From: an uncultured Bacilli bacterium | GTDB lineage: Bacteria > Bacillota_I > Bacilli_A > RF39 > UBA660 | Direction of reading: 5' to 3' | DNA: 64,000 nucleotides | Assembly (NCBI GenBank): GCA_910576925.1 | Contig: CAJTKB010000002.1 | Coordinates: 419 to 64,418, forward strand | Part shown: positions 1 to 64,000 of the stretch, piece by piece | How positions within the stretch are numbered: position 1 is the first letter of the stretch | Layout: each line of letters starts with the position of its first letter | Translations under genes and position numbers: made by a program | The notes under the pieces: model-generated | Seen by the model: the letters and a program-made list of their open reading frames with translations, nothing else | What the model was told of the DNA's origin: nothing | The model's database searches: none

Positions 1-1542
1 TTTAAATATATTATTATCATAAACACTATCTTCTGTTAATAATAACCTACTATACTTACCAGGATTCAATAAAACTTCCCAATAGGCCTTCACAATACTT
101 TTGTTAACTATTCTCTTTAAACTTCTAGCTCCCTCTCCTATTTTATATGCTTCATCTGCTACAGCATTCAAATATCCATCAGTATAGTCAAATAAAACAT
201 TCAAAGTAGCATATTTATTTTTTTCACTTACTAACACACTATAAGTAGAATCAGTTAAAATAGAACGTAGACTCTCTTTTGTATGTTTAGGTAAGATAAT
301 AATATCAGTAATTCTTGACATAAGTTCTCTAGGCATAAGTCCATATTTTACCAAATCTCCACTACTAACTTCTAAATACATTTCACGTTCTACATTTAAA
401 TTTTTGGCATTGTAATCAAAGCCTATTCTTTTATTATCAAGATTTCTATTTTCAGTCAATTTATCAATCACATTAGTAAAAGCACCTGTTGCAAAAAAGG
501 TTAACTTAGAAGTATCAAAATTATAACTTTGATATTTATATTTTATTGTATAAGTATTTCCTTGAATAAATGCTAACAAACTATTAAGTACTGCTTTACC
601 TCCTATATCAGAATTACTATCGCTTCCTTTTTTATCAATCTCATCAAATACAATAATCCCCCTTTGAGCTTTGTCTAAATCACCATCACAAATACGCAAA
701 AGACCCTCTAAAGCTTTTGTAACACTTTCTCCTTCATATCCACTAGCACTAATATTAGCCATATCTACAATAAACATTGGTACATCTAAATACTTACTAG
801 CAACATCACATAACATAGTTTTACCTGTACCAGTATCTTCTATAATTAAACAAGTACTTTTATTAATAGGATCATCTATTAATCTATTTGTAACAATATT
901 AGTAATTACAAATTGCTTTGCTTCTTCTAGTCCAATTATTCTATCATCAAAATACTTTTTCATCTCTCTAACATCAATATATTTAGATTTGTTATCTGAT
1001 TCAGCCTTTTTTATAACTTCATTATTTTCAACATAAGAATCTTCATAAAAACCACTTAATTGTAATAATTTCTTTCTAACCTCTTCCAAAGTTTTACATT
1101 CTAATAATTCTCTAATATAATTATTATTAACAATTGCATTATTAGAATAATCATTGCCAAGATTAAAACTACTTCCATCTTCTAATTCATCATTATATTT
1201 ATTAAATAAACTCTCAAATTCACTATCTACAATTTTTATAGAATCACTTTCAACTAATAAAATACCAATATAACTTTTCTCACTATATTCTTCAAAATAC
1301 TTTTTCTTATTGCCATTATATTTTTCAGATAATTCGCTCATACTAATTGCAAATGCAACTGGCTTATCAATACTATCATATATATTTTCAATATCTTCTG
1401 CTCTTAAATACTCTTTTCCAGTTTCATCAATAAAACAGTCATCAGCAAATATTCCTTCAACTAACATATCTGGCACAAATATAATTATTCTAGTATTAAT
1501 AATATACTTATTCATCAAAATAGCACAAAATTTTTCTTTCAT
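1..1542 (-). CDS. ClpX-like AAA+ ATPase with a ~260-aa unrecognised N-terminal domain. The start is at 1542 and the 3' end runs off the window edge.
   Basis: Hand translation of the minus strand gives a Walker A (EDTGTGKTM), Walker B (GIIVFDEIDK), the ClpX-like motifs SGYEGESV and FFATGAF, and sensor-2 GARSLKRIV. A GGGGG RBS precedes the ATG. There is no zinc-binding N domain. Confidence 0.6.
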   Translation of the reverse strand, partial: MKEKFCAILMNKYIINTRIIIFVPDMLVEGIFADDCFIDETGKEYLRAEDIENIYDSIDKPVAFAISMSELSEKYNGNKKKYFEEYSEKSYIGILLVESDSIKIVDSEFESLFNKYNDELEDGSSFNLGNDYSNNAIVNNNYIRELLECKTLEEVRKKLLQLSGFYEDSYVENNEVIKKAESDNKSKYIDVREMKKYFDDRIIGLEEAKQFVITNIVTNRLIDDPINKSTCLIIEDTGTGKTMLCDVASKYLDVPMFIVDMANISASGYEGESVTKALEGLLRICDGDLDKAQRGIIVFDEIDKKGSDSNSDIGGKAVLNSLLAFIQGNTYTIKYKYQSYNFDTSKLTFFATGAFTNVIDKLTENRNLDNKRIGFDYNAKNLNVEREMYLEVSSGDLVKYGLMPRELMSRITDIIILPKHTKESLRSILTDSTYSVLVSEKNKYATLNVLFDYTDGYLNAVADEAYKIGEGARSLKRIVNKSIVKAYWEVLLNPGKYSRLLLTEDSVYDNNIFK

Positions 1543-1623
1543 ATAATCCCCCACTTAATTACTAATAGTATAGATAAATTAATCTTACTAGTCAATAATA
1601 TATAAAAAATTAGTGTTTTCACA

Positions 1624-2790
1624 CTAATCTCTTATATACAAGTCTCTTGTATATACTTTATCATACACATCTAAAAGATTCTCTTCCATTCTATTAGCAA
1701 TAATAATATCACAAGTACTTTTAAACTCTTCTAGATTAGAAATAACTTTATACCCTTCAAACATATCACCCTTAAAAGTTGGTTCATAAATTACAACATT
1801 TATATTTTTTTCCTTCAAGTTAACTATAATACTTTGTATCGCACTTGATCTAAAATTATCTGAATTAGCCTTCATTGTAAGCCTATAAACACCTACAATA
1901 CTAGGATTTTTTAAAAGTATCATATCTGTAATATGTCTTTTTCTAGTATCATTTGCTTTTACTATTGCCTCTATTAAATTTTCTGGCACATCTTTATAAT
2001 TAGCTAATAACTGTTTAGTATCTTTTGGAAGACAATATCCTCCATATCCAAAGGAAGGATTATTATAATAATCACCTATTCTTGGATCTAATGATACTCC
2101 ATCGATTATATCCTTAGTATTAAGACCTTTTATCTCAGCATATGTATCAAGTTCATTAAAATAAGCCACTCGAAGAGCTAAAAAAGTATTAGCAAATAAT
2201 TTTACTGCTTCAGCTTCAGTAGAATTCATAAATCTAATAGGAATATCCTTTTTTATTGCACCTTCCTTTAATAAATCAGCAAAAACTTCAGCTCTTTTAC
2301 TTCTTTCTCCTACGATAATTCTAGAAGGATATAAATTATCATATAAAGCACTTCCTTCTCTTAAAAATTCTGGTGAAAACATAATATTTTGAATATTATA
2401 TTTTTCTTTCATTTTTTCTATAAAGCCAACAGGAATAGTAGACTTAACAACAATTGTTGTATCAATATCTAAAAAAATCACCTTCTTAATGATATCCTCA
2501 ACACTAGAAGTATCAAAATAATTTAATACATCATCATAATTAGTAGGCGTACTAATAATTATATAACTAGAACCAAGAAAGGCCTCCTTATAATCAAGAG
2601 TCGCCCTTAAATTCAAGGATTTATTTTTCAAATATTCTTTTATATCCTTATCATCAATTGGTGATACCTTTTTATTTATCATATCAACCTTTTCTTCAAC
2701 TATATCATAGCAAACAACCTCATTATTTTGTGCTAACAATATAGAATTAGAAAGGCCAACATATCCTGTACCTGCTACTGCTATTTTCAT
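1624..2790 (-). CDS. ugd: UDP-glucose 6-dehydrogenase
   Basis: N-terminal Rossmann motif GTGYVGLS. The 388-aa length and the overall pattern fit the UDP-glucose/GDP-mannose dehydrogenase family. Confidence 0.8.
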
Positions 2791-2799
2791 AATTTCTCC

Positions 2800-4335
2800 T
2801 TATCTACTTTTTCTAAATACTTTACCTAAATACTTTTTCAATAAATTTACATAATAATTAAAATTATCTGTCTTATAAAAGATTAATGCTAATATAAAAT
2901 TAGGTATAGTTAAACATAAAATAGTCTTAATAATTAACTGTATATATATATTATCAAAATTAATAAACATAGACAAGTAATAACTTCCACTAGCAATTAT
3001 TATAAAAAGTAAAATATAACCACTAGTTTCTTTAAAATAAGAAATATAATCTCTATCAAACAATTTCTTATATACATACTTTGGATAACTATAACACCAA
3101 AGAGTAAGACCACTAACAATAGTTCCCATAAAAACCCCAGCAAAACCAAATATTTTAAGTAATATATAACTAGCAACTATATTAGTAATAGCTTCAACTA
3201 AAGGAACAAATCTATCCTCATAAAAAATGCCTGCTGACTCTTTAAATACCATATAACTATTACGCATAGACTTCTGAAAATAATTAAATACTAATACAAT
3301 TAATATAAGATGAGCTAAAACATACTCCCTACCCAACCATATAATTATAAAATCATCCATAATTATCAAAATACTAATAGCAGAAAATGAAGCTACCCAA
3401 AAATTTAAAAATCTAATTTTTTTAAAAACAGAATAATTCTTTTTCTTATTATCTTCAACTAATAAATTACCAACACTAGAAGTAACAACACCAATAACTT
3501 GTCCAAACAATATATTAACAGCATTAATAATCAAATAATAATTAGAATACATTCCAACTTGTACAATACCAATGAACTTAGATATTAATATATTATCAGT
3601 ACCATTAACAAAAAAACCACCTATCTTATGAAAAAACAAAGCTCCAACTTTTTTAAATATATCTCTTTTAGTATCATCATCCAAATCTTCTTTTTTATTA
3701 ATAAATGGATACATCATATTAGCAACAACCGATACTACAATATTTTCAATAATTCTCATAATAATTTTAATTAATAAATATAAATAATAATTCTTTGTTT
3801 TAACTAATATTATAGTTTGAAATAAATTTAAAAACGTAAGATAAAGAATATGAATAACATTAACTATATAATTTTTTTGATAAGCATTAATAATCGATCT
3901 TTTATAAGATAAAATATAAGAAAAGAAAATATCAATTACAAATAATATATATACAAAGTTTAAGTTAATATCAACAGTTACATCATTAATCAAATATCCT
4001 AAAAATGGTGTAATAGATAGTCCAACCAGTAATACAATTATTGAAATAATATTATAGCACTTTTTATAAAAATATAATAAAGCGCATATTTTCTTTTTAT
4101 CATTATCAAAAACAGGTTTATATAAATTATATATTATAGCAGAACCTACCCCTAATTCTACTAAACCAAGCATTGATATTATATTGTTAAATAATCCATT
4201 AATACCTAAATACTCCTGTCCTAAAGTTTTAACAAATACAAATTGTGCTATTAATCCAATCAAAATAGTCAAAAAATTTGATATAAAAGATATTAGAATA
4301 TTTTTTATTGAATTTTTAGTCCTCATTTTCTTCAC
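2800..4335 (-). CDS. wzx: polysaccharide flippase (Wzx/MOP family)
   Basis: 511-aa polytopic membrane protein with about 12-14 TM segments, located inside a glycosyltransferase cluster. Confidence 0.7.
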   Translation of the reverse strand: MKKMRTKNSIKNILISFISNFLTILIGLIAQFVFVKTLGQEYLGINGLFNNIISMLGLVELGVGSAIIYNLYKPVFDNDKKKICALLYFYKKCYNIISIIVLLVGLSITPFLGYLINDVTVDINLNFVYILFVIDIFFSYILSYKRSIINAYQKNYIVNVIHILYLTFLNLFQTIILVKTKNYYLYLLIKIIMRIIENIVVSVVANMMYPFINKKEDLDDDTKRDIFKKVGALFFHKIGGFFVNGTDNILISKFIGIVQVGMYSNYYLIINAVNILFGQVIGVVTSSVGNLLVEDNKKKNYSVFKKIRFLNFWVASFSAISILIIMDDFIIIWLGREYVLAHLILIVLVFNYFQKSMRNSYMVFKESAGIFYEDRFVPLVEAITNIVASYILLKIFGFAGVFMGTIVSGLTLWCYSYPKYVYKKLFDRDYISYFKETSGYILLFIIIASGSYYLSMFINFDNIYIQLIIKTILCLTIPNFILALIFYKTDNFNYYVNLLKKYLGKVFRKSR

Positions 4336-5404
4336 CTAATAGACTACGAATATACTTTTCAAACTCTACTAATGATTTATTTAATCCCTTTTCACTAATA
4401 GATTTATTACCTATCTTTGCTATTTCTATTCTCTTTTCGTTATTATCAAATAAATATTTCACATTACTAACCAAAGAATCTACATTAGATATTTCTGATA
4501 TAAGGGCATTATTATTATTAGCATATTCCATAATACCTTGACAATTTGTCGTAACTAAAGTACAACCACAAGCCATTGCCTCCATTCCAGGAAGACCAAA
4601 TCCTTCACTTAAACTACTACATAAAAATACAGCACTATTATTAAGAATATTTATAACCTCATCCTCACTAGCATTTCTCGTATATTTAATCCAACTAGGT
4701 AAGTCTTTAGGTCTCTTAGGACTACCATAAATAGAACAATCCATATCTGGGTATTTTTCCTTTAATTTATATATAGCACTTAATCCATAAATAGAGCCTT
4801 TAACCTTAGCCTTATGATATAAAAGTGCTATTGAATGATTTTTTCTATTTTCAATACTATTTATAATCTTAAATTTATTTAAATCTATCCCATTAGAAAT
4901 TAGTTTACTATCACTATTAGAACTTTCATCGACTATTTTCTTTAACCATTTAGAAATAACAATATTATTCATTCCTAAATTATATGAATTCTTCAAATCA
5001 GCATCTGTTGTTCCACCCCACTTTTCATATCCTTGAATAAAGTAGACTTTTACTCCCTTATTAATAGGAAAATCATAAACATATTTTGCAGTCTCATATG
5101 CCGTTGCTACACTTATATCAGCATTTCTTACTAATCTTTCATCAAAATTATTAACTACTACTTTTTTTATAGACTTATCTAATTTAAACCATTTAGGAGT
5201 AAATAAAACTATTATTTTTCTCAAAAGTAATGCTACACTCTTAGGAATTTTCTTACCATTCTTACCATCTTTACCATCATAATAAATACATACATCATAT
5301 CCATTCTTACATAAATAATTAGCATACTGATATACCATCTTATAACCACCAATAATTCGTAAAAAAACTCCTGGTAAATAGAAATTAATTTTCAACTTCT
5401 TCAC
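4316..5404 (-). CDS. glycosyltransferase family 4
   Basis: Contains the E-x7-E type motif EGFGLPGMEAMACGCTLV, which is typical of GT4. Confidence 0.8.
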   Translation of the reverse strand: MKKLKINFYLPGVFLRIIGGYKMVYQYANYLCKNGYDVCIYYDGKDGKNGKKIPKSVALLLRKIIVLFTPKWFKLDKSIKKVVVNNFDERLVRNADISVATAYETAKYVYDFPINKGVKVYFIQGYEKWGGTTDADLKNSYNLGMNNIVISKWLKKIVDESSNSDSKLISNGIDLNKFKIINSIENRKNHSIALLYHKAKVKGSIYGLSAIYKLKEKYPDMDCSIYGSPKRPKDLPSWIKYTRNASEDEVINILNNSAVFLCSSLSEGFGLPGMEAMACGCTLVTTNCQGIMEYANNNNALISEISNVDSLVSNVKYLFDNNEKRIEIAKIGNKSISEKGLNKSLVEFEKYIRSLLGEENED

Positions 5405-6263
5405 CTTCTTTTTTCAACTCTTCTAACAATATTTTATTAGATTTAAGTAATTGTCGATCTTTAAAAAGAGACTTTTTTCTTTTAGTTTTAGTAATATAGT
5501 TAGTAGAGGAATCTTCATTATGAAATACTACTAACTCATTATCATAAACAGATAATAAATTATTTCTTTTAAGCCTCAAATAAAGAAGTTCTTCTTCACA
5601 ATAAAGAAAAGTTCTATCATCTATACCATCAAATTTATCTATATAATTTCTTGAAAATATCAAACAAGAACCATGCAAAATAACATCAATATTATTGTTT
5701 TTATACTCTCTAGAACTATTCTTTTTCTCACCCTTATAAAACTTATTAAATATCTTATCTAAATAAAGAAAATAAATTATATACCTAATAATTATTCTTA
5801 GTATAATTCTTTTTTCTTCTCTTATAGTAGGCAATTTTTCTCTATAATAACAAATACTATTATCTCTTAAAATTATCTTTGGTCCTAATACAGCAAAATT
5901 GTATTTTTTATATTTTTCTATAATCAAATCACAAAAATTATTACTAATTATGTAGACATCATTATTCATCATAACAATAAAGTCTGCATCTAGCTTATTT
6001 TTAGCATATAAAAATCCAACATTATTACCTCTTGCAAAACCTAAATTTTCTTTATTTATTATTATATGGATATTAGAAAATTCTTTATACTTTTCTTTTA
6101 AAATTTCCCCTGTATTATTAGGAGAATTATTATCTACAACAACTATATCTATTTTATATTTACAATCTAAATTTAATATTGAATCTATACTTTTAAATGT
6201 ATCTTCAATAGTACAGTAATGTAAAATAACAAAAGAAAATTTATACATATTACCACCTCTCAA
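5385..6263 (-). CDS. glycosyltransferase family 2
   Basis: FSFVILHY...DIVVVDNNSPNNT matches a GT2 N-terminus with a DxD region. Confidence 0.75.
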   Translation of the reverse strand: MRGGNMYKFSFVILHYCTIEDTFKSIDSILNLDCKYKIDIVVVDNNSPNNTGEILKEKYKEFSNIHIIINKENLGFARGNNVGFLYAKNKLDADFIVMMNNDVYIISNNFCDLIIEKYKKYNFAVLGPKIILRDNSICYYREKLPTIREEKRIILRIIIRYIIYFLYLDKIFNKFYKGEKKNSSREYKNNNIDVILHGSCLIFSRNYIDKFDGIDDRTFLYCEEELLYLRLKRNNLLSVYDNELVVFHNEDSSTNYITKTKRKKSLFKDRQLLKSNKILLEELKKEGEEVEN

Positions 6264-7347
6264 AAATAGAATTAAATTCTAAAATTGCACGTATTGTTGC
6301 ATCAAATGTACCATTCAATATAAAGAATACCATAAACATACTTAATAGTAAAAGTAGAATTATTAGTAAAACAACAAAATCGTTTCGCCTTAACCTCTCT
6401 CCTAAAATATTAGTAATAGCAATATAATTAATTAATAATATTCCTCTAAATAATCTGACGAATTCATAAGAATAAAAATATAATGGTATTGTAATTAACA
6501 ACAAAATATTTAAAATTATAACAGAGTCCAAAAATTTCACATTTTTGTCTTCTTCTTGACCCTTAAAAAGTTTCTTTAAAAATAGCATTGAAGCTATTGG
6601 AATACACTGTACAATAACAAATAATATAGAAATAATAAATGATTTAGAAACATATTTTCCTGTTAAAAAGTAAGCCTCCATTTTACTTGATGGAATAATA
6701 TAATTAAGCATATTTATAAACAATTTGGAACGCATCAATAAAGTTGCTACTATTGCAATTATAAAGAATAAGATAAAAGTATCCTTAATTTTCTTTTTCT
6801 TAAAAATTGGATACAACAAAAATATGAAATAAATAAAAGCAGATGTATGAAAACCACACGCTATTATATTTAAAATAATATATTTGCTAATATTTTTCTT
6901 AATATTATCATCCTCAAGTAGTAAAAATGTAAGTCCATAGCACACAAAACAAGTTGCTAAAAAGTGTCTTATTTGAACAGCATCAACAAAGAATGGACAA
7001 ATTAAATACATTGAAATTGCCAAACTACGATACTTAGATATTCTTGATAAAGTTAAATATATTATAAAAAGACAAATAAAAGAATAAACAGTTAAAAATT
7101 TTTGATAATTAAATCCTATTTTATAAAAAAACTGACACATAAGCTGAAATAATCCTTCTGTATATGTAAAAGTGGAAGTAATACCATAACTATTGTAAAT
7201 TCTTTCATACATATAATAATCAGCATTATAATAATTATATCCCATTAATATAAACATTAAAGCTAAAATTATAAAAAGTAATAATTTAGATTTTTTATTA
7301 AAAATAGCCAATAAGAAAGGTAATAATATTATTAAATAACTAGTCAT
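6250..7347 (-). CDS. O-antigen/EPS polymerase-like membrane protein (Wzy/EpsG-like)
   Basis: 365-aa polytopic membrane protein sitting between glycosyltransferases in a Wzx locus. Confidence 0.5.
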   Translation of the reverse strand: MTSYLIILLPFLLAIFNKKSKLLLFIILALMFILMGYNYYNADYYMYERIYNSYGITSTFTYTEGLFQLMCQFFYKIGFNYQKFLTVYSFICLFIIYLTLSRISKYRSLAISMYLICPFFVDAVQIRHFLATCFVCYGLTFLLLEDDNIKKNISKYIILNIIACGFHTSAFIYFIFLLYPIFKKKKIKDTFILFFIIAIVATLLMRSKLFINMLNYIIPSSKMEAYFLTGKYVSKSFIISILFVIVQCIPIASMLFLKKLFKGQEEDKNVKFLDSVIILNILLLITIPLYFYSYEFVRLFRGILLINYIAITNILGERLRRNDFVVLLIILLLLLSMFMVFFILNGTFDATIRAILEFNSIFERW

Positions 7348-7363
7348 AATTCCTCCATATTTA

Positions 7364-8227
7364 TTATTTTTTAATAGCTAAATACACTCTTTTTAATAAT
7401 TTCATTTTATATAATGAATATATAACCTTATACTTGATATTATTAGTCATACTTACACTTTTTTTAAAATACATTGTAGCATCTTTGTCTTGTAACATCT
7501 GAAATATTGCAATTCTACAATATATTCTAGCCATATGACTTTTATTCATAATATCACTATACTTATCAGAAATTATAATTAAGGCATCTTCTCCCTTTTT
7601 TGGATTTTTTGTAATACTATCGTTTTGTAAATATACATTATTTAAAACTTTATCTAAATGATAACACTTATACTTACTAGCAAGTCTAATAGCTAAATCC
7701 CAATCCTGAAATCTTGGAAGTTTAGTATCAAATTTAATATTTTCAAATATTTCTCTCTTCCCAAGTATACACTGAGTAGTAATAAAATTCCTATAAAGTA
7801 ATTTATCTAAAATATTATCAGATGCAATATGAGCCTTAGGAACAATAGTACTTTTTTTATTATTTATTCTTTTAAAACTAGAGAATGTCCAAAAAACATT
7901 ATTATTTATCATACAATTGATCTGTTCAGATATTCTATTTTTTTCAGAAGTATCATCGCTATCTTGGAAAGTAATATATTTTCCTTTTGATTTTTCAATA
8001 CCAAAATTTCTAGCTGCATTAGCCCCACTATTTGTATCTAATTTATAATAAACAAGTCTCTCATTATTATATTTTTTTATTACTTCTTCTGTATTATCAG
8101 ATGAACAATCATCAACTATTATAAGCTCTATATTAGAATAACTTTGATTAAGTATAGAATCTATGGCATTTTCTATTATATAACCTCTATTATAAGTAGG
8201 CATTATAACTGATACTAACTCATTCAC
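7364..8227 (-). CDS. glycosyltransferase family 2
   Basis: VSVIMPTYNRGYIIENAIDSILNQSY...LIIVDDCSSDNT is a canonical GT2 pattern. Confidence 0.85.
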   Translation of the reverse strand: MNELVSVIMPTYNRGYIIENAIDSILNQSYSNIELIIVDDCSSDNTEEVIKKYNNERLVYYKLDTNSGANAARNFGIEKSKGKYITFQDSDDTSEKNRISEQINCMINNNVFWTFSSFKRINNKKSTIVPKAHIASDNILDKLLYRNFITTQCILGKREIFENIKFDTKLPRFQDWDLAIRLASKYKCYHLDKVLNNVYLQNDSITKNPKKGEDALIIISDKYSDIMNKSHMARIYCRIAIFQMLQDKDATMYFKKSVSMTNNIKYKVIYSLYKMKLLKRVYLAIKK

Positions 8228-9072
8228 TATCTTTTCCCCACTTTCATTCCAATTATTCTTGCTAGCATATCAAATGGAAATCTAACTAGTACCTTAATAT
8301 TTTTCTCATCGATAGCTCTTTTTAAAACATATGTTGCTAAACTACCTCCAGCCTTATTAGTTCCATATTTATCTAAATAATTATTTTCTTTAAAAAATAT
8401 ACCTGTAAGTCTATATCTATTATATACTTCTTTCAAAGAAAACTTATGAGAATGATAAACAACTGAACTAGCACAATATTTGATTTTATACCCAGCCATA
8501 ATAATCTTATGTGCAATATACATATCTTCATTAGTAGGTAGATTTTTTCTATCATATCCATTAAGCTTATTAAATATATCTCTTCTAATAGCAGAACTGG
8601 CATCAGAAAAGAAAAATGTTTTAAGCCCTAATCTTTCTATATCATCTTTTGAAACTATAAAAGAATCTTTAGGATAATTCTTCTCTCTTGTATATTTTTC
8701 AATTCCATTATCATTAGGAAGTTGTCTAGAATAGGTTGCTACTATATCACTTGTTTCAGTAATATCCTTAGTTAATTCATAAAGCCAATTCTTATCTTTT
8801 ATTATAACATCTTGAGTAATAAAAACCAATATATCAGAAGTACATTTATATGCAGCATTTTCCCTAACTAAGCTATGTGAAAAATCTGTCTTATTAATTT
8901 TTTTATAAGAACAATTATTTTTCTTTAAAAACTCCTCCGTTTTATCACTACTCTCAGTTAAAATATAATTAATTTTATTGATATTAACATTTTCCTGAAA
9001 AAGCAAAGAATTATTTAAACTTTCAATATAACTCGCAGCATTATATAAAGGACATATAATATCTATACTCAT
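8227..9072 (-). CDS. glycosyltransferase (GT2-like)
   Basis: N-terminal IDIICPLYNAASYIE fits a GT-A fold start. The gene sits in the polysaccharide operon. Confidence 0.55.
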   Translation of the reverse strand: MSIDIICPLYNAASYIESLNNSLLFQENVNINKINYILTESSDKTEEFLKKNNCSYKKINKTDFSHSLVRENAAYKCTSDILVFITQDVIIKDKNWLYELTKDITETSDIVATYSRQLPNDNGIEKYTREKNYPKDSFIVSKDDIERLGLKTFFFSDASSAIRRDIFNKLNGYDRKNLPTNEDMYIAHKIIMAGYKIKYCASSVVYHSHKFSLKEVYNRYRLTGIFFKENNYLDKYGTNKAGGSLATYVLKRAIDEKNIKVLVRFPFDMLARIIGMKVGKR

Positions 9073-9158
9073 AAATCTACCTCTTTCTAAAAAAAACTAT
9101 ATGCAAATACTAAATCCGCATATAGTTTTACCATTTTCTTTAGTACTTACTATTTACT

Positions 9159-9821
9159 TTATTTAGCGCCTCTTCCTTGTAATACCGCAATAATTGTTCT
9201 AAAGAAAACTTTAATGTCTAATTTTAAAGATATATTTTTTGCATAGTATGCTTCTAATTCGACTCTCTCTTCATATGTTGTACAACTTCTACCATTGCAA
9301 GCCCACCAACCTGTAAGTCCTGGAAGTACAGATAATACTAAATCCTTCTTATCTTTAAAATATTCAAGTTCTTTTTCCAAAACTGGTCTAGGCCCAATAA
9401 GTGACATTTCGCCTTTTAAGATATTGAAAAGTTGTGGAATTTCATCAAGAGATGTTTTTCTAAGAATTTTACCAAATTTTGTAACTCTTGGATCATTATC
9501 TAATTTATAATTTTTCTTAAACTCTATCATTTGCTCTTCAGTAAAGTATTTAGAAAAATTATCAGCATCACTAACCATTGTTCTAAACTTATAGAGATAT
9601 ATTTCTACTCCATCTTTACCAACTCTCTTATGTTTATAGATAACTGGTCCTTTAGAACTTATCTTTATAAATAATGCTATAACCAAAAATATAGGACTTA
9701 ATATGATTATAGAAACAAATACAATAATAAAATCAATCAATCTTTTAAATTTAACATAAATATCCTTCGAAATTGTAATTTTTTCAGGTACAAGTTCTAA
9801 ACCTAAAGCCTCACTATTCAT
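9159..9821 (-). CDS. initiating sugar phosphotransferase (bacterial sugar transferase family, WbaP/CpsE C-terminal domain type)
   Basis: KRLIDFIIVF...PVIYKHKRVGKDG...FRTM...DEIPQLFNILKGEMSLIGPRP are hallmark motifs of this family. Confidence 0.9.
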   Translation of the reverse strand: MNSEALGLELVPEKITISKDIYVKFKRLIDFIIVFVSIIILSPIFLVIALFIKISSKGPVIYKHKRVGKDGVEIYLYKFRTMVSDADNFSKYFTEEQMIEFKKNYKLDNDPRVTKFGKILRKTSLDEIPQLFNILKGEMSLIGPRPVLEKELEYFKDKKDLVLSVLPGLTGWWACNGRSCTTYEERVELEAYYAKNISLKLDIKVFFRTIIAVLQGRGAK

Positions 9822-10164
9822 CTCTATTCCCCCTTATCAATTAGTGGCTATATTATACCACAAAATTGATAATTTGTAAAGAAAAACAGTAATAATTTAT
9901 TTCATATCAATATTATCACATATCTTTGAAAGTTTTAAAGAACAAAAAATAAACAATAAAATTACACTCAAAACAATTATCGAAAGTATTCCAAATATTT
10001 TAATAATGATAACCTCCTCTATCTGACAACAATATAATTATCATTGTCTTCTACTCTCTACTATTTAAGTATAACATATTTTATAAATTAAAAAACAAAA
10101 TTTTAAAACATTATAAATAAATTTTATATCTATTTATAAAAAAATTTATAGCTATCACTTTTTT

Positions 10165-11145
10165 CTATAACCATACACCAAATATTATTCCTGACATTGC
10201 AAGAACTAGTCCAAATATCCAAAACATTTTTACTATATCTTGCTCTTTCCAACCTAATTTTTCAAAATGATGATGAATAGGAGTCATTAAAAAAACCTTT
10301 CTATGAAATACTTGTACTGCTATTGATTGAATAATAACAGATAAAGTTTCAACAACAAATACACCGGCAACTACTACCAAAGTAAGTTCTCTATGAGTTA
10401 AAATAGCTATGGCACCCATTGTTCCTCCTAAAGTAAGACTACCAGTATCTCCCATAAATATCTTTGCTGGATAAGTATTAAATACTAAAAAACCTAGTAA
10501 ACTTCCACATAAAACTAAAGAAAATATTCCAAGATCCTCATATCCTACCATTAAAGAAATAAGAGCAAAAGCAATAAATGCAATCGCAGAAAGACCACCA
10601 GCTAGTCCATCAAGACCATCAGTCAAATTAACAGCATTACTAGAACCAACTAACACAAGCAAAATAAATATTCCATATATAAAGCCAAGTTCCAAATCAA
10701 TATGAAGTGTTCCAACAGTAAAAGCGGTTTGTCCTCCATTTTTCATATAAATATAGAAAAAAACAATTGCAATTAAGACCTGCATAAATAATTTTTGATA
10801 GGTTGTAAGTCCTTCGTTATTTTTCTTTTTTATTGATAAATAATCATCTAAAAATCCTATTAAAGCATGACCTATAAAAACAATAAATACAATTCCAAGA
10901 TTTGATGTATAAGGAACCTTTTTAGTAACTAAAAGAGAGAGCATAGTTATAAGTGTAGAAAAAATAAAAATTAGTCCCCCCATAGTTGGAGTTCCTTCTT
11001 TTTTTCTATGACTTTCTCCTACAAAGACACTAATTTTTTGACCTATATGCATTTTTTTTAACATTGGTATTAATATAACACCAAGTAAACTAGCAAACAA
11101 AAAGCCAATCATTACTGCAAAAACTGCCTTGGTTAATAATAGCAT
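10165..11145 (-). CDS. mraY: phospho-N-acetylmuramoyl-pentapeptide transferase
   Basis: 326-aa polytopic protein with the DD, NAVNLTDGLDGLA and MGDTGS motifs. Confidence 0.9.
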   Translation of the reverse strand: MLLLTKAVFAVMIGFLFASLLGVILIPMLKKMHIGQKISVFVGESHRKKEGTPTMGGLIFIFSTLITMLSLLVTKKVPYTSNLGIVFIVFIGHALIGFLDDYLSIKKKNNEGLTTYQKLFMQVLIAIVFFYIYMKNGGQTAFTVGTLHIDLELGFIYGIFILLVLVGSSNAVNLTDGLDGLAGGLSAIAFIAFALISLMVGYEDLGIFSLVLCGSLLGFLVFNTYPAKIFMGDTGSLTLGGTMGAIAILTHRELTLVVVAGVFVVETLSVIIQSIAVQVFHRKVFLMTPIHHHFEKLGWKEQDIVKMFWIFGLVLAMSGIIFGVWL

Positions 11146-11233
11146 AAAACCACTCCATTTCTACTTATAGTAGTATAACATATATACTTTCAAGAAAAAA
11201 CTAGAAAAACGTCAATATACATAACTTTACATA

Positions 11234-13141
11234 TTACTCACCTAATAGAAGTCTAACCATAGTTCCTTCTTCAACACTAGTACCAGCTTCTGGTGATTGT
11301 CCAACAACTTTTTCTCCACTACCAGCATATTCAATTGTAAAAGTAGTTAAAGCTTTTTTAGCCTCATCTACGCTCATTCCAACTACATTAGGAACTTTAT
11401 ATACTACTTTATCTGACCATTCAAGATCTTTTTCGATTTGATTTTTTTGTCTCTCAATTCCTAATGCATCAATAATATCTAATAAAATCCTTCTAGCAAT
11501 AGGTGTCGTTGTATAACTTGAAAGCATTGCAGTATGTTTAGGATTATCTATTGCAAGATAAAATACAGCTTCAGGATCATTAGCAGGCACAATTGACATA
11601 AATGACATAATATAATTATTAACTAAATATTGACCATTCTCAACCTTTTGAGCTGTTCCAGTTTTTCCACCTATTCTATAACCATCAATATATGCAGAAC
11701 GTCCTCCTCCTAAAGCTACAACATTCTCAAGAGCTCTTCTCATAATATTAGAGGTCTTTTTACTTATAACTTTTCTAACTAATTTTTTATTATTTTCTTT
11801 TATAACATTTCCTGATTCCTTCTCTAAAATATTTTTCACAACATAAGGAGTATATAAATTCCCACCATTAACAACTGCTGATACTGCTGTTACTTGTTGA
11901 ATTGGAGTAACACTTATTCCTTGACCAAAAGCTGTAGTTGCAAGTTCTATATTACCAACTCTTGATAACGGAAATATTATTCCCTTTCCTTCTCCACTTA
12001 AATCAACTCCTGTTTGAGCACCAAAACCAAATTTATCAAGATAAGAAAATAATCTATCTTTTCCAAGTTCCTGCCCCATTTTTACAAATCCTGGGTTACA
12101 AGAATTTTGAAGAACTTCCATAAAAGTTTGAGCTCCATGTCCACCAGCCTTCCAGCATTTTATTACAGCAGTATCAACTTTAACCTTACCAGCATCATAA
12201 AAATGATCATTATCAAGGTCTACTACTCCTTCCTCAACAGCTGCAGCAGTAGTTATAATCTTTTGAGTGGAACCAGGCTCATACGTTGCCCATATTGGCA
12301 AATTACGGCTTAATACTTCCTGCGAATACTGTTGATAATTATTAGGATCAAAATTAGGCCTACTACTCATTCCATAAATCTCACCAGTATTAGGATTCAT
12401 AACAATAGCAAGAGCCATATCAGGAGAAAACATATCAACAACATTATCAAGCTCCCTTTCTAATGACTGTTGAATATTAATATCAATAGTTAATTGTATA
12501 TCCATTCCATCTTGAGGTTCTAAATAAACATCAGCTAAATCAAGTTTATTACCCTTAGCATCAGAAAAATATTTAATAGCACCACTTTCTCCTGTTAGAT
12601 ATTTATCATACTGAAGTTCAAGTCCAGATAACCCCTGATTATCAATGCCAACATAACCTAAAACGTGTGATAAAAGAGCTCCATATGGATAGTTTCTCTT
12701 AGACTCTTTAACAAGATAAACACCATCTAACTTTAAATCACTTATTTTCTGAGCTATTTCATAACTAAGTCTTCTTCCTTCTGGATGTACTCTTTCAATG
12801 GAAGTAACTTTACTAACATGAGCATACATCTCTTTATAACTAACACCTAAAATCTCTGAAAGTTTTGTAGCAGCATCCTTCTTATCTTTAATTTGATTAG
12901 GTACAACTACAAGAGAAGTTGTAGTTAAGTTATCTGCAAGAACTACTCCATTTCTATCAAGTATTCTCCCTCTATTAGCTTCAACTGGTAAATCTCTACT
13001 CCACAAATCATTCGCAAGAGCAGATAATTTCTTATAATCAAATATTTGAACATAAAATACTTTTAGTATTATTAAAAAAAATGCTAAAAATAGAAAAAGT
13101 ACAAATATTTTAATTCTCTTATCTATATTTTTTAAGAACAT
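11234..13141 (-). CDS. class B penicillin-binding protein (SpoVD/FtsI-like) with a C-terminal PASTA domain
   Basis: STQK (SxxK), SCN (SxN) and KTGT motifs, an N-terminal TM and a C-terminal PASTA-like segment. It lies immediately upstream of mraY. Confidence 0.85.
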   Translation of the reverse strand: MFLKNIDKRIKIFVLFLFLAFFLIILKVFYVQIFDYKKLSALANDLWSRDLPVEANRGRILDRNGVVLADNLTTTSLVVVPNQIKDKKDAATKLSEILGVSYKEMYAHVSKVTSIERVHPEGRRLSYEIAQKISDLKLDGVYLVKESKRNYPYGALLSHVLGYVGIDNQGLSGLELQYDKYLTGESGAIKYFSDAKGNKLDLADVYLEPQDGMDIQLTIDINIQQSLERELDNVVDMFSPDMALAIVMNPNTGEIYGMSSRPNFDPNNYQQYSQEVLSRNLPIWATYEPGSTQKIITTAAAVEEGVVDLDNDHFYDAGKVKVDTAVIKCWKAGGHGAQTFMEVLQNSCNPGFVKMGQELGKDRLFSYLDKFGFGAQTGVDLSGEGKGIIFPLSRVGNIELATTAFGQGISVTPIQQVTAVSAVVNGGNLYTPYVVKNILEKESGNVIKENNKKLVRKVISKKTSNIMRRALENVVALGGGRSAYIDGYRIGGKTGTAQKVENGQYLVNNYIMSFMSIVPANDPEAVFYLAIDNPKHTAMLSSYTTTPIARRILLDIIDALGIERQKNQIEKDLEWSDKVVYKVPNVVGMSVDEAKKALTTFTIEYAGSGEKVVGQSPEAGTSVEEGTMVRLLLGE

Positions 13142-13256
13142 AATATCACCTAATGATAGATATGAACCAAAAACAAAAAAAAGAACATTTATGTAAAAAC
13201 AAAAAGTTCCAAAATTTGCAAAAATTATATTTAATACATATTAAGATTACTAATCT

Positions 13257-13730
13257 TTAATTCTTATATTTTCCTACAGAACTGTTAGATTTAACATAAG
13301 CAGTATTTTTATTTACTTGTTCTAAAACCTTTTTAGTATATAACACTAAATCAGTTTTACCAGTCTCTTCAATTCTTACTAGTTTAGAATTTTCTCTATT
13401 ACTCCTATTTTTTAAATAATAATTATTATGTTGTCTTACCAAAATGTCAAACCTATTTATATAAGTATTATACTTTTCAATTTTTTCTACTAATCTCTTA
13501 CATAAGAAAGAACTATCTGCTTTATCCCTAATATGTGAAAATATATTTTCCAACTCTTTATCTGTAAAACTACTTTTTTCAGGAAGTAAATCTGGAAAAA
13601 CACAACGTATTTGTAAATATAAAATATCATTTATTATTACATTTCTTAACATATTTAAATACTCTTGTCTATCTAAATAGCCTATTTCTGGAAAATCTTT
13701 ATTGTCATTTTCATTCACATTATCATTCAT
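13257..13730 (-). CDS. hypothetical protein
   Basis: ORF only. I recognise no motifs. Confidence 0.35.
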   Translation of the reverse strand: MNDNVNENDNKDFPEIGYLDRQEYLNMLRNVIINDILYLQIRCVFPDLLPEKSSFTDKELENIFSHIRDKADSSFLCKRLVEKIEKYNTYINRFDILVRQHNNYYLKNRSNRENSKLVRIEETGKTDLVLYTKKVLEQVNKNTAYVKSNSSVGKYKN

Positions 13731-13890
13731 TTAATCCCCTCCTTTATACGTTTCAAGATTATAACATAAAAATTGAAAAAGCACAAGATTTTTCTCACAT
13801 TTCCACAATTTCCCAAACAAAAAACTATTAATAAATATTTTTATTAAATTATATATTTATTAATAGCATATTATTATCAGCAAACAAACT

Positions 13891-14136
13891 TTAACATTTT
13901 TCTATTTCAAACTTAACATATTGATTATTTTTCAATGAACTTGCTTCCTGTAAAAGTGTTCTAATCGCATTAATTACTTTGCCATCTTTCCCAATAACCC
14001 TACCAATGTCAGCTTCATTTACTTTAGCTATAAGCACGATAACTCTATCGTCACTTTCATTCATTTCTACTACAACACTATCTGTATAAAAAACGATAGA
14101 TTTAATCAAAAATTCAGCTAATTCTTTTAAACTCAT
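13891..14136 (-). CDS. KH-domain RNA-binding protein (YlqC-like)
   Basis: 81-aa protein with VIGKDGKVINAIRTL (GxxG KH loop). It lies immediately downstream of rpsP, as in other Firmicutes. Confidence 0.7.
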   Translation of the reverse strand: MSLKELAEFLIKSIVFYTDSVVVEMNESDDRVIVLIAKVNEADIGRVIGKDGKVINAIRTLLQEASSLKNNQYVKFEIEKC

Positions 14137-14139
14137 ATA

Positions 14140-14430
14140 TTATTTTACCTTTTTATTTTTAGAGTCAGCAAATTTTTTCATAATTCCAGCTTTACTAAAT
14201 AAATTTCTAACAGTATCAGTTGGAATAGCTCCAGTATTTAACCATTTTAGTGCAACTTCTTCATTTATCTTAGTTTCAGTTTCATCACAAGGATAATAAT
14301 TTCCTATTAACTCTAAATATTCTCCATCTCTTCTTGCACGTGAATCTGTTGCAACTATTCTATATCTAGGATGTCCTTTAGCACCCATTCTTGTTAATCT
14401 TATTTTAACTGCCATATTAAATTCCTCCAT
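14140..14430 (-). CDS. rpsP: 30S ribosomal protein S16
   Basis: [21 protein letters not shown]...[16 protein letters not shown] closely matches the bacterial S16 consensus. Confidence 0.9.
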
Positions 14431-14535
14431 TTCTAAATCAACTATAGAATATCACAACTCAATCTAGCTGTCAACATATTTTGGTTAACACATTTAAAGA
14501 TGCTATTTATCTAATTTCAATACTAAAAAAATAAA

Positions 14536-14997
14536 TCAATTTAAATTATCTGTAGAGCCAAAGCCACCAGTTCTATTTCCTGTAGCATTATCTAAATCTA
14601 CCAGCAAATATTTTTGAAATATTACTTGTCCTATTACATCACCCTTATGAATAACTATTTCTTCATTTTTTATATTATAATATTGAAAATAAAAATGTCC
14701 TTCATTTGTTTCATTATTATAATAATCCTTATCAATTATGCCAACACTATTAGCCATTACAAGTCCCTTTTTAGGTCCACTACTTCTATTCAACAGCATA
14801 TAAAACTCATCATCCATACAATAAGCTTTTAAACCAGTAGGAATTAGTGTTGGTTTTTCACCTAATTTAAACGGTGGTATAACAACATCCTCTGCTGCTT
14901 GAACATCATATGCTGCAGCAAATTTCGTACTCCTAACAGGTAGATTTATTCCTTTATTTTTATACTCTTCTACTATTTCAAAACCTCTTTTTCTCAT
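14536..14997 (-). CDS. dut: dUTP diphosphatase
   Basis: C-terminal motif RTGGFGSTD (dUTPase motif 5). The 153-aa size also fits. Confidence 0.7.
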   Translation of the reverse strand: MRKRGFEIVEEYKNKGINLPVRSTKFAAAYDVQAAEDVVIPPFKLGEKPTLIPTGLKAYCMDDEFYMLLNRSSGPKKGLVMANSVGIIDKDYYNNETNEGHFYFQYYNIKNEEIVIHKGDVIGQVIFQKYLLVDLDNATGNRTGGFGSTDNLN

Positions 14998-15284
14998 ATT
15001 TCTTCTCCTTCAATATCTTATTATTATCTATATATAAAATTTTCTTATTTTCCTTGTTATCCCAAATATATCCTACATAACAGCAAATACTTTTATTTAT
15101 GTATCAAAAATAAAAATCTAGAAAAAGATCAACTAATAGAAAAAAATGGAAAACCAATAAAATCGATATAAACTATTTACATAATGTATACATTTATGAT
15201 ATATTTTAATAGCTAACAGATATCACAATGTTAGCATAATATTTATTTTCTGTTTTCTTTTTTTATATTACTATACTCCTTTTA

Positions 15285-15327
15285 GTGAGTATACTCTATT
15301 AGCCATATGACTAATAGAGTTTTTTTA
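15285..15327 (+). terminator. intrinsic terminator-like hairpin (ACTCTATTAGCC-ATATG-ACTAATAGAGT followed by a T7 run) on the plus strand
   Basis: Perfect 11-bp stem followed by TTTTTTT. A second short hairpin sits just upstream. No plus-strand CDS lies upstream. Confidence 0.5.
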
Positions 15328-15364
15328 ATTAAAAGAAGATTTATATCATATCAATATAAACCTA

Positions 15365-15613
15365 TCATTTTAAAACTACATATATAATATAAGATATAAT
15401 TCCTATAAAAGAAAGAATAGCAATAACCATCAAAATTTTTCTTCTATTATTCCTCTTTTTAAAAATAAATGAATTTTCTTTAAAAAGTTTTTTCCTATCT
15501 CCATATTTTTTTAAATAATTTTTATTAAGAGGATTACTATAATTTAATTCTCCACATCTTAAACAACAACGCTCTTCTTCTTTCATTTCATTACCACATT
15601 TAGGACATTTCAT
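15365..15613 (-). CDS. small zinc-ribbon membrane protein
   Basis: CPKCG...CLRCG gives a Cys4, and there is a C-terminal TM. Confidence 0.4.
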   Translation of the reverse strand: MKCPKCGNEMKEEERCCLRCGELNYSNPLNKNYLKKYGDRKKLFKENSFIFKKRNNRRKILMVIAILSFIGIISYIIYVVLK

Positions 15614-15658
15614 TAGTTATCTCTCCTATTCTCTTTTATTATAACATCTAATATTATT

Positions 15659-18600
15659 TTAGAAAAGAGAGAGTTGATTAGAATCTGGAAGATCTGCAAG
15701 TATACCCATATCACTCATTTTAGCTATCAAGGTTTGTGATACTTTTCCTCTAGTTTGTACATCTTCTTTACTAATAAAGTTACGCTCCTTACGTTCTTTT
15801 ACAATAGTCGCCGCAACAGTAGTACCAAGTCCATCAATAGTAGAAAATGGTGGTATCAATGTATATTCGTCATCCTCTTTTTTTATAAATTTTGTTGCTT
15901 CACTTTTTTCAAGATCGATATTTGCAAACTTTATACCACGACAAACTGCTTCAAGTGCAATCTTCAAAGTTTCTATAATATTAGTTTCTTTATTAGTAGC
16001 TTCAAATCCTTTATTTTGTAAATCATTAAGTCTCTCTCTTATAGCATCTTCTCCTTTAATCATCGCTTCAATATCAAAATCATCAACTCTAATAGAGAAA
16101 AATGCAGCATAATAATTATATGGTTGATAAAGTTTAAACCAAGCTATACGTATAGCACTCATAACATAAGCACAAGCATGAGCCTTAGGAAACATATACT
16201 TAATCTTATGACAAGACTCTATATACCAATCAGGAATATTAGCCTCTTTCATCATTTGAGCCCAATTCTGCCAAGTAGCAGGATCTTTGGAAGGTTTTCC
16301 TTTACGAACAAACTCCATAATTTTAAAAGCAATCTTTGGTTCCATTCCCCAATTCATCAAGCTAACCATAATATCATCACGACAACCAATAACTTCTTTA
16401 AATGGAACTATTCCTTTTTCAATTAACTCTGAGGCATTCCCAGCCCAAACATCAGTTCCGTGAGAAAGTCCCGATATTTTAACAAGTTCGGAGAAAGTTT
16501 TTGGCTTTGTTTCCTGAAGCATTGCAATAACAAACTTAGTACCAAGCTCAGGAAGTCCCAAAGTACCAGTTGGACACATAATTTGCTCTTCAGTAACCCC
16601 CAAAGCTTCAGGACTAGATAAAAGTGAAAACACCTTAGTATCATCCATAGGAATAGTAGTAACATCAACTCCAGACAAATCCTGAAGCATTCTAAGTACT
16701 GTCGGATCATCGTGTCCTAGAATATCTAGTTTTAATACATCTTGATCAATTGCATGATAATCAAAATGAGTAGTACGCCATTCTGCCGTTACTTCATCTG
16801 CTGGAAATTGAAATGGAGTAAAATCAAAGACATCCATATACTTTGGAATAACTACAATTCCCCCTGGATGCTGTCCTGTTGTTCTCTTAACACCAGTACA
16901 ACCAATAGCAAGTCTTTCCACCTCAGCATTCCTAATATCAACTATACCATGCTCTTCAGCCCAACCTCTAACATAACCAAAAGCTGTTTTTTCAGCAACT
17001 GTACCAATAGTACCAGCTCTATAAACATTATCCTCTCCAAACAACACTTTAGTATAAGCATGCGCACTAGCCTGATTATCACCAGAAAAATTAAGATCTA
17101 TATCAGGAACTTTATCACAATTAAATCCCAAGAAAGTGGCAAAAGGCATATCTTGTCCCTCTTTTCCTAACTTCTCACCACATTTTGGACAAATTTTATC
17201 TGGTAAATCATATCCACTAGCAAGTTCTTTTCCATAAGCTACACCATTCTCATCATTAAATTCAGAATATTTACAATTATAACAAAGATAATGAGCTGGA
17301 AGTGCATTAACTTCAGTTATCCCCATCATACAAGCAACAAAACTTGAACCAACTGAACCACGAGAACCAACTAGATATCCCTCATCATTTGAATGTTTAA
17401 CAAGTTTTTGAGAAATCAAATAAATTACATCAAACCCTCCACCAATAATTCCCTTCAATTCGGATTTAATTCTATCTTCTATATTTTGAGGAAGTGGATT
17501 ACCATACATACTATGTGCCTTATCATATACCATATTACGAACAATTTCACTACAATTTTCTATTTTTGGAGAAAAAGGAATACCACCTGTATCAATTATT
17601 ACTTCAATATCTTGAGCCATATCAAGTATTTTATTCGAGTTTTCTATAACTAATTTTTTTATTAAATTTGAATCATCTAAAAATTTAAAATTTTCTAACA
17701 TTTCTTCAGTAGTTCTCAAATGATTACTTGGAATGTCTTTAATTCCATTACGTGCTAGCGGATGCCTTCCTCCACCTGGTACTTTCTGATTTACAATTAT
17801 CTCCCTATAAATTTTATCATCTCTTTTTATATGATGAACATCTCCTGTTGCCACAATAATTTTTCCAGCTTCCTCTGTCGTCCTAATAATCTTTTTAAGA
17901 TGTTCTGAAAGCTCATACTCATTTGTAAAATCATTACTTTGTATTAAATGATTGTAACATTCTAAAGGTTGAACTTCAACATAATCATAAAATCTAATAA
18001 TATTAGTAAGTTCTTCTTCACTTTTACTTCTAGCTTCTCTAAACACTTCAGACTCATAGCAACCACTTCCAATTAAAATACCATTTCTATTTTTTTCAAT
18101 TTCACTTCGAAGAATTCTAGGTGTCTTATAAAGATATTTAGTATTAGCAAGTGATATTAATCTAAACATATTTTTAAGTCCGATCTTATTTAGTGCCAAA
18201 ATATTTATATGATAACTTTTTCCGTATTTATGAATTTCATCTTTACTAACAAGAGTATCAAGTTGATCCATTCTCTCAATATTACGATTATCGAGCTTTT
18301 TTAACATTTTATGAAAAACTAATGCTGTTCCTTCAGCATCATAATCACCTCTATGATGACAATCTTCATCCCAAGGAACATCATATCTTTTAATAATCGC
18401 AGAAAGTGAATGTCTAGAGTAATTATTATCAAGAGTACGTGAAAGCTCTAATGTATCAATTACTGGATTAGTATATTCACCTAAATTATACTTTCTATAG
18501 CACATTTCCAAAAATGAAACATCAAACTTTGCATTGTGAGCCACCATAGGTAAATCCCCAAACCATTCAATAAATCTTTTTATAGCATTTTCTTCATTAT

Positions 18601-20101
18601 CTTTATCTTCTAACATTTCATTAGTAATATTAGTAACATCAGTAATTGTCTGCTTTAACGGATTAGGTGGTTTAATTAATTCATCATATTTTTCAATTAT
18701 TTCCCCATTATGTATTTTAACAGCACCTATTTCTATAATAGAATCAGCTCCACCAGCATTAAATCCAGTAGTCTCAAAATCAAAAACTACATATGTCTGT
18801 TCTAATAAATTCTTATTATTAGGCCTAATTACAATATCAACAGTATCATCAATCAAAGTTAATTCTGTTCCGTATATAACCTTGAATGGTTCTTCTCCAT
18901 CTTTTAATTTCTTATTATGACCTTTAACAAGATTAAAAACATGAGGAAAAGACTGACAACCATTATGATCTGTTATTGCAATACCCTTGTGTCCCCATTT
19001 AATAGCCTGTTTTACCAATTCCTCTTCATCAGCCACACCATCCATTTGACTCATTTTAGTATGAGTATGCAATTCTACTCTTTTTATAGGACTAGTATCA
19101 ACAATTTCCTCCTCCTCATCATGCTCTACTGCCATTATATCTCTCGCATTAAGCACAAGTTCTCTACTAAAAGAATCATCTTTAGTAGCACCTCTAATCT
19201 TTAGCCATTTACCACTTTTTAACTCTTTACAAAGTCTAATATATTCATCATTATCTCTTACAAATACCTTACAATAAATACTATCTGTATAATCAGTAAC
19301 TTTTAAAGTAATAATCTTAAAATCACTTTTACTAGATTCAAAATACTCTACTCCAAATATTTGAGCCTCTACTACTATATTATTATCAACTCCTAAAATT
19401 GTTTTAATTTTTATAGGTTCATCTTTAATAGCAAAGCCTATAATACTATTAGGATCAGTCTCTTTTTTTCTATACTTTTGTTTATCCTTAGAAACATCAT
19501 TATTAACTTGTTGAGTATTAGAATTACTTTCTTTTGAAGAAGAATTTTTCTTAATATTATTTATACTCTCTTTTAAATTTTCCTCTATTTTTTCTTTAAT
19601 AGAATTCTCCTTTTTTAATATAACAGAAATATCTTTTCTAAATCCTAATCTATAAAACTCGCTTTTTATAACTTCCAAAGCCTGATTAAGTTTTAATTCC
19701 TCTACATTATTATCAGCAACTAAAGTGAAATTATCATTTTTTATCTCTAAAGACTCTAAATAAATATTTGGTACAGTTAAAATATCTTTCGCTTTTTTTA
19801 ATACAAAAGGATATAACTCTTTAAATCCTTCAATCTCCATATTTTCAATTTCAAAAGATATTGTAATATTATCAATATCATCAGAAAAATTATACTTTTT
19901 TTCTTCCAATTCTTCCAAAGCCTCAATACAAATAGGCTTATCTTTTTCTATAAATATTTGACAATCTCTTCTTTTATTAAATAATTTTATTTTTATTAAC
20001 CTACAGTCCTCTAGTAAATTATAATGGTCTCTAGTAAAATCAATTCTTTCTAATAATAGTCCCATTTTCTCATCCATTATAATTACCTCCCTGTTATCCA
20101 A
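15659..20101 (-). CDS. polC: DNA polymerase III PolC-type (Gram-positive replicative polymerase)
   Basis: 1480-aa protein with an internal 3'-5' exonuclease domain (VVFDFETTGF, HNAKFDVSFL), a PHP domain and a polymerase core. Confidence 0.95.
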   Translation of the reverse strand: MDNREVIIMDEKMGLLLERIDFTRDHYNLLEDCRLIKIKLFNKRRDCQIFIEKDKPICIEALEELEEKKYNFSDDIDNITISFEIENMEIEGFKELYPFVLKKAKDILTVPNIYLESLEIKNDNFTLVADNNVEELKLNQALEVIKSEFYRLGFRKDISVILKKENSIKEKIEENLKESINNIKKNSSSKESNSNTQQVNNDVSKDKQKYRKKETDPNSIIGFAIKDEPIKIKTILGVDNNIVVEAQIFGVEYFESSKSDFKIITLKVTDYTDSIYCKVFVRDNDEYIRLCKELKSGKWLKIRGATKDDSFSRELVLNARDIMAVEHDEEEEIVDTSPIKRVELHTHTKMSQMDGVADEEELVKQAIKWGHKGIAITDHNGCQSFPHVFNLVKGHNKKLKDGEEPFKVIYGTELTLIDDTVDIVIRPNNKNLLEQTYVVFDFETTGFNAGGADSIIEIGAVKIHNGEIIEKYDELIKPPNPLKQTITDVTNITNEMLEDKDNEENAIKRFIEWFGDLPMVAHNAKFDVSFLEMCYRKYNLGEYTNPVIDTLELSRTLDNNYSRHSLSAIIKRYDVPWDEDCHHRGDYDAEGTALVFHKMLKKLDNRNIERMDQLDTLVSKDEIHKYGKSYHINILALNKIGLKNMFRLISLANTKYLYKTPRILRSEIEKNRNGILIGSGCYESEVFREARSKSEEELTNIIRFYDYVEVQPLECYNHLIQSNDFTNEYELSEHLKKIIRTTEEAGKIIVATGDVHHIKRDDKIYREIIVNQKVPGGGRHPLARNGIKDIPSNHLRTTEEMLENFKFLDDSNLIKKLVIENSNKILDMAQDIEVIIDTGGIPFSPKIENCSEIVRNMVYDKAHSMYGNPLPQNIEDRIKSELKGIIGGGFDVIYLISQKLVKHSNDEGYLVGSRGSVGSSFVACMMGITEVNALPAHYLCYNCKYSEFNDENGVAYGKELASGYDLPDKICPKCGEKLGKEGQDMPFATFLGFNCDKVPDIDLNFSGDNQASAHAYTKVLFGEDNVYRAGTIGTVAEKTAFGYVRGWAEEHGIVDIRNAEVERLAIGCTGVKRTTGQHPGGIVVIPKYMDVFDFTPFQFPADEVTAEWRTTHFDYHAIDQDVLKLDILGHDDPTVLRMLQDLSGVDVTTIPMDDTKVFSLLSSPEALGVTEEQIMCPTGTLGLPELGTKFVIAMLQETKPKTFSELVKISGLSHGTDVWAGNASELIEKGIVPFKEVIGCRDDIMVSLMNWGMEPKIAFKIMEFVRKGKPSKDPATWQNWAQMMKEANIPDWYIESCHKIKYMFPKAHACAYVMSAIRIAWFKLYQPYNYYAAFFSIRVDDFDIEAMIKGEDAIRERLNDLQNKGFEATNKETNIIETLKIALEAVCRGIKFANIDLEKSEATKFIKKEDDEYTLIPPFSTIDGLGTTVAATIVKERKERNFISKEDVQTRGKVSQTLIAKMSDMGILADLPDSNQLSLF

Positions 20102-20987
20102 TCTCTTCTATTTTTATATTAATAGTATTATCCTCTTCCTCATAATTATCATTTTCATCTTCAAAAAAATGCTCATCACAATATTTAATAAATATATATA
20201 AGTTTTTCTTATACAAATATCTATTATCATCTAGTTCTATTAAAATATTTTTATCTATGTTAATTCCATCTTTAGGTAGATATGTATCTATTTCTTCTAT
20301 TCTAACACCTAAGTACATTAAAAAACACAAATATATTTTTGTTTTCAATTTATTATCATTAAGAACATAACTACCACTACCAGTAACTCTTCTTTTAATT
20401 TCACATAAAAGAAAGTCAAGAACTATATCAATTATATTCTTATTATTTAACTCATCCTTAAAATATTCTAAAGATTCCTTTTTATATATATTATAAATTA
20501 TATCAAAAATCGAATCTAAATCAGGTAGGTCTTTACCATAACAAATAACTTTACTCAAAAATTCTTCATACTCTACTACTTTCAATCTAGGATCAACTAT
20601 TAAAACAAGATAATCATCTACTTCTAGTCTTGTAATATTTCTACATTCATTTAATATATTTGTTTTTTCTATATCAAAAATTCTATTTAGTGTAAATTTA
20701 TATTTTGATGCGATTTTTAAACATTCTTTATATTCATTATCGTCCCTCATAATATTATATACTGTATCATCATTTGGAATATAGTTTGTAGGATCCTTTA
20801 AAATATTTACTCTTTCCGTTTGTAATTCACCATATTGTCTCTTATAATTTAGCCATATTTTTTGTTTTTTCTCATTTAAAGCCTTGGATAAAGATTTTCT
20901 AAAAAGTAAATTCCACATTAATATATATTCATTTAAAACAAACTTCAAGTTCATAACAACCACCCTAACTAATCTAATAATAAACAA
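20094..20987 (-). CDS. hypothetical protein. The true start is probably an internal Met around 20955.
   Basis: ORF only. Its 3' end overlaps the polC start by 8 bp. Confidence 0.35.
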   Translation of the reverse strand: MFIIRLVRVVVMNLKFVLNEYILMWNLLFRKSLSKALNEKKQKIWLNYKRQYGELQTERVNILKDPTNYIPNDDTVYNIMRDDNEYKECLKIASKYKFTLNRIFDIEKTNILNECRNITRLEVDDYLVLIVDPRLKVVEYEEFLSKVICYGKDLPDLDSIFDIIYNIYKKESLEYFKDELNNKNIIDIVLDFLLCEIKRRVTGSGSYVLNDNKLKTKIYLCFLMYLGVRIEEIDTYLPKDGINIDKNILIELDDNRYLYKKNLYIFIKYCDEHFFEDENDNYEEEDNTINIKIEEIG

Positions 20988-21013
20988 TTAAAATTTAAAA
21001 GTAAAGCTCTTTT

Positions 21014-21862
21014 CTAAAAACTTTGAACTAAAAAATATACAAGAACTCCAACTAGTGCTATTAAAAGTATTAATAAAAGAATTTTAAATATAGCAGGAAC
21101 TTTCTTTTCTTCTTCAAAACTTGTATCAATATCAAAGTCTTTATCCGATAAATCCATAGATCTTGTATAAAAAGATTGATCCATATCCTTTAAAATTGAC
21201 TTTTCTGGAGTATCTGGTTGATAACTATCCTTCTTATCTTGTACTTTATCTAAGAAATCTTTATCAATCACTTCGATATTAGTATCACTTTTTTGGCTTT
21301 CTATCGCATCCTCTTTATCTGTAGCCATCAAATCACTAAGTAAGTTAACAGAAGTTGCCTGATCTATTTCTCCTTTTAATGTTTTAGAAGTAATTGTATT
21401 AATTAATTCTTTTACAGAATCCTTATCTGGTACAATTTCTTTATTCTTTATCTTTTTATATTTTTCTATTTCTTCTTTTGTTAAAAAGTAATCTTCAAAA
21501 GATGCTTTCTTTTTGTTTTCATTCTTAGGAGGAAGACTTCTCTTAGCTTCTTCAATCGCTGTATTAATATCATATATTCTGTTTCCTCTTTCTTGATATA
21601 AGTAATTAAAATCATCTAGTTCTTTTCTTACAGGTCTATACTCTACAAAATCTGCATAATCCTTTGTCCTCTGATAACTCTCTCTAGTATTAACCTTTCT
21701 AGATTTTAACTCTACAGCATTACTATTTCTAACATCAGTAATTGTAGTATATCTAGCATTATTATCAAGGGAAGTATAAAGTTCTTCATTTTTAGAACTT
21801 CTAGTAGCACCAGTATCACTAATTGATCTATACCTATCCATTCTACTTCCCATACAACTCAC
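21014..21862 (-). CDS. hypothetical membrane-anchored protein with an acidic, Lys-rich soluble domain and a C-terminal TM
   Basis: ORF with a C-terminal hydrophobic helix (AIFKILLLILLIALVGVLVYFLV). Confidence 0.35.
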   Translation of the reverse strand: MSCMGSRMDRYRSISDTGATRSSKNEELYTSLDNNARYTTITDVRNSNAVELKSRKVNTRESYQRTKDYADFVEYRPVRKELDDFNYLYQERGNRIYDINTAIEEAKRSLPPKNENKKKASFEDYFLTKEEIEKYKKIKNKEIVPDKDSVKELINTITSKTLKGEIDQATSVNLLSDLMATDKEDAIESQKSDTNIEVIDKDFLDKVQDKKDSYQPDTPEKSILKDMDQSFYTRSMDLSDKDFDIDTSFEEEKKVPAIFKILLLILLIALVGVLVYFLVQSF

Positions 21863-21976
21863 CTTCCTATATACTTATAAAATAATTTTACCATACATAT
21901 TTATTAATTAGAAGTATAAATTTTCTTTACGACATAGTTTTTTTCTGATAAAATTTAATGGAAGGGAGAATTAATT

Positions 21977-22195
21977 ATGAAAATAAAAGTAAATGAAGAA
22001 GCTTGTATTAGTTGTGGTGCTTGTGAAGCCATTTGTCCAGAAATTTTTGAATTAAATGATGAAAGAATTTCTACTTGTAAAAAAAATGATATTACAAAAG
22101 AAAATGATGAAATAAAAGATAATGTAAGAGAAGCTATGGAATCTTGTCCAACTGGAGCAATAGTAGAAGATAACACTGAAGATGAAAACAAATAA
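21977..22195 (+). CDS. 4Fe-4S ferredoxin
   Basis: CISCGACEAICP ... CPTGAI cluster-binding motifs in a 72-aa protein. Confidence 0.8.
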   Translation: MKIKVNEEACISCGACEAICPEIFELNDERISTCKKNDITKENDEIKDNVREAMESCPTGAIVEDNTEDENK

Positions 22196-22230
22196 AAATA
22201 CTATCAAATTGTAGTATTTTTTTATTACAT
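22196..22230. terminator. bidirectional intrinsic terminator between the convergent ferredoxin and rluB genes
   Basis: AAAATACTA-tcaaattg-TAGTATTTTTTT is a stem flanked by an A-run and a T-run. Confidence 0.55.
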
Positions 22231-22246
22231 AATATTTATAAAAGGA

Positions 22247-22984
22247 TTAATTATGTAAATTAGGATTTTCATCTTTTTTATGGTAAGAATATAGTCTCTT
22301 AACTTCTTTTAAATTAAGCTTTCTATATTCTCCACTTTTTAGATTTTTAACATCTAAAAAAGCAAAATATTCCCTTTTTAGTTTTATAACTGAATGCCCT
22401 AAAGCTTTAAAAATATTCTTAACCTCATGATTATGACCTTCTTTCAAGATCAAAGAAACATAACTAACATTACTACTAAGATCATATTTCTTAACTTTAA
22501 TATATTGAGGATAACATTTAATACCATCTATTACAATACCACCTTTTAAAGATGAAATTTCTTCTTTTGTAATCAAACCTTCAATTTTTGCATAATAACA
22601 TCTTTCTATCTCATTTCTTGGATGCATTAAGATATTAGCAAGTTCTCCATCATTTGTAAGAATTATCGCTCCTGTAGTATCATAATCAAGTCTTCCTACT
22701 GGATATATTCTTTTATCAGTATCTATTAAATCAACTACTGTCTTTCTATTTTTATCATCAACTACACTTGAAACCACACCTCTTGGTTTATTTAATAAAA
22801 AATATACTTTTTCTTCTTTTGTTATACTTTTTCCATCTACAATAATATTATCACTATACTTTGCTTTACTACCAAGTATAGCTACTTTACCATTAATTGT
22901 AACTAAACCTTTCTTTATTAATTCTTCAGCACATCTTCTAGAACAAACACCTGAATTTGCTATAATTTTTTGTACTCTCTCCAT
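22247..22984 (-). CDS. rluB: pseudouridine synthase, RsuA/RluB family, with an S4 domain
   Basis: N-terminal S4 (RVQKIIANSGVCSRR) and the catalytic VGRLDYDTTG motif. Confidence 0.85.
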   Translation of the reverse strand: MERVQKIIANSGVCSRRCAEELIKKGLVTINGKVAILGSKAKYSDNIIVDGKSITKEEKVYFLLNKPRGVVSSVVDDKNRKTVVDLIDTDKRIYPVGRLDYDTTGAIILTNDGELANILMHPRNEIERCYYAKIEGLITKEEISSLKGGIVIDGIKCYPQYIKVKKYDLSSNVSYVSLILKEGHNHEVKNIFKALGHSVIKLKREYFAFLDVKNLKSGEYRKLNLKEVKRLYSYHKKDENPNLHN

Positions 22985-23078
22985 CTAAATCACCAACCAG
23001 CTATATTATATCAAACTTAAAAATATTTTTCTATCACAAATTAAATTTAAACATAAAATACTATGAGGAGGTAAAGTT

Positions 23079-23261
23079 ATGTATAGAACATCTTATAACC
23101 CATATAATCAAAATACTATGTATAGAAGTTCCACCACTACAACTACTGCTAATCAAGGTGGATATTATGATGAAAGAGGTTTTTGGGTGCCTTTTGTAGT
23201 TGGTGGTAAGATACAGTTAGTATCTACCAATATTAAAATGTTAAATAGTTTGTATGTATAA
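23079..23261 (+). pseudogene. 5' half of a small Tyr/Gly-rich host gene, interrupted at about 23210 by prophage insertion. The last ~17 codons are prophage-derived.
   Basis: Strong RBS (GAGGAGG, 8 nt, ATG). The N-terminal sequence MYRTSYNPYNQNTMYRSSTTTTTANQGGYYDERGFWVPFVVGG would continue in frame into the 3' half at 62741. Confidence 0.45.
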
Positions 23262-23286
23262 TATTTACAAGCATTTTTACTTTTTC

Positions 23287-23501
23287 TATACATTAATATT
23301 ATCTGTACATTCAAAGTAAAGATCTGGTAGTCTTATTCCTGTATATTCTTCAAATAGTTTTGGGCTAATGTAATAACTATATTTGCCACCTGGATTTTGA
23401 ATGGCTGTTCCAAAAGGTAACAATCTTCTTTGTAGTCCTATTCTTATAAATTACTCTGTTTTTTTCATAAGCTTAGCTGCTTTTTTTACACTTAATTTCA
23501 T
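23287..23501 (-). pseudogene. 70-codon ORF interrupted by an in-frame TAA after codon 16 (MKLSVKKAAKLMKKTE*FIRIGLQRRLLPFGTAIQNPGGKYSYYISPKLFEEYTGIRLPDLYFECTDNINV)
   Basis: RBS GGAGGTG, 6 nt, then ATG. After the TAA, a protein-like reading frame continues for 53 codons. Confidence 0.3.
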
Positions 23502-23554
23502 TATCTCACCTCCTACTCTACTTAAATAAGTTTTCTCTGAATAGATTTGAAATA

Positions 23555-23980
23555 CTAAACTGTGATCTTATAATCTTTTGTTTTCTTCTCTATTAGTCTT
23601 GCATAGTTTTTAGGAGATGTTAAAACATTTTGATAAGTAGATATTTTTCTTATCTCTTCTAAAAATTCAATTTCTTTATCTGATACATATAATACCCTTT
23701 TATCTGATTTTATTATATTATCAGTACCTAAAATATAATTGATATCAACTTCAAAATAGTTAGCTATTTTTATAAGTACTTCCAATGGTATTGCTCTTTC
23801 TTCTTTTTCATAATGAGAAAGAGAAGTTTTACCTATATTTAATACTTTTGCTAATTCTCTTTGCGTTAAATTATTCTTCTTCCTTAATTCTCTTATTCTT
23901 TGCCCTATTACTGCCATATAATACCTTTTACCTTTCAATAGCATTATAATAGGTAACAATTTGGAGATTTTATAATCCAC
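23555..23980 (-). CDS. XRE-family HTH transcriptional regulator. The likely true start is the internal Met MAVIGQRIRELR.
   Basis: HTH_XRE motif LTQRELAKVLNIGKTSLSHYEKEER. Confidence 0.7.
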   Translation of the reverse strand: MDYKISKLLPIIMLLKGKRYYMAVIGQRIRELRKKNNLTQRELAKVLNIGKTSLSHYEKEERAIPLEVLIKIANYFEVDINYILGTDNIIKSDKRVLYVSDKEIEFLEEIRKISTYQNVLTSPKNYARLIEKKTKDYKITV

Positions 23981-24050
23981 GAATTGGAGAAAATATTTTT
24001 TTCAAACAAAAAACACTATCATCAAATTGATAATAGTGTTTTTTCTTTCA

Positions 24051-24422
24051 TTAACAAGTATTATGATTATTGTCAAACCATATAATATAAAAATGCTCAT
24101 TATCTCTATATCCAATAATTCTAAATTTTTCTGACAATCTCATAGATTGAATTGTAACATCCTTCGATATATTATCTGGTATCCTCATATTGTGCAAAAC
24201 CTCATATCTCATTCCACGGTCTTTTTTTATGTCTTTCCATTCTAATTTTTCAACTTTTTTAGCAAACTTTATAAATTCTTTTAATTCATTTGTATTTAAG
24301 TTATATATAGGATACTTATCATCACACATAGAAAACTTTAATGTACAGGTATTATTATCAGTACTACTATTATTTAACTTATATTTCGGTTGTTGTTTTT
24401 TTACCTTGAAACTATTCTTCAT
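24051..24422 (-). CDS. hypothetical protein, a candidate partner (toxin?) of the upstream Panacea-domain protein
   Basis: 123-aa ORF that overlaps the upstream gene by 11 bp. I recognise no motifs. Confidence 0.4.
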   Translation of the reverse strand: MKNSFKVKKQQPKYKLNNSSTDNNTCTLKFSMCDDKYPIYNLNTNELKEFIKFAKKVEKLEWKDIKKDRGMRYEVLHNMRIPDNISKDVTIQSMRLSEKFRIIGYRDNEHFYIIWFDNNHNTC

Positions 24423-24987
24423 TTAATTTTAATTTAAAAAAATCTCTCATACTTTTTTTAGAAATAATTTTAGTACACATTTCTCCAGGTTGAAAGCCAT
24501 TTCTAGCCTCGATCCAAGGCTTCTCTTGGTGTGTCATATTTTCTAAGTATTTGCCATCATAAATACCAAATGTTTCCCAAATTGAATATAAAAAATCAAC
24601 TAATTCATTGTCGAATAATGGAATTTCATCTTTTGTAGGACTATCAATTACATTAAATCCATACTTTTTATATTTATCATAAATTTCTGGATTAGCTGGT
24701 CCGTGTGCCCAAGCTTGAAAATCTTCATTAAATAATTCTTTTCCATTAATTGCCAAATAATATCCTTGAGCATAGTATAGTATTTTTTGCAATTTTAATG
24801 GAGTTATAGTACTCCCTGAATCCCTATCAACAATATTTAGAAAAAAATTAGCTACACTAAAAACGTCAATTTTGTCTCCTTTTTTCATCTTAAACACTCC
24901 CTTAAATATATATCTTCCTATTCTATTAATAGAATAGCACATTTTTTTGAAAATTAATATACCATTTTTAAACATAATGTCAAGCAC
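24412..24987 (-). CDS. Panacea-domain (DUF4065, SocA/GepA-like) phage-associated protein
   Basis: FSVANFFLN...PLKLQKILYYAQGYYLAINGKELFNEDFQAWAHGPANPEIY matches the DUF4065 consensus. The likely start is the internal MKKGDKIDVF. Confidence 0.65.
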   Translation of the reverse strand: MLDIMFKNGILIFKKMCYSINRIGRYIFKGVFKMKKGDKIDVFSVANFFLNIVDRDSGSTITPLKLQKILYYAQGYYLAINGKELFNEDFQAWAHGPANPEIYDKYKKYGFNVIDSPTKDEIPLFDNELVDFLYSIWETFGIYDGKYLENMTHQEKPWIEARNGFQPGEMCTKIISKKSMRDFFKLKLNEE

Positions 24988-25133
24988 CTCTTTTATTTTT
25001 TATTAATATTTCTTACTTTTTATATAAGTTGTCTATGCCTATTTTTCTATAAAATATATTATTTAGTATGCGCTATTATGTTAAATTCAAAACAAAAAAG
25101 AGACTAATCACATAATGCGACTAGCCTCTTTGA

Positions 25134-26018
25134 TTAATTATTACTTACTTCATATAAATAAGTTGAATATACCCAAACATCACGTCCAGCAATTTTTAAT
25201 TTAGCTGAATTAGTTGGTATATCTATTTCTTGAACAGTATAGATATTATCATTTTTAACATAGCTTGTACCACCTGTTAAAAGCTGGTCGTTTGTAGGAT
25301 TGCCATTTTTATCTACTTCTGTAAAATCACTTGTAGGTAACCAGTGATAATTCTTCACACGTTCATTATAATAATCATCATAACTATTACCTGTAAGTTC
25401 GCAACAACCAAACAAATTACTTGATAATGGACTTTTTAATATATCAACTTTGAATATACCATTGAATTTAACTTTGCTACCTTTAACTAATATCTGGTCT
25501 GGTTCATTTGTAACTTGACTTACGCTATTGCCCATTTTGCTTCTAACCATATTTAAGAACCTTTCCCAGCCCATATCTAAAGTACGATGTGGGCAATATT
25601 TATTTGCATAATCTTGATGCTTAGTTACTTTATCTATACCCCAACCATATCTTTTAAGAATACCTGCAATTAGTTCTGCTGCGTTTTCTTCTGCTTTATT
25701 AAATCTATCTCCTCCAGATTTAGAATAACAAATTTCAATAGCTATACCTTCTCTATTGCCTTTGCCATTGCCATCACCAGAATGCCAAGCATTTCTGTTT
25801 TCAGGTAAACCTTGTACTGCTTCTACATCATCTACTGCATAATGATATGATACTTGACTGCCACCTTGTGCCTGATTTTTATTCATATATTTAATCTCTG
25901 CGTCTGCTGAGGCGTCATTTGCTGTATTATGCACTACTATTCTTGTTGGTCTCATAGAATACGGACTCTTCCAACTGTATAAACTGGAACTCATTAAGTT
26001 TTGTCTTACTTTTACCAT
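25134..26018 (-). CDS. endolysin: N-acetylmuramoyl-L-alanine amidase (Amidase_2/PGRP fold) with a C-terminal cell-wall-binding domain
   Basis: IVVHNTAN...SYHYAVDD...AWHSGDG...KHQDYANKYCP are Amidase_2 zinc-site motifs. Confidence 0.85.
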   Translation of the reverse strand: MVKVRQNLMSSSLYSWKSPYSMRPTRIVVHNTANDASADAEIKYMNKNQAQGGSQVSYHYAVDDVEAVQGLPENRNAWHSGDGNGKGNREGIAIEICYSKSGGDRFNKAEENAAELIAGILKRYGWGIDKVTKHQDYANKYCPHRTLDMGWERFLNMVRSKMGNSVSQVTNEPDQILVKGSKVKFNGIFKVDILKSPLSSNLFGCCELTGNSYDDYYNERVKNYHWLPTSDFTEVDKNGNPTNDQLLTGGTSYVKNDNIYTVQEIDIPTNSAKLKIAGRDVWVYSTYLYEVSNN

Positions 26019-26020
26019 AA

Positions 26021-26290
26021 TTATTCACTCTCCTTATTTATTAAATTTCTAAATGTTTCATATAATCCTGTACTAGCTAAACCACTAAACAAGCCTGTTA
26101 AAATGACTTCTAAACTTATTTGATGAATATTTGATAAAACCGCTAATAATGTTCCTAAAATTCCCATAATTAAAGGAATAAACCTATTTACTTTATTTGA
26201 TGGTATTGCTTCTTTTATAATATAACCTACTCCCAAACAAATACCTAAAATTACTAAATTAATAAAACTTGTTAATTCATTTATATTCAC
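26021..26290 (-). CDS. holin
   Basis: 89-aa protein with two or three TM segments and a charged C-terminus, immediately upstream of the endolysin. Confidence 0.6.
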   Translation of the reverse strand: MNINELTSFINLVILGICLGVGYIIKEAIPSNKVNRFIPLIMGILGTLLAVLSNIHQISLEVILTGLFSGLASTGLYETFRNLINKESE

Positions 26291-26308
26291 AATTTATCAT
26301 CTCTCTTT

Positions 26309-26617
26309 CTATCTATGTGCCTGTTTTAACAGGTAATTTTCTATTTCACTAATAGATTCTGTAACTGGTCCGTTACAACCTTGCTCTTTAAGTCCTTTTA
26401 AACAAGCTAATTGTCCTTTTAGTAATATCGTATTTTCTTCCTTATTCGTCTTACTATCTATTTCTAATTTAGTTATCCTGGTATTAAAATTATCTAATTT
26501 ATCAACTATTTTTGTTTTATACCATTTTAATATAGCTAGAAAGAAAGTACCAATAAGACTTATTAATGCTATTGCGCTTCCTATTTGAGCTAATGTTATT
26601 TTTTCCATTTTAATCAT
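26309..26617 (-). CDS. XhlA-like lysis-associated membrane protein
   Basis: N-terminal TM plus a coiled coil. Its position before the holin matches the PBSX xhlA-xhlB-xlyA arrangement. Confidence 0.45.
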   Translation of the reverse strand: MIKMEKITLAQIGSAIALISLIGTFFLAILKWYKTKIVDKLDNFNTRITKLEIDSKTNKEENTILLKGQLACLKGLKEQGCNGPVTESISEIENYLLKQAHR

Positions 26618-26867
26618 TCCCCTCTATACCATTTTCTAATATTGCTTCATAAGTATTAATATCTAACCACGTACCCCCAAAAATCGTTTTTGAATAAGTT
26701 GGTGGATAATAATTGTTGTCTTCATCAGTAAAACCATTATCATCTTTTAACTTTAAAATATAATTTTCGTGTGCAATTAATTGTATTTGTGTGTGCTCAT
26801 TATTTTTATAATGATATCTTACTGTAACATTTTCTATAAAATTTTCTTTATCTTTATAAGTCCACAT
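26610..26867 (-). CDS. hypothetical phage protein
   Basis: 85-aa ORF in the tail-fiber/lysis region. Confidence 0.3.
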   Translation of the reverse strand: MWTYKDKENFIENVTVRYHYKNNEHTQIQLIAHENYILKLKDDNGFTDEDNNYYPPTYSKTIFGGTWLDINTYEAILENGIEGND

Positions 26868-26877
26868 TTTGATCCTC

Positions 26878-27636
26878 CTAACTAACAGTCCAACCCTTGT
26901 CTGTTGCTATTTGTATTTCTTCTTGATTAAGTTTTGTCAAATTATCTCCTAAAACTAATTTCTGTGTTCTGCAACCTGCAGAAGCAATATCATATATACT
27001 ATTAATTACATTCATTAAACTATCATAGGTTAAGTGGCTAGAAGCTGATAAGTTTAAAGCATAAGCTGTACTATTAGCTGCTGTAGTAGTAAGATAACCT
27101 TTGCCGATGTTTGGAAAACCAATAATATTTTCAAGACTTGTACAATTAGTAAACATATTGTTAATGTTAATTACTTTTTCAGCAGATAAGTTACTTAAAT
27201 TTATATCAGTTAATTTTGTGCAACCAGAAAACATTGCTATCATAGTAGTTATTTCTCTAATATCTGAATCGCTTAAATCTACACTTATTAAACTTGAACA
27301 ATCTGTAAACATATTGGCCATTGTAGTAGACTTACTTAAATCTAAACTTCTTAAATCTAAAATAGCAGCTTGCTTACAACTTCTAAACATATTACTTGTG
27401 TTTGTAGGCTTGCAAATTTTTAATATATCTTCAACTTCATCTAAACGTGAGCTACTATAAAAAAGATATGAACAATCTGCTATGTAATATTGACTTGTAT
27501 TTCCTGATTCACTAGAAATACTATTTATTTCATTATCAAACTCACTAGTTGGAATAGGTCCTGCTGTATTTTTCTTGTTTCTTATAGCAGCCGCTACATC
27601 TATTAAAAAATGTTCTAAACTATCTATTCTAGCCAT
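26878..27636 (-). CDS. BspA-type leucine-rich-repeat protein (putative tail fiber / receptor-binding component)
   Basis: Repeated CxxLxxIxLxxxxxxIxxMFxxC units, for example CSSLISVDLSDS...MFSGCTKLTDINLSNL...MFTNCTSLENI. Confidence 0.7.
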   Translation of the reverse strand: MARIDSLEHFLIDVAAAIRNKKNTAGPIPTSEFDNEINSISSESGNTSQYYIADCSYLFYSSSRLDEVEDILKICKPTNTSNMFRSCKQAAILDLRSLDLSKSTTMANMFTDCSSLISVDLSDSDIREITTMIAMFSGCTKLTDINLSNLSAEKVININNMFTNCTSLENIIGFPNIGKGYLTTTAANSTAYALNLSASSHLTYDSLMNVINSIYDIASAGCRTQKLVLGDNLTKLNQEEIQIATDKGWTVS

Positions 27637-28469
27637 CAGTAACTACCTCCCAACACTTGAACTATATTTTCATCAATATAATTGTTGCAATGTTCTTTTA
27701 TGGCATTTAGATCTTCTTCATTCCAATAGTCGATACCTCTTTGAGGAATGTATCCATCTTTACCATCTATTCCTGCTTCTCCCTGCTCTCCTTTTGGTCC
27801 AACTTCTCCTCTGTCGCCCTTCTCTCCTGGCGGGCCTTGAGGTCCTGGAATACTCTCAATATTCGCTATTTTCTCATTTAAAGATGATATATCTTTTTTG
27901 ACTTCCGTATCATCGTAATTATTTAAATCATCTAACTTTTCTTTATAATCATTTGTAAAGTCATTAGCAGATAAGTCTTTGCCTTCTACCTTCTTTACAT
28001 AGTCATCTAAGTTAATGTTTCCTAAATCAATATTGTCAATTTCTTTTTTTATCAATTCAGGTATTTCATTTAGTCTGTTATTTAATTCTTGCTGATATTG
28101 TTCTAGTTGACTAGGTGTTATCTCTTTAGAGTTTTCAGCATTTTCAATGTAAGAACCATTACTTACATAAAAGCTTTGTGGACTTGGACTAAACCTTTTT
28201 ATTAGTTCATTATCAACTATTTTATAAGCATAAACTCCTAATATTGCTTCTCCTCTTTTTTCTAAAACTTCATAAGGAAACTCACATTGATTATTAAAAA
28301 TAGTCATTTCATATGTTTTATTACTGACTGTAAATAAAGCCTTTTTCACAAAATTATCATCATATTCGGAACTAAATTCAAATAAACATTTTGAAACTTT
28401 ATGTTCCTTTTTGTTTATTACTTCTTTATCTGTTATCTCAATATTATGAGCATTAACTAATACTTTCAT
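27636..28469 (-). CDS. collagen-like repeat tail fiber protein
   Basis: GPQGPPGEKGDRGEVGPKGEQGEAGIDGKDG is a GXY tract of about 14 repeats, from a GC-richer stretch at 27750-27880. Confidence 0.7.
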   Translation of the reverse strand: MKVLVNAHNIEITDKEVINKKEHKVSKCLFEFSSEYDDNFVKKALFTVSNKTYEMTIFNNQCEFPYEVLEKRGEAILGVYAYKIVDNELIKRFSPSPQSFYVSNGSYIENAENSKEITPSQLEQYQQELNNRLNEIPELIKKEIDNIDLGNINLDDYVKKVEGKDLSANDFTNDYKEKLDDLNNYDDTEVKKDISSLNEKIANIESIPGPQGPPGEKGDRGEVGPKGEQGEAGIDGKDGYIPQRGIDYWNEEDLNAIKEHCNNYIDENIVQVLGGSY

Positions 28470-28479
28470 TTAAACACCT

Positions 28480-29220
28480 CTATATCTTTTCAAAAATAAA
28501 TATTGTTCCTTTTTTAATATTTGTGTTATCCGAACATCGTATTTTTATACTATTAATACTATCTATGTTTATTGGTATTAAAGAACTTGCTATCACTTGT
28601 CTTTGTTCTCCTGAATTAAATCTTGTACTTATTTTGTTTGATATCAATCTTCCATTTACTAGATTTAATTGGCATTCGTTATAAGAATAGCCCGTTATAG
28701 ACATTTCTGCTATATCATATCCATTAACAGCAACATAATCTGACTCTGTAGTTATTCCTTGCTGTGCTGTTGCAGTTCCAGAAGAAATTGTTCTTATACT
28801 ATATCCTGAACCAGTTAAATTATTTGGTAGTAAATATAAAATTCTATTTGCATCATATGTTCCTTTCTGAATAGTTTTTATTTTTAGACTTTCACCTTCT
28901 TCTAAAACGACATTAAAATCAATACTATCTGTATCTTCTTCTACTACATATTTCCATTTTTGAGGGATACATTCCTTTAAAGCTATAAGGCTATTATCTA
29001 TGTATGTTTTAACAACCTTATTTTCTATCGAGTTGTTACTTGTATCGCTCATTTCTGTATCAGGGGTTCCTCCAACTGCAACTCTAGAATTTTCATAATC
29101 AACAAAAAGCTTTCCATCCCCACTAACAATTAAATTTCCATCATATATATCAATGTTAGTCAAATCATCAATATTTCTTATCCTTTTAAAATTCACTTTC
29201 GACATTAATATTCCTCCCAT
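28480..29220 (-). CDS. phage tail/baseplate-associated hypothetical protein
   Basis: ORF in the distal tail module. Confidence 0.35.
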   Translation of the reverse strand: MGGILMSKVNFKRIRNIDDLTNIDIYDGNLIVSGDGKLFVDYENSRVAVGGTPDTEMSDTSNNSIENKVVKTYIDNSLIALKECIPQKWKYVVEEDTDSIDFNVVLEEGESLKIKTIQKGTYDANRILYLLPNNLTGSGYSIRTISSGTATAQQGITTESDYVAVNGYDIAEMSITGYSYNECQLNLVNGRLISNKISTRFNSGEQRQVIASSLIPINIDSINSIKIRCSDNTNIKKGTIFIFEKI

Positions 29221-29990
29221 TCAAATTGACTATTTTCATTCCAATTTATATAACTAACAACATTCCAGACATTAAAAAAAGAATTAAAAGCTTTCTCTAA
29301 TAATTCTATATTTTTGTTCCATCTTTCAATATCATTTATACTAATAGGTTTTTGTGCTAGCCCACAATCACTTTTTGCTATATTGTAATGTCCTGTTGTA
29401 GTCCATTCTTTATATATGTATCCAGCTGGTTTATAGAAAAATTCAGCTACATTATTGATGCCTTCCTCAATGTTATCTATATATTGCAAATAAGGTATCT
29501 CATTGATAATCCATTCTTTTTTATTATACTCAAGAAGCATATCTTTACTATTTTTTATTTTTATTTTCTTATATATTGTATCATTTTCGTCTATTGATAT
29601 TACTATCCCATATTTATAAGGAAGTTTATATCTTATATAATTATAATAGTTGTTGAGTTCATTATTTCTTTTTGAATACAAAAGATTGTGATAACCATTA
29701 TAGTCATAAGCGATATATTTAAAATCATTAGTTGATCTTGTTTTGTGACATATATATCCTCCATTGTCTGTAAAAACAAAACTTTTCTTCTTGCTTCCAT
29801 CATCATCAATATCTTGATAAATTTCTCGAGGAAAGCTCAAGTATAGTATTCTCTCACTTAAATCATCATCTATTTTTATATTTCTTAAATACGTTTCTGT
29901 TAAATAAAATTTATTTTTAAATTTATTATGTAGATTTTCAATTTTATTTTCTATTTCATTTAATAGTTCATAGTTTAAATATTCATTCAT
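29205..29990 (-). CDS. phage tail-associated hypothetical protein
   Basis: ORF in the distal tail module. Confidence 0.35.
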   Translation of the reverse strand: MNEYLNYELLNEIENKIENLHNKFKNKFYLTETYLRNIKIDDDLSERILYLSFPREIYQDIDDDGSKKKSFVFTDNGGYICHKTRSTNDFKYIAYDYNGYHNLLYSKRNNELNNYYNYIRYKLPYKYGIVISIDENDTIYKKIKIKNSKDMLLEYNKKEWIINEIPYLQYIDNIEEGINNVAEFFYKPAGYIYKEWTTTGHYNIAKSDCGLAQKPISINDIERWNKNIELLEKAFNSFFNVWNVVSYINWNENSQFEWEEY

Positions 29991-30115
29991 TTAAATCAAC
30001 CTCTGCATTAATTTGTTTATAACCATTATATATAACAAATCCCATTTTCTCTACTTTTTCTATATCCTCTTTTTTAACTTCTATTATTATATTTTCTTTT
30101 ATCATTTTTTGCATA

Positions 30116-31909
30116 TTAATCACCCATTCCTTCAAAACTCCCACTTAAACCACTATCAAAGGTTAAACTATGTTTCGTCATTATTACATCTTTGTACCCA
30201 AATTTAGTTTCTACAGATATGCTATCTCCTGGAACAAAACTAGGATCTCCATTATAGTTTCCTGTAACTTTATATTTTTTGTCTATATTTAAGTAGTAGT
30301 TAGCAGTATCTTGCAACCAATTATTACTAGCATTAAAATATTCTGTAAAGTCTAATGATAAAGTATCTCCTGTTTGTTTATTGTTACTAATAGTTTTTTC
30401 TAATATAGGTGGTGTATCAAAAACAAAGGCATTAAGATGTACTGTTATAACATCTCCTACATTACCAGCAAATTTAATGTAGGCTAACCAGTTATTATAA
30501 TCAATGAGCTCCGCATTTCCATTTCCACTATAGCTAAAAGATTGATTATTGTTATTTCTTGCTATTCTCTTATTAAATTTAAACCATACATATTCTTCAT
30601 TTGATGTCAAAGTATAGGCTTGATTTAATACATCTTCTTGTATAGTTGAAGTCATGTTATAATTGTCTATATCTTTAATTTTAACTTTATTTAGTATGGT
30701 TTTACTTTCGTATTTTACATCCTCTTTTAGTTCTTTTTTTGTTATAGTATCGATAGTTTCTAAATTTATAGAATCAAATACTACTCGATTATTTCTTGAA
30801 ATGCTAAATTTTCTTTGATATTTTTCTCCAACCATATATGAAAAGATAGTTTGTAAATATTTTAATAATTCTGTATGTCTTAAATGCAAATTACCTATAT
30901 TCCCAAATGATAGTTGAAAATCATAACCATATATTTTCTTTAAATACTTATTTAAATCTGTATTAGTCCAATTTGTTCCATTATGATACAAAAAAGTCCC
31001 ATCACTGATTAATGTTAAATTTACAAGTTTTGCCATCAAACTTTGACCATTAAGAGTAGTATTTCCATTTGTATCATTGCTCCAATCTTTTAAATAAAAA
31101 TATCCCATAGAAACATATTCTATTCCATTTTCTTCTGTCAAAGCCCCAATATATGGCTTTATGATACAGTCGTCAGTCAAATATTTAACAAGACCTGTAG
31201 GATTTAGTGGATTGAAAATATTTTCGTAATTACTTAAATTTATTTTACAATCATTAATTGGCGCGCTTGCAAGTAATAAATCTAACTCTTCATTTACTGT
31301 GAAAGATACTAAATCATTGCCTTCATAAATCTGCGAAACTCCAAAATCTATATTTGCTATTCTTAATCTTCTATTTGGATGCTCGATTTTATTAATTTTA
31401 ATCTCTAATGATTTTATAGTAATTTCTTCTTCAAAAATATTTTGGTATATATTTTTAGTGTTATTCTTAATTGGGATTATGAGTGTATTATTGTCCTCAA
31501 ATGTAAAAATAATATCAAAATCTTGTGAAACATTATTTTCAAAGTAAATTGTAATTCCAGAGGATAATATATTTTGATCACTGCTATTCGTTATATTTAA
31601 GGTAGCATCCTCTATATTTTCAAATGTATTCTTACTTATAAGTCCTGCATTATCACCAATTATATTGTAATTTGGAAGAATAAATCCACCATCTAATAGA
31701 GTATAATTTTCTTCTAAGCTAGCATAATTTTTAATTTTTTTAGTAGAACCTAAAAGGTTATCAGGTATACTAATTCTTTCTAGTGGAAAAGAAGTTGTAA
31801 CAATATAATTGCTCATATCTTTTTCATTATAAATCACCTCTACATAACCTTTTATTTCTCTTGTATCAGATTTTATTGCATTTTTAAAACTTTCACTTAC
31901 TGTTTCCAT
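30116..31909 (-). CDS. phage tail protein (Tal/endopeptidase-position tail tip protein)
   Basis: 597 aa, lying second after the tape measure gene. Called by position only. Confidence 0.45.
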   Translation of the reverse strand: METVSESFKNAIKSDTREIKGYVEVIYNEKDMSNYIVTTSFPLERISIPDNLLGSTKKIKNYASLEENYTLLDGGFILPNYNIIGDNAGLISKNTFENIEDATLNITNSSDQNILSSGITIYFENNVSQDFDIIFTFEDNNTLIIPIKNNTKNIYQNIFEEEITIKSLEIKINKIEHPNRRLRIANIDFGVSQIYEGNDLVSFTVNEELDLLLASAPINDCKINLSNYENIFNPLNPTGLVKYLTDDCIIKPYIGALTEENGIEYVSMGYFYLKDWSNDTNGNTTLNGQSLMAKLVNLTLISDGTFLYHNGTNWTNTDLNKYLKKIYGYDFQLSFGNIGNLHLRHTELLKYLQTIFSYMVGEKYQRKFSISRNNRVVFDSINLETIDTITKKELKEDVKYESKTILNKVKIKDIDNYNMTSTIQEDVLNQAYTLTSNEEYVWFKFNKRIARNNNNQSFSYSGNGNAELIDYNNWLAYIKFAGNVGDVITVHLNAFVFDTPPILEKTISNNKQTGDTLSLDFTEYFNASNNWLQDTANYYLNIDKKYKVTGNYNGDPSFVPGDSISVETKFGYKDVIMTKHSLTFDSGLSGSFEGMGD

Positions 31910-31919
31910 TTAAACACCT

Positions 31920-32300
31920 CTAATACTCTATAAAATTCATTGTAGTAGCACTTCTTTTAATAATTTTATAGTTTGTTGGATCAACATATTTTACTTTTCC
32001 ATCGAGTGGTCCAGCATAAACCTTTTTAACTACTCTTTTGCTATGATTGTCAGTAAATTTTAAATAAAAATAGTCTACATCATATAATGACTGTAACAAA
32101 TCTGTTTCTTCGCCAGTTAATCCTGACCAACCACACAAAACTTTTGCTCTATTTCTTCGTACTATATCTCTATGAAGATATCCCAAAGAATCTAAATGAG
32201 ATTTTTCTTCATGTGTGTATGTTGGATTATAATTATCTGATTCTACTGTTGGTAATGCAAACCAATTATTATTATCAAAACTTGCTTCTAAAAATGCCAT
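31920..32300 (-). CDS. phage distal tail-position protein
   Basis: 126-aa ORF immediately after the tape measure gene. Confidence 0.35.
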   Translation of the reverse strand: MAFLEASFDNNNWFALPTVESDNYNPTYTHEEKSHLDSLGYLHRDIVRRNRAKVLCGWSGLTGEETDLLQSLYDVDYFYLKFTDNHSKRVVKKVYAGPLDGKVKYVDPTNYKIIKRSATTMNFIEY

Positions 32301-32304
32301 TTTC

Positions 32305-34719
32305 TCAACTCCTTACAACTGTTGTAGATAGTTGTTGTCTATTTCTTTCATCTTCTAAAGGTTTAAATAATGCTCGTGCTATTTCTGTGGTATCTATGTT
32401 AAGAACTGCACACATATTGGATAAAGATAAAATATTTTTATTTAAATCAATTAATAGACTTATCATTTCATTACTTGCTCCCTCTTCCCTCACTATTTGT
32501 CTGATTAAGTCTTCTGGTGCTTCTAAGTTTCTACCATGTTTCTGATCTCCTAAAATTGCTGCAAATTGTGCATTTGGCGGTATTACTGCTCCTTTAGCAA
32601 GATATGGTATTTGTGGTACAGATATAGTATTAATCAATCCTTTAAATGGTTTTGCTCCTAAAATATCAATATTTTTTATCTTAGTTAATGCTGAATTGAT
32701 ACCCTTAAATGGTATTGTTATTGTTTTATTAATTCCTGAAATTAAACCATTTATCACTAATTTCAATCCATTCAAAATACCATCTTTAATACCATCAAAT
32801 ATTTTTCCACCTGCTGAAAATACATTTTTCACTGCTTGCCAGGCATTAGCGAATGTATCTCTAAACCAAGATGCTACATTATTGCCAAAAATATTCTTAA
32901 TGCTTGACCATAAACTTCCAAAAAAGTTTAAAACGTTATCTTTGAGGCTTTGAATCCCATTAATCAATCCTTGAATAAGATAAGTCCCCATTTCAGCTGC
33001 TAATGTGCTAGGACTATGTATACCAAAAAAATTAAGTATAGCCTTCCATAAAGCGTCAAAAGCTCCTACTACCAAATCAATAGCCGCGGTAATACCTACA
33101 GCCAATCCTTTCATCAAGTCTAGTGTTATTCCAATATAATCAATATTCGCTATATAATCTATTATCGCTGTTATAATTTTACTTCCTAGTTCTCTCCAGT
33201 CAACAGATTGTATTTGCTTTGTTATATGTTCCCATAACTGTTTTGTACCATCACTAAGTTTTTTAGCAACAGATCCCCAATCTATTGCTAAAAGCATTGT
33301 TCCAATACCTGAAATAGCATTCCAGATTGTGTCAAAAATATTAATTGCTAATTGTCCCCACTCAATATTTGTAATAAAATCGCTAATTCCTTTCCCTAAA
33401 TTATTCCAATCTACTGCTTTTATAGCATCAGCAATAGCTCTTGTTATTCCTGTTCCTAATTGGCTGAATTTAGTTCCTAGTAAAGAAAAGTCTAGTTCAT
33501 TAATAAATCCATTAAATACTTGGACTGTATTTTGCATTCCTGCACTGATTTTATCTGTTAATTTCACTATATCAAATGAAACTAAAGCATTATTAATACT
33601 AGAAGCTATTTTTTGACCTACACCAAAAAAATCTCCTTGTGAGATTAATTTTTTGATTTCATTTAGATAATCTAGTAATTTTCCACTTTGCTCTATTTCT
33701 CCACTAAAATCAAGGCTAGGTATTTCTCCTTCACTTGCTCCTCCAGATGTATTGTTTTCATTATCATTTAAATTTTCTATTTCATCTATACTAGATAGAC
33801 CATTCTTAGCACTCTTGGCATTTTTGCCTAAATCTTGATAAGCTTTCGATTGTTCATATATGCTTTTAGCTCCATTTTTCGCTTGTGTAGCTGTTTGCCC
33901 AAATAATCCTGATACAAAAGTTGCTATCTGCCCTGTGATGCTAGATAAAGCAGTCATTAAATTGTTTAACGCTGGAAGGACATAATTATAAATAGGTGCG
34001 AATGCAGTTAATAAATTAACTTTTATTTGATTTAGGCTAGAAGCAAATTGAGAGTTAGAATTTAGCACTCCTATTAGACCACTTGACAATTTACTCAAAC
34101 CTGAGCTTAAAACATTAAAAACCAGTGCCCCTGTTATTAATCCTGTTATTCTCTTACCTAATTGACCAACTTTTTTATTTAAAGAATTTAATTGATTATT
34201 AATTGATTTGAATGGTTTTGTCTTAGAAAAAACTGATAATAAAGTTGTTCCCAATTTCTTTGCTTTTATATTAGCTTTATCTAAACTTTTAGAAAATTCT
34301 TCGCTAGAAGTATCTTTCATTTCATTTTTTAATTCATTAGCCTTCTTTTTAGATGAATCTAATTTACTTTCTGCTAATGCTAATTGCTTTTGTAGTTGTT
34401 TTACTTCCTCTGTGTTTTGTGGACTAAATTTAATATCTTCAATTTTACTAGATAGTTCATTTGCTTTTGATTTTAAGATATCAATTCTTTTTTCTGTTTC
34501 CACTGCATCAGTATCAAACGAATTTATTCTCCTTGCACTTTTATCAGCGCTTGAAGTATCTCCATTTTTTACAAACTTAGAATAATTTGATTGTTCTTGA
34601 TTTATAGAAACATCAATTTCTATTTTCTTTTTTTCTAGTTCTTCTAGTTCTTTTTCTGCTCTTTTCAGTTCTGCTTCAAAGGACTTTAGGCTTGCTGGCG
34701 TTTTGTTTCCTGATGCCAA
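32305..34719 (-). CDS. tail tape measure protein
   Basis: 804 aa with an N-terminal coiled coil, a Gly/Ala/Ile-rich low-complexity C-terminal half and membrane-like segments. Its position follows the chaperone pair. Confidence 0.8.
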   Translation of the reverse strand: MASGNKTPASLKSFEAELKRAEKELEELEKKKIEIDVSINQEQSNYSKFVKNGDTSSADKSARRINSFDTDAVETEKRIDILKSKANELSSKIEDIKFSPQNTEEVKQLQKQLALAESKLDSSKKKANELKNEMKDTSSEEFSKSLDKANIKAKKLGTTLLSVFSKTKPFKSINNQLNSLNKKVGQLGKRITGLITGALVFNVLSSGLSKLSSGLIGVLNSNSQFASSLNQIKVNLLTAFAPIYNYVLPALNNLMTALSSITGQIATFVSGLFGQTATQAKNGAKSIYEQSKAYQDLGKNAKSAKNGLSSIDEIENLNDNENNTSGGASEGEIPSLDFSGEIEQSGKLLDYLNEIKKLISQGDFFGVGQKIASSINNALVSFDIVKLTDKISAGMQNTVQVFNGFINELDFSLLGTKFSQLGTGITRAIADAIKAVDWNNLGKGISDFITNIEWGQLAINIFDTIWNAISGIGTMLLAIDWGSVAKKLSDGTKQLWEHITKQIQSVDWRELGSKIITAIIDYIANIDYIGITLDLMKGLAVGITAAIDLVVGAFDALWKAILNFFGIHSPSTLAAEMGTYLIQGLINGIQSLKDNVLNFFGSLWSSIKNIFGNNVASWFRDTFANAWQAVKNVFSAGGKIFDGIKDGILNGLKLVINGLISGINKTITIPFKGINSALTKIKNIDILGAKPFKGLINTISVPQIPYLAKGAVIPPNAQFAAILGDQKHGRNLEAPEDLIRQIVREEGASNEMISLLIDLNKNILSLSNMCAVLNIDTTEIARALFKPLEDERNRQQLSTTVVRS

Positions 34720-34909
34720 TTCATTTAGTTTACTTTTTAATTTATCAACTTGAATAGTTTGACTTTGTATTTTTTCACATTGTTTACTATATTGTTCAAT
34801 AATCTTTTTTGACTTTTTGCTTACCTCTTCAAAACCTTTGTTAAGTCCAGTTTGATCTATCTTAGTGTTTATTTTTAGTGTATTACCTTCTGCAGCGCAT
34901 CAGCATCAC

Positions 34910-35479
34910 CTACTTTCCTTGATTCCAAAGTTTCATAAAGTTACTGTCATCATCTTCCAACTCTTTTGGAACATAATCTAAATCTAAAATTCTTCTCATA
35001 GTAAACCATGTTTTTCTTTCTTCTTTATCGAGTTTACCTTTATTCTTTTTATCTCTTAAAGATATTAGATAACTAAGAGTACAGTCTTTATCTACATCCA
35101 TAAAGAAAAAAACAAATTTCCACCAATGAAGATACTCAATACTCTCTAGATCAGTATTGTGCGTTTGGTTAATAGCAGAATAAATATATTCTCCATCTTT
35201 ATTAAAAGAATATACTCTTTTTACATTATTAGAAACATCTGAATTTTCTTCCTTTCCACAGTTTAAAAATAATACTCCCTTTCTTATTGCTTCCTCTGTA
35301 TTATTTGGAATACCACCATAAAGCCTTTTTAAAAGAATATAATATTTTTCTTCTAGTGTTAGTCTTTCATCTTCATAAGCCATTATTATTTTTAAACAAT
35401 TTCTAAAATCACTATTTACAGGATATATTTCATTGCCTATTTTGATTTTTGTAGGGAACTTACTTAACAAGACATTCAT
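34910..35479 (-). CDS. tail assembly chaperone-position protein (distal of pair)
   Basis: Called by position between the major tail and tape measure genes. Confidence 0.35.
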   Translation of the reverse strand: MNVLLSKFPTKIKIGNEIYPVNSDFRNCLKIIMAYEDERLTLEEKYYILLKRLYGGIPNNTEEAIRKGVLFLNCGKEENSDVSNNVKRVYSFNKDGEYIYSAINQTHNTDLESIEYLHWWKFVFFFMDVDKDCTLSYLISLRDKKNKGKLDKEERKTWFTMRRILDLDYVPKELEDDDSNFMKLWNQGK

Positions 35480-35480
35480 T

Positions 35481-35936
35481 CTATAATACTTCTTCTTCCT
35501 TATCTAAATACTGATTAACCTTAGAACTTCTGCCCTCTTTAAAATAAGAATTAGCCCATTTTATTAATTCTATATATGGATCAATAGAGTTACTTATCTT
35601 TGAGAAAGTTCCACTAACATTTCCAAAAACTTCATCTGTTACTGTTTTAATTTCCTCTATTGTTTCTAAATAATTATCTAATTTTTCATCTAATTTTTTG
35701 AATATACCTTTATATTTTTCAAATTCTTCTATGTTTTTCAAGTCAAAATTAGGAATATTCTCTAGAGTTCCTATTTGTTTATCTTTTTTTTGTTTTTCTT
35801 CTATTATTTCTACTAAATGCAGATATTTTTTATAAATTATAGGGTCTTCTGGATCAAATGATACTATTCCTATAATATTATCATTCTCATCTACTATATC
35901 CTCTGTTATTTTTGTACTTTTAATTTTTAAAGCCAC
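35481..35936 (-). CDS. tail assembly chaperone-position protein (proximal of pair)
   Basis: Acidic 151-aa protein in the position of lambda G-like chaperones. Confidence 0.35.
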   Translation of the reverse strand: MALKIKSTKITEDIVDENDNIIGIVSFDPEDPIIYKKYLHLVEIIEEKQKKDKQIGTLENIPNFDLKNIEEFEKYKGIFKKLDEKLDNYLETIEEIKTVTDEVFGNVSGTFSKISNSIDPYIELIKWANSYFKEGRSSKVNQYLDKEEEVL

Positions 35937-35984
35937 AATCTCATCTCCTTTTATAATAAATTGAAGAGAGCAATAAGCTCTCTA

Positions 35985-36491
35985 TTATACTGTTTCTGTT
36001 GGCGTGAACACTTTTGTTGCTGGATCAAATGTTCCATGTGTTTTCTTTCCTACCCAGTTAATATCAAATGGAGATCCAAGAGACTTTTGTCCACCTAAAC
36101 TTTTAAGGTCAATTGCCCCTTTCTGCTTAAATGCCCTAAACTTGCCTTCTGAAATCTCATCATACTCTGATATATCAATAAACTCTTCTACAACATCATC
36201 TAGTTCTAAATCGTTATTGTAAATATCATCTAACTTTTGAAATAGTTTACTTTCATATCTACCAATAAATGGATCTACTGTTGTTACATGATTACCTTGA
36301 GTTACCTCTGTTGTAGTTTCTCCTAAGACATTTCTTTTAGATTCTACTTCATTGTTAAGTTCTCTTGATAATTCATCATTATCTTTTCCAATAAGCTCAA
36401 TTTCTTCTGTTTCTCCATTTTTATAAACATATCCTATTAAATGTTTTTCGCGTTTAATCTTTCCTGTGCCTGTTATAGCCATAAACTTCAC
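35985..36491 (-). CDS. major tail protein (by position)
   Basis: 168 aa, lying upstream of the chaperone pair. Confidence 0.4.
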   Translation of the reverse strand: MKFMAITGTGKIKREKHLIGYVYKNGETEEIELIGKDNDELSRELNNEVESKRNVLGETTTEVTQGNHVTTVDPFIGRYESKLFQKLDDIYNNDLELDDVVEEFIDISEYDEISEGKFRAFKQKGAIDLKSLGGQKSLGSPFDINWVGKKTHGTFDPATKVFTPTETV

Positions 36492-36930
36492 TCTCCTTTA
36501 TATAAGTAAATTTGCATTGAATTTGATAACGAGCTTGTTTCATACCATTAAAAACAGAATATAAATATCCACTAGTTTCAACTTCAATTTCTTCTGGTGT
36601 ATATCCAGCTTTTAAATCAGGAAAAACACCATTATCATTATTTTCTTCTATCCAATCACTAAAGTCTTCATAAAAACCACTATTATTAATTTGATTTTGT
36701 ACTTCTTCACTAAAATCAAAGGTACTAGCAACTACAAATATAATTTGTCTTTTACTTGAACCATCTACATATTTAGTAACTATTCTTTTAGAAGGAACAT
36801 CCTCTATCGAAAAACTATTCGATTCTTCATCAAGAAAGTTGATACCTAAATTATTAAGTTTTTTCAAGTAAGGGCAAGTAATTATATAATCTCTTATGCT
36901 ACTTATTAAGTATTTCTTTTCGTTATCCAC
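36454..36930 (-). CDS. tail completion / head-tail joining protein (by position)
   Basis: ORF in the connector module. Confidence 0.3.
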   Translation of the reverse strand: MDNEKKYLISSIRDYIITCPYLKKLNNLGINFLDEESNSFSIEDVPSKRIVTKYVDGSSKRQIIFVVASTFDFSEEVQNQINNSGFYEDFSDWIEENNDNGVFPDLKAGYTPEEIEVETSGYLYSVFNGMKQARYQIQCKFTYIKESEVYGYNRHRKD

Positions 36931-37366
36931 TTTTCCCTCTTGTATTCACGTATTGTTGCACCATAGATACTATTTCTTCACTTTTATCAGCCCACATTCT
37001 ATCAGTCCAAAAAGCTCCCCTTAAAGGTCCATCAGTATAATTTAAATCAACGTTTGTTAATTCCTTCAATGTATTTGGTCTTGACCAAAAACCATAATTA
37101 GGATTATAAAAAGCTCCTTTTTGAGTAATAGGATCTATCATCAATTTGCCATTCCATAAATATAACGCTTGAGGTGATAAATAATGTATATAGTCTATTC
37201 CTATCGAAACGTTAGCTATGAATATTCCTTTATATTTTGGGGTATATGGTTCTGAAAACTCATATATCTTTTCTGTAAAGAATAATTGATTAGCTCCATC
37301 AAAGCCATATTGTTTCTGAAATTCTTTAAAAGACATCATATCAAGTTCTACATATATTTCTTTCAT
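36923..37366 (-). CDS. head-tail joining protein (by position)
   Basis: ORF in the connector module. Confidence 0.3.
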   Translation of the reverse strand: MKEIYVELDMMSFKEFQKQYGFDGANQLFFTEKIYEFSEPYTPKYKGIFIANVSIGIDYIHYLSPQALYLWNGKLMIDPITQKGAFYNPNYGFWSRPNTLKELTNVDLNYTDGPLRGAFWTDRMWADKSEEIVSMVQQYVNTRGKSG

Positions 37367-37707
37367 TAACTGCCACCTATTAGCATAGAATCTAAATCAC
37401 TACCACAACTATAATTATTAATTGTTGTAATGGTGATTACTTCATCATAACTATTTAATTCTGTTATAGTTTCTCTGATATCCTCTGCTACACCTTTCAC
37501 AACTCTATTTTTCTTCTCTATTTTAAAATCATTTGGAATTTTGTCTTTGGGAATAATAATGTTGATAGAGTCATTAGTAACTACACCTTTTCCTGATACA
37601 GATATACCATCTGTTCCGTACCAAAATACACCTTCAATTGTTTTCTTTGGATAAGTACCATCTTTATTTTGCTTTCCAAAAATGGTTATTGTATGTGGAA
37701 AATCCAT
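37366..37707 (-). CDS. head closure protein (by position)
   Basis: ORF in the connector module. Confidence 0.3.
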   Translation of the reverse strand: MDFPHTITIFGKQNKDGTYPKKTIEGVFWYGTDGISVSGKGVVTNDSINIIIPKDKIPNDFKIEKKNRVVKGVAEDIRETITELNSYDEVITITTINNYSCGSDLDSMLIGGS

Positions 37708-38106
37708 TTAAACACCTCTAAATAGCAATTTTTCATCAATATGTTCTTTACATATCCTGTATATATCACTATTTATTTCTTTTTCTGTTTTAATTTGAGC
37801 ATTTTGATATTGCGTGTTATTTGTATAAGATATAGAACGTGGACCAAGCGTTTCACTTACTATTTGTTTATTGCTTGTATCTGCATTTATTACTTTAGTT
37901 TTTAATATCTCTTGATTATATAGAAGTTCTGCAATTAAGCAAGTAGCATCTTTTATATCATCGTTTATATTATCTCTATTTATTCGATTAAGAGTATAAT
38001 ATTTAACTTTGCTACTTGCTTCTTTTGCAATTCTTTTAAAGGCTTTATTTGGTATGACGTTGCTTCTAAAATCATCAATATAGTAATTATAGTCTATATA
38101 TTCCAT
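37708..38106 (-). CDS. head-tail connector protein (by position)
   Basis: ORF in the connector module. Confidence 0.3.
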   Translation of the reverse strand: MEYIDYNYYIDDFRSNVIPNKAFKRIAKEASSKVKYYTLNRINRDNINDDIKDATCLIAELLYNQEILKTKVINADTSNKQIVSETLGPRSISYTNNTQYQNAQIKTEKEINSDIYRICKEHIDEKLLFRGV

Positions 38107-38121
38107 ACCTTTTTCACCTCT

Positions 38122-38439
38122 CTATTTTTTATCTTTTTCAGATGATTTTTTTAGTTCTTCAACTTGTTTTTCAAGTTCTGATACTTTATTTAAAGCTTCT
38201 TCTTTTAATGTTTTTTCAACATTAATTTGTTCTTTTAGTTCTTCAACTTGTTTTTCAAGTTCTGATACTTTATTTAAAGCTTCTTCTTTTAATGTTTTTT
38301 CAACATTAATTTGTTCTTTTAGTTCTTCAACTTGTTTTTCAAGTTCTGATACTTCTCCTTGAAGCCCTATAACTACATTATTATCATTTAAGGGCGTTTT
38401 ACTATTATTAACGCCCATGCCTATAAATGTACTCATCAT
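38122..38439 (-). CDS. coiled-coil repeat protein (capsid decoration / accessory)
   Basis: Three tandem 28-aa repeats of VSELEKQVEELKEQINVEKTLKEEALNK. Confidence 0.5.
   Translation of the reverse strand: MMSTFIGMGVNNSKTPLNDNNVVIGLQGEVSELEKQVEELKEQINVEKTLKEEALNKVSELEKQVEELKEQINVEKTLKEEALNKVSELEKQVEELKKSSEKDKK
38150..38370. repeat. 84-bp tandem repeat of about 2.6 copies inside the CDS at 38122-38439
   Basis: TAGTTCTTCAACTTGTTTTTCAAGTTCTGATACT recurs at about 38152, 38236 and 38320. Confidence 0.8.
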
Positions 38440-38451
38440 TTCACCTCTTTC

Positions 38452-39303
38452 TTAAGCTTTATGAGAACAATAAACACCTGCTAATTTATTCTCATAAACA
38501 TGTGCATATAAATTATTATTACGATATTTAAATACATTATCATCACCATCTTGATCCTCATCTGGTGTAAAGTATTTAATATATTGTTCCATGTGTGATA
38601 CTACTGCACTTCTTTCTACACATAAAAAGTTAATTTCTTTACCATCTTCAGCCTTAACATATCCATATTCTGTTTTACCATCATTTAATTTAATTTTGGT
38701 ATACATTCTAGACTGTGGAATTTCAATAATTTGTGAAAATTTATTTAATACCTCTTTAGACTTATAAGAATCTAAATCACTAACTAATGCTCTATTAGTA
38801 GGTGTAATAAATAAAATTCTGTTTTCTGGATCCACTTCGTCCTCATCCATTTTATTTGTACAAGCACGTAAAGCAGCTATTACACTTGCTCCATCTGTTA
38901 AATTTTCCTCTTTAACACTTATACCTACAACACCAGCTATTTTTGCAATTCTTGCTGCATCAGTTTCAGGAACAACTTTAGTTCTAATAAACTCACTTGA
39001 TAGCTTTGCAAATGGTAATCTTAATGCCTCTACATTATCTAATCTATCAATACGTAAATCTTGTGAACGCTCTTTATCATATTTAATAGTTTCCCATCTA
39101 AATGTTGTAAACCCTTTTGTATAGCCTGTATTTCTGTCAAAATCTCCTAAAGCATCCATATCTAATTTTGCAACTTTTATTTCTCCGTTGTCACCACGTT
39201 TTATTGTTGCTTCATCACCCTCTAAAATAGCAGTTTTTGAAGCCTGTTTGTACACTTTATCTAATAATGGTAGATACTTTGTACTTAACTCAATATTATT
39301 CAT
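38452..39303 (-). CDS. major capsid protein
   Basis: 283 aa, lying after the scaffold gene in the head module. Confidence 0.6.
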   Translation of the reverse strand: MNNIELSTKYLPLLDKVYKQASKTAILEGDEATIKRGDNGEIKVAKLDMDALGDFDRNTGYTKGFTTFRWETIKYDKERSQDLRIDRLDNVEALRLPFAKLSSEFIRTKVVPETDAARIAKIAGVVGISVKEENLTDGASVIAALRACTNKMDEDEVDPENRILFITPTNRALVSDLDSYKSKEVLNKFSQIIEIPQSRMYTKIKLNDGKTEYGYVKAEDGKEINFLCVERSAVVSHMEQYIKYFTPDEDQDGDDNVFKYRNNNLYAHVYENKLAGVYCSHKA

Positions 39304-39320
39304 ATAATATCATTCCTTTC

Positions 39321-39944
39321 TTATTTTTTCTCTTCAGTTAATCCCATAATTTTTAATACATCATCCATAGAACTATCGTTTGTAGGTGCTGTTGGTGTTG
39401 TTGAAAAGCTAGGATTTGCTACATCACTCATAAATGAGTTAGCATCACTTTTCTTTAGTTCTTCTAGCCACTCCTTAGCACCTTGGAAAGATTTAGACTC
39501 TTCATCGTATTTAAAATCTTTTTCGTTAAATTTTGCTATTACTCCAGTCTTAGCCATTTCACTCGAAAATTTAACATCATTAAAAAAAGCATCCATTCTT
39601 TCCTTACGAATACTCTTTTCTTTCTCTGCTTTCTGATTTTCCACTAACTCATTATATTTAGTTTCCCAATCAGTAGCAGATTGTTTGATACTATCAATAT
39701 CCATATCTTTATATGATTGAATCTTCTTATTAGCATCTTCTACTTGTTTTTTAAGATTAGTAATTTCTTCCTTATCTTTGGTAACAAGTTTACCATGTTC
39801 AGCCATAATTGTATCGATTGTTTCATCTTCCAATTCTAAGCCTTTTAAAAATTCACGCATTATATTCTCTCCCTTCGCTTTTTTTCGTGGTCTCGTCCAC
39901 GTGTGAATTAAATATTTGTTAGTCCTAACGTTGCTATACCACAC
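39321..39944 (-). CDS. scaffolding protein
   Basis: Charged coiled-coil 207-aa protein lying between the minor head and capsid genes. Confidence 0.55.
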   Translation of the reverse strand: MWYSNVRTNKYLIHTWTRPRKKAKGENIMREFLKGLELEDETIDTIMAEHGKLVTKDKEEITNLKKQVEDANKKIQSYKDMDIDSIKQSATDWETKYNELVENQKAEKEKSIRKERMDAFFNDVKFSSEMAKTGVIAKFNEKDFKYDEESKSFQGAKEWLEELKKSDANSFMSDVANPSFSTTPTAPTNDSSMDDVLKIMGLTEEKK

Positions 39945-39997
39945 GAAAAAAGCCGATATTTTTTATCGACTTAGTACTTTTATAGTGCTTATAAATT

Positions 39998-40252
39998 TTA
40001 ATAATATTCATTTGGTATTTTTATAGTAGATATCCCAACTATATAATAAAATATTTTAAATTGATTTTGATTCAATTCATTTCTAAACTTTTGAAATTTT
40101 TCCTTAGAATTATATTCTTTCAAGAATTTTTCCATGTTATCATTTATTTTATTATTTAAAGCTATTTTATCAATTTTTTTTGTCTTATTATGCATAAGTT
40201 TATCAACTATATATTTTAATTGCTCATCAGTAAAGTCAAATATTATATTCAT
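39998..40252 (-). CDS. hypothetical phage protein
   Basis: 84-aa ORF. Confidence 0.3.
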   Translation of the reverse strand: MNIIFDFTDEQLKYIVDKLMHNKTKKIDKIALNNKINDNMEKFLKEYNSKEKFQKFRNELNQNQFKIFYYIVGISTIKIPNEYY

Positions 40253-41115
40253 TTCAATACCTCCACATCAATATTGAGTTGATTGTATCCATAATCATCT
40301 ACTACATTATAAGCTTTTAATATTTTATATTTAGTATTAGTGTTAAGTACGGCTTCACTCTCTTCTATATTTTTAGTCACAAAACAATTTGTTCCTTTCT
40401 TTATGTATGTATTTAATTTTACTACATTATCTTTAAAAATGCTATTATCAGTTAAACTTACACTCATAAATCCTTTATTAGTTATTATTTTGCCAATATT
40501 TTCATTTATTTTAGATGAACCGTTTTCAAATTCTTTTTTTGCTCTTTCACGAGATATACTTATGCCAAATTCTTCTTTTAAATAATCCTCTCCTACAAAT
40601 CTAGATGCTTTTACATCACAATCTAATTTGTTTTTAGAAATTACATTCTGCAACATTTCCTTAGTTTTCCTTTGCTCAAAATTCATTTCTAATTCAGAAT
40701 TTCTTAAGCAATTATTTATACCCATAGCATAATCAGTTGCTATAAATCCATTATTATAATCATATAACCTTTCTTCTTGCTCTTTTGTAATATTTTGTTT
40801 TAAAGACATTTCGTTAAACGTATCATTATCAAGCTGATTATAATCATTTTCATTAAATGTCTTTTGATTATCAATTTCTTTTTTATGCTCAATAGGAGTA
40901 GCTAAATCTTCTTTTACTTTCAATTCAGCTTTCTTTTGCTCTAAAGATTTCTTCTTTTGAAATAATTCGTCTATTCTTTTAGCAATATCAATTTGTTTTG
41001 TATTGAATTTTCTGCTTTCTTTCATCGCAGTTGCTAAGTCTTGCCCTTCTTTAATAAAAATACGACGTCCGCCTACTGTACGCCATACGCCACCTATATC
41101 ATCCATTTTTATCAC
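40249..41115 (-). CDS. ADP-ribosyltransferase-like domain protein (head-associated)
   Basis: The C-terminal half has a candidate Arg, an STS-like GFMSVSLT and an acidic EESE pair, resembling the R / S-T-S / E-x-E ART triad. The gene overlaps gp7 by 4 bp. Confidence 0.45.
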   Translation of the reverse strand: MIKMDDIGGVWRTVGGRRIFIKEGQDLATAMKESRKFNTKQIDIAKRIDELFQKKKSLEQKKAELKVKEDLATPIEHKKEIDNQKTFNENDYNQLDNDTFNEMSLKQNITKEQEERLYDYNNGFIATDYAMGINNCLRNSELEMNFEQRKTKEMLQNVISKNKLDCDVKASRFVGEDYLKEEFGISISRERAKKEFENGSSKINENIGKIITNKGFMSVSLTDNSIFKDNVVKLNTYIKKGTNCFVTKNIEESEAVLNTNTKYKILKAYNVVDDYGYNQLNIDVEVLK

Positions 41116-42260
41116 TTCCTTTTGACTACTCGTTCTCTAGCAAAATCTCTATGTAATCCATTATCTTTTAAGAACTTTGTATATCGAGGTAAAAACTTTT
41201 GTTCTTTTTTCTTCCACTTTTTGTAATTTTCTTCATTACCTAGTTGTTTAAAAACATCTTGTTTAGTTCTACATTTTCTTATGTATCTTTCTTTGATTCT
41301 TTGCTGTTCTTCTAACTCTACTTGTATTTTGTTATCTCCATAATCAAAATATTCTGATTTAGGTTTATCTATTCCAATAAAAAATGGCCAAAATTTGTGT
41401 CTACAATTAACTCCTCCGAGTCCTAAAATATCTCCATATCCTGTTGCTTCGTAAAAATTCTCATATTCATCATCAGAACCATCTAACTTATAAATCTTTC
41501 CTTGCCAAGAATAATGATTTGAAAAAGGTACTTTCCCATCTCCTAGTCTAGCTCCTAAATGTGAAGATACTTCTACATATTCAGCACCTAACTCTTTTGT
41601 TATCTGTTCTGCACCTTTATTATGAGTTTGATAGATAGCTGTTAACATATCACGTCTTACTACACTTTCTAAAGTCATTTGATAGATTGTTCTATCTTTT
41701 CTTTTATATGTAGCTCCTTTAATACCATCATCTACCATTTTCTCTATCGCTCTAGTAATTGCAGTATTATAGTCGTATATTCCTGTTCCGATTTCTAATC
41801 TTGCTTGATTTAATGCATTCATATATGCTTTTTTGGTACTTTCTATTGCTTTAGTGTTGATCATTTTAAATATTTCTTTAGTATCAGTATAAGAATTATT
41901 AATTGCGTGATTTATTGTTTTTGATTGTAGCAAAGTATTATAGGCTATATTAATAGCTCCTTTATCGTTTAAAAAATCTATTCTTTCTTTTGAAATACTT
42001 CCATATCCCGCTTCTTTTAATAACCTTTTTATTTCTTTTTCTGATATATAGCTATATTTTGAAATGATTCTAATTGCTTCTTTATCTAATGCTCCTATTT
42101 CTTCTAATTTCTTAAAGTACCAATCCAGACTATTTCTAATTGTTACATCTTCATTTACAGCAAAAAAACTTGCTATCTTAAGTAACAAGTCGTGTTCTAT
42201 ATTTTGATATATTTCTATGATAGGTTGCGCTAGAGCTTTTAATTCTTCATCTGTTTTCAT
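41112..42260 (-). CDS. minor head protein, SPP1 gp7 / Phage_Mu_F family
   Basis: 382 aa, lying after the portal gene. The family pattern fits. Confidence 0.65.
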   Translation of the reverse strand: MKTDEELKALAQPIIEIYQNIEHDLLLKIASFFAVNEDVTIRNSLDWYFKKLEEIGALDKEAIRIISKYSYISEKEIKRLLKEAGYGSISKERIDFLNDKGAINIAYNTLLQSKTINHAINNSYTDTKEIFKMINTKAIESTKKAYMNALNQARLEIGTGIYDYNTAITRAIEKMVDDGIKGATYKRKDRTIYQMTLESVVRRDMLTAIYQTHNKGAEQITKELGAEYVEVSSHLGARLGDGKVPFSNHYSWQGKIYKLDGSDDEYENFYEATGYGDILGLGGVNCRHKFWPFFIGIDKPKSEYFDYGDNKIQVELEEQQRIKERYIRKCRTKQDVFKQLGNEENYKKWKKKEQKFLPRYTKFLKDNGLHRDFARERVVKRK

Positions 42261-42264
42261 CTAA

Positions 42265-43668
42265 CTATTCCTCTTCTTCTAGTGGCTCTTCTTCTTTTTT
42301 AGGACTTCTCTTTTCCATCTTCTTAATAAAAGCTAAAGCTTCTTCTTCGGACCAGTCACGAGTTATCTTAAAATACTCTACTTTATCAATAATATCTTGA
42401 TTTAATTCAAGTTGTGCTTGCTTTTGTAGCATTTCTTTATCTTTTAAAATGCTATCATCCCAAGAAAAAGATGTATCATAGCTATTTGCTACAGGGATAC
42501 CATATAACTTACATAATACATAAATACCATATATTAAATCTTCTATAGCTGTTTGTAAAGAAGTTTGTATATCACTTACTGTAACATAATAATCTTGTTT
42601 AGATGATTCTATTTCTGTTGCGGTCTTAGCAATGTTATCCATTTTGGAAAGAACACCAAAAGAAAGCCCCATTTCACTCTCTGCTTGTCTAAGTAATTCA
42701 TTTAATCCATTAAACAAAGAGGTATCTCTTATTTCTGGGCTAAATACATTCCACTCCTTTTCTGATTCAGAATCTAACATTCTATATAATCGATTTTTAC
42801 CTTTAGGTAACTTAGGCTTACCATTTTTATCAGGTTCAAATAATGATACATCAGCATCAATTGCCAGCTCACTACCCTCATATTCCCATAATGTTCTGGA
42901 AAATTGTTTATCTATTTCTTCTAATGTTCCTATTGCATTATGGAATATTGCAACACCCATAGGACTATTGTTATCAATAGTATTAGCATTTCTCATTGTA
43001 AAGAAACCACCAATTAATCTATCAACATTATCTATTTGTGCTACTTCTTCTAAATCTTTCCACTTCTCAACAGATTTTAAATCTATCTTTGTAGAAAGTA
43101 CTACACCATTTCCTTGCCCTTTATATGCTATGTTTTTAATATGAACTGATGTATCAATCAATTCGTTATATTCAAGTCTTGTATATACATCATTTCCTTT
43201 TGTAAATTGATCTATTATTATTATCCCTAACAATTCACCTGTATCATCGAACTTAAAAGGAATAAACTTATCTCCTTGAATTACTGTAACTTTAATCTTC
43301 CCATTTTCATAAGTTGGTTTAAAAAACATACTACCTTTAGCAATCCCATATTCTGTATATTTTCTTATATTTCTGATAAATCTTTGATATATCTTATCAA
43401 TATTTTTGTCACTGCATGAACTTTTAAATTCAATAGTTACTGCCTTTGATACTTTTTCACATGTAGTTTTAGCAATGTGCAATGATTTCACTTCTTTAGA
43501 TTGCCAAGAAGCATTACCATTAAAAATATCTGACCATATCTTTATTGCATCTAACATTTCTTTTGAAGTTTCTGTATCTAAATTAAAATCAGATATTACT
43601 TTATTGTAATCAAACATGTTCTTCCACCAACCTTTTATTGTATTTACTATTCTATTAATCATCTTCAT
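42265..43668 (-). CDS. portal protein
   Basis: 467 aa, lying directly after the large terminase gene. Confidence 0.75.
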   Translation of the reverse strand: MKMINRIVNTIKGWWKNMFDYNKVISDFNLDTETSKEMLDAIKIWSDIFNGNASWQSKEVKSLHIAKTTCEKVSKAVTIEFKSSCSDKNIDKIYQRFIRNIRKYTEYGIAKGSMFFKPTYENGKIKVTVIQGDKFIPFKFDDTGELLGIIIIDQFTKGNDVYTRLEYNELIDTSVHIKNIAYKGQGNGVVLSTKIDLKSVEKWKDLEEVAQIDNVDRLIGGFFTMRNANTIDNNSPMGVAIFHNAIGTLEEIDKQFSRTLWEYEGSELAIDADVSLFEPDKNGKPKLPKGKNRLYRMLDSESEKEWNVFSPEIRDTSLFNGLNELLRQAESEMGLSFGVLSKMDNIAKTATEIESSKQDYYVTVSDIQTSLQTAIEDLIYGIYVLCKLYGIPVANSYDTSFSWDDSILKDKEMLQKQAQLELNQDIIDKVEYFKITRDWSEEEALAFIKKMEKRSPKKEEEPLEEEE

Positions 43669-45037
43669 CTACCTCATTACTATCATCAGATATTTTCAAC
43701 ATTGGAAGTAATCTTTTGATAATTCTCCATAATCCCATAATTGAATATCTTTCCGCATCACAACAATGGTCATCCTTTTTTATTGGTACTTCTCTACCTT
43801 TATCTAATAAGTCCTCATCATATTTATATAGATATTTCTCTTCAATTAAATGTTTTTGTTTAGGAGATAAAAAAAGACGTCTGAATGACAATAATTTTTG
43901 GACTCTACTAATTCCTAAATCAACATCATTTTTAGCATCTTTTATTTTTGTATCTGAACATACTCTCTTTATTTCTTCTGCTAGACCTTTAGCAGATGGA
44001 TCTATATATGCTGTAGTAACTTTAAGTCCTGTTTCTACTTCTATTTTATCTTTGAAATCTTTAAAGTCTTTAGCATATTCACTTGGACTTTTTTGTTTAC
44101 CTTCATCTCTACCACTATGATAATATTCGTCAACACCTCTAACACACTTATCTGCATAATCAAAACCAAAGCATTCATAAGTTGTAGCATTCATCTGTCC
44201 ATAATCGACACCTATTATCAAGGTGTTCATATTCTTTAAATTTTCCTTAGTTATTTCTTTTATATGTTCATCTTCATTAAACATATAATAAATAACTTCA
44301 TCTATTCCTATACATAATCCTAGCCATAACCATTGATACATCTTAAAATCTAAATTCTTTAGTATTTCTGCTGATTCTATCAGCTTTCTACCTAACCAAG
44401 ACTGTGGAACATCTCTATAATCAGTATGAATATGAATACAATCAGGACGCTGTATCATTTTTTCTAACCATTTCATAATAGGTGCTTTAGAATTTTTAGG
44501 AGGATTAAAGTAATACTCCATAACAAAGTTATCATCATTACCACGAATAAAAGTTGCTTCTATATTCTGCAACTCATCCTCTCCATCACCCTTATCAAAA
44601 AATTCTGTTAACTCGTCTATTTCTACTAATACAATAGGTCTATCTTCATCTATCATACCTTTAGTATCATCTATCGAATCATTTCCTGTGAAATAAATAG
44701 TATTTCCAGTTGGCTTATAAGTTATTTGCATTGGACTTACAGTTATCTTAAAATCCTTTTTATTTAATCCTAATCTAGTAATAGCCCTCTTGCATTCTGC
44801 AAATACTGTTTTTTTTAACTTATTATGAAACTTTCTCATAACTACAACTGAGCCTGGTTTTTTGTCTATTATGGTTCTGACCGCCTTTAATCCACCCCGA
44901 CTTGATTTTGTTCCTGCACGTCCGCTTGTATATATTTGATGAGTATCAATATTGTCATTAAAATTAGGATAATATTTTGGAATAATTAAATCACTCAACT
45001 TAATTGTTTTTTTGTTTTTAAAATTTAGGCAAGTCAT
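43655..45037 (-). CDS. terminase large subunit
   Basis: Walker A-like TSGRAGTKSS near the N-terminus, acidic nuclease-half motifs and a 460-aa length. Confidence 0.85.
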   Translation of the reverse strand: MTCLNFKNKKTIKLSDLIIPKYYPNFNDNIDTHQIYTSGRAGTKSSRGGLKAVRTIIDKKPGSVVVMRKFHNKLKKTVFAECKRAITRLGLNKKDFKITVSPMQITYKPTGNTIYFTGNDSIDDTKGMIDEDRPIVLVEIDELTEFFDKGDGEDELQNIEATFIRGNDDNFVMEYYFNPPKNSKAPIMKWLEKMIQRPDCIHIHTDYRDVPQSWLGRKLIESAEILKNLDFKMYQWLWLGLCIGIDEVIYYMFNEDEHIKEITKENLKNMNTLIIGVDYGQMNATTYECFGFDYADKCVRGVDEYYHSGRDEGKQKSPSEYAKDFKDFKDKIEVETGLKVTTAYIDPSAKGLAEEIKRVCSDTKIKDAKNDVDLGISRVQKLLSFRRLFLSPKQKHLIEEKYLYKYDEDLLDKGREVPIKKDDHCCDAERYSIMGLWRIIKRLLPMLKISDDSNEVDEDD

Positions 45038-45458
45038 CTACTATCATTACTCCATCTTCTTTATCATCATCTTCTTTTATATCAACTTTATCACGCCATT
45101 TTTTAGGCTGCCTATTCTTTAGCCAAAAAATTAAAGCCGTGGAATCTGGTGTAATATGCATTTCTTCTGTAATATCCACAATAATACCATCCTTAGTAAC
45201 CTTCTGTTTTTTTAAAGTTTCAGTATACCCTAAAGCCTTTTTTAACAATGCATTTTCTACTTCATAATCAATTATATCTTTATTCTTTTTTATGGTGTCC
45301 GAAATGTCCGAATACTCCCTTTTGTACTTACTTAGAGTAGACCTCGATACCTTCATATTTTTGGCTATCTGTTTGTCAGTGAGACCATCTCTAGCCCAGC
45401 CTTTTAGCAAAGTCAAACCATCATCAGATAACCAGTAATCAACTTTGCTGTTCGCCAT
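45018..45458 (-). CDS. terminase small subunit
   Basis: HTH (LTDKQIAKNMKVSRSTLSKY) in a 146-aa protein upstream of the large subunit gene. Confidence 0.65.
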   Translation of the reverse strand: MANSKVDYWLSDDGLTLLKGWARDGLTDKQIAKNMKVSRSTLSKYKREYSDISDTIKKNKDIIDYEVENALLKKALGYTETLKKQKVTKDGIIVDITEEMHITPDSTALIFWLKNRQPKKWRDKVDIKEDDDKEDGVMIVDDLPKF

Positions 45459-45460
45459 AA

Positions 45461-45655
45461 CTACTCACCAGCTTTATTTGTTTTTTTATCAATAATTTTC
45501 TCAACAAACTTTAGCTTATGTTTATTGTTGCCCACTAGTATTTTGTATCTTTCTTCTGACACTTCGAATTCATCTCCCTCTTTTGGAATTATTCTTAATT
45601 CATTATCAACTATATTATTTTGTATGTACTCATTTGTTGCTCTTACTTTTATCAT
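45461..45655 (-). CDS. hypothetical phage protein
   Basis: 64-aa ORF before the terminase small subunit gene. Confidence 0.3.
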   Translation of the reverse strand: MIKVRATNEYIQNNIVDNELRIIPKEGDEFEVSEERYKILVGNNKHKLKFVEKIIDKKTNKAGE

Positions 45656-45857
45656 AATATCATCCTTTCTGATTTGGTTTCTTTGGTTGCAGAGAATAGA
45701 ATTGCACTATTATCTTTAGCAATGCAAGCTAATGTGTTACTGTTACACTACTCTGCGATAAAACAAAAAGAGCATTTCTACTCTCTATAAAGTGAATATG
45801 TGTTTTTTATGAGAATTCTGTAATTTCTCACAATATAATTATCTCAAAAAAAACGTG

Positions 45858-46307
45858 TCATTTAGTGTCATCTTTATAAATATCTCTTTTTTTCTTATTT
45901 CTTTTATAAATCCTCTGACATTGTTCCTTTGAATAATGTACCATTTTAGATATGCTATGCCAAGTATATTTTTTAGGACTAACTTCTTTGTAATAAACTA
46001 TCAACTGTTCTACTTCTTCATACTTACCTAAAATTTTCAACTCATTATCAATCCAGTTCATCAAATTTATTTTTTTATTATGAATATATTCTAGTGTGTT
46101 ATCTATCTGTAATATATCTTCTGTTTCAACATATTTTAGCATTTTGTCTACTCTTTTACCTCCATCTACTCTTTCTAAAGTAGTATCTGTTGACTGAGGA
46201 TTAACGATAGATAGCAAACTTTCTTTTTCTTGCAACCAGTAATTATATTCATTTTCTAGTTGTTCTAGATTTTTATTAGCTTCTTTAAGTGTCATCTTAT
46301 TCACCAA
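45858..46307 (-). CDS. putative late-gene transcriptional regulator (ArpU/RinA-like)
   Basis: 149-aa protein at the end of the early region, immediately before the noncoding gap that precedes the packaging genes. Confidence 0.3.
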   Translation of the reverse strand: MVNKMTLKEANKNLEQLENEYNYWLQEKESLLSIVNPQSTDTTLERVDGGKRVDKMLKYVETEDILQIDNTLEYIHNKKINLMNWIDNELKILGKYEEVEQLIVYYKEVSPKKYTWHSISKMVHYSKEQCQRIYKRNKKKRDIYKDDTK

Positions 46308-46695
46308 CCAGTTCTTTTAATTCTTCTTCAGTGTATATTCTATACTTATACTTTGATTGTAGCTGTTTTTCTTTTTTATATATTTCTGCTAATAACATTT
46401 TTCTATTATCTGATTGAATAAGTTTATCCTTATGTTGCCCTAACGTCAATAATAGTTTCCCTTTATTTTTTATATTTCTTCTTTCTTTGCGAAGATTTGT
46501 AATAAGTGATACTATTCTATACCTTTGATTAGTTGTTAAATGATTGTTTTCTATAAAATGATATATATCACTTAGTTTAGTATCTATTTCTGATTCCTCT
46601 TTAGGTATTTTGTTGCATTCTTCATCTATTTCATCTAATAATTTAATTGCATTTTTTAAATTTTCTATTACGTTCATTATCTCCCCTTTCTTCAA
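46297..46695 (-). CDS. hypothetical phage protein
   Basis: ORF. Confidence 0.3.
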   Translation of the reverse strand: MKKGEIMNVIENLKNAIKLLDEIDEECNKIPKEESEIDTKLSDIYHFIENNHLTTNQRYRIVSLITNLRKERRNIKNKGKLLLTLGQHKDKLIQSDNRKMLLAEIYKKEKQLQSKYKYRIYTEEELKELVGE

Positions 46696-46703
46696 CCGTA
46701 ACC

Positions 46704-46892
46704 CTATTTCCCTAAATCAATGCTTCTTCTAACTATTTCTTGCCATAAATGGTCCTTCTGACTTTCTTTCAAGTTTATATTCTTGTATAAATTTTCTTTT
46801 ATAGCTCTTTTCTCTTTATTGTTAGAAGTAGCATATTGTTTTATGTAGTTGTTTAACCAATATTTTTTAAAATCTGCATAATATTCATTCAT
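46704..46892 (-). CDS. hypothetical phage protein
   Basis: ORF. Confidence 0.25.
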   Translation of the reverse strand: MNEYYADFKKYWLNNYIKQYATSNNKEKRAIKENLYKNINLKESQKDHLWQEIVRRSIDLGK

Positions 46893-47260
46893 TTTAAGTC
46901 CTTTTTTATCTTATTTACTTCTCTTACTAATTCGTTAACTTTGTCTATTATGACTGTGTCGTGTTTACTTAATTGACATTGCTTACCGTCTTTAACAACA
47001 TAGTAATTTCCTATATTTTCAACAATTTCTACTTCTTCTATATCCTTATCTTCTTCTGTTATTTCTACTTCTGTATTTAAAACAGCGGAATATTGCTCAT
47101 TTCTATGAGCTAAAAACTTTTTATTATATATTCCTGGATTACCCTCTTCATAATATCCTCCATAAGCTTCATAATAAACATATACTTTATCTTCGTATTT
47201 AATTCTCTTTGGCACTTCTTTATTGTTTGCTATATTTACTAATATATCTATTATTTTCAT
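46889..47260 (-). CDS. hypothetical phage protein
   Basis: ORF. Confidence 0.3.
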   Translation of the reverse strand: MKIIDILVNIANNKEVPKRIKYEDKVYVYYEAYGGYYEEGNPGIYNKKFLAHRNEQYSAVLNTEVEITEEDKDIEEVEIVENIGNYYVVKDGKQCQLSKHDTVIIDKVNELVREVNKIKKDLK

Positions 47261-47514
47261 TTACTTACCTCCTCATTGCAAAATCTATTATACTCAACTA
47301 CTTTAATTTTATATTTATAATCACCACTTGTGCATATCATTTGTCCTGATGATGTATAACAATACTTTAAAACTCCAGTATTTCCGTTTATGTCTGTATA
47401 ATTGTAAAAGCAATGTGCTTGTGGATCATCTAAACTACAACCTGTTGTACCAAACAATATAATTATTAATGCTATTATTATTGTTATAATTGTTATTACT
47501 TTTTTATTTTTCAT
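47257..47514 (-). CDS. prophage lipoprotein
   Basis: Signal peptide plus lipobox (MKNKKVITIITIIIALIIILFGTTGC). Confidence 0.55.
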   Translation of the reverse strand: MKNKKVITIITIIIALIIILFGTTGCSLDDPQAHCFYNYTDINGNTGVLKYCYTSSGQMICTSGDYKYKIKVVEYNRFCNEEVSK

Positions 47515-47793
47515 TTATTCATCTACTCCTTTATTTAAAATATCTCTTAAATCTCCAACTTCCTTAAATGGTATTGCAGAAACATACTTCTGTAGTCTTT
47601 CGTCTAATATATTAGTTTGCTTTATAGCTTCTTCAATTACTTTGCTTTTCTGTTCTTGCTTTTCTTTGAATTCTTTTGCTATGTTTAATATTTTTCTTGG
47701 TGCATTGTTATCTATACAATTCATTTCATTACAATTACAGTAGTCTTTACTTAATAACAATTCATATTCTTTTAAAAATTCTTCATCAGTCAT
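47515..47793 (-). CDS. hypothetical phage protein
   Basis: ORF. Confidence 0.3.
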   Translation of the reverse strand: MTDEEFLKEYELLLSKDYCNCNEMNCIDNNAPRKILNIAKEFKEKQEQKSKVIEEAIKQTNILDERLQKYVSAIPFKEVGDLRDILNKGVDE

Positions 47794-47800
47794 ATTCTAA

Positions 47801-47992
47801 TCACTCACTTTCTTCATCATCAGGTCCGTATTCATTTAATTGAACATAATTACAAAAACATTCTTGGCTATAAAACATATTCTCAGCCTCTGTGTCAAAA
47901 TATTTTGTTTGGATAAAATTATCTTGGCATACAAAATATGAGTCTATTTCTGTGTTTATTCTTTCGTTGCAATAACTACATTCTTTAATCAT
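47801..47992 (-). CDS. small Cys-rich (zinc-finger-like) phage protein
   Basis: CSYC...C...C pattern. Confidence 0.3.
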   Translation of the reverse strand: MIKECSYCNERINTEIDSYFVCQDNFIQTKYFDTEAENMFYSQECFCNYVQLNEYGPDDEESE

Positions 47993-48030
47993 TACTACCC
48001 TCTACTTTCTCTAAAAATATTACATCATCT

Positions 48031-48339
48031 TTAATCTTTAACATCTGTTATCTCCTCTACACTTAATATTTTTAATACATAATAGAACTTGTCCTTTTCT
48101 GCTCCCCATTCCTCTTTTCCATTTCCAACTTGAACTGTTACTTCACATTTTAATGAAGGACTATTCTTGGAGTAACCATTTCTTAAAATTATTGAAAATT
48201 CTTCTGGTGGCCACCCCCCTGTAGGAGCATATTTGTCAAATCGACTTTGATAATAAACATTTATCTCTCTATATTCCTCTTTCTTCTCTCCAGAAAGAAT
48301 CATATCGAACCATTTCTTTTTAATTGGTAGTGTTAACAT
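48031..48339 (-). CDS. ASCH-domain-like protein
   Basis: LPIKKKWFDMILSGEKKEEYREI resembles the ASCH N-terminal strand pattern. Confidence 0.4.
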   Translation of the reverse strand: MLTLPIKKKWFDMILSGEKKEEYREINVYYQSRFDKYAPTGGWPPEEFSIILRNGYSKNSPSLKCEVTVQVGNGKEEWGAEKDKFYYVLKILSVEEITDVKD

Positions 48340-48342
48340 TAC

Positions 48343-48494
48343 TTGTTGTCCTTTCTTAAAACTTTTAGTTTCTCTTTAGTATTTTCTATCTCCTTTGTTG
48401 TAAATTCTATAATTTCTTCTTGATATATTTTTAAATTCTCTATGTATTTTTCTAGTTGTTCACGTTCTGTTAGATGTCTTATTTCTTCACTCAT
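48343..48494 (-). CDS. small ORF (50 aa, MSEEIRHLTEREQLEKYIENLK...)
   Basis: Hand-translated ORF. Its start overlaps the stop of the upstream small ORF (ATGA). Confidence 0.25.
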
Positions 48495-48670
48495 CTAACT
48501 AACCTCTCTTTATATCTCAAACAACTTTTATCATTATAAAATTCATTTAACGGTAGATTATAACATCTTACTTGATTGTATTTATCTGATGCTACATAAG
48601 CTAATGTTACTATTAGTGCACATAATATTAATCCAATTATAAAAAATATTATCTTTAATTCTTTACTCAT
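48491..48670 (-). CDS. small membrane protein (59 aa, MSKELKIIFFIIGLILCALIVTLAYVAS...)
   Basis: Hand-translated ORF. Its ATG overlaps the stop of the 48667-48963 ORF (ATGA). Confidence 0.3.
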   Translation of the reverse strand: MSKELKIIFFIIGLILCALIVTLAYVASDKYNQVRCYNLPLNEFYNDKSCLRYKERLVR

Positions 48671-48963
48671 AAATAATTCCTTCCATATCTTTTAATAAAA
48701 TCTTCTATTGTTTTATCATAATATCCTAACCAAACTTTCTCTGCTATTTTTTTTAAATATAAATCAAATACTCTGTCAAAATGAACTCCCTTTTTGCTCA
48801 TATTATGCATTTCTGGTCTTAGAAAAACTATTAGTCCATCTTCAATACTTAATTGCCTGTTTCTAGCACCAAAGAACACCTCGTGGCGATGTGAATATAT
48901 TGATGTTCTTTTTATGCTGTAATTATGATTTTTTGGCATTATACAGAATTCTTCTTTAGACAT
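48667..48963 (-). CDS. hypothetical phage protein
   Basis: ORF. Confidence 0.3.
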   Translation of the reverse strand: MSKEEFCIMPKNHNYSIKRTSIYSHRHEVFFGARNRQLSIEDGLIVFLRPEMHNMSKKGVHFDRVFDLYLKKIAEKVWLGYYDKTIEDFIKRYGRNYL

Positions 48964-48973
48964 TTATTCACCT

Positions 48974-49279
48974 CTATTCATTAATAAATCCATTTTTATA
49001 TTCTTCTTTACCTTGACGCCAAACAACTCTTGAAAATTCGTGCATAGTCATCAAAATTCTATACTTGTGATATGCCCAATTCTCAAAAGATGTCTTCTTT
49101 GTATCTATTAATGTGCAATACTTAGCACTATTTAGCATAATCTCGTTCCACCTATCAGCTAAAAGTAAACATTCTTTAGCTAAATCGTATGCTAATTCTA
49201 TATCTTCAGGATTTAATCTATCAAATATCTCTTTTTTATCGTTATATTGTTTTATATCTTCTTGTAGTTGTTCTAACAT
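48974..49279 (-). CDS. hypothetical phage protein
   Basis: ORF. Confidence 0.3.
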   Translation of the reverse strand: MLEQLQEDIKQYNDKKEIFDRLNPEDIELAYDLAKECLLLADRWNEIMLNSAKYCTLIDTKKTSFENWAYHKYRILMTMHEFSRVVWRQGKEEYKNGFINE

Positions 49280-50067
49280 TCTATTTCCTCTATATCATCA
49301 AATGACTCTTCTTCATTATCTTCAAATACTTTTTCTATTGTTTTTTCATAGTAATCATTATAAAAGTTAGCTAGTTCTTCTCTAAACTTTGAAAAATCAT
49401 ACTTTTGATTTTCGTCATCTAATAATTTGGAAGTTAGTGGAGATAAGAATTGTGTGTCTATTCCCATCAGTTGTTGTTTTAAATCACTGTAAGTTTCCAT
49501 ATGCAAATTATTTATTGCTAAAGCTATTTTTATCATTTCAATGCCAGGCAAGATATATCCTCTCTTTTGGTATTTTATCGTTCTATATAATGAACAAATA
49601 GGATATTCTGTTCCAGGATTAAATCTTAACCTTTTTTCAATATTGTCTGTTAAAAAATATTTATCTAAATAGAATTGTCTATTTTTAAAACTGTAAGCTC
49701 CCATACAACAATGAAAATCAAAATAATCAAAAGTTCTCTGTATATTTTTGTTGCAAAATCTTTCATATTTGATTATTTGAATTTTAATTTTTTTCTTATT
49801 CTCTTTTGAATTTTGTTTACGTACAAGTGAATAAGCATTATGAGAAACAACTTTTACTTCAAACTCTAATTTCTTTAGTTCATCTACAATTTTATGTGGA
49901 TTATTTTTGTTAGTACTATAAATATCATAATCATTTATAGGTACGTGATTAAATACTGATACTATTGCTCCACCACAACAATAACAATCATACTTTTCTA
50001 AAACGTTTATTATATCATTATCTAATTCTTTTAATAATCTAGATTTTTGTACTATATATTCTTTCAT
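49273..50067 (-). CDS. candidate nucleotidyltransferase-fold protein
   Basis: CCGGAIVSVFNHVPINDYDIY fits the hG[GS]-x9-13-DhD pattern of Pol-beta-type nucleotidyltransferases. Confidence 0.35.
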   Translation of the reverse strand: MKEYIVQKSRLLKELDNDIINVLEKYDCYCCGGAIVSVFNHVPINDYDIYSTNKNNPHKIVDELKKLEFEVKVVSHNAYSLVRKQNSKENKKKIKIQIIKYERFCNKNIQRTFDYFDFHCCMGAYSFKNRQFYLDKYFLTDNIEKRLRFNPGTEYPICSLYRTIKYQKRGYILPGIEMIKIALAINNLHMETYSDLKQQLMGIDTQFLSPLTSKLLDDENQKYDFSKFREELANFYNDYYEKTIEKVFEDNEEESFDDIEEIEC

Positions 50068-50072
50068 TTTTT

Positions 50073-50693
50073 CTACCTTTCTTTATGTTGATGCATAAAT
50101 TCATAAACTGAATTTAACCCCATATTTTCAAGCAACCAATTTGTTGCATATTCTTTACTTAAATGAGTCTTTTTAACTCTGTTTTCGTAATAATCGTTAT
50201 AAGCTCTATTATGTAGTTCTTCTTCATTTTCATAATTACCTTCAATTAAATAAACATCATATTCTAAAGCTCTAATACCATCTAAAGTATAAGTATCAGT
50301 CGCATATATTAGCTTTTCATTATTCATAAATACTCTTAAGCCCATATTTTCTACATCGTGATATAACTTTATAGGACTTATTTTAAATAGTTCATAATCG
50401 TATAATCTATTAGCCTCTATCACATCAATATTTTGTTTTCTGACGCCTATTTTTACCAAATCATTAACTAGATAGCTCCCTACTGCAAATCGCAATGTTG
50501 GTCTGTTCTTTGCTAGCAATCTAACTGTTCTTTTATTAAAATGGTCCTGATGTATATGTGAGATGAAAACTAATTTTAAATTTTTGATATAAGGAATTAG
50601 CTTTTTATAGCTAATTCCACAGTCAATTGCAATGATGTCATTTACTATTGTGCAATTTCCGTCAGATCCACTATTAATTATTGAGTAACGCAT
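50073..50693 (-). CDS. metallo-beta-lactamase-fold hydrolase
   Basis: ISHIHQDHF matches the HxHxDH motif. Confidence 0.65.
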   Translation of the reverse strand: MRYSIINSGSDGNCTIVNDIIAIDCGISYKKLIPYIKNLKLVFISHIHQDHFNKRTVRLLAKNRPTLRFAVGSYLVNDLVKIGVRKQNIDVIEANRLYDYELFKISPIKLYHDVENMGLRVFMNNEKLIYATDTYTLDGIRALEYDVYLIEGNYENEEELHNRAYNDYYENRVKKTHLSKEYATNWLLENMGLNSVYEFMHQHKER

Positions 50694-51558
50694 TCATATC
50701 TACCTGTTTAGCCTCTGTTTTTTCAATAGTTTGTGTTTCTGTAACATCCTCTTGTTCTATAATTTCAGCATTGTAAATAGTATTATCATTTTCTATATAT
50801 CCTTGTGAGTCAATAGTATTTACTGATACCTCATCACTATTTACTGCACCAAATTGTACTGAATTTAATTTATTTCCGAATAACGTTAGTAGGTTCTTTG
50901 CAAGTTCCTTTACTGTTTTTGTATTGACCATTTTTAAACTTTGAGAATTCCAAGGACTAAATTCAGACTTCCCACTCGGAGAAGTATTTTTAATTTTATC
51001 TAGGTCATTTTTTGTTAAAAATACAGTTGATTCAAAACCATTTGCAAATTTAATATAAGCATAACTTCCTATTACATTTTCATAATCTTGATACCTTTCA
51101 CCCACAAATTCGTGACTTAAATCTCCTGTTACAGGATTAAATGAATATTTATCATTTGTAGTAATAACATTACTATTAAATTTAATTATTTCTCCAGGCT
51201 TAATCATATCTAGTATTTTAAAATACCCCTCTTTTTTTCGACAAATTGTAGGCTTTCCTTTAAAAGGTACTATGTCATAGTCAATACCTGCTTCTAAACC
51301 TAACATTGCCTCTTTTAATACGCCATAAAGCATTTGTAGCTTTCCATTGTTATCAAGCTTCATTAAATCTTGCCTATTAGAAATATAAAATCCTGCACTT
51401 GTTTTAATTCTGTCTATTGTAGTATTTTTTGGAAGTAGTGCTATATTTTGCATTAATACTTTTTCAACTCCTAGCTCAACACCTGATTTATTTGTAATTT
51501 CAACTAAATTATTATTCTTTTGTTGTTGTAAATTTTGTTTATTATTTGCATTGTTCAT
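50674..51558 (-). CDS. phage single-strand annealing recombinase (RecT-like, tentative)
   Basis: The size and position, downstream of a DUF1351-like gene and upstream of an MBL-fold gene, match Firmicutes phage recombination modules. Confidence 0.4.
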   Translation of the reverse strand: MNNANNKQNLQQQKNNNLVEITNKSGVELGVEKVLMQNIALLPKNTTIDRIKTSAGFYISNRQDLMKLDNNGKLQMLYGVLKEAMLGLEAGIDYDIVPFKGKPTICRKKEGYFKILDMIKPGEIIKFNSNVITTNDKYSFNPVTGDLSHEFVGERYQDYENVIGSYAYIKFANGFESTVFLTKNDLDKIKNTSPSGKSEFSPWNSQSLKMVNTKTVKELAKNLLTLFGNKLNSVQFGAVNSDEVSVNTIDSQGYIENDNTIYNAEIIEQEDVTETQTIEKTEAKQVDMNALLNN

Positions 51559-52387
51559 ATTCTATTCCTTCCTCTTTCATAAAATTAACCAATTTAATCA
51601 TTTTGCTTTTTAAACAAGTAGCTTTAAATGTTGCTGTAACAAGTTCTTCTGTTTCTTCTGTCTTTTCAACTTTAGGAGTTTTTAAACATTCATCTATCTT
51701 GTTTAACATAGCTTCATCTGTTAGCTTTTGTTCTTCTTTAGCCTCTTTTTGCTTATTTATTTGTTCTAGTTCTTTATGTCTGTTATTCACTTCTGTAATA
51801 GCTCTAGATACATTTAACTCTTTCTTGTATTCAAGCATTATTTCATCTTCATAATCTTGTGTTTTAATTAAATCCATATCTTCTGCTATTCTATCTATAA
51901 ACATCTTAGCTTGCTCTTTTAATGACTTCATACTAGCTGATAATGTTACATTAATATTTGCTTGATTATAAGTTATAAAATCTATTTCTTTACTTTTTGT
52001 ATATTCTTCAAAATAGTCTTTTACTTCACTTTCTTTTCTATCTTTTAGTTCTTGTTCGACCACGTCAATTTTGTTTTTTAGTATCTTATCTGCTTCATTG
52101 AATTTATTAGAGATGTATTCTTTATAAATATCTTCAAAGTCATTGTAAGGCTTCATAACTTTGTCTTTTACTTCTTTTCTTCGGTTCTCTAATTCTTTAA
52201 ATTGTTTAGTCATTTCAGCTCTAGCTTTTTTAACATCTTTTACTGTATCTTCTGTACAAGCTAGGCTATTAGCTAATTCTACTTTTTTATCTATCTCATC
52301 ACTTATCTTTTTTAAATTTTCTTTGATAATAGGTAACTGTTCAACTATTATTAATTCTTCCATCTTACTTATTCTCCTTTTTTTCAT
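51542..52387 (-). CDS. DUF1351-like coiled-coil phage protein
   Basis: Charged helical 281-aa protein preceding the SSAP gene. Confidence 0.35.
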   Translation of the reverse strand: MKKRRISKMEELIIVEQLPIIKENLKKISDEIDKKVELANSLACTEDTVKDVKKARAEMTKQFKELENRRKEVKDKVMKPYNDFEDIYKEYISNKFNEADKILKNKIDVVEQELKDRKESEVKDYFEEYTKSKEIDFITYNQANINVTLSASMKSLKEQAKMFIDRIAEDMDLIKTQDYEDEIMLEYKKELNVSRAITEVNNRHKELEQINKQKEAKEEQKLTDEAMLNKIDECLKTPKVEKTEETEELVTATFKATCLKSKMIKLVNFMKEEGIEYEQCK

Positions 52388-52616
52388 TGTGTTTAAATTC
52401 TGAATTCCTTATCTTCTTTCTTAAGTCTGCTATTTCTATTTCGTGACATCTAATTATCTCTGCTTTTTGTTTTATGTTTTCTTTTTGAAGTGCTACAACC
52501 TCATTTTGATATTTTTCTATTTTTTCTTTTGCTCTAACTATCTCTTCTAAAGTTGAAATATATTCCAATTGTTCTGTATTCTTCTTCTGTCTATATTTTT
52601 CTATAAAATTAAACAC
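52365..52616 (-). CDS. hypothetical coiled-coil phage protein
   Basis: ORF. Confidence 0.3.
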   Translation of the reverse strand: MFNFIEKYRQKKNTEQLEYISTLEEIVRAKEKIEKYQNEVVALQKENIKQKAEIIRCHEIEIADLRKKIRNSEFKHNEKKENK

Positions 52617-52830
52617 TAGCTAACTCTCCTTTTAAATCGTTTAATTGCATTCTTATTTCTTCTTTTACTTTGTTATCTTCTGTATCTTCTAATATCTCTT
52701 TAACATAAGTTACAAAGTAGTCATATATTTTTAGTTTTATTTCTGACTCTTCTATTTTTTCTTCTAAACTTTGTATACGTTCTTGTTCTGGTGTTAAATA
52801 TATTTCTCCATTTTCATCATCTACGTACAT
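52609..52830 (-). CDS. hypothetical phage protein
   Basis: ORF. Confidence 0.3.
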   Translation of the reverse strand: MYVDDENGEIYLTPEQERIQSLEEKIEESEIKLKIYDYFVTYVKEILEDTEDNKVKEEIRMQLNDLKGELASV

Positions 52831-53021
52831 CTTCTTAACTCCTTCCTTAAGTTATCCTCGAATTCTATTCTTTTACTTCTGTATATAACCTGTCCACACC
52901 AATCACAAATCATTTTGTTTTTAAAATATGGAAATACCCTTTTTCTGCCACAGTTTTTGCATTGAATTTTCAATTTAGCATAGTAATCAGCTTCTCTAGG
53001 CCAATTATCATTTCTTAACAT
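52821..53021 (-). CDS. zinc-ribbon phage protein
   Basis: CKNCG...CDWCG. Confidence 0.35.
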   Translation of the reverse strand: MLRNDNWPREADYYAKLKIQCKNCGRKRVFPYFKNKMICDWCGQVIYRSKRIEFEDNLRKELRRCT

Positions 53022-53494
53022 AATTTTCTTATCCCTTCTATTCTTACTTTTTGTTCTTTCTCATAATACTTGTCATAGAGCTTGTCCAGTCTTTCATAAC
53101 TGTAATTGTCTAAATCTTGATATGTTACCTTTGTACCTTCTTTTGATAACTTCCTTATCAAAGCTTTTATTAGCAAGCATTTCTTATAATGAGTGCTATT
53201 GTATTCATTTAATAGCATTGTTTTATGACATAAGTTACAATCTATTAGATAATCATTTTTAAGTTTTTCTTTTTTATTTAACGTTAATAAGCCATCAACT
53301 AAATCGAATGGACTGGGTATTTTTTTTCTTTTTATTTCATCTTGTAAATATTCATCTAACTTTTTAACAACTTCTTCGCATTTATAATTTTTTAAAACTC
53401 TATACCATTCTTCCGAAACTTCATCTGCCTTAGCCATATTTTGATAATGAACTCTAACTCTATCTAAAAGTTTACAAACCTCTGTATCGTCCAC
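53015..53494 (-). CDS. hypothetical replication-module protein
   Basis: ORF that overlaps the end of the replisome organizer gene. Confidence 0.3.
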   Translation of the reverse strand: MDDTEVCKLLDRVRVHYQNMAKADEVSEEWYRVLKNYKCEEVVKKLDEYLQDEIKRKKIPSPFDLVDGLLTLNKKEKLKNDYLIDCNLCHKTMLLNEYNSTHYKKCLLIKALIRKLSKEGTKVTYQDLDNYSYERLDKLYDKYYEKEQKVRIEGIRKLC

Positions 53495-54299
53495 TTTTTT
53501 TCTCCTCTTCTATTTGTTTTCTTATTTTGTCCCATTTACTAGGTTCTTTTTCTTTATCAAGCTCTTTATTCTGATTTTTTTTATCTCTAAATTTCTTAAT
53601 ATAAGCCTCTGCTTCTTGTAAAGTCCTTACATTAGCTTTCTGCCAATTGTAAATAATTCTATCTATGTAGTTTATATAAAACACACCATTCGTAACACTT
53701 TCAGCAATAGCTAGTTTTATAAGCTCTACTGGATAAGTCCAAGTTTTAATTTTCTCTTTTTCTAACGGAGTAGTAAATCTTCCAAATTCTTTTTCTAAGA
53801 TTTCATTCACCTTTCCAAACGTTTCATTGTCCATATTAGATGTACTAATATTATTAGTAATTACTATACTACTCTCTTCTTTTCTATACTCTTCTATACT
53901 ATTCTCTTCTATACTGGGTTGCCAGTTGGTTGCCAAATGGTTGCCAGGAGTATTTTGGTCTTTTAAATTATAGATTTTTTCATCTACTACAAGTTGTTTT
54001 TTTTCATTAACATACATCGTTGGGTTATATCTATCTTTTCGTATTGTATTGTGTATAAGCCAATGTCTAACAACACATACCTTACTTTCAAATGGTATTA
54101 GATATCTCTTTAATATTAATAGTTTAAAATCGTCTTCTTTAGCTCCTATAACGCGCATAATTGAATTACAATTATCTATGAAGCCATCATCATCTGCTCT
54201 AATATTTAAGTGAAAGTATAATGCTTGTGTTGTTAAAGGCATATCTAGAAAGTCGTCACTATCTGCTATAGTTTTATCAAACATTCGTTTTTGTGCCAT
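53472..54299 (-). CDS. phage replisome organizer (DnaD-like N-terminal domain)
   Basis: MAQKRMFDKTIADSDDFLDMPLTTQALYFHL is the characteristic N-terminus of the phage replisome organizer family. Confidence 0.7.
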   Translation of the reverse strand: MAQKRMFDKTIADSDDFLDMPLTTQALYFHLNIRADDDGFIDNCNSIMRVIGAKEDDFKLLILKRYLIPFESKVCVVRHWLIHNTIRKDRYNPTMYVNEKKQLVVDEKIYNLKDQNTPGNHLATNWQPSIEENSIEEYRKEESSIVITNNISTSNMDNETFGKVNEILEKEFGRFTTPLEKEKIKTWTYPVELIKLAIAESVTNGVFYINYIDRIIYNWQKANVRTLQEAEAYIKKFRDKKNQNKELDKEKEPSKWDKIRKQIEEEKKSGRYRGL

Positions 54300-54327
54300 T
54301 TATACTCTCCTTTACTATATTGTCATA

Positions 54328-54534
54328 TTAATTTTTAAAAACTTCATCGTGATATATCTTACTTGTTAGTTCCTTAATTTTTTCTTCGTATAAATTTAAC
54401 AATTTTCTGTATTTTTCTATTGCAAACGTTTCTACTCTATATCTTTTTAGTTCTGCTTCAAGTATTTTCAGTTTAAGTTTTAATTCTTCATTCTCCTGCT
54501 GTAGTTCTATATTTATTTTTTCTATTTTTTGCAT
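54328..54534 (-). CDS. small coiled-coil phage protein
   Basis: ORF. Confidence 0.3.
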   Translation of the reverse strand: MQKIEKINIELQQENEELKLKLKILEAELKRYRVETFAIEKYRKLLNLYEEKIKELTSKIYHDEVFKN

Positions 54535-54744
54535 AGCATTCCTTTCTTATTCAGGCACTCTATGAAGACTAGAATTTTAGATAAGGAGAATTTATATTTT
54601 TATTATTTAAAGTAACGTGTGCAATAAATATATAATTAATTCTAATCTTCACAGAGTACCCGAATTGTTTTAAATTTTAATTATTCATAATTTCTTCTAA
54701 GAGCTTGTCCATCTCTTCATCTGTTAAATATTCAACTAGTTTAA

Positions 54745-54933
54745 TCATTTCTGCTCTCCTTTAAAGTTTTTAATTTCATAATAAGTACATAATCTGCCCA
54801 TTTTCTTATCACATTTGCTTGATAAGTCATCAAAATTATTTCCACTTGTTGCAATACCTTTGAAAATAATAGATAACAATAAAGTAGTTATTAATGTATA
54901 TTTAACCTTATTCTTTAGTCTTACTTTCTTCAT
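54745..54933 (-). CDS. small secreted Cys-containing peptide
   Basis: Signal-like N-terminus (KYTLITTLLLSIIFKGIA), then a roughly 35-aa mature region with 2 Cys. Confidence 0.35.
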   Translation of the reverse strand: MKKVRLKNKVKYTLITTLLLSIIFKGIATSGNNFDDLSSKCDKKMGRLCTYYEIKNFKGEQK

Positions 54934-55293
54934 TTTGACTCCTTTATTTTTTATCTAAAGTGTGTTATACTTTAGATGTTATTTTTTTTAACAAGGGCTT
55001 TTTCGTAACTGGTTAAGCCCCTTTTTTGTTTGTAATTTTTAAATTGATAATATCTAAATTTTCTTGAATTGATAAAAGATACATTAAATAATCAACCATT
55101 TCTATAGATTTACTATTTAATTCTTTTTTAACTTCTTTTAATTCCATTTTTTACACCTCTCTATATCTTATGTCGTAAAATGTCATTTCTTGTTTTAGTT
55201 TGGTCACTATATACAAATATTCAAAGAATACTTGAATTTTTTTTAATATTGAATAATTCTTGTTTCACTCTCCTTACAGACTTATAATAAAAC

Positions 55294-55683
55294 TTGGAAG
55301 GAGGTATTACTTTGAAATTAAAGCAAGATTGTATTAGAGATACACTTTTGTTCCTTGAAAAAAATATGTCTAGAACTGGTTTCTTTAGTAGTCATTCAAT
55401 TCAATTAGATAATTTTTCAACAGAAGATATTGATTACACCGTTGAAAAATTAAGTGAAGCTGGGTACTTAACTCTTGCCTCAATATATTGTGATGGTCAT
55501 ATTTTAATCAGATGCATAACCTATGATGGGCACCAATTTCTAGATAATATTCGTGATGATAAAGTTTGGGCTAAAACAAAGTTAGTGTTATCAAAATTTT
55601 CATCTACTTCTATGTCATTTGTTCAAGAAGTAGCATCACAAGTTATATCAAATATCATTAGTAACAGTTTATACAAAAAGTAA
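55294..55683 (+). CDS. DUF2513-like phage-associated protein
   Basis: N-terminal LKQDCIRDTLLFLEKN resembles the DUF2513 start (..CIRDILL..E). The gene is oriented against the surrounding early operon. Confidence 0.45.
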   Translation: MEGGITLKLKQDCIRDTLLFLEKNMSRTGFFSSHSIQLDNFSTEDIDYTVEKLSEAGYLTLASIYCDGHILIRCITYDGHQFLDNIRDDKVWAKTKLVLSKFSSTSMSFVQEVASQVISNIISNSLYKK

Positions 55684-55685
55684 AA

Positions 55686-55886
55686 TTATTTAAAATTTGC
55701 TTTTTCTGTATTAATAAATATTTGCTCTGGTAAAACTGTCATTTTCAATTCAATGTGTATAATAGGTTCGACTTCAATTCTTGAAATTGTCCATTTATTA
55801 ACACTATGTGATATATCTAATCCATCAAGTTTAATTTCTGTCTTATCATCTCTGCAATTTAAAAATAATTTATTTAAATCTTCCAT
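55686..55886 (-). CDS. hypothetical small phage protein
   Basis: ORF. Confidence 0.25.
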   Translation of the reverse strand: MEDLNKLFLNCRDDKTEIKLDGLDISHSVNKWTISRIEVEPIIHIELKMTVLPEQIFINTEKANFK

Positions 55887-55894
55887 ACTCTCTC

Positions 55895-56113
55895 CTATTC
55901 TTTTTGCTCATAAAATTTTGTCCAATCTAATCCTAAGATACTGGCTATCCTTTTTGCTAATTTAGGTTTGGGAGTTCTTTTTCCTCTTTCCCACCAAAAT
56001 ATAGCTTGCTGTGTAACTCCTACTTCTTTAGCGAGTTGTGGATAAGTGAAACCTCTATCAATTCTTGCTTGAATTAGCCAATGCCTGACTGGTTCTGTTG
56101 ATCTTCCTGCCAT
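55895..56113 (-). CDS. Cro-like XRE HTH regulator
   Basis: 72 aa with an HTH (FTYPQLAKEVGVTQQAIFWWERGKRTP). It is divergent from the cI-like gene. Confidence 0.6.
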   Translation of the reverse strand: MAGRSTEPVRHWLIQARIDRGFTYPQLAKEVGVTQQAIFWWERGKRTPKPKLAKRIASILGLDWTKFYEQKE

Positions 56114-56368
56114 TTAATCACCTCCTTGATTTCTGTAACTTATTGTTGTATAATTTAGTTGTCTATTTTTTAAATAGATAAAAAACTTATCGTGGTATAA
56201 ATTAAATATTATCTTTCTAAATTACCATTTTATTTTTTTATTAGTGGCAATAAGAAAAAATGAAAAGTATATTTAAAAAAGGATTAAGTTTTTTTAAAAA
56301 TCTTTTTGCTAATGGAATAAGTATTATTATCATAATTAGTAACAATAACACCATTAATAAGAAGTGAC

Positions 56369-56380
56369 CTTGATATCAAG
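56369..56380. promoter_or_regulatory. perfect 12-bp palindrome CTTGATATCAAG in the cro-cI intergenic region, with a partial copy CTTGATATC at 56399-56407. Candidate operator.
   Basis: Read directly from the sequence between the divergent repressor genes. Confidence 0.4.
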
Positions 56381-56566
56381 TTAGTTTACCAGACAGAGCT
56401 TGATATCTTTTTTTATACAACAATTTTTGTAATCTTGCGTATAGCTTGATTACATATTTATCATACAACAAGTTGTTTCTTATGTCAATAAAAAAAAGTA
56501 ATTTAATTATAACGAATTGTTTATAATTGTAATTTTGTTGTATTATAAGCGCAAGGAGGTATCTTT

Positions 56567-56926
56567 ATGTTTGGAGAAAGACTAAAATATTTACGAGAAA
56601 ACAAAAACTTACTTCAAAAAGAATTAGGAGATGCTTTAAATGTTACTTCTCAAACTGTGAGTGGCTGGGAAATTAATAGAACAAAACCAGATTATGATAT
56701 GTTGGTTACTATAGCAAATTTTTTTGAAGTTACTATTGACTATTTATTAGGTAATGAGATGAAAGCAACTAAAATTGAAAATGAATTAAAAGAAAAAGAA
56801 GCGTTGAAACAGTTATTAATAAAAAATGGATATATGAAAGAAAACGAAAATTTAAGCGACGAGGAATTAAATAAGCTTATGAAATTTGTGGTTAATAATA
56901 AAGATATATTGAAAGGAAATAAATAA
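56567..56926 (+). CDS. CI-like XRE-family repressor
   Basis: HTH (LLQKELGDALNVTSQTVSGWE). The RBS is AAGGAGG. It is divergent from the cro-like gene. Confidence 0.7.
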   Translation: MFGERLKYLRENKNLLQKELGDALNVTSQTVSGWEINRTKPDYDMLVTIANFFEVTIDYLLGNEMKATKIENELKEKEALKQLLIKNGYMKENENLSDEELNKLMKFVVNNKDILKGNK

Positions 56927-57726
56927 TGATGATTTCAAAAAAGAAGAATGGATTAAAGTCCTCAAATGCATCAAGTATTGAAGGAAAAAATATTGAAGGC
57001 AGAACGATAATTTCTTCTAAATGGATTATTGATTATTTATTAAAATTAATAGATAATAATCTTAATTGTGAATTATATACTTTTATAGAATTTTTTCCCA
57101 TATATAAAGCAAAAATTAAAAGTTTAATCAAATATAAAGTCTCTGAAATACCCGAAAAGTTTTTAACAAAACCAGATATCAACGTTATTATTGCTTTTAT
57201 TGAATATCTAAAATCTGATATAGACAAAGAATACAAAATGGATATATATGTAAATTTAATTATGAAAAACATAGATGTTAGAAATAAGAAAATAATTCAT
57301 AATTCTTTCTTATCAATTATTAAAGATTTAAATTATAATGATATCTTGCTATTAGATAATTTACGAAAAATAAAAAAAGAAGATATTATAAGCTTAAATG
57401 TAATAGATAACAATTCAAATATTATTGATATATTTAATTGTGAGAAATACTTTACCTTCATAAAACATAATATAAATTTAGATGAGTTGACAATTTCTAT
57501 TAATAACCTAATACGATTAAATTTAATTTCTCTTTTTATGTCATCGCAAAAAAAAGAGAACATTTTAGAAAACTGGATAAATATCTTGCATTCAGAAACA
57601 ATAAAGAACATTTCTAAGGAACAGAAATGTGATTTACAATTTCAAGCAAAGCAAAGTGGTTATATATCATTAACTAATTTAGGAGAGATTATTGCAAATC
57701 TATGTATTATAGAAAATTATATTTAA
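56926..57726 (+). CDS. hypothetical protein translationally coupled to the repressor (candidate superinfection-exclusion / abortive-infection factor)
   Basis: 266-aa ORF whose ATG overlaps the cI stop (TAATG). I recognise no domain. Confidence 0.4.
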   Translation: MMISKKKNGLKSSNASSIEGKNIEGRTIISSKWIIDYLLKLIDNNLNCELYTFIEFFPIYKAKIKSLIKYKVSEIPEKFLTKPDINVIIAFIEYLKSDIDKEYKMDIYVNLIMKNIDVRNKKIIHNSFLSIIKDLNYNDILLLDNLRKIKKEDIISLNVIDNNSNIIDIFNCEKYFTFIKHNINLDELTISINNLIRLNLISLFMSSQKKENILENWINILHSETIKNISKEQKCDLQFQAKQSGYISLTNLGEIIANLCIIENYI

Positions 57727-57792
57727 TATTTCTTACTATAAAAGCACTAAAATGAACTGAACCCCAAAAGTTGGACAGTTTATAAATAGTTT

Positions 57793-58690
57793 CTAATTAA
57801 AGGATTGTAACCTGTAATTTACGGGAGATAGTCCTTTTAATTTTACTTTAATTCTATCATAATTATAATATTTAATATAGTCATCGATTGCTAAAATTAG
57901 TTCATCTATTGTTTTATAACTTTCTTCTTGGTCATAAAACATTTCAGTTTTAAGAAGTCCAAAGAAATTCTCCATCATTCCGTTATCCATGCTGTTTCCT
58001 TTTCTAGACATGCTTTGCTTAATACCTTTATTCTTTAATCGTTGTTGATAAGAAGCATGCTGGTATTGCCAACCTTGATCAGAATGAAATATTAAACCTT
58101 CTAAATTTCTATCATTAAATGCTTTATCTAACATATCATTTATTTGTTCTAGATTTGGAGATTTAGATGTATTGTAAGATACTATTTCACCATTAAATCC
58201 GTCTAGTATTGGTGATAAATAAATCTTTTCTCCACGAAGATTGAATTCAGTAACATCTGTATACCATTTCTGATTTGGTTTAGCTGCAGAGAATTCTCGA
58301 TTAATATAATTATCTGCTATTTTACCAACTGTTCCTTTATATGATGAATATTTTCTTTTGTTTCTTTTTAAAGGTTTTAATCCTAACTTCACCATTATTC
58401 TATAAACTTTCTTGTGATTAACATTATAACCTTGATTTCTAAGTTCTAATGTTATCCTACGATAGCCATATCTTTCTTTATTATTTATAAATATTTCTTT
58501 AATTTTATCAATTATTTCATTATTTTTTTCATCTTTATCTGTTTTAGATAAAGTATAATAATATACTGATTTTGCTAAACCAGATATCTTTAGAAGAATC
58601 TTTAATGAATATGTTAGCCGAAGTTCACTTACAACATTTACTTTTTCTTCTGTTGTTGATTCTTCCTTGCTTGAACAACGGCTCTCAATT
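57793..58690 (-). CDS. IS3-family transposase OrfB (DDE integrase core). The N-terminus extends upstream of the first Met and is expressed by -1 frameshift from orfA.
   Basis: KERYGYRRITLELRNQGYNVNHKKVYRIM upstream of the annotated Met, together with HSDQGWQY, matches the IS3 OrfB pattern. Confidence 0.75.
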
Positions 58691-59144
58691 TTTTTGAGTA
58701 TTCTAGCTCAGCCTTCAAATATAAATTCTCTTCTTGTAATCGTTTTATAGTTTCATCTTTAGTTTCTTTAGATTTTTTCTTCGTTACTTTTGGCATAGTT
58801 GGACGCCCTCGCTTTCGTTCAACTATATTATAACCATTTTCTTTATATTTTGAAATCCAGTTTGATAGCATTCCATGACTAGGTAATCCTAAATCTATAG
58901 AAACTGCCCAGGTAGATTCCCCTTTATTTAAAACTCTATTTATTGCATCTATTTTGAAAGTTAAAGAATATCTTTTATTTTTCTTTTTTTGCACTATCTT
59001 GTATCCATGTCTCTCAATTAATCTAACTAAATATTTCACTCGTCTTGCATCAATTTTATATTCTTGATGAACAGTTTCAAGAGAGACACCTTTTTTTCTT
59101 TTATTATATATTTCAACTTTATCCTCATAACTTAATTTAGACAT
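58638..59144 (-). CDS. IS3-family transposase OrfA (HTH)
   Basis: 168 aa with an HTH and a leucine-zipper-like C-terminus, ending near the slippery site. Confidence 0.75.
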   Translation of the reverse strand: MSKLSYEDKVEIYNKRKKGVSLETVHQEYKIDARRVKYLVRLIERHGYKIVQKKKNKRYSLTFKIDAINRVLNKGESTWAVSIDLGLPSHGMLSNWISKYKENGYNIVERKRGRPTMPKVTKKKSKETKDETIKRLQEENLYLKAELEYSKKLRAVVQARKNQQQKKK

Positions 59145-59552
59145 ATAAAAACCTCGCTTCTATTTTGTCCAAGAAACGGGGTTCATATCAAAAAACTAGT
59201 GCTTTTTACTTTGTTCTATTAACCACTTAATAAATTGTTTGTACACTCCCTGCTTTTTTAAATAATTATAGAATTTATCAAAATTATTCAACTTAATCAC
59301 CCCCTGTTCTATTTTAGATAAATATTTAATATTTTTTGGAAATGATATATAATCGTACTCATCAACTTGTAGTTTTCTGCATTTCTAGCAACTTACAATA
59401 TCATAAAACAAATGAAAATACGTTTTTTTACCTTTAAAGCTTAAAAATAGACCTTCAAAATAAGTGAAGGTAAAAAATTAATGGAAATAATTACAAAAAA
59501 AATAATTAATAAGTTTTGCTATAATTTTTTTAGAATGAAGAGGTTATAGTTT

Positions 59553-60203
59553 ATGAGAATTGTAGTTATTGAAGATAATAAAAGAGTTAACTCATTGATC
59601 TGTGAGTATGTAAATGAAATAGTAAGTAAAAGTTGTTTAGATTATCAATTATTAAATTTTTATAGTTTTAATGATAATCTTAGAAAAATTATTTATAATT
59701 GCGATATTAAAATTTATATTGTAGATTTACAGCTCAATTCTAAAAGTGGATATAATATTTGTAGAGAAATACGAGAAGGAGCTAATGATTGGAAAAGCAT
59801 TATAATTATTTGTTCAGCTTATAATCAAAAAGAAGAAATTATATCTTTAAGACTATCTATTTTTACTTATGTATCCAAACATATTAATTTTAAAAGTAAC
59901 ATCAAAGATAGCATAAATAAAGCTATCCAAATTTTATCTAGTAATAACATTGTAACAATAGATAAAAATACAAAAATATGTATTAATGATATTTGCTATA
60001 TTGAAAAAATTAAACAAACTAAGTATTGTAAAATAGTTACTCTAGATTCTAAAGAATATAAAATAATGAAAACTATTAAAATGTTGAAAAAGGAACTAAA
60101 TTTTAAACAGATAAGAAACTATTTGCTAATTAACGATAATAATATTAGAATAATAGATAAACAGGAGATCACCTTTATAAATAAAATTAGTATTAAATAT
60201 TAG
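59553..60203 (+). CDS. LytTR-family response regulator (REC + LytTR), orphan
   Basis: MRIVVIEDN with the IVDLQL acceptor Asp region, and a C-terminal LytTR pattern (ICYIEK...FKQIRNYLLINDNNI). Confidence 0.6.
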   Translation: MRIVVIEDNKRVNSLICEYVNEIVSKSCLDYQLLNFYSFNDNLRKIIYNCDIKIYIVDLQLNSKSGYNICREIREGANDWKSIIIICSAYNQKEEIISLRLSIFTYVSKHINFKSNIKDSINKAIQILSSNNIVTIDKNTKICINDICYIEKIKQTKYCKIVTLDSKEYKIMKTIKMLKKELNFKQIRNYLLINDNNIRIIDKQEITFINKISIKY

Positions 60204-60218
60204 AAAGGGAATAAAAAT

Positions 60219-61181
60219 ATGAGTACAGAATTAGAACAAAGAAATGAAATAATATTATTTGAAAATCAAGAAGTCAAACTTGAAGTAAATATGCAAGATG
60301 AAACTGTTTGGTTATCTTTAGAACAAATGGCTAGATTGTTTGACAGAGATAAATCAGTAATTTCAAGACATATAAGAAATGTTTTGGAAGAAGAGTGTGA
60401 CAATTCAACTGTTGCAAATTTTGCAACAGTTCAAAAAGAAGGTAATAGAGAAGTTACCCGAGAAATAGAATATTATAATCTGGATGTAATAATTAGTGTA
60501 GGTTATCGTGTTAAAAGCAAAAATGGTATTTTATTTAGAAAATGGGCTAATAAGGTATTAAAAGACTATATGATACAGGGATATTCAATTAATAAGCAAA
60601 GACTTGAATATTTAGAAAAAACAGTTAAGCTAATAGATATTGCTAACCGTGTAGATAGCGAATTAAAAAGTAATGAAGCTAGAGAGATTATTAAAGTTAT
60701 AAATGAATATTCTAATGCTCTAAATTTATTAGATGAATACGACCACAGAACTTTAACTAAACCTAAAGGAACATTAAATAATGATGTAATAATAAAATAT
60801 CAAGATTGCTTGAATATAATTAATCAAATGAAATTCAAGAACGATAGTGATATTTTTGGATTAGAGAGAAACAATGGCTTAGAAAGTATTATAAACAACG
60901 TATTCCAATCATTTATGGAAAACGATGTCTACCCTACCATTGAAGAAAAAGCCTCTAATTTTCTGTATTTAATTGTTAAAAATCACGTATTCATAGATGG
61001 TAACAAAAGAATAGCTGCTACCCTATTTATTTACTTCTTACAATTCTATAATATTCTTTATAAGAATAATAAACAAGTAATAGATAACAACACATTAGTA
61101 GCAATAACGTTATTAATTGCAGAATCTAATCCTAAAGAAAAGCAGATTTTAATTGATTTAATTATGAATTTTCTAAATTAA
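60219..61181 (+). CDS. RhuM-family protein with a C-terminal Doc-type Fic domain
   Basis: NLDVIISVGYRVKSKNGILFRKWANKVLKDY is the RhuM signature. HVFIDGNKRIAATLF matches the Doc/Fic HxFx(D)GNKR motif. Confidence 0.7.
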   Translation: MSTELEQRNEIILFENQEVKLEVNMQDETVWLSLEQMARLFDRDKSVISRHIRNVLEEECDNSTVANFATVQKEGNREVTREIEYYNLDVIISVGYRVKSKNGILFRKWANKVLKDYMIQGYSINKQRLEYLEKTVKLIDIANRVDSELKSNEAREIIKVINEYSNALNLLDEYDHRTLTKPKGTLNNDVIIKYQDCLNIINQMKFKNDSDIFGLERNNGLESIINNVFQSFMENDVYPTIEEKASNFLYLIVKNHVFIDGNKRIAATLFIYFLQFYNILYKNNKQVIDNNTLVAITLLIAESNPKEKQILIDLIMNFLN

Positions 61182-61334
61182 AAAAAGACCTCACACGGCA
61201 ATGTGAAGTCAAATGAAAAACTACTTAGTGACCAAACTAAAACTATAACAAAAATATAGAGTTTTTCTATACAATGTGATAGGAGTTTTTCTATTACATT
61301 GTAGCATATTATTAAATAAAAAGGAAGTGTTACA

Positions 61335-62714
61335 ATGATAAAGAATAATGAAACAATAAACAAAATAATTAGAGTTGCTATATATATACGAGTATCTACG
61401 GAAGAACAAGCCAAACACGGTTACTCACTAGGTTCACAACTAACTAGACTAAAAGAATATTGTAAACAAAAAAGTTATAAAATTATAGAAGTTTATACTG
61501 ACGAAGGAAAATCAGCTAGAAGCAAACTAAAACTAAGAACAGAACTTTTAAGACTAATAGAAGATGTCAAAGCTGGAAAAATAGATAGAATTGTTTTTTG
61601 GAGACTTGATAGATGGTTTAGAAATATTGCTGATTATTACAAGGTCCAAGAAATATTAGAAGCTAATAATGTTGACTGGGAATGTTCTGATGAAGAATAT
61701 AACACTACTACCTCAAACGGACGACTTCATTTAAATATTAAACTATCTATAGCACAAAATGAATCAGATCAAACCTCAGACAGAATTAAGTTTAATTTTG
61801 AAAATATGATTAAAAGTAAAAAAGCAATATGTTGTACTCACTCTTGCCCATTTGGATATAAAGTAGAGGGTGAAAAAGGTAATAAACACGTAGTAAAAGA
61901 TAAAGAAAAAGAAGAAATGGTAAATTTTATTTTTGATACTTATGAGTTGAACAATAACTACAGACAAACAACTATCCTTTTTAATAAAAAATATGGTTAC
62001 TCTACTGATCCTACCATTATTAAAAAGATGTTAAAGAAAACAATTTATTATGGAGAATATAAAGGTGTTACAGATTATACAGAAGCTTATATCACAAAAG
62101 AAAGATGGAATAAAATCCAAGAAATGCTTCCAAATAACGTTAAAAAAAATAAAAATCACGAATATATTTTTTGTGGATTAATTATTTGCAAACATTGTGG
62201 TAGAAAAATGTCAGGAAGTACTAATAGAAGTTATCAGAGATATACTTGCAAAAAGAATAAAGAAGCTAAAGTTTGCCCGAATACCAAACAAATTACACAA
62301 AACAGACTTGAAAATTATTTGTTATTTATTCTTGAAGATTTACAAAAATTAGAAGTAGATTCTATTGCAAAAGAAAAAGAAGATAAAAATACCATTGACA
62401 TAGAAAAAGAAACTAGTAAAATAGATAAAAAAATCAATAGATTAAATGAATTATATATTGAGGGTCATATTTCCAAAGAAAAATACGATAAAGATATAAC
62501 TATATTCCAAAAGCAAAAAACAGAATTTCTTTCTCTAAAAAGAAAAAAGAAGAAAGAAAAAGAGATTATTAATCTCCCTAATGATGCTATAGAACTTTAC
62601 AAAATGCTAAATTCTGAAAACAAAAGAAACTTTTGGAAAAAGTATATAGACTATATAGAATTTGATTATACAAAGGATAATATAGAAGATAGAATAACTA
62701 TAATTTTAAAATGA
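61335..62714 (+). CDS. large serine recombinase (phage integrase/excision recombinase)
   Basis: N-terminal resolvase domain VAIYIRVSTEEQ...GYSLGSQ, a recombinase domain and a zinc ribbon (CKHCGRKMSG...YTCKK). Confidence 0.85.
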   Translation: MIKNNETINKIIRVAIYIRVSTEEQAKHGYSLGSQLTRLKEYCKQKSYKIIEVYTDEGKSARSKLKLRTELLRLIEDVKAGKIDRIVFWRLDRWFRNIADYYKVQEILEANNVDWECSDEEYNTTTSNGRLHLNIKLSIAQNESDQTSDRIKFNFENMIKSKKAICCTHSCPFGYKVEGEKGNKHVVKDKEKEEMVNFIFDTYELNNNYRQTTILFNKKYGYSTDPTIIKKMLKKTIYYGEYKGVTDYTEAYITKERWNKIQEMLPNNVKKNKNHEYIFCGLIICKHCGRKMSGSTNRSYQRYTCKKNKEAKVCPNTKQITQNRLENYLLFILEDLQKLEVDSIAKEKEDKNTIDIEKETSKIDKKINRLNELYIEGHISKEKYDKDITIFQKQKTEFLSLKRKKKKEKEIINLPNDAIELYKMLNSENKRNFWKKYIDYIEFDYTKDNIEDRITIILK

Positions 62715-62890
62715 TGTACTAACTATATCGTACCAGGAGGTCTTGCTGGAGGTGCACTCGGTTATAGTATAGCTAACAATAATTTTTTGAGTAATAACAA
62801 TAACAACAATGGATATTATCCAATGGGGCCAGGACCTAGACCTTGTTGTGGTCAAGGACCAATTTTTGTTACACCATATCCTTGGTATTA
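62715..62890 (+). pseudogene. 3' half of the split small Tyr/Gly/Pro/Cys-rich host gene (…GGLAGGALGYSIANNNFLSNNNNNNGYYPMGPGPRPCCGQGPIFVTPYPWY*). It has no start codon of its own.
   Basis: The open frame begins right at the recombinase TGA. The first in-frame ATG is 37 codons in. The composition matches the 5' half at 23079. Confidence 0.45.
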
Positions 62891-62910
62891 AAAAGTCAAT
62901 TTAGACTTTT

Positions 62911-63996
62911 TTATTTTACTGGAAGTTCAATAAATACATCTGTTCCTTTATTTAATTGGGATTTATAATACATTTTTCCATTATGTAAATTAATAATTTC
63001 CTGTGATAAAGAAACACCTAAACCAGTTCCATTTTCTTTTGTTGTATAAAAGTTTTCTCCAATATGTTTTAGTGTATCTTTACTCATACCTACTCCATTA
63101 TCACTAACTTTTATTACTAATTGATTACTTTTTATATATGCCTTTAATGTTATTTTCATATTTTTCTTTTTTGCTTCTATGCTATTTTTATAAATATTTA
63201 TAAATACTTGTTTTATTCTATTATAATCAAGATCCAAATAAAGTTCATCATCTGGTATTATAAACTCATACTTAATATTATTACTCTTTAATAATGGCAT
63301 TAATTCATCCCTAACATCTTCAAGTAACATACAAATATCTGTATCCTCTTTTGCTACCTTTATCTTAGTATAATCTAGAAAGTCGTCCATTAAAGTAAGA
63401 GTTCTATTTATTTCCTTACTAATAACAGGAATATACTCACTATACTTTTCAGTATCATCATCAAGCATATCTAAATATCCTCGACATACTGCTAAAGGAT
63501 TTTTTACTTCATGAGTCATTTTAAATAATGACTGTTTAATTTCCTTTTCACGATTTAATTCATTTAATGTACTATTATAATTAACAATATTTTCACTTAA
63601 ATCTATGATAAATACTATTAAATATAGAAAAAACGATAAAAGTAGTGAACTAAAGAAAATATAAGTAAAAAGGTCTAAATAATTAGAATTTGGCATAATA
63701 TAAAATATAGTTTGATATATCATAGATAAAATTCTAATTACTAAAAAGCTATTTATAATTTTTCCAACTCTATTACTTTTCTTATTAAATAGTAAAAATG
63801 AAGAAAAATATAATAAATATTCAACAAATAACATAATTATATTAAAGTTAAATCTATAATTATTAAATATAATTAAAATAATAGCAATTGTAATAGAAGT
63901 AATTTTTTTATTTTTTATAAAACTAACAACTAATGGTATTTCAAATAAAAGAGCTGGATAAATCGTTTTAAACATTACTCCATATCTAATAAGCAT
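62911..63996 (-). CDS. sensor histidine kinase with a polytopic membrane N-terminal domain
   Basis: Five or six TM segments, an H-box HEVKNPLAV, and HATPase motifs N (NIYKNSIEA), G1 (DNGVGM) and G2 (GTGLGVS). Confidence 0.8.
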   Translation of the reverse strand: MLIRYGVMFKTIYPALLFEIPLVVSFIKNKKITSITIAIILIIFNNYRFNFNIIMLFVEYLLYFSSFLLFNKKSNRVGKIINSFLVIRILSMIYQTIFYIMPNSNYLDLFTYIFFSSLLLSFFLYLIVFIIDLSENIVNYNSTLNELNREKEIKQSLFKMTHEVKNPLAVCRGYLDMLDDDTEKYSEYIPVISKEINRTLTLMDDFLDYTKIKVAKEDTDICMLLEDVRDELMPLLKSNNIKYEFIIPDDELYLDLDYNRIKQVFINIYKNSIEAKKKNMKITLKAYIKSNQLVIKVSDNGVGMSKDTLKHIGENFYTTKENGTGLGVSLSQEIINLHNGKMYYKSQLNKGTDVFIELPVK

Positions 63997-64000
63997 ATAA

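Follow-up and report, generated by a model that had tools for sequence, protein, structure and literature searches.

The gene at the left end of the analysed stretch of DNA (64,000 nucleotides, hereafter the window) is best explained as encoding a hexameric ClpX-family AAA+ unfoldase, that carries a lineage-specific alpha/beta domain (121 residues, flexibly linked) instead of the C4 zinc-binding N-domain, that is coupled to ClpP, and whose adjacency to a capsule operon is positional; taken as a whole, we consider this explanation probable. The protein is a divergent ClpX relative whose zinc-finger head has given way to a domain of no known family.

Positions 1..1542 of the minus strand form a single open frame of 514 codons without a stop, starting from the ATG at 1542-1540, and the two remaining minus-strand frames of this interval are full of stops. 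The gene and its putative ribosome-binding site are as follows:
1..1542, minus strand: 5' part of the coding sequence, residues 1-514 of 535, ClpX-family AAA+ protein (P0001); open frame, and 10 contigs with a 100% identical 535-aa protein
1547..1552, minus strand: Shine-Dalgarno-like GGGGGA (GGGGG at 1548-1552), 4-5 nt upstream of the ATG; sequence inspection

The full protein, P0001 (535 aa), is 100% identical to the window-encoded residues 1-514; thus, only 21 C-terminal residues are off the window, and the last 21 codons and the stop codon lie beyond its left edge. The intact ORF gives a 100% identical product on 10 contigs that come from several samples. An in-frame stop is located 4 codons upstream of the ATG, so no extra N-terminal sequence can be encoded upstream. 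The GC content of the gene (26%) is similar to that of the neighbouring genes.

A ClpX-type AAA+ module occupies the C-terminal 345 residues and has the following features:
343..972, minus strand: large AAA+ subdomain, residues 191-400 (Pfam AAA_2/AAA, ClpX HMMs, PDB ClpX alignments, Foldseek)
817..840, minus strand: Walker A EDTGTGKT, residues 235-242, with Glu (GAA, 838-840) for the first Gly of the family GPTGSGKT
730..741, minus strand: pore-1 loop G268-Y269-E270-G271 (alignment to E. coli ClpX; GYVG in ClpX)
631..657, minus strand: Walker B IIVFDEIDK, residues 296-304, including D300 and E301 (motif and alignment)
379..459, minus strand: ClpP-docking-type loop, residues 362-388; I373-G374-F375 at 418-426 aligns with E. 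coli ClpX IGF 268-270
313..315, minus strand: arginine finger R410 (E. coli ClpX R307), invariant in A1 and A3 (alignment)
67..342, minus strand: small AAA+ subdomain, residues 401-492, with sensor-2 G471-A472-R473 at 124-132 (Pfam ClpB_D2-small 437-491, alignment, family tally)
1..66, minus strand: first part of the C-terminal beta region (493-535), covering residues 493-514 (aligns with ClpX C-terminal strands; model)

The motor is ClpX-like in sequence and in predicted fold. The best matches are the NCBIfam ClpX models (E 2e-49 and 1.5e-43, residues 172-510), although both scores are below the ClpX equivalog level: 168.5 bits against a cut-off of 359 for NF003745, and 149.4 against 370.75 for TIGR00382. 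Another member of the family, P0029, scores 200.9 bits. In a PDB sequence search, ClpX or mitochondrial CLPX accounts for each of the top 15 matches (E 3e-37 for the best), and the top 50 chains in a Foldseek search of the full-length model against the PDB are all ClpX, with target-normalised TM of 0.72-0.87. All five motifs named in the original prediction were found, i.e., GTGKT at residue 238, GYEGESV at 268, FDEIDK at 299, FFATGAF at 349 and GARSLKRIV at 471. The residues for ATP binding and hydrolysis, K241/T242, D300/E301, R410 and R473, align with K125, D184/E185, R307 and R370 of E. coli ClpX.

We tallied these positions over 161 family members. The sensor-2 motif G[AG]R is present in every one of them, Walker B [FL]DE[IL]D in 155, and the pore-1 motif G[YF]xG in 159 (GYVG in 114, GYIG in 15, GYKG in 14 and GYEG in 6). 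The ClpP-docking loop, which the original prediction had proposed to look for, contains the IGF tripeptide (R372-I373-G374-F375), and this position reads [ILMVA]G[FY] in 157 of the 161 members; the loop has low pLDDT at residues 371-388 of the full-length model, as expected for a flexible loop. The RKH loop, which in ClpX lies atop the pore, is on the other hand deleted in 158 members, including P0001 (over E. coli residues 218-240, the median number of gap positions is 7), and the pore-2 loop is shorter than that of ClpX by approximately 6 residues.

Two substitutions in P0001 deserve separate consideration. The Walker A motif is GPTGSGKT in 134 of the 161 members, whereas EDTGTGKT is found in this ortholog alone; its relatives P0002 and P0003, which are 79-80% identical to it, have GDTGTGKT. 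In the pore-1 loop, the Tyr is retained, which keeps the loop aromatic, and the Val of the ClpX GYVG is changed to Glu. Having Glu in both the Walker A motif and the pore-1 loop may weaken the ATPase or the grip. A stronger version of this argument is that the motor is degenerate in this species, with ATP binding or grip crippled by the Gly-to-Glu and Val-to-Glu changes, the protein being a scaffold, an adaptor or the product of a gene that is being lost. The uniqueness of EDTGTGKT is consistent with such decay, as is the somewhat longer root-to-tip distance of the P0001-P0004 clade (0.81 compared to the median of 0.72, in a neighbour-joining tree without support values). However, the ORF is unbroken and yields the same product on all 10 contigs; the Walker A Lys and Thr, the Walker B Asp and Glu, the arginine finger and sensor-2 are all retained; G238 and G240, the glycines nearest to the Walker A lysine, are intact; and GYEG is also found outside the clade, in P0005 and P0212. 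We consider a degenerate motor quite improbable.

The part of the protein that precedes the motor consists of two segments:
1180..1542, minus strand: N-terminal domain, residues 1-121; a long beta-hairpin/small-barrel portion, then an alpha/beta portion
973..1179, minus strand: linker, residues 122-190 (full-length model and alignment A1)

The original prediction described this part as a single acidic domain of approximately 260 aa, free of familiar motifs and lacking the ClpX zinc-binding N domain. The size and the single-domain reading have to be revised, because approximately 175-190 aa precede the AAA+ homology and these comprise a 121-aa fold and a linker; the rest of the description holds. 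Residues 1-190 have a pI of 4.5. They include 3 Cys but neither His nor CxxC pairs, and therefore no C4 zinc motif. The homology to ClpX begins at approximately residue 172, and the alpha/beta model of the N-domain has no zinc-ribbon match; the C4 zinc-binding N-domain is absent. The N-domain has no match in Pfam, no convincing fold match in the PDB and no viral fold match in BFVD, i.e., it corresponds to no described family. The AlphaFold2 model of the N-domain has a pLDDT of 91.8, and the full-length model shows the same fold; P24 is invariant, and G30, D39 and Y45 are nearly invariant. In the full-length model, the linker forms a short helical hairpin (140-163) flanked by low-confidence stretches at 122-135 and 167-185, and its length in relatives varies from approximately 70 to approximately 300 aa (alignment A1).

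A profile search with the N-domain returned 281 protein clusters among 1.84 billion representatives, with all matches starting at residue 1-10. Most of the matches carry ClpX-like motors, and approximately 11 of the best 150 carry motors of the SpoVK/CbbX type (P0135, P0167 and P0200 are members of this kind). The N-domain is a compact and conserved module, and its occurrence is confined to about 280 protein clusters that derive from uncultured gut Bacilli. One protein, P0215, combines the N-domain with LytR_C; we set it aside as a link to LCP (LytR-CpsA-Psr) proteins, since its residues 1-400 share 82% identity with a regular member of the family and it may be a chimeric assembly.

The architecture also bears on the artefacts that the original prediction had itself considered, namely that ClpX, HslU or ClpY of the canonical type was given the wrong start, or that a frameshift fuses two genes. 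A misplaced start of a canonical unfoldase is refuted by the stop ahead of the ATG and by the score of 168 versus 359 bits; the ATG is preceded by a Shine-Dalgarno-like run, residues 1-190 are devoid of CxxC pairs, and HslU models reach 46 bits only. The N-terminal region is not a frameshifted separate gene either, because more than 150 homologues, taken from independent assemblies, show the same order of N-domain, linker and AAA+ module. The open frame, the upstream stop and the recurring architecture rule out both artefacts, to which we assign next to no probability.

The family was found in 44 species-level genomes, nearly all labelled as uncultured Bacilli and derived from gut samples. The gene is usually single-copy, and some genomes hold divergent second copies. 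We found no description of the family in the literature on ClpX in connection with RF39, Mollicutes, loss of the zinc-binding domain, paralogs or ClpP. The family was not found on viral contigs either: the matches there cover the AAA+ part only, without the N-domain, at no more than 34% identity. Given that these contigs carry generic ClpX-like AAA+ proteins only and that BFVD yields no fold match, a phage origin was rejected. The prophage within the window (at approximately 22-62.7 kb, i.e., some 20 kb away from the gene) and the variable, sensor-like N-terminal domain might suggest an anti-phage defence ATPase, and PADLOC indeed reports a weak IetA match (E 3e-4, 18 bits) in the P-loop region. 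This match is, however, generic AAA+ similarity; the loci have conserved housekeeping synteny, usually with one copy per locus, and no partner effector gene; and the family is absent from viral contigs. We rejected the defence assignment, the chance of which we regard as very remote.

The immediate neighbourhood of the gene is one reason to consider a role in the cell envelope. The upstream neighbour, shown for context only, is:
1624..2790, minus strand: ugd (UDP-glucose 6-dehydrogenase), from the ORF list; in L001, this gene has Pfam UDPG_MGDP_dh domains

As originally stated, ugd is on the same strand, 81 bp away. Contrary to the original prediction, the same-strand run does not end with this gene: off the window, an LCP gene follows after 97 bp and VanZ comes next, each of them in the same orientation. 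No terminator-like site was detected in the 81- and 97-bp gaps, and promoter-like hexamers are present in both gaps at a frequency not above chance. This arrangement could be explained by a specialised unfoldase or adaptor that acts independently of ClpP in the assembly of cell-envelope polysaccharides, remodelling or extracting, e.g., an LCP ligase or a flippase. Besides the one-strand arrangement between ugd and the LCP ligase and VanZ genes in this genus, such a role is in agreement with the position of P0004 (59% identity) between ugd and a GT2 gene, that of P0005 (41% identity) beside LCP and VanZ in a different gene order, the ftsW/mraY neighbours of a related clade, and the lack of ClpP among the loci searched (see below). 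Against it, approximately 40 of the 52 non-redundant family loci have no ugd, LCP, VanZ, FtsW, flippase or Bac_transf within four genes and have other housekeeping surroundings (rplS-lepB, hisS-aspS, rpoB-rpoC and others), and at least five distinct housekeeping syntenies occur in the family, ftsW-sigma factor being another. The promoter-like hexamers also count against it, though they are no commoner than chance, as does the IGF tripeptide retained in 157 of 161 members. In ClpX relatives that function independently of ClpP, e.g., yeast Mcx1, decay of the IGF loop is to be expected. We consider the ClpP-independent envelope role unlikely.

Clustering the ORFs of 59 loci revealed no operon partner conserved across the family, and adjacency to ugd, LCP and VanZ is limited to this genus and two more distant members. 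It is a weak hint of a cell-envelope link and not a conserved partnership; the recurrence in the two more distant members is what leaves room for an envelope role. A broader possibility is that the N-domain is a lineage-specific targeting module that would bring ClpX-like and SpoVK/CbbX-like motors to one structure, most plausibly the cell-wall/division machinery, with the ClpX-like member here controlling envelope glycopolymer assembly (LCP ligase, capsule operon) through regulated unfolding or proteolysis; we regard this as distinctly unlikely. In the same neighbour-joining tree, drawn without support values, P0001-P0004 nest within a clade whose members adjoin ftsW/mraY, and not among the divergent second copies of some genomes. 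The notion of a specialised paralog partnered with the capsule locus finds no support in this placement or in the several different housekeeping syntenies of the 52 loci. Because the closest clade adjoins ftsW/mraY, the polysaccharide operon here looks like an insertion, and the position of the gene beside the capsule operon looks like a local accident. These findings give no support for a capsule-specific function.

The most likely function would be that of a ClpP-coupled unfoldase with a lineage-specific recognition domain. We propose the following mechanism: (i) the hexamer would dock on ClpP through the IGF loops and feed it unfolded substrates; (ii) the linker would hold the N-domain above the pore, where it may substitute for the zinc-binding domain in the choice of substrates or adaptors; (iii) the client set would differ from that of ClpX, with ssrA-type recognition via the RKH loops being absent; (iv) in this genus, the gene would reside in a remnant of the dcw (cell-division/cell-wall) cluster, into which the polysaccharide operon was presumably inserted, making the capsule adjacency positional and not functional. 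It should be noted that ClpP is reported absent from Mollicutes (PMC8138137) and that the carrier lineages are relatives of Mollicutes (PMC10868615), both of which count against coupling to ClpP. A tblastn search found no ClpP in 895 kb of family loci and the window, which is a small sample of each genome.

Few protein-unfolding machines are understood as well as ClpX, in which adaptors and substrates are normally bound and delivered by the dimerising zinc-binding domain. In the present family, a whole group of uncultured gut Bacilli with small genomes has retained the ClpX motor and the ClpP-docking loop and has lost the zinc-binding domain together with the RKH loop; the compact domain that was gained is without recognisable relatives and also heads a second, unrelated AAA+ motor. 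The family does not point to a new kind of machine. If confirmed, it would represent a natural example of rewired substrate selection in ClpXP, an unannotated domain family to be defined, and a handle on proteostasis in organisms known from metagenomes only.

Among known systems, bacterial ClpX (NF003745/TIGR00382; PDB 6WSG, 8E91) is the best match to P0001 by sequence and predicted fold. Both are built as a single AAA+ ring module that comprises a large and a small subdomain plus C-terminal strands, and share Walker A and B, the arginine finger, sensor-2 and the G-Y-x-G pore-1 loop; their IGF loops are similar in length. P0001 differs in the unrelated 121-aa domain and variable linker that stand in place of the C4 zinc-binding N-domain, in the deleted RKH loop and shorter pore-2 loop, and in a score below half of the equivalog cut-off; it is only approximately 30% identical to E. 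coli ClpX and to Erysipelotrichales ClpX alike, compared to 51% between E. coli ClpX and ClpX of an Erysipelotrichales MAG. Mitochondrial CLPX and yeast Mcx1 are likewise ClpX motors with diverged N-terminal and loop regions, and mitochondrial CLPX is among the PDB sequence and fold matches (9DVY, 9YKX), over shorter stretches and with E of about 1e-26. Human CLPX retains the zinc-binding domain; yeast Mcx1 is not known to have either ClpP or the IGF loop, whereas the family described here retains IGF. HslU (ClpY) is an AAA+ unfoldase of the same HCLR clade that also lacks a zinc-binding domain, but its similarity to P0001 is weak and partial (46.3 bits versus a 362-bit cut-off, in three short stretches), and its I-domain insertion is absent from P0001. 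HslU docks to HslV by the C-terminus and not by an IGF loop. ClpI, a bioinformatically defined class of Clp unfoldases of Actinomycetota that appears alongside ClpB and ClpC in an ortholog catalogue (PMC10149685), offers, as described there, a precedent for a lineage-restricted, uncharacterised Clp-type unfoldase with an atypical N-terminal region; P0001 is ClpX-like and comes from Bacilli, which sets it apart from ClpI as described there. Finally, some AAA+ proteins of the SpoVK/CbbX/EccA type in the same organism group share the N-terminal domain, as in the three members named above, but their motor is of another AAA+ clade (GNPGTGKT Walker A, AAA_lid_6), to which P0001 does not belong.

The ClpX-like gene (window 1..1542, minus strand) is a single reading frame of 514 codons without a stop, opening with an ATG at 1542-1540, and the two remaining frames of this segment are stop-rich. 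A GGGGG run lies 4-5 nt 5' of the ATG. An in-frame stop is located four codons upstream of the start; therefore, neither extra N-terminal sequence nor a hidden zinc finger can be encoded. This lack of upstream coding room, and the composition of the acidic residues 1-190 (pI 4.5, three Cys, zero His), agree with the original observation that the zinc-binding N domain of ClpX is missing. The full product, database protein P0001 (535 aa), is 100% identical to the window part and is recorded on ten contigs, including the 124.5-kb contig of MAG GCA_948686165.1; thus, the window misses just the last 21 residues.

The N-terminal region had been described as a single 260-aa domain, whereas our models show a domain of about 121 residues and a part-disordered linker. 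For residues 1-135, AlphaFold2 with an alignment as input gave a confident model (pLDDT 91.8), in which a long beta-hairpin/small-barrel portion is followed by helices and two further pairs of strands, the domain finishing near residue 121. The same fold was recovered in the full-length AlphaFold2 model (mean pLDDT 83), which resolves the linker as follows:

Residues 122-135: disordered stretch
Residues 140-163: short helical hairpin
Residues 167-185: second disordered stretch, with the AAA+ module after it

A word-indexed search yielded 671 relatives; among the best 120 of these, nearly all open with the N-domain signature YYGILMxxxxIxxxIYLFxPxxLIEG, and lengths spread from 520 to 740 aa because the linker varies. 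Against 1.84 billion representative proteins, the N-domain profile produced just 281 matches at E <= 1e-3 (136 at E <= 1e-10), and essentially all of the matches listed start at or before residue 10. A search of viral contigs did not find the family. The N-domain is compact, conserved and lineage-restricted, and is carried on a flexible linker. Most full-length matches contain a ClpX-like module, and the short ones look like contig-truncated fragments. About 11 of the best 150 matches contain a SpoVK/CbbX/EccA-type AAA+ module instead (Walker A GNPGTGKT, AAA_lid_6, spore_V_K model scores of 184-199 bits), so that, judged by sequence, the N-domain is common to two unrelated motor classes. Proteins P0135, P0167, P0200 and P0231 are ATPases of this type headed by the N-domain.

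Several individual loci deviate from the usual arrangement. At two loci (L012 16438-17916 and L032 1375-3654), the main copy has a divergent companion from the same family (492 and 759 aa), placed nearby or in tandem; both companions have the N-domain and an IGF/IGY loop. In L025 (~7800-11053), the gene is seemingly split: one ORF has the N-domain part, and the ORF next to it, of 512 aa, begins within the linker. This suggests a frameshift, a pseudogene or a MAG assembly error. The protein P0215 (468 aa) has the N-domain and linker followed by a LytR_C domain, with no AAA+ module; it may be a chimeric assembly and not a true fusion, because its residues 1-400 are 82% identical to an ordinary family protein of locus L049. 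A MAG labelled Bdellovibrionota (L056 9950-12418) encodes an unrelated 822-aa ClpX-like protein with a ~450-aa C-terminal extension, lacking both the zinc-binding domain and the N-domain of the family.

The AAA+ motor is of the ClpX type in sequence and predicted fold, with catalytic and pore residues intact. All the motifs originally quoted were found (residues 238, 268, 299, 349 and 471). The Pfam matches are AAA_2, AAA and ClpB_D2-small, and the best NCBIfam matches by a wide margin are two ClpX models (E 2e-49 and 1.5e-43, residues 172-510), compared to 46 bits for the HslU model. The top fifteen matches in a PDB sequence search were ClpX or mitochondrial CLPX, and the top 50 Foldseek matches of the full-length model were all ClpX chains (target-normalised TM 0.72-0.87). 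In the alignment to E. coli ClpX, the Walker A Lys/Thr, Walker B Asp-Glu, arginine finger (R410), sensor-2 (R473) and pore-1 tyrosine are present, as is the IGF tripeptide (I373-G374-F375), the ClpP-docking element for which a check had been proposed, in a loop of ClpX-like length that is low-confidence in the model, as expected of a flexible loop. Relative to E. coli ClpX, the RKH loop is missing and the pore-2 loop is about six residues shorter. It is ~30% identical to E. coli ClpX and likewise to the ClpX of an Erysipelotrichales MAG, whereas these two share 51% identity with each other; the scores to the ClpX models (168 and 149 bits) are below the cut-offs of 359 and 371. We therefore consider the protein ClpX-like in its mechanism-defining residues, yet not a ClpX equivalog.

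Of 161 ClpX-like members, 157 have [ILMVA]G[FY] at the IGF position and 158 are without the RKH loop; 114 have a GYVG pore loop and six a GYEG one. The Walker A variant EDTGTGKT occurs in P0001 alone (1/161), its first glycine being replaced by Glu (codon 235, GAA, window 838-840), and P0002 and P0003, the 79-80% identical relatives, have glycine there. This replacement and the GYEG pore loop could mean weaker activity of the P0001 ortholog; however, its ORF is undisrupted and does not differ between samples.

The alignments show conservation of the IGF loop and loss of the zinc-binding domain and RKH loop. The IGF loop is expected to be lost from ClpX relatives that function without ClpP. We infer ClpP coupling because IGF is conserved: the protein would form a hexamer docked onto ClpP via its IGF loops, and the new N-domain, in the zinc-binding domain's stead, would pick substrates or adaptors. 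ClpP was not found in 895 kb of family loci and the window, a small sample of each genome. Mollicutes, relatives of the carrier lineages, are reported to be without ClpP (PMC8138137).

The gene had been placed last after ugd, on the same strand and 81 bp away. The strand and distance hold, although LCP ligase and VanZ genes follow on that strand: in the MAG, PBP and mraY are succeeded by nine polysaccharide genes, the last of them ugd, and then by the ClpX-like gene, LCP ligase, VanZ, two opposite-strand genes and ftsW. This order is identical at the loci of P0002 and P0003. The gene of P0004 (59% identity) is flanked by ugd and a GT2 gene, and that of P0005 (41%) adjoins LCP and VanZ in another arrangement; ftsW, LCP, VanZ or ugd is within four genes at about a dozen of 52 non-redundant loci. 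The gaps on either side of the gene contain promoter-like hexamers at a frequency not above that of shuffled sequence, and no terminator-like site lies between the gene and its flanking genes. Clustering of every ORF of the family loci defined at least five differing neighbourhoods, each internally conserved, with no constant gene partner:

Neighbourhood 1: yqeY-NUDIX-gene-rplS-lepB
Neighbourhood 2: gene-hisS-aspS
Neighbourhood 3: gene-methyltransferase-rpoB-rpoC
Neighbourhood 4: mraY...ftsW-(sigma factor)-gene-flavoproteins
Neighbourhood 5: SDR-gene-unknowns

In the P0009 genome (L065 7369-12905), a pair of small Bac_transf (sugar transferase) genes separates the GyrB/ParE-type and GyrA/ParC-type topoisomerase subunit genes just downstream of the family gene. 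In neighbour-joining trees, P0001-P0004 are nested in a clade holding all five mraY...ftsW-adjacent proteins, and the second-copy paralogs fall outside, which lends no support to the suggestion of a specialised paralog. The simplest reading is that the gene is an ordinary family member of its genus in a division/cell-wall cluster remnant, the polysaccharide operon having presumably been inserted between mraY and the gene; the capsule association is probably positional. That the gene is truly tied to cell-envelope assembly in this sublineage is a weaker, unproven reading.

Scanning one genome per GTDB species, we detected 44 family loci, nearly all labelled "uncultured Bacilli bacterium" (a few Tenericutes, Mycoplasmatota or Erysipelotrichaceae); other matches were canonical or unrelated ClpX-like genes. 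The MAGs come from rabbit, human (Hadza), reindeer, roe deer, rumen and mouse gut, and the labels are compatible with RF39, RFN20 and ML615J-28, uncultured orders with small genomes (PMC10868615). The window itself has long ORFs under genetic code 11, 21-30% GC and a PolC-type DNA polymerase, which fits a low-GC Firmicutes/Bacilli genome. It also contains a prophage-like block (~22000-62700), in which a pair of large ORFs of 804 and 597 aa (30116-34719) had no match in Pfam.

15659-20101, minus strand: PolC-type DNA polymerase III alpha subunit, 1480 aa (PHP, exonuclease, pol3 alpha and finger domains)
41112-42260, minus strand: minor capsid protein 2 (prophage-like block, as all below)
42265-43668, minus strand: SPP1-type portal
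43655-45037, minus strand: large terminase
45687-45757, minus strand: tRNA
60219-61181, plus strand: Fic/RhuM protein
61335-62714, plus strand: serine recombinase

Databases name the protein only "AAA family ATPase", or "ClpX" in JGI, and in the literature searched neither the family nor its N-domain was found described. The N-domain-linker-AAA+ architecture has no earlier report, and both AAA+ classes share this N-domain family, which is as yet undefined. Among known families, bacterial ClpX comes closest. The protein shares its AAA+ catalytic set and IGF loop, lacks its zinc-binding domain and RKH loop, and scores below the equivalog cut-offs; the GYVG of ClpX, found in most family members, is matched partially in P0001 (GYEG). 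The protein should be named a ClpX-family (ClpX-like) unfoldase rather than ClpX; the unfoldase machine itself is familiar.

Follow-up and report, generated by a model that had tools for sequence, protein, structure and literature searches.

A siphovirus-like prophage with a large serine integrase interrupts a small conserved gene in uncultured gut Firmicutes

Does the prophage in this 64,000-nucleotide stretch of DNA from an uncultured Bacilli bacterium (hereafter the window) split a single host gene, and could that gene be rebuilt when the host sporulates? Gene-intervening elements are widespread among spore formers (PMC10747680, PMC5595907), and the initial annotation had proposed that a prophage divides a small ORF in frame, with an architecture like that of skin and SPbeta. 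Our analysis indicates, with a probability of about 0.8, that a temperate siphovirus-like phage integrated by means of its own large serine integrase into codon 42 of a 92-codon host gene.

At the left end, an ORF opens with an ATG at 23079, behind the ribosome-binding site GAGGAGG (23065-23071, plus strand, read directly from the sequence), and reads MYRTSYNPYNQNTMYRSSTTTTTANQGGYYDERGFWVPFVVGG. Codons 1-41 and the GG of codon 42 (23079-23203, plus strand) are identical to residues 1-42 of P0001, an uninterrupted protein, and the flank matches the empty-site contig L001. Past the junction, the frame continues through 17 phage-derived codons, which append KIQLVSTNIKMLNSLYV to the left half, and stops at 23261. 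At the right end, the frame of the 459-aa recombinase ORF reads, beyond its TGA (62712-62714), CTNYIVPGGLAGGALGYSIANNNF...PYPWY and a stop. This start-less frame had been described correctly, except that its stop codon ends at 62891 and not at 62890. The 3' half, from codon 42 to the stop (62736-62891, plus strand), is identical to residues 42-92 of P0001, matches the empty-site contigs at 100%, and has neither a start codon nor a ribosome-binding site of its own. Neither the attL nor the attR junction rebuilds the gene, and the coding sequence stays interrupted.

An in-frame join by itself is weak evidence, as it has a one-in-three chance of arising and the two halves can be joined in numerous ways. 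The question is settled by a search with the exact 92-aa joined protein, which public assemblies contain in uninterrupted form (P0001; 100% identity, 100% coverage, E=4e-57), and the joined ORF is genuine. The prophage-free relatives that encode it carry an intact locus, with flanks that agree with the window in 6128/6129 and 1265/1265 bases (99.98-100% identity). This finding substantiates the proposal that the prophage splits a small ORF in frame. Excision in silico yields a natural allele, both as protein (P0001) and as DNA (L001 and L002). Moreover, 13 contigs of NCBI and Logan assemblies carry the interrupted form, which rules out a one-off misassembly.

BLAST breakpoints against the empty-site contigs L001, L002 and L003 place the siphovirus-like prophage at 23204-62737, that is, 39,534 bp with the core counted once. 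Pfam and PHROG matches reveal modules for packaging, head, tail, lysis, replication and repression. The minus strand encodes an Xre/cI-type HTH protein at the left end (23555-23917; HTH_3 1.4e-17, Phage_CI_repr 1.4e-5), a SocA/Panacea-domain protein that is a putative antitoxin cargo (24412-24987; PF13274 1.8e-20), an amidase endolysin (25134-26018; phrog_3088 3e-72), the tail tape-measure protein (32305-34719; phrog_1535 3e-63), the major head protein (38452-39303; phrog_422 8e-60), the portal protein (42265-43668; phrog_533 7e-101), the terminase large subunit (43655-45037; phrog_10250, phrog_3717, phrog_2), a RecT-like annealing protein (50674-51558; phrog_148) and a DnaD-like replication loader (53472-54299; phrog_5708 3e-65). 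On the plus strand lie a cI-like repressor (56567-56926; HTH_3, Phage_CI_repr) and three cargo products, namely an Abi_alpha abortive-infection protein (56926-57726; PF14337 6e-20) and a LytTR response regulator with a RhuM/Fic protein (59553-61181; Pfam). An IS3-family insertion sequence, comprising a fragment of OrfB with an rve domain and an HTH_Tnp_1 OrfA, occupies 57793-59144 on the minus strand (Pfam, ORF list). The prophage had been called fully lytic-competent; the full module set stands, while lytic competence is uncertain in view of the IS3 element and an in-frame stop in an Xis-like gene. Flanks identical to those of empty sites point to a recent insertion and against long-term decay. 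A megablast search of INPHARED with 25 kb of prophage sequence returned no match.

The recombinase adjoining attR (61335-62714, plus strand) is a large serine recombinase of the phage integrase type, as judged by its domain set, in agreement with the initial annotation. The resolvase domain PF00239 covers residues 14-156 (9.4e-31), and its motif IYIRVSTEEQ contains Ser21 within RVST; the Recombinase domain PF07508 scores 22.9 bits (cutoff 21.1) and Zn_ribbon_recom PF13408 39.5 bits (cutoff 25.3; 7e-10). The integrase family match is phrog_95 at 1.4e-98. Among the best 15 phage matches listed for this integrase, none is an SPbeta record, and identities reach at most 38%. Relatives at 56% identity or less (IMG/VR loci L009-L021) were also considered; they use other att sites and no half-gene accompanies them.

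Comparison of attL, attR and attB locates the crossover precisely. The three sites diverge directly on either side of a GG dinucleotide in codon 42 (23202-23203 / 62736-62737). On the plus strand, attL (23183-23222) consists of the B arm, the GG core and the P' arm TGGTAAGATACAGTTAGTA (23204-23222), and attR (62717-62756) of the P arm TACTAACTATATCGTACCA (62717-62735), the core and the B' arm. The single flank mismatch, at 23204, is an A in attB and a T in attL, and the exchange therefore lies to the left of this position. A short core had been predicted, as found here, but at the GGT of 23205-23207 / 62739-62741; the crossover is 4 nt to the left of that join, and the joined protein is the same with either placement. 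The rebuilt attP reads TACTAACTATATCGTACCA-GG-TGGTAAGATACAGTTAGTA, with inverted-repeat arms that match at 17/19 positions. Exchange at a non-palindromic central dinucleotide of 2 bp, between inverted-repeat attP half-sites, is expected of large serine recombinases. The distal GTACTAAC motif of attR is common to the att sites of related integrases, and the phage of a second species uses the same GG. The exact attP 22-mer had no match in IMG/VR or in JGI metagenome contigs, a weak negative since the JGI collection also missed L038. Likewise, the right-half DNA of the second species had no match in the JGI contig scan, though the JGI contig L038 contains the string, and the P' arm of the second phage had none in IMG/VR.

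The same codon is interrupted in at least three other host lineages by integrases that are 71-85% identical and reside in differently composed prophages. The attR junctions follow related integrases in L043 (85% identity), L038 (82%) and L048 (71%), and further attL junctions were found in L024-L030. P0067 and P0090, on 23+1 contigs, are left halves that end after FVVGG and adjoin a different prophage; the second phage appends NI and a stop codon to the left half. Occupied and empty target sites both occur in nature (empty sites: L001-L008 and L031-L034), and lysogens outnumber empty sites by 13 to 3 contigs in the window species and by 23 to 7 in the second. A tight integrase clade at one position, with several interrupted and uninterrupted alleles, is the pattern by which TIGER recognizes regulated gene integrity (Mageeney et al. 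2020; PMC7192596).

The target encodes a protein whose Tyr/Asn/Pro-rich tails flank a hydrophobic Gly-zipper helix (residues 35-53 have a hydropathy of 1.44). An AlphaFold2 model based on a 34-sequence alignment predicts a single helix at residues 37-53, albeit with low confidence (pLDDT 50). The family comprises about 410 relatives, found only in uncultured gut Firmicutes; Pfam and NCBIfam profiles gave nothing above noise. Its hosts are MAGs labelled Bacilli or Clostridia, together with metagenome contigs, and not known clostridia. The insertion cuts an invariant hydrophobic helix between FVVG and GLAGGALG, and this invariance of the core across the family argues that the protein matters. 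The target had been regarded as unlike any described one, which agrees with its absence from the targets that the consulted papers name and with its lack of a Pfam or NCBIfam model.

Upstream of the target lies a putative mother-cell (sigmaK-type) promoter (23036-23060, plus strand), composed of AC at 23036-23037 and CATAAAATA at 23052-23060 and recognized by comparison with homolog upstream regions. Each of the 12 distinct homolog upstream regions has CATAnnATA in the same position, with AC exactly 16 nt upstream of it in 10 of them and 14 nt upstream in the window and L003. AC-N16-CATAnnATA matches the sigmaK consensus described previously (PMC3789822). The assignment to a sigma factor is one we infer, because CATAnnAT contains a sigmaA-like TAnnAT. 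The arrangement of motif, ribosome-binding site and ORF occurs only three times in the whole window, and the other two CATAnnnTA cases have no -35 AC at 16-17 nt. The window also encodes a SpoVD equivalog (11234-13141, minus strand; TIGR02214, 717.5 bits, above the 688-bit NCBIfam cutoff), on account of which the host is probably a spore former, and CotZ and SpoVE genes lie near target homologs in relatives. The putative promoter and these nearby genes support a mother-cell sporulation role, and we infer that in uncultured spore-forming gut Firmicutes the target may be a small spore-envelope or membrane protein, expressed late and in the mother cell.

In the proposed mechanism, the phage attP was recombined by the serine integrase with an attB inside codon 42; exact reversal at the GG core, in silico, returns the natural uninterrupted allele. 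With their target gene interrupted, lysogens would lack the protein unless the prophage excises, a step that would require the integrase together with a recombination directionality factor (RDF). RDFs are not recognizable by sequence (PMC12286644). The best candidate is a small Xis-like HTH gene facing int across attP (23286-23501, minus strand; phrog_6058, weak HTH_17 match), a homolog of which, in Butyrivibrio phage Idris, carries the annotation putative Xis. The window copy, whose codon 17 is an in-frame TAA (23453-23451), is a pseudogene. It shares 76% identity with a 66-aa gene that is intact and adjoins attL in the second prophage; the gene is kept beside attL in two mosaic prophages and is a remnant in L029. 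Six single-base reversions that give an intact form of the window protein were looked up exactly, and none was in the collection. The intact genes are preceded by sigmaA-like promoters, and no sigmaE/sigmaK-type promoter was found upstream of them.

How, then, should the interruption be understood? Chance alignment of unrelated ORF fragments, or phage DNA wrongly joined to host DNA in a MAG, would account for an in-frame join among many alternatives, but such an origin is refuted by the uninterrupted joined protein and the empty-site contigs, and is made extremely improbable by the 13 contigs carrying attL and the homologous junctions in other species. A simpler account, which we rate as close to an even bet, takes the conserved stretch of a growth-dispensable gene as a safe landing pad, with the protein lost and the prophage perhaps locked in the window copy. 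Restoration of the gene at neither junction, the Xis-like pseudogene and the IS3 insertion as signs of decay, and the excess of lysogens over empty sites are consistent with it, as is the frequent disruption of target genes by serine integrases (PMC7192596). This account sits uneasily with the invariant core, with an integrase clade's long adherence to a single codon in different hosts, which is the pattern of regulated cases, and with flanks of occupied and empty sites that are identical over 7.4 kb, so that insertion or excision must be very recent.

Alternatively, as for SPbeta, excision confined to the mother cell could rebuild the gene early enough for sigmaK to drive its expression, the prophage remaining in the spore. 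We hold this account to be doubtful, although several observations point toward it. A mother-cell-type promoter is conserved in front of the target, all the sporulation intervening elements described in the consulted papers lie in mother-cell genes (PMC4191935, PMC5595907), the TIGER pattern is present (PMC7192596), and permanent loss of a protein with an invariant core should be costly. In addition, CATATTAT upstream of int is a -10 box such as mother-cell sigma factors use; this box is ambiguous, however, as TATAAT stands at the corresponding position in relatives that have other targets. Against mother-cell excision stand the sigmaA-like promoters of the intact candidate RDF genes, the nonsense mutation in the window copy, and the finding of no other AC-N16/17-CATAnnnTA before prophage gene starts. 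Altogether, coupling of excision to sporulation is a tentative proposal for this phage lineage, and a still less likely one for the window copy because of the stop codon in its Xis-like gene. The architectural comparison with skin and SPbeta thus stands, whereas developmental excision is plausible and rests solely on the conserved sigmaK-type promoter of the target.

The closest parallel is SPbeta in spsM of B. subtilis, with the integrase SprA and the RDF SprB (PMC4191935). Both are complete-looking temperate prophages with a large serine integrase beside attR and a small accessory gene beside attL, both split a late mother-cell (sigmaK-type) spore-envelope gene, as the promoter suggests here, and exact excision, here in silico, restores the frame in both. 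The SPbeta target, however, is a sugar epimerase and the reported shared core is 16 bp, whereas the present target is an unrelated 92-aa helix protein with a 2-bp core (GG), it is found in an uncultured gut lineage, no promoter of the mother-cell type was found before the candidate RDF, and the case is known from sequence alone. The skin elements in sigK (SpoIVCA in B. subtilis; CD1231 and its RDF in C. difficile; PhiS63 in C. perfringens) are likewise serine recombinase elements in a mother-cell sporulation gene, and PhiS63 illustrates that an inducible phage can occupy a sigK-type site (PMC5025042, PMC3442830). Unlike this small, presumably structural protein, their target is a sigma factor, and most skin elements are defective, whereas all virion modules are kept here. 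Intervening elements in sporulation genes also include yin in yabG (C. botulinum), gin in gerE (B. cereus), vfbin and vrin (PMC10747680, PMC5595907), which differ in targets and recombinases and whose rearrangement has been seen experimentally, the present evidence being genomic. In Listeria, the serine-integrase prophages A118 and phi10403S inactivate comK and restore it by reversible excision (active lysogeny; cited in PMC4191935, PMC7192596), but that switch is phagosome-triggered and unlinked to sporulation. TIGER candidates rest on the same type of evidence, namely an integrase clade, one position and both kinds of allele. The TIGER test requires reference genomes and a target with a Pfam domain; this target, which lacks a Pfam model and is known from MAGs only, would have escaped it.

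Neither the mechanism nor the class of gene-interrupting phages is new. Our results add a new target to the list of probable sporulation genes interrupted by mobile elements, in uncultured gut hosts where it is invisible to domain-based screens, and the natural empty sites and repeated insertion by one integrase clade nominate it for regulated gene integrity. They also draw attention to a family of small proteins that is highly conserved, has no annotation and is likely to be a late spore component made in the mother cell. That the integrase lineage has specialized on one codon of a sigmaK-driven spore-envelope protein, as an SPbeta-like switch carried in the spore and excised in the mother cell, is a speculative view; if true, phage carriage would control the spore surface, and possibly transmission, in this uncultured gut lineage. 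For the new serine integrase, the fully defined attP/attB pair with its GG core and three natural variants could serve as orthogonal recombination tools.

A minor observation concerns the surroundings of the target. The tblastn match of L008 to residues 1-41 only made it a candidate second interrupted locus, which was rejected because the gene is intact there. A membrane histidine kinase (62911-63996, minus strand; HisKA, HATPase_c), convergent with the target gene in the window, is a conserved neighbour and likewise adjoins it in L008, L031, L044 and L046.

We found that the prophage at 23204-62737 splits a small host gene whose uninterrupted allele is present in prophage-free relatives. As the initial annotation had described, an ORF preceded by GAGGAGG opens with ATG at 23079, its host sequence ending after ...PFVVGG and its stop lying at 23261, and a start-less frame comes after the TGA that closes a 459-aa ORF (61335-62714, the serine integrase gene int) and reads to ...PYPWY*, ending at 62891. 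Many in-frame joins of the two halves are arithmetically possible, so the join by itself proves little. The proposed reconstruction was borne out when the joined 92-aa protein was used as a query, which retrieved P0001, an uninterrupted protein of 92 aa (100% identity over the full length, E=4e-57), as well as further homologs of 84-93 aa and P0005, the truncated protein of 60 aa that the window itself encodes. The P0001 gene lies at empty sites on two Logan contigs, L001 and L002, in the gene order of the window (PolC, two unknown genes, ferredoxin, pseudouridine synthase, the target gene and a convergent histidine kinase). Positions 1-6129 of L001 show one mismatch to window 17079-23207, and positions 6124-7388 match window 62736-64000 exactly. 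Because the flanks of the occupied and empty sites are identical, the element has moved recently. Of note, the two unknown genes (20094-21862, minus strand; 282-297 aa) have no Pfam or NCBIfam match and keep their position between PolC and ferredoxin in the distant relatives L035 and L037.

Large serine integrases use a 2-bp non-palindromic core with imperfect inverted repeats on both sides. The empty site attB reads TTTGTAGTT-GG-AGGTCTTGCTGG, and the left and right prophage junctions read TTTGTAGTT-GG-TGGTAAGATACAGTTAGTA (attL) and TACTAACTATATCGTACCA-GG-AGGTCTTGCTGG (attR). These sequences diverge directly on either side of GG, and therefore the exchange is confined to this dinucleotide, which lies at 23202-23203 and 62736-62737 and forms bases 1-2 of codon 42. 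The rebuilt attP, TACTAACTATATCGTACCA-GG-TGGTAAGATACAGTTAGTA, has arms that are inverted repeats matching at 17 of 19 positions. A short core had been anticipated correctly; the join had been placed at GGT, 4 nt to the right of the true GG, and either position gives the same protein. Hence, the 39,534-bp element was integrated by its serine integrase at GG and disrupted the gene, with no restoration by phage sequence, and in sequence terms the insertion is exactly reversible. The 3' half of the target is in frame with the integrase ORF, from which one TGA and seven sense codons separate it (window 62712-62740; L038 4380-4420; L043 4378-4410), and a JGI gene caller reports the integrase homolog P0123 as a 513-aa fusion. 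This shared frame probably reflects merely the compact packing of int against attP.

The target belongs to a family that gave no match in Pfam or NCBIfam searches. A profile of 15 homologs retrieved 410 proteins at E<=1e-3, the best 120 of which are 50-117 aa long, contain no Pfam domain and carry the sole name 'MAG: hypothetical protein [Bacilli bacterium]'. The family has an invariant core, G-YYDERGF-PFVVGGLAGGALGY-ANNNFL; among 34 more diverse members, R33, P38, F39, G42, G43, A45, G46, A48, L49, G50, Y51 and NNN do not vary. The tails are low in complexity, with abundant Tyr, Asn, Thr and Pro, and often contain a PRPCC motif. AlphaFold2 predicted a single helix with low confidence (residues 37-53), and the mean hydropathy of residues 35-53 is 1.44; insertion at codon 42 thus cuts this helix, the only conserved one, hydrophobic and Gly-zipper-like, through its middle. 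Between species, attB DNA differs synonymously (GTAGTTGGAGGTCTTGCTGGAGGTGCACTC versus GTTGTAGGTGGCTTAGCAGGAGGTGCTCTA) with the peptide VVGGLAGGALG unchanged, so that this peptide is under real coding constraint. Nearly always 3' of the target gene lies a convergent membrane histidine kinase gene (~411 aa, HisKA and HATPase_c domains; window 62911-63996, minus strand; also in L008, L031, L044 and L046), kept even in distant subfamilies whose upstream neighbour differs. A functional link to the target gene, for example as a sporulation kinase, is possible.

The same codon is targeted recurrently. P0067 and P0090 are 51-aa products ending ...GYYDERGFWIPFVVGG-NI* that represent the left halves of P0016-type genes in other species; they occur on 23 contigs and one contig, respectively, with the attL TTTGTTGTA-GG-AGGTAATATATAGTTAGTG. 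The corresponding empty site (L031) diverges from this attL right after GG. The second prophage differs in content (M23 peptidase, Acb2/Tad1-like protein, DUF285, a 2,022-aa tail protein) and shares only patchy nucleotide similarity of 70-76% with the window prophage. Homologs of the window integrase form a tight group, P0122 (85% identity), P0123 (82%) and P0124 (71%); P0125-P0127 come next at 67-69%, and below them identity falls to <=56%. In the tight group, attR reads GTACTAACTATACTATACCA-GG-TGGCTTAGCAGG for P0122 (L043) and GTACTAACTGTGTAGTACTA-GG-TGGCTTAGCAGG for P0123 (L038), each adjoining the 3' half of a P0016-type gene, and ...CATACTAGG-GG-GACTAGCAGGAACTGC for P0124 (L048), where the 3' half is of the LAGTALGYGIANNNQ subfamily. 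Given such same-codon junctions with integrases of 71-85% identity, one integrase clade has kept this codon as its target in at least four host lineages and on several phage backbones. Recurrence of this kind is what Mageeney et al. use to nominate regulated gene integrity (PMC7192596). P0125 (69%), the one member of its group examined for junctions, has a similar P arm but two unrelated flanks adjoin it; the phage end GTACTAACTTACTTTTACCACCAG meets a 147-aa ORF (L039, L041) or a VWA-domain gene (L040, L042). This points to a relative whose target differs or is looser and contains GGTGG. Integrase relatives at <=56% use other att sites.

Several features connect the target with sporulation. 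Across 12 distinct upstream regions, distant subfamilies included, CATAnnATA is found ~10 nt before the RBS in every case, and AC lies exactly 16 nt further upstream in 10 of them and at 14 nt in the window and in L003, which is closely related to it. The remaining upstream sequence is not conserved, and none of the 12 regions has a TTGACA box. The sigmaE and sigmaK promoters of C. difficile and B. subtilis have a CATA-type -10 in common and differ at the -35, which is ATA for sigmaE and AC for sigmaK (PMC3789822). CATAnnnTA occurs at 0.47 per kb per strand in the whole window, where only three occurrences precede an RBS and ORF, the target gene among them. In addition, a SpoVD equivalog is encoded in the window (TIGR02214 at 717.5 bits, against a cutoff of 688), and in distant family members the gene's conserved surroundings include, within 3-10 kb, CotZ-domain spore-coat genes as well as an FtsW/SpoVE gene. 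The host looks like a spore former, and from its promoter and neighbours we infer that the target is a late mother-cell sporulation gene; loss of the protein would presumably alter the spore envelope. A polysaccharide biosynthesis cluster (1624-9821, minus strand), located upstream of the genes for MraY and SpoVD, encodes UDP-glucose dehydrogenase, a flippase-like protein, several glycosyltransferases, an EpsG-like polymerase and a priming sugar transferase.

Whether the gene is ever restored depends on excision, and we assign a probability of roughly 0.3 to excision coupled to sporulation. The target promoter and the recurrent use of one codon are consistent with such coupling. Upstream of int lies CATATTAT, whose CATAnnAT form persists in relatives with identities as low as 50%, and other relatives have TATAAT at the same position; judged as a motif, this putative -10 box does not discriminate sigmaE from sigmaA. 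The best candidate for the recombination directionality factor (RDF) is an HTH protein of 66-71 aa, which matches phrog_6058 and, weakly, HTH_17 (E=0.076); the annotation of Butyrivibrio phage Idris gives a homolog of it as a putative Xis. The candidate's gene faces int across attP and, of the att-proximal genes, it alone is conserved in both mosaic prophages, with 76% amino acid identity. Where intact (L024, L030), this Xis-like gene has a sigmaA-like upstream region, with no CATA box within ~110 nt. The second-prophage homolog is intact (66 aa); the window gene (23286-23501, minus strand) is interrupted at codon 17 by an in-frame TAA (23453-23451), as in L022 and L023, and L029 retains only the last 26 codons. 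If the Xis-like gene encodes the RDF, the window copy of the prophage may be unable to excise. Simple inactivation of the target gene, with which such a copy would agree, is given a chance a little short of even; the rest falls to other regulated or stress-induced excision.

Among known systems, the closest match is SPbeta in spsM (PMC4191935), an active-looking prophage that carries its integrase and a small accessory gene at opposite ends and is inserted in a late mother-cell envelope gene, as the window's gene would be. The comparison with skin and SPbeta drawn in the initial annotation thus holds for architecture and does not so far extend to developmental control. The element groups with skin, yin, gin, vfbin and vrin, but, unlike these and SPbeta, it has a new, uncharacterised target and uncultured hosts. 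Such rearrangements are already stated to be widespread in spore formers (PMC5595907), and the main value of the present case lies in a new gene family, its recurrent targeting and a well-defined new integrase and att set.

The integrase carries Resolvase, Recombinase and Zn_ribbon_recom domains and matches the PHROG integrase phrog_95; its best matches among deposited phages are <=38% identical. By megablast, the window prophage showed no similarity to known phages. Its attL was found on 13 contigs, including the NCBI MAG GCA_948686165.1 (100% identity to the window). Genes for virion, lysis and replication functions encode an amidase, tape-measure protein, major and minor head proteins, portal, large terminase, RecT and a DnaD-like loader, and a cI-like repressor is also present. 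In the second prophage, L024 5055-5255 encodes the Acb2/Tad1-hairpin protein, of the anti-CBASS/Thoeris sponge family, and the 2,022-aa tail protein has an LPD38 domain. Cargo of the window prophage comprises Abi_alpha, a LytTR-type response regulator and RhuM/Fic (56926-61181). Between Abi_alpha and the LytTR regulator lies an IS3-family insertion (57793-59144, minus strand) with no clear terminal inverted repeats, consisting of a 168-aa OrfA with HTH_Tnp_1 and a 200-aa rve fragment separated by a 243-nt gap. The left end of the prophage encodes a second Xre-type HTH protein and, at 24051-24987, a SocA/Panacea protein with a 123-aa partner of unknown function; these last two may constitute a toxin-antitoxin system.

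Follow-up and report, generated by a model that had tools for sequence, protein, structure and literature searches.

The window analysed here is the whole 64,000-nucleotide stretch of DNA from an uncultured Bacilli bacterium; its sequence is identical to contig CAPQJM010000003.1 of MAG GCA_948686165.1. It carries a prophage, and at one end of that prophage, between the lysis cassette and the host flank, lie two genes on the reverse strand, which we denote panA and panT. The panA ORF was first called at 24412-24987 (191 aa from a GTG), and the partner ORF, panT, occupies 24051-24422 (123 aa). Upstream of the pair are a holin-like gene (26021-26290) and an Amidase_2 endolysin gene (25134-26018); downstream there is an HTH_3/XRE gene on the reverse strand (23555-23917), and beyond it a host-type rluB-like pseudouridine synthase gene (22247-22984) followed by ferredoxin and PolC genes. 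The far end of the prophage contains a CI-like repressor (56567-56926) and a large serine recombinase (61335-62714). The initial annotation located the pair beyond the lysis cassette at the prophage end, and this location is correct: the holin and Amidase_2 genes are on one side of it and the host rluB-like gene is on the other. The search for attachment-site direct repeats gave just short AT-rich matches; long attachment repeats are not expected, since the prophage has a large serine recombinase.

The protein of the HTH_3/XRE gene is 120 aa long, with an uncharacterised C-terminal half, and its gene starts 133 nt downstream of panT, past a terminator. An XRE regulator next to the pair was mentioned in the initial annotation. 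It does adjoin the pair but is not a part of a conserved module, as an XRE gene was not found beside panAT at any other locus examined. We considered it as a third component of the module and rejected this option, because the adjacency is not conserved elsewhere; to judge from the gene order, this is an independent cargo or regulatory gene.

Further cargo adjoins the serine recombinase gene at the other prophage end (57793-61181). The identities of the ORFs in this region come from reading their sequences by eye, without a domain search: a two-ORF transposase-like element read as an IS3-type transposase (57793-59144), a 216-aa ORF read as a LytTR-type response regulator (59553-60203) and a 320-aa ORF read as a RhuM/Fic-like protein (60219-61181). 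At another locus with the pair (L007), a Pfam-annotated LytTR response regulator is found directly 3' of the PanAT genes. In the tail region of the window prophage (26878-28469, reverse strand), the product of one of two adjacent genes is a DUF285 protein, and that of the other has collagen-like G-x-x repeats; both are probably receptor-binding or tail-fibre components. A DNA search of the phage collection produced a sole match, to a short piece of the Panacea gene (panA, see below).

The two ORFs overlap by 11 nt (24412-24422, reverse strand, ATGAAGAATAG), with the panA stop lying over the panT start; the overlap had been given correctly in the initial annotation. Within about 20 nt upstream of the panT ATG there is no Shine-Dalgarno motif. 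Taken together, the overlap and the lack of this motif suggest that panT is translationally coupled to panA. A sigma-70-type promoter with an extended -10 element, TTGACA-16-TGgTATATT, is predicted at 24956-24983 on the reverse strand and agrees with the consensus in 11 of 12 positions. The scan returned 12 promoter-like sites against a mean of 14.3 in shuffled sequences, i.e., no excess, and therefore the case for this promoter rests on the quality of the match and on its position. Just downstream of it there is a perfect 20-bp palindrome, CTATTCTATT/AATAGAATAG (24918-24937); its arms are 100% complementary, it is unique in the window, and 0.03 such palindromes are expected by chance. The surrounding non-coding block upstream of panA (approximately 24915-24946) shows DNA conservation in loci where PanA itself is just 65-77% identical. 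The palindrome with this block may be an operator or a 5'-UTR element.

After panT we predict an intrinsic terminator hairpin (24008-24044, reverse strand) with a 17-bp stem followed by a U-run. Its folding energy of -21 kcal/mol (z -7.7) was reached by none of 200 shuffled sequences; the consensus terminator scan missed it on account of the AT-rich stem. Another terminator, with a 16-pair stem and a T-run, follows the endolysin gene (25097-25131, reverse strand) and is predicted to separate the late/lysis operon from panAT. Considering its own promoter, the terminators on both sides and the coupling by overlap, panAT has the appearance of a self-contained bicistronic unit with its own promoter and terminator.

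The position of the promoter also bears on the start of panA, since the promoter falls inside the supposed extension of the 191-aa ORF. We believe that panA probably starts from the ATG at 24888 (24412-24888, reverse strand, 158 aa), which is preceded by a GGGAG ribosome-binding site, and not from the GTG at 24987. Three observations lead to this choice: the GGGAG motif, the promoter within the extension, and the lengths of homologues, which are 147-160 aa wherever the upstream frame is closed by stops. The N-terminal extension as a coding sequence was rejected; the likeness in this part concerns the DNA, and other loci have stop codons in the frame. The conserved block at 24915-24946 gives rise to a false N-terminal similarity in over-extended PanA ORFs.

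PanA matches the Pfam family PF13274 (Panacea/DUF4065) in residues 33-125 with an E-value of 1.1e-20 and 75.1 bits against the cutoff of 25.7, and PHROG 1281 with an E-value of 1e-46. The initial annotation described the upstream protein as a DUF4065 protein of 191 aa and suggested an HMM search for this domain. The domain is confirmed by the significant PF13274 match, and the sequence motifs quoted there are present in the protein; the length, on the contrary, is probably 158 aa. No extra N-terminal domain, HTH or DNA-binding domain was found in PanA, which by these matches is a stand-alone Panacea protein and a putative antitoxin.

The association of the two genes is conserved. A Panacea gene is located immediately upstream of panT on the same strand in all 17 distinct loci examined, each with a stand-alone member of the PanT family: the window (L001), L007, L008, L009, L011 and L012, the isolate and MAG genome loci L013 and L015-L019, a Pseudomonas phage (L020), and the distant members L021, L023, L024 and L025. 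The genome search with a narrow PanT alignment yielded 7 loci. The Panacea identity of the upstream neighbours was established by Pfam, either precomputed or run directly, and PF13274 was matched in the five neighbour proteins tested (L011, L016, L018, L019 and L020). The loci span Firmicutes, Muribaculaceae, Alphaproteobacteria MAGs and Pseudomonas phages, and the pairing holds down to 24% PanT identity. The identities of PanA and PanT to the window proteins fall together, from 77/78% to 41/24%, and the gap between the genes is -11, -8, +4 or +9 nt in the 12 loci where it was measured.

The flanks, on the other hand, differ. Four unrelated lysis cassettes are found beside the pair (Amidase_2, Peptidase_M15_3, Peptidase_M23 and Amidase_3), so that the pair follows the lysis genes in four different types of prophage. 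In L025 and L026 (89-4295), a distant pair with PanT 31% identical to that of the window lies between an Amidase_3 endolysin with a holin and a tyrosine integrase, which shows that the post-lysis slot is reused by the PanAT module in unrelated prophages. Non-prophage settings include a methyltransferase/NOV_C/NERD neighbourhood and plain chromosomal contexts. The window pair has the features by which PanAT loci are operationally defined in PMC8832971, namely, a Panacea domain, a conserved two-gene layout and differing flanks. We conclude that the view of the pair as a candidate PanAT system carried as prophage-end cargo is well supported by the Panacea domain, the 17 of 17 loci, the pair's own promoter and terminator, and the four prophage types.

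It can be objected that the partner is no toxin at all, and that we are dealing with a conserved but harmless pair of phage genes, or with what decay has left of one. Both PHROG families matched by the pair, 1281 and 8366 (for the latter, see below), are annotated as “unknown function”, and eight predicted PanTs were non-toxic in E. coli according to PMC8832971. Against this, the pair is also found in non-prophage surroundings, next to restriction-modification and NERD genes or in a plain chromosome, and therefore does not have a phage structural or replication function; the residues conserved in the family are all intact in the window PanT; and both its fold and its homology to NsnC, discussed below, point to an effector. 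We consider this explanation very improbable.

PanT belongs to a catalogued family. It scores 57.9 bits on the NCBIfam model NF046006 (MAG6450 family; cutoff 40 bits), covering model positions 8-101 of 103, and its relatives score 20-55 bits on the same model. It also matches PHROG 8366 (2e-17) and the PADLOC model of NsnC, PDLC03891 (E-value 4e-15, just positions 180-279 of 284). No Pfam family matches PanT at E-values up to 1. The search with a PanT profile found 541 relatives at E-values up to 1e-3 among 1.84 billion cluster representatives; the size of the family is thus at least 541 cluster representatives. Most relatives are stand-alone proteins of 120-170 aa, and a few are about 280 aa long with the domain at the C-terminus. 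The initial annotation recognised nothing in the partner, supposed that it could be an undescribed toxin, and proposed HMM searches and structure prediction for it. The HMM searches gave the NCBIfam, PHROG and PADLOC matches, although none in Pfam, so the statement that nothing is recognisable does not hold. Nor does PanT appear to be undescribed: these matches place it in a family of at least 541 representatives already named by NCBI, and the fold, the NsnC homology and the very probable identity with a published cluster, all presented below, agree with this.

Searches of PDB with the PanT sequence and with the family profile returned chance matches alone, and hhalign of the PanT family against E. 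coli YoeB and YafQ (query sequences that are exact PDB matches) was not significant, with probabilities below 1%. Neither Pfam, nor the PDB searches, nor hhalign produced a match of PanT to a sequence model of RelE/ParE, YoeB, YafQ or HigB.

Two AlphaFold models of PanT were obtained, one from 22 close homologues (pLDDT 76.7) and another from 66 diverse homologues (pLDDT 90.8, none of the five models below 90.2). Their topologies agree: a first strand (27-29) is followed by helices 44-58 and 62-67, a short strand (74-76) and, in the C-terminal part, the strands 91-95, 101-107 and 110-117. Foldseek gave probabilities of up to 1.00, and the structure scores were 7.5 for HigB, 7.5 for RelE3, 7.3 for YafQ and 7.1 for YoeB; lower scores were obtained for ParE (5.4-4.6) and BrnT (4.1). 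According to the models, PanT has a RelE/ParE (BECR) fold, with helices on a four-stranded antiparallel sheet as in the solved members. These scores establish the fold, but neither homology nor function.

Residue conservation was counted across 66 diverse members of the PanT family. W62 is present in all 66, H120 in 65, R101 in 64, D117 in 63 (the other three have E), G104 in 62, R95 in 58 and R106 in 57, and the window PanT retains all of the family-conserved residues. In the model, the C-terminal sheet carries the arginines on its second and third strands, with D117 at the end of the last strand and H120 beyond it. When PanT and E. coli YoeB are matched locally without gaps, R101 falls on the catalytic R65; in the same register, read by eye, H120 is one position after H83, and hhalign against YoeB reproduces this register for the first part, without significance. 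By their conservation, we propose R95, R101, R106, D117 and H120 as a candidate active site; the possible equivalences to YoeB residues come from the sequence register.

The comparison with the RelE, YoeB, YafQ and HigB toxins can be summarised as follows. The likeness includes the predicted fold and the two-gene operon with the toxin after the antitoxin; as for YoeB in particular, PanT has a conserved arginine where the third strand begins and a histidine beyond the last strand, which may correspond to R65 and H83 of YoeB. On the other side, PanT shows no detectable sequence similarity to these toxins and exceeds them by about 30-40 residues; it has an insertion at residues 68-90 and an N-terminal tail that is basic and disordered, and a Panacea protein takes the place of RelB, YefM, DinJ or HigA as the antitoxin. 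One could also suppose a TA module in which PanT is ParE-like and poisons DNA gyrase instead of cutting RNA. The pattern of conserved residues seems to favour an RNase over such a gyrase poison, and we regard the gyrase variant as unlikely.

A further indication of an effector role comes from the Menshen defence system. The family members of about 280 aa (P0112, P0120, P0121 and P0178) are full-length NsnC proteins of the subtype PDLC03891 (E-values from 3e-73 to 1e-111), and stand-alone PanTs match the C-terminal approximately 100 positions of this model and no more. These C-terminal residues of NsnC are homologous to PanT (library-wide E-values from 1e-8 to 1e-10), and the two share the signature R...G[YF]R...[WF]D.H. 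The C-termini of NsnC are polymorphic effector domains, mostly BECR RNases, according to Li et al. 2025 (PMC12065111), and this, together with the homology, supports an effector role for PanT. Unlike PanT, NsnC is about 280 aa long, has a PIN-like domain at the N-terminus and is encoded after DUF262/GmrSD_N and AAA ATPase genes. Neither of the Menshen neighbours (NsnA, ParB-DUF262; NsnB, ABC/AAA ATPase) is found beside the window pair, which lacks the three-gene arrangement of that system. In a human-gut contig (L027, 2401-5451), a GmrSD_N/DUF262 gene is followed by an AAA_15/AAA_21 ATPase and then by a 286-aa NsnC (P0178); judging by these annotations, the same effector domain is placed there under a control module different from that of PanAT.

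Published clusters of PanAT pairs offer a comparison. For the PanT cluster T1, at least about 217 rows are given in Dataset S1 of Kurata et al. 2022 (PMC8832971). Among the rows listed, PanA is of the “noNTD” type, the antitoxin comes first, and the gaps are short, including -11 nt; they span Mollicutes, Firmicutes, Bacteroides, Proteobacteria and Chloroflexi. Members of T1 include WP_013022263.1 and WP_074844970.1, and the pair of M. agalactiae 5632 is WP_013022262/WP_013022263. In M. agalactiae PG2, MAG6440 is annotated as “putative prophage protein ps3”, and the next-numbered MAG6450 as conserved hypothetical; the latter is the namesake of NF046006, i.e., of the family matched by the window PanT. 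The Panacea protein of the Pseudomonas phage locus (L020) is annotated as “prophage ps3 protein 01” and thus bears the same ps3 label as MAG6440. Since the M. agalactiae pair of T1 matches MAG6440/MAG6450 in position and the architecture agrees, we infer that the family of the window PanT is in all likelihood cluster T1. The likeness consists in a stand-alone Panacea gene in the first place, a small partner next to it with a short gap or overlap, and a broad patchy distribution across phyla; the window copy differs in occupying the moron position of a prophage. The T1 accessions do not occur in the accessible portion of the NetFlax tables (PMC10440598).

According to PMC8832971, the T1 PanT of C. 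cadaveris is labelled “mRNase”, is toxic in E. coli and is not rescued by its PanA, and no T1 pair is validated as a full TA. In the same source, the toxicity of the RelE-like clusters T14 and T28 is marked “notest”, the single T28 toxin attempted was stuck in cloning, and none of the 10 validated PanAT pairs has a toxin with the RelE fold.

Our working explanation, which we consider reasonably probable, is that the pair is a bicistronic PanAT TA-like module carried as prophage-end cargo, with PanT as a RelE-fold protein and a probable translation-targeting RNase. Transcription of the pair would start at its own promoter and would not depend on the phage late operon; PanA (158 aa) would be translated first, and PanT (123 aa) would be coupled to it through the 11-nt overlap. 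By analogy with RelE, YoeB, HigB and YafQ, PanT would most likely inhibit translation by RNA cleavage, and PanA would most likely bind it directly and keep it inactive (type II). The RNase would be set free once PanA is lost or displaced, e.g., when another phage infects the cell or the prophage is lost. We presume that the module is expressed in the lysogen and may serve phage exclusion or prophage retention.

The main uncertainty of this model concerns neutralisation, because the single probable relative tested, the T1 pair of C. cadaveris, showed no rescue by PanA. PanA could act indirectly, either as a SocA-like protease adaptor (type VI) or as an abortive-infection sensor that needs a host or phage factor. 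SocAB, a type VI TA system of Caulobacter, also has an antitoxin with a Panacea domain, and PanA resembles SocA over the first 83 residues (model NF047745, 73.6 bits, residues 8-90 only); but the equivalog cutoff is 190, far above this score, and the partner does not resemble SocB, so the pair is not a member of that system. The absence of rescue in E. coli for the C. cadaveris PanA speaks for an indirect action, as does the occurrence of the toxin domain as an effector in Menshen, and a sensory role for Panacea is favoured by the NetFlax authors in PMC10440598. Conversely, the PanAT pairs tested in pull-downs all formed complexes, as reported in the abstract of PMC8832971, and in both cases where a stand-alone Panacea protein was dissected, the neutralisation was direct according to PMC10440598; the tight translational coupling also favours a stoichiometric complex. 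We therefore retain direct binding in the preferred model and consider indirect action of PanA a minor, if still noticeable, possibility.

A broader proposal is tempting, and we offer it as a tentative one. The MAG6450/T1 domain could be an interchangeable RNase effector of both PanAT and Menshen, and PanAT in the post-lysis position of prophages could be a lysogen-expressed abortive-infection or superinfection-exclusion system with PanA as the phage sensor. If true, the sensor role would explain why the sole PanA of the cluster tested in E. coli failed to rescue. The link of the toxin domain to a Menshen effector subtype is not made in PMC12065111, where Panacea is unmentioned. As for the significance of the observation, the window pair is a well-documented further instance of a known system type. 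A predicted fold and a candidate active site are now available for a family that probably corresponds to one of the two largest PanT clusters, unvalidated so far. The repeated location of the module between lysis genes and attachment site, in four prophage types unrelated to each other, makes a lysogen-expressed role testable.

Two minor observations can be added. The AarT(D3):AAA(D29) pair from Acinetobacter guerrae is described in PMC10440598 as having a toxin with an mRNA-interferase fold and no HHpred hit, which inhibits translation, with reduced methionine incorporation. Compared by description, its pairing with an AAA ATPase parallels the link of the PanT family to NsnB/NsnC, and AarT(D3) may belong to the same family as PanT. 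Finally, in an uncultured Bacilli MAG (L017, 2923-3270), panA is intact, and panT is split into a 70-aa ORF and an out-of-frame remainder; this frameshift looks like decay of the toxin with the antitoxin kept, which is a common mode of TA decay.

What the first reader, a model, noticed from the sequence alone, without database searches (positions are those of the whole stretch)
56926..57726. Unknown 266-aa gene translationally coupled to the cI-like repressor (candidate exclusion/Abi factor)
Its ATG overlaps the repressor stop (TAATG), so it is expressed in lysogens together with cI. This is the classic position of rexAB/sie-type superinfection-exclusion genes. The protein has no feature I recognise and no obvious TM. 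It is followed by a terminator hairpin that an IS3 element has disrupted.
Basis: inference. Interest (0 to 1): 0.55.

Follow-up and report, generated by a model that had tools for sequence, protein, structure and literature searches.

The report
Abi-alpha defence gene in repressor operon

Summary
A 266-codon ORF (56926..57726, +) starts at an ATG that shares its A with the TAA stop of a 119-aa Cro/CI-type HTH gene (56567..56926). Its 10-bp terminator hairpin is split in the loop by an intact 1,438-bp IS3-family element (57753..59190).

The protein is not unknown. It matches Pfam PF14337 Abi_alpha (E 6e-20, 72.5 bits against a cutoff of 29) and PADLOC PDC-S47 (E 5e-22), and it keeps the family's near-invariant residues. 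The founder, Abi-alpha (EF2833) of E. faecalis V583 prophage 6, aborts infection by a Picovirinae phage through premature lysis. AbiAlpha is reported as the second most common defence system in sequenced phage genomes.

This copy is divergent: its nearest relative among 1.84 billion representative proteins is 38% identical. Its wiring is uncommon. In 92 distinct related loci the gene is usually a lone opposite-strand moron or sits inside a type I R-M operon, and only one other locus has an HTH gene directly upstream. Here it sits where rexAB sits behind lambda cI.

The AlphaFold model (pLDDT 81) has a conserved helical N-terminal core and a hypervariable winged-helix-like C-terminal domain.

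Verdict: a new member of a known kind. The molecular mechanism is still unknown for the whole family. Interest is low to moderate.

The parts
56926..57726 (+). Abi-alpha family gene, 266 aa. Residues 1-24 are predicted disordered. Residues about 31-121 form a helical N-terminal domain, with 81-140 the most conserved stretch. Residues about 127-260 form a winged-helix-like C-terminal domain with hypervariable stretches at 141-190 and 201-250.
56567..56926 (+). 119-aa Cro/CI-type HTH protein with no S24 peptidase domain. It is the only candidate maintenance repressor of the prophage and the first gene of the two-gene operon.
   Evidence: HTH_3 E 8e-14, Phage_CI_repr E 2.6e-5. PHROG 8/3/4 transcriptional regulator or repressor. 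AAGGAGG Shine-Dalgarno element 7 nt before the ATG.
56924..56928 (+). TAATG stop/start overlap between the repressor gene and the abi-alpha gene.
   Evidence: Read directly from the sequence.
56114..56566 (.). 453-bp switch region between the divergent cro-like and cI-like genes. It holds four copies of TTGTTGTAT (56143+, 56415-, 56463-, 56535+). Three of them abut -10-like hexamers, including TATTAT at 56541-46, 20 nt before the repressor ATG. A strong leftward promoter-like site lies at 56488..56460.
   Evidence: Motif search: 8 copies in the window against 1.4 expected, 4 of them in this region. Promoter scan. Sequence. Function is inferred.
55895..56113 (-). 72-aa cro-like HTH gene that heads the leftward early operon.
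   Evidence: HTH_3 E 1.3e-11. Gene order: DnaB_2, RecT and other early genes follow on the same strand.
57740..57749 (+). 5' arm (AAAAGCACTA) of the operon's terminator hairpin.
   Evidence: Sequence. Fold of the reconstructed empty site: -10.4 kcal/mol, z -3.8.
59197..59206 (+). 3' arm (TAGTGCTTTT) of the same hairpin, now 1.4 kb away.
   Evidence: Sequence. Fold.
57753..59190 (-). IS3-family insertion sequence, 1,438 bp, inserted in the loop of the terminator hairpin. It has 25-nt imperfect inverted ends, is flanked by AAA, and carries orfA at 58638..59144 and an orfB (rve) ending at 57793.
   Evidence: Inverted repeat I3. Pfam HTH_Tnp_1 and rve. orfB frame open for 300 codons and overlapping orfA. 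The insertion is present in every contig that reaches this point.

Best explanation
This is a prophage-encoded abortive-infection gene of the Abi-alpha (PF14337/DUF4393, 'AbiAlpha') family, placed directly behind the prophage's CI-like repressor gene.

Shown:
- The ORF is intact and overlaps the repressor stop by one base.
- It is a full-length family member with the conserved residues.
- It is predicted to be soluble, with a conserved helical N-terminal core and a winged-helix-like C-terminal domain whose exposed stretches are the most variable part of the family.

Inferred:
- In the lysogen the repressor promoter makes one cI/abi-alpha mRNA, and ribosomes finishing cI restart on abi-alpha, so the protein is present whenever immunity is on.
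- Synthesis stops when the prophage is induced, which would spare the phage's own lytic cycle.
- When a sensitive unrelated phage infects, the variable C-terminal domain recognises a phage component (nucleic acid or protein), and the conserved core then disturbs the timing of lysis.
- The cell therefore lyses or dies before progeny are complete, as measured for the founder EF2833 (lysis about 10 min early, efficiency of plaquing below 1e-8).

The IS3 insertion removed the 3' half of the terminator but left the coding sequence untouched.
For: Family membership:
- Pfam Abi_alpha 72.5 bits against a gathering score of 29, covering the whole model. PADLOC PDC-S47 E 5e-22.
- Exhaustive phmmer found 251 relatives, nearly all 250-290 aa. 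A profile search found 1,521 hits; all 120 listed carry PF14337.
- The near-invariant P83, H125, N194, L195, R197, L198, T250, G253 and C260 are all present.
- BLASTP against the 80alpha/phiNM1 DUF4393 protein gives 30% identity over 140 aa, E 8e-15.

Function of the family:
- EF2833, cloned alone with its own promoter, gives a typical Abi phenotype with premature lysis (PMC6356687).
- The phiNM1 homologue makes up 42% of prophage protein in lysogens.
- AbiAlpha is the second most common defence system in phage genomes and is enriched in temperate phages.
- At least 13 of 70 genomic relatives sit inside type I R-M operons next to hsdS or hsdR. Six flanking genes at five of these loci were confirmed by Pfam; the other loci were assigned from the size and position of the flanking ORFs.

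Expression logic:
- TAATG overlap and SD-like AAAGGA.
- Divergent cro-like gene and early operon.
- In phage relatives the gene is usually oriented against its lytic neighbours (flanked by opposite-strand ORFs in 16 of 22 distinct loci) and, in two annotated streptococcal phages, like cI and int.

Against: - No experiment exists on this protein or on any relative closer than 38% identity.
- The N-terminal 60 residues are poorly conserved and do not keep the residues that are near-invariant there in the profile-search alignment A2. They are modelled with low confidence.
- tblastn of this protein against 50,697 phage records found nothing at E<=1e-3, so it is an outlier within the family.
- The mechanism of Abi-alpha is unknown even for the founder, and premature lysis was shown for one phage-host pair only.
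- The promoter of the operon is predicted only weakly: no consensus -35 was found.
- The loss of the terminator's 3' arm could destabilise the mRNA.
- The roles assigned to the two domains are inference from conservation, not from any binding data.
Confidence: 0.72

Rival explanations
1. The pair is a toxin-antitoxin-like module. The 119-aa HTH protein would neutralise or tightly repress Abi-alpha as well as act on DNA, and defence or addiction would follow from loss of the labile HTH partner.
For: - Overlapping stop and start codons are typical of TA operons.
- The HTH protein gives weak, sub-threshold hits to HTH antitoxin families: spr1629, HipB, MqsA, PezA.
- One other locus, L121 from Acetobacterium tundrae, has a Cro/C1 HTH gene 8 nt upstream of an Abi_alpha gene.
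Against: - About 90 of 92 distinct family loci have no adjacent same-strand HTH gene.
- EF2833 alone on a plasmid protected cells, and the strains carrying it grew and could be assayed.
- The HTH gene faces a cro-like gene and an early operon across a 453-bp region with repeated motifs, as a phage switch does.
- No other repressor candidate exists in the prophage.
Confidence: 0.1
2. It is a regulatory DNA-binding protein of the prophage itself, such as a second repressor or an accessory factor for the switch or for excision, and not a defence protein.
For: - The gene sits in the immunity operon.
Against: - Relatives occur inside type I R-M operons, where a phage-switch role makes no sense, and as isolated morons far from any switch.
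- The tested member is an Abi protein.
- The stretches that are hypervariable across the family fit recognition of varied targets better than recognition of a fixed operator.
Confidence: 0.08
3. It is a decaying or poorly expressed remnant. The IS3 insertion and the divergent N-terminus would mark a gene no longer under selection for function.
For: - The terminator is split by the IS.
- The N-terminal 60 residues are divergent and modelled with low confidence.
- The nearest relative is only 38% identical.
Against: - The frame is intact over 266 codons in a sequence of about 24% GC.
- Every near-invariant family residue is kept.
- The identical protein is found on 13 contigs from several samples.
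- The IS lies outside the coding sequence.
Confidence: 0.07

Closest known systems
Abi-alpha (EF2833) of Enterococcus faecalis V583 prophage 6, founder of Pfam PF14337 / DUF4393 (Lossouarn et al. 2019, PMC6356687)
   Same: Same Pfam family and similar length (266 against 272 aa). Single soluble protein with no recognisable enzymatic domain. Encoded by a siphovirus-type prophage. Its weak structural relative is PDB 3H35, also the top Foldseek hit here. Expected to be made in the lysogen.
   Different: EF2833 is reported to have its own promoter with an experimentally mapped transcription start site, whereas this gene overlaps the repressor gene. The sequence here is an outlier, at most 38% identical to any relative, with a divergent N-terminus. 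I could not obtain the EF2833 sequence, so no pairwise figure is given. There is no phenotype for this copy.
DUF4393 protein of S. aureus phages 80alpha, phiNM1, phi80, 88, 53, 85, 77 (UniProt A0EWI8 in phiNM1)
   Same: Direct BLASTP relation: 30% identity over 140 aa, E 8e-15. Made in lysogens, where it accounts for 42% of phiNM1 prophage protein.
   Different: In the staphylococcal phages it is a lone gene on the opposite strand within the replication module, several kb from cI. No resistance phenotype was found reported for it in the papers read here.
RexA/RexB of phage lambda
   Same: Same position and the same expression logic: immediately downstream of the repressor gene in the immunity operon, giving abortive exclusion of other phages in lysogens (established knowledge; also summarised in PMC6356687).
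   Different: No sequence or fold relation. Rex is a two-protein system with a membrane ion-channel component, RexB. Here there is one soluble protein with no membrane segment.
AbiZ of Lactococcus lactis
   Same: Shares the founder's phenotype: accelerated lysis of infected cells (discussed in PMC6356687).
   Different: No sequence similarity, as stated in PMC6356687. It is proposed to act with the phage holin.
PrrC anticodon nuclease within the EcoprrI type I R-M locus
   Same: At the family level, many Abi_alpha genes sit next to hsdS or hsdR in type I R-M operons, the position PrrC occupies (my own knowledge of EcoprrI).
   Different: No homology. PrrC is an ABC-ATPase/nuclease. The copy in this window is not next to any R-M gene.

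Membership tests
Abi_alpha (Pfam PF14337 / DUF4393; DefenseFinder 'AbiAlpha'; PADLOC PDC-S47) | Match to the family profile above the curated threshold, over the full model | tested here: met
   72.5 bits against a gathering score of 29, E 6e-20, model positions 10-196 of 196. PADLOC PDC-S47 E 5e-22.
Abi_alpha (Pfam PF14337 / DUF4393; DefenseFinder 'AbiAlpha'; PADLOC PDC-S47) | Conserved sequence motifs: IPxExLxEP, VHPSFVEIIKQLSPxDA, NLxRLGLI, LTxxGxxFxxxC | tested here: met
   The window protein has IPEKFLTKP, IHNSFLSIIKDLNYNDI, NLIRLNLI and LTNLGEIIANLC. The near-invariant P83, H125, N194, L195, R197, L198, T250, G253 and C260 are all kept.
Abi_alpha (Pfam PF14337 / DUF4393; DefenseFinder 'AbiAlpha'; PADLOC PDC-S47) | Single-domain architecture of about 250-290 aa with no membrane segment | tested here: met
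   266 aa. Relatives are 250-290 aa. Highest 19-residue Kyte-Doolittle mean is 1.24.
Abi_alpha (Pfam PF14337 / DUF4393; DefenseFinder 'AbiAlpha'; PADLOC PDC-S47) | Conserved N-terminal segment (about the first 60 residues of the profile-search alignment A2) | tested here: not met
   The window protein has different residues at the columns that are near-invariant in alignment A2. pLDDT is 36-65 over residues 1-60. This segment lies outside the Pfam model, which starts at residue 65, so it does not define the family.
Abi_alpha (Pfam PF14337 / DUF4393; DefenseFinder 'AbiAlpha'; PADLOC PDC-S47) | Prophage or defence-island context, with orientation and expression of lysogenic type | tested here: met
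   The gene lies in the lysogeny module of a prophage of about 40 kb, on the same strand as cI and the serine integrase. Expression itself was not tested.
Abi_alpha (Pfam PF14337 / DUF4393; DefenseFinder 'AbiAlpha'; PADLOC PDC-S47) | Abortive-infection phenotype: normal adsorption, death of the infected cell, reduced centres of infection, premature lysis | not testable with these tools
   Shown only for EF2833 (PMC6356687).
Lambda RexAB-type exclusion | Two components, including a membrane channel protein, with homology to RexA/RexB | tested here: not met
   One soluble protein. No Rex hit in Pfam, PHROGs or PADLOC. Only the position behind cI is shared.
MarR-type winged-helix transcription factors | Sequence membership in a wHTH regulator family, and a canonical helix-turn-helix preceding the wing | tested here: inconclusive

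The most novel reading that the evidence does not exclude
Abi-alpha proteins could be portable 'guard' modules. A conserved helical effector core would be fused to a hypervariable winged-helix sensor, and the module would be plugged behind whatever the cell needs guarded: type I R-M operons in chromosomes (the PrrC position) and, in this prophage, the repressor gene itself. On this reading the one-base overlap is more than convenient co-expression. It would set a fixed cI:Abi-alpha ratio, and Abi-alpha would fire when an incoming phage interferes with the immunity region or the repressor, for example through an anti-repressor. That would make it a guard of prophage immunity rather than a generic Abi protein.
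Probability: 0.08. Interest if true: 0.6.

Novelty: new member of a known kind. Interest (0 to 1): 0.25.

Why it matters
The gene adds a very divergent, previously unnamed branch (at most 38% identity to anything in 1.84 billion representative proteins) to a defence family that is common in temperate phages but whose mechanism is still unknown.

It also gives a natural case in which the gene is wired into the repressor operon, which could help test how its production is kept compatible with the phage's own lytic cycle.

The family-level points found on the way may help those who work on its mechanism. These are the winged-helix-like variable C-terminal domain and the frequent embedding in type I R-M operons.

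For genome annotation the lesson is simple: a gene coupled to a prophage repressor is a good defence candidate, and here a routine profile search names it.

Tried and rejected
- A word-indexed homology search with the single protein found only the protein itself. An exhaustive search was needed to find relatives.
- tblastn of the protein against 50,697 phage records gave no match at 1e-3. The family link to named phages was made through the 80alpha-type protein instead.
- Sequence searches against PDB chains, with the single protein and with the family profile, gave nothing meaningful. NCBIfam has no model for it.
- Silent cassettes or inverted repeats that could mark a programmed inversion were looked for because DUF4393 is reported as 23-fold enriched among inversion targets (PMC9881135). 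None was found in 54-64 kb.
- Scans of GTDB genomes: the A1 alignment had no usable pattern, and the single protein found no relative, so the source species is not a representative genome. The A2 alignment worked.
- The host could not be named.
- The afdb50 fold library was unavailable. BFVD gave one uncharacterised hit.
- No Rfam family and no tRNA were found in 54-64 kb and 50-64 kb respectively.
- The IS has no close copy in the plasmid collection.
- No paper mentions PDC-S47, and no paper found clarifies the mechanism beyond Lossouarn 2019.
- I could not retrieve the EF2833 sequence, so there is no direct pairwise comparison with the founder.

Full report
**1. The observation**

The window holds an ORF at 56926..57726 on the + strand (266 aa). 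It begins at the first start codon after an in-frame stop. Positions 56924-56928 read TAATG. The TAA ends a 119-codon ORF (56567..56926), and the ATG of the next ORF shares its A with that stop. A second ATG follows directly, and AAAGGA lies 8 nt upstream. The local GC content is about 24%. By my own estimate from base composition, about 9% of random codons would be stops, so an open run of 266 codons is not a chance event. The protein also has hundreds of homologues.

Fourteen bases after the stop, AAAAGCACTA (57740-49) is the complement of TAGTGCTTTT at 59197-59206. Between the two arms lies a 1,438-bp element (57753..59190) with these features:
- 25-nt TG...CA inverted ends;
- an HTH_Tnp_1 orfA and an rve orfB;
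- an orfB frame that stays open for 300 codons and overlaps orfA, as in intact IS3-family elements.

With the element and one AAA removed, the site folds into a 10-bp stem at -10.4 kcal/mol (z -3.8; none of 200 shuffles folds as well). Every contig that carries the gene and reaches this point also carries the insertion.

**2. What the gene is**

The protein is not unknown. It matches:
- Pfam PF14337 Abi_alpha at E 6e-20 (72.5 bits against a gathering score of 29), from residue 65 to 260 and over the whole model;
- the PADLOC candidate system PDC-S47 at E 5e-22;
- PHROG 2232, of unknown function.

The word-indexed search found only the protein itself. An exhaustive phmmer search of 1.84 billion representative proteins found 251 relatives at E<=1e-3, almost all 250-290 aa long. 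The nearest is 38% identical and the rest at most 36%. A profile of 40 of them retrieved 1,521 proteins, and all 120 listed are annotated PF14337.

The residues that are near-invariant in the family are all present in the window protein: P83 in IPxExLxEP, H125 in VHPSF, N194/L195/R197/L198 in NLxRLGLI, and T250/G253/C260 in LTxxGxxFxxxC. A direct BLASTP against the DUF4393 protein shared by S. aureus phages 80alpha, phiNM1, 88, 53, 85 and 77 gives 30% identity over 140 residues, E 8e-15.

The first 60 residues are the exception. They do not keep the residues that are near-invariant there in the profile-search alignment A2, and they are modelled with low confidence.

**3. What is known about the family**

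Lossouarn et al. (PMC6356687) showed that ef2833 of E. faecalis V583 prophage 6, cloned alone with its own promoter, blocks the Picovirinae phage Idefix. Adsorption is normal, infected cells die, centres of infection drop to about 10%, plaquing falls below 1e-8, and lysis comes about 10 min early. They named it Abi-alpha, noted that it corresponds to DUF4393, found homologues mostly in prophages of Gram-positive bacteria, and left the mechanism open.

In S. aureus phiNM1 lysogens the DUF4393 protein is the most abundant prophage protein, at 42% (bioRxiv 10.1101/2025.10.23.684294). A 2026 survey of phage genomes lists AbiAlpha as the second most common defence system after R-M, with defence systems enriched in temperate phages (bioRxiv 10.64898/2026.05.06.722914). 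DUF4393 genes are also reported as 23-fold enriched among targets of programmed inversions (PMC9881135). I found no inversion cassette here.

**4. Surroundings in the window**

The upstream 119-aa protein is a Cro/CI-type HTH protein (HTH_3 E 8e-14; Phage_CI_repr E 2.6e-5) without a peptidase domain. It faces a 72-aa cro-like HTH gene (55895..56113, -) across 453 bp. The cro-like gene heads a leftward operon with DnaB_2/DnaD-like, RecT and other early genes, followed by the morphogenesis genes.

The motif TTGTTGTAT occurs four times in the intergenic region, against 1.4 expected for the whole window. Three copies abut -10-like hexamers, one of them 20 nt before the repressor ATG. No other repressor candidate is present.

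Downstream of the IS lie a receiver-domain-like gene, a RhuM/Fic gene and a large serine recombinase, all on the + strand. The gene therefore occupies, with respect to the repressor, the place that rexAB occupies behind lambda cI.

**5. Is that placement usual?**

I looked at 22 distinct loci from viral contigs and encoding contigs, and at 70 distinct loci from GTDB species genomes.
- In phages the gene is typically alone, flanked on both sides by genes of the opposite strand. In two annotated streptococcal prophages it is oriented like cI and int but sits within the early region.
- In chromosomes at least 13 of 70 loci have the gene next to hsdS or hsdR of a type I R-M operon. Six flanking genes at five loci (L102, L105, L128, L159 next to hsdS or hsdR; L129, L135 with hsdS downstream) were confirmed with Pfam. 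The rest were assigned from the size and position of the flanking ORFs.
- Only one other locus (L121, Acetobacterium tundrae, also a prophage region) has a Cro/C1-type HTH gene just upstream, 8 nt away on the same strand.

The repressor-coupled wiring is thus uncommon but not unique, and it does not change the kind of system.

**6. Structure**

With a 90-sequence alignment, AlphaFold2 gives mean pLDDT 80.7 and pTM 0.77. Residues 1-24 are disordered, 31-121 form a helical domain, and 127-260 form a helix/beta-hairpin domain.
- Foldseek's only significant PDB match is 3H35 (ABO_0056, uncharacterised; E 4e-4), the same weak relative noted for EF2833.
- No Pfam HTH family matches this protein, and a long beta-hairpin stands where the second HTH helix would be, so this is a fold resemblance only.

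Across the family the most conserved stretch is residues 81-140. Residues 141-190 and 201-250 are hypervariable around the conserved NLxRLGLI and LTxxG islands. There is no membrane segment.

**7. How it most likely works**

Shown: an intact, full-length Abi-alpha family gene overlaps the repressor gene of a prophage.

Inferred: it is co-transcribed and translationally coupled with the repressor. It is therefore present in lysogens and no longer made after induction. On infection by a sensitive foreign phage it causes abortive infection, most likely through mistimed (early) lysis as in the founder. The variable winged-helix-like domain would act as the recognition part and the conserved helical core as the acting part.

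My confidence is about 0.95 for family membership, about 0.7 for a defence role of this copy, and about 0.35 for premature lysis as the specific outcome.

Rivals are a TA-like pairing with the HTH protein, a regulatory role in the phage's own switch, and a decaying gene. Each is disfavoured, mainly by the family's contexts, the founder's single-gene phenotype and the intact conserved residues. Details are in the rival entries.

**8. Novelty and verdict**

This is a new, very divergent member of a known and common defence family, in an uncommon but not unique position behind the repressor. A specialist would not be surprised. The open question, how Abi-alpha works, is not made more testable by this copy than by the enterococcal or staphylococcal ones. 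Interest 0.25.

Noticed in passing
Loci L102, L105, L111, L116, L119, L128, L142, L148, L157, L159 (abi gene at about 3800-4650, hsdR from about 4600); L129, L135, L155: In at least 13 of 70 distinct genomic relatives the Abi_alpha gene lies inside a type I R-M operon. It sits directly after an hsdS gene and/or directly before an hsdR gene of about 1,100 aa, or with hsdS downstream. From my own knowledge, this is the position PrrC holds in EcoprrI. Lossouarn 2019 does not mention it in the sections read. It may relate to the reported enrichment of DUF4393 among programmed-inversion targets (PMC9881135).
   Followed up: partly
window 56114-56566: The cro/cI intergenic region is long (453 bp). 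It holds four copies of TTGTTGTAT (56143+, 56415-, 56463-, 56535+), three of them fused to -10-like hexamers (TATAAT, TATGAT, TATTAT). The strong leftward promoter-like site (56488..56460) and a rightward one (56126..56154) face each other about 300 bp apart. This suggests convergent rather than back-to-back switch promoters.
   Followed up: partly
window 56260-56414: A 35-codon ORF on the + strand (MKSIFKKGLSFFKNLFANGISIIIIISNNNTINKK, 56260..56367) lies inside the switch region. It is followed by a hairpin, GATATCAAG / CTTGATATC, and a run of seven T. It has a weak ribosome-binding site. It could be a small hydrophobic peptide or only the leader of a terminated transcript.
   Followed up: no
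window 57753-59190: The IS3-family element looks intact: 25-nt inverted ends, orfA, and an orfB frame open for 300 codons and overlapping orfA. It sits exactly in the loop of the terminator hairpin, flanked by AAA. No close copy exists in the plasmid collection.
   Followed up: yes
window 55294-55683: A DUF2513 (PF10711, E 3e-22; PHROG 585) gene lies on the + strand inside the leftward early operon. It is a second gene oriented like the lysogeny genes, in the kind of position that Abi_alpha occupies in other phages. Its function is unknown.
   Followed up: no
window 59553-61181: Two more cargo genes lie between the IS and the serine integrase. One is a 216-aa protein with a weak receiver-domain match. 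The other is a 320-aa RhuM/Fic-DOC protein that matches the PADLOC candidate PDC-S23 at E 2e-123. The lysogeny module may therefore carry several defence or toxin genes.
   Followed up: partly
window 49273-50067 (-): A 264-aa early-region protein carries a precomputed Pfam hit to PF26128 (Gad2). By my own reading of the name, that would be a candidate anti-Gabija counter-defence gene in the same prophage.
   Followed up: no
L121 3190-4582 (Acetobacterium tundrae DSM 9173): This is the only other locus found with an HTH-then-Abi_alpha pair: an 80-aa HTH_26 gene 8 nt upstream, facing a divergent 70-aa HTH gene. A separate 181-aa cI-like gene with its own divergent HTH lies 1.7 kb away. In that prophage the pair looks like a module distinct from the main switch.
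   Followed up: partly
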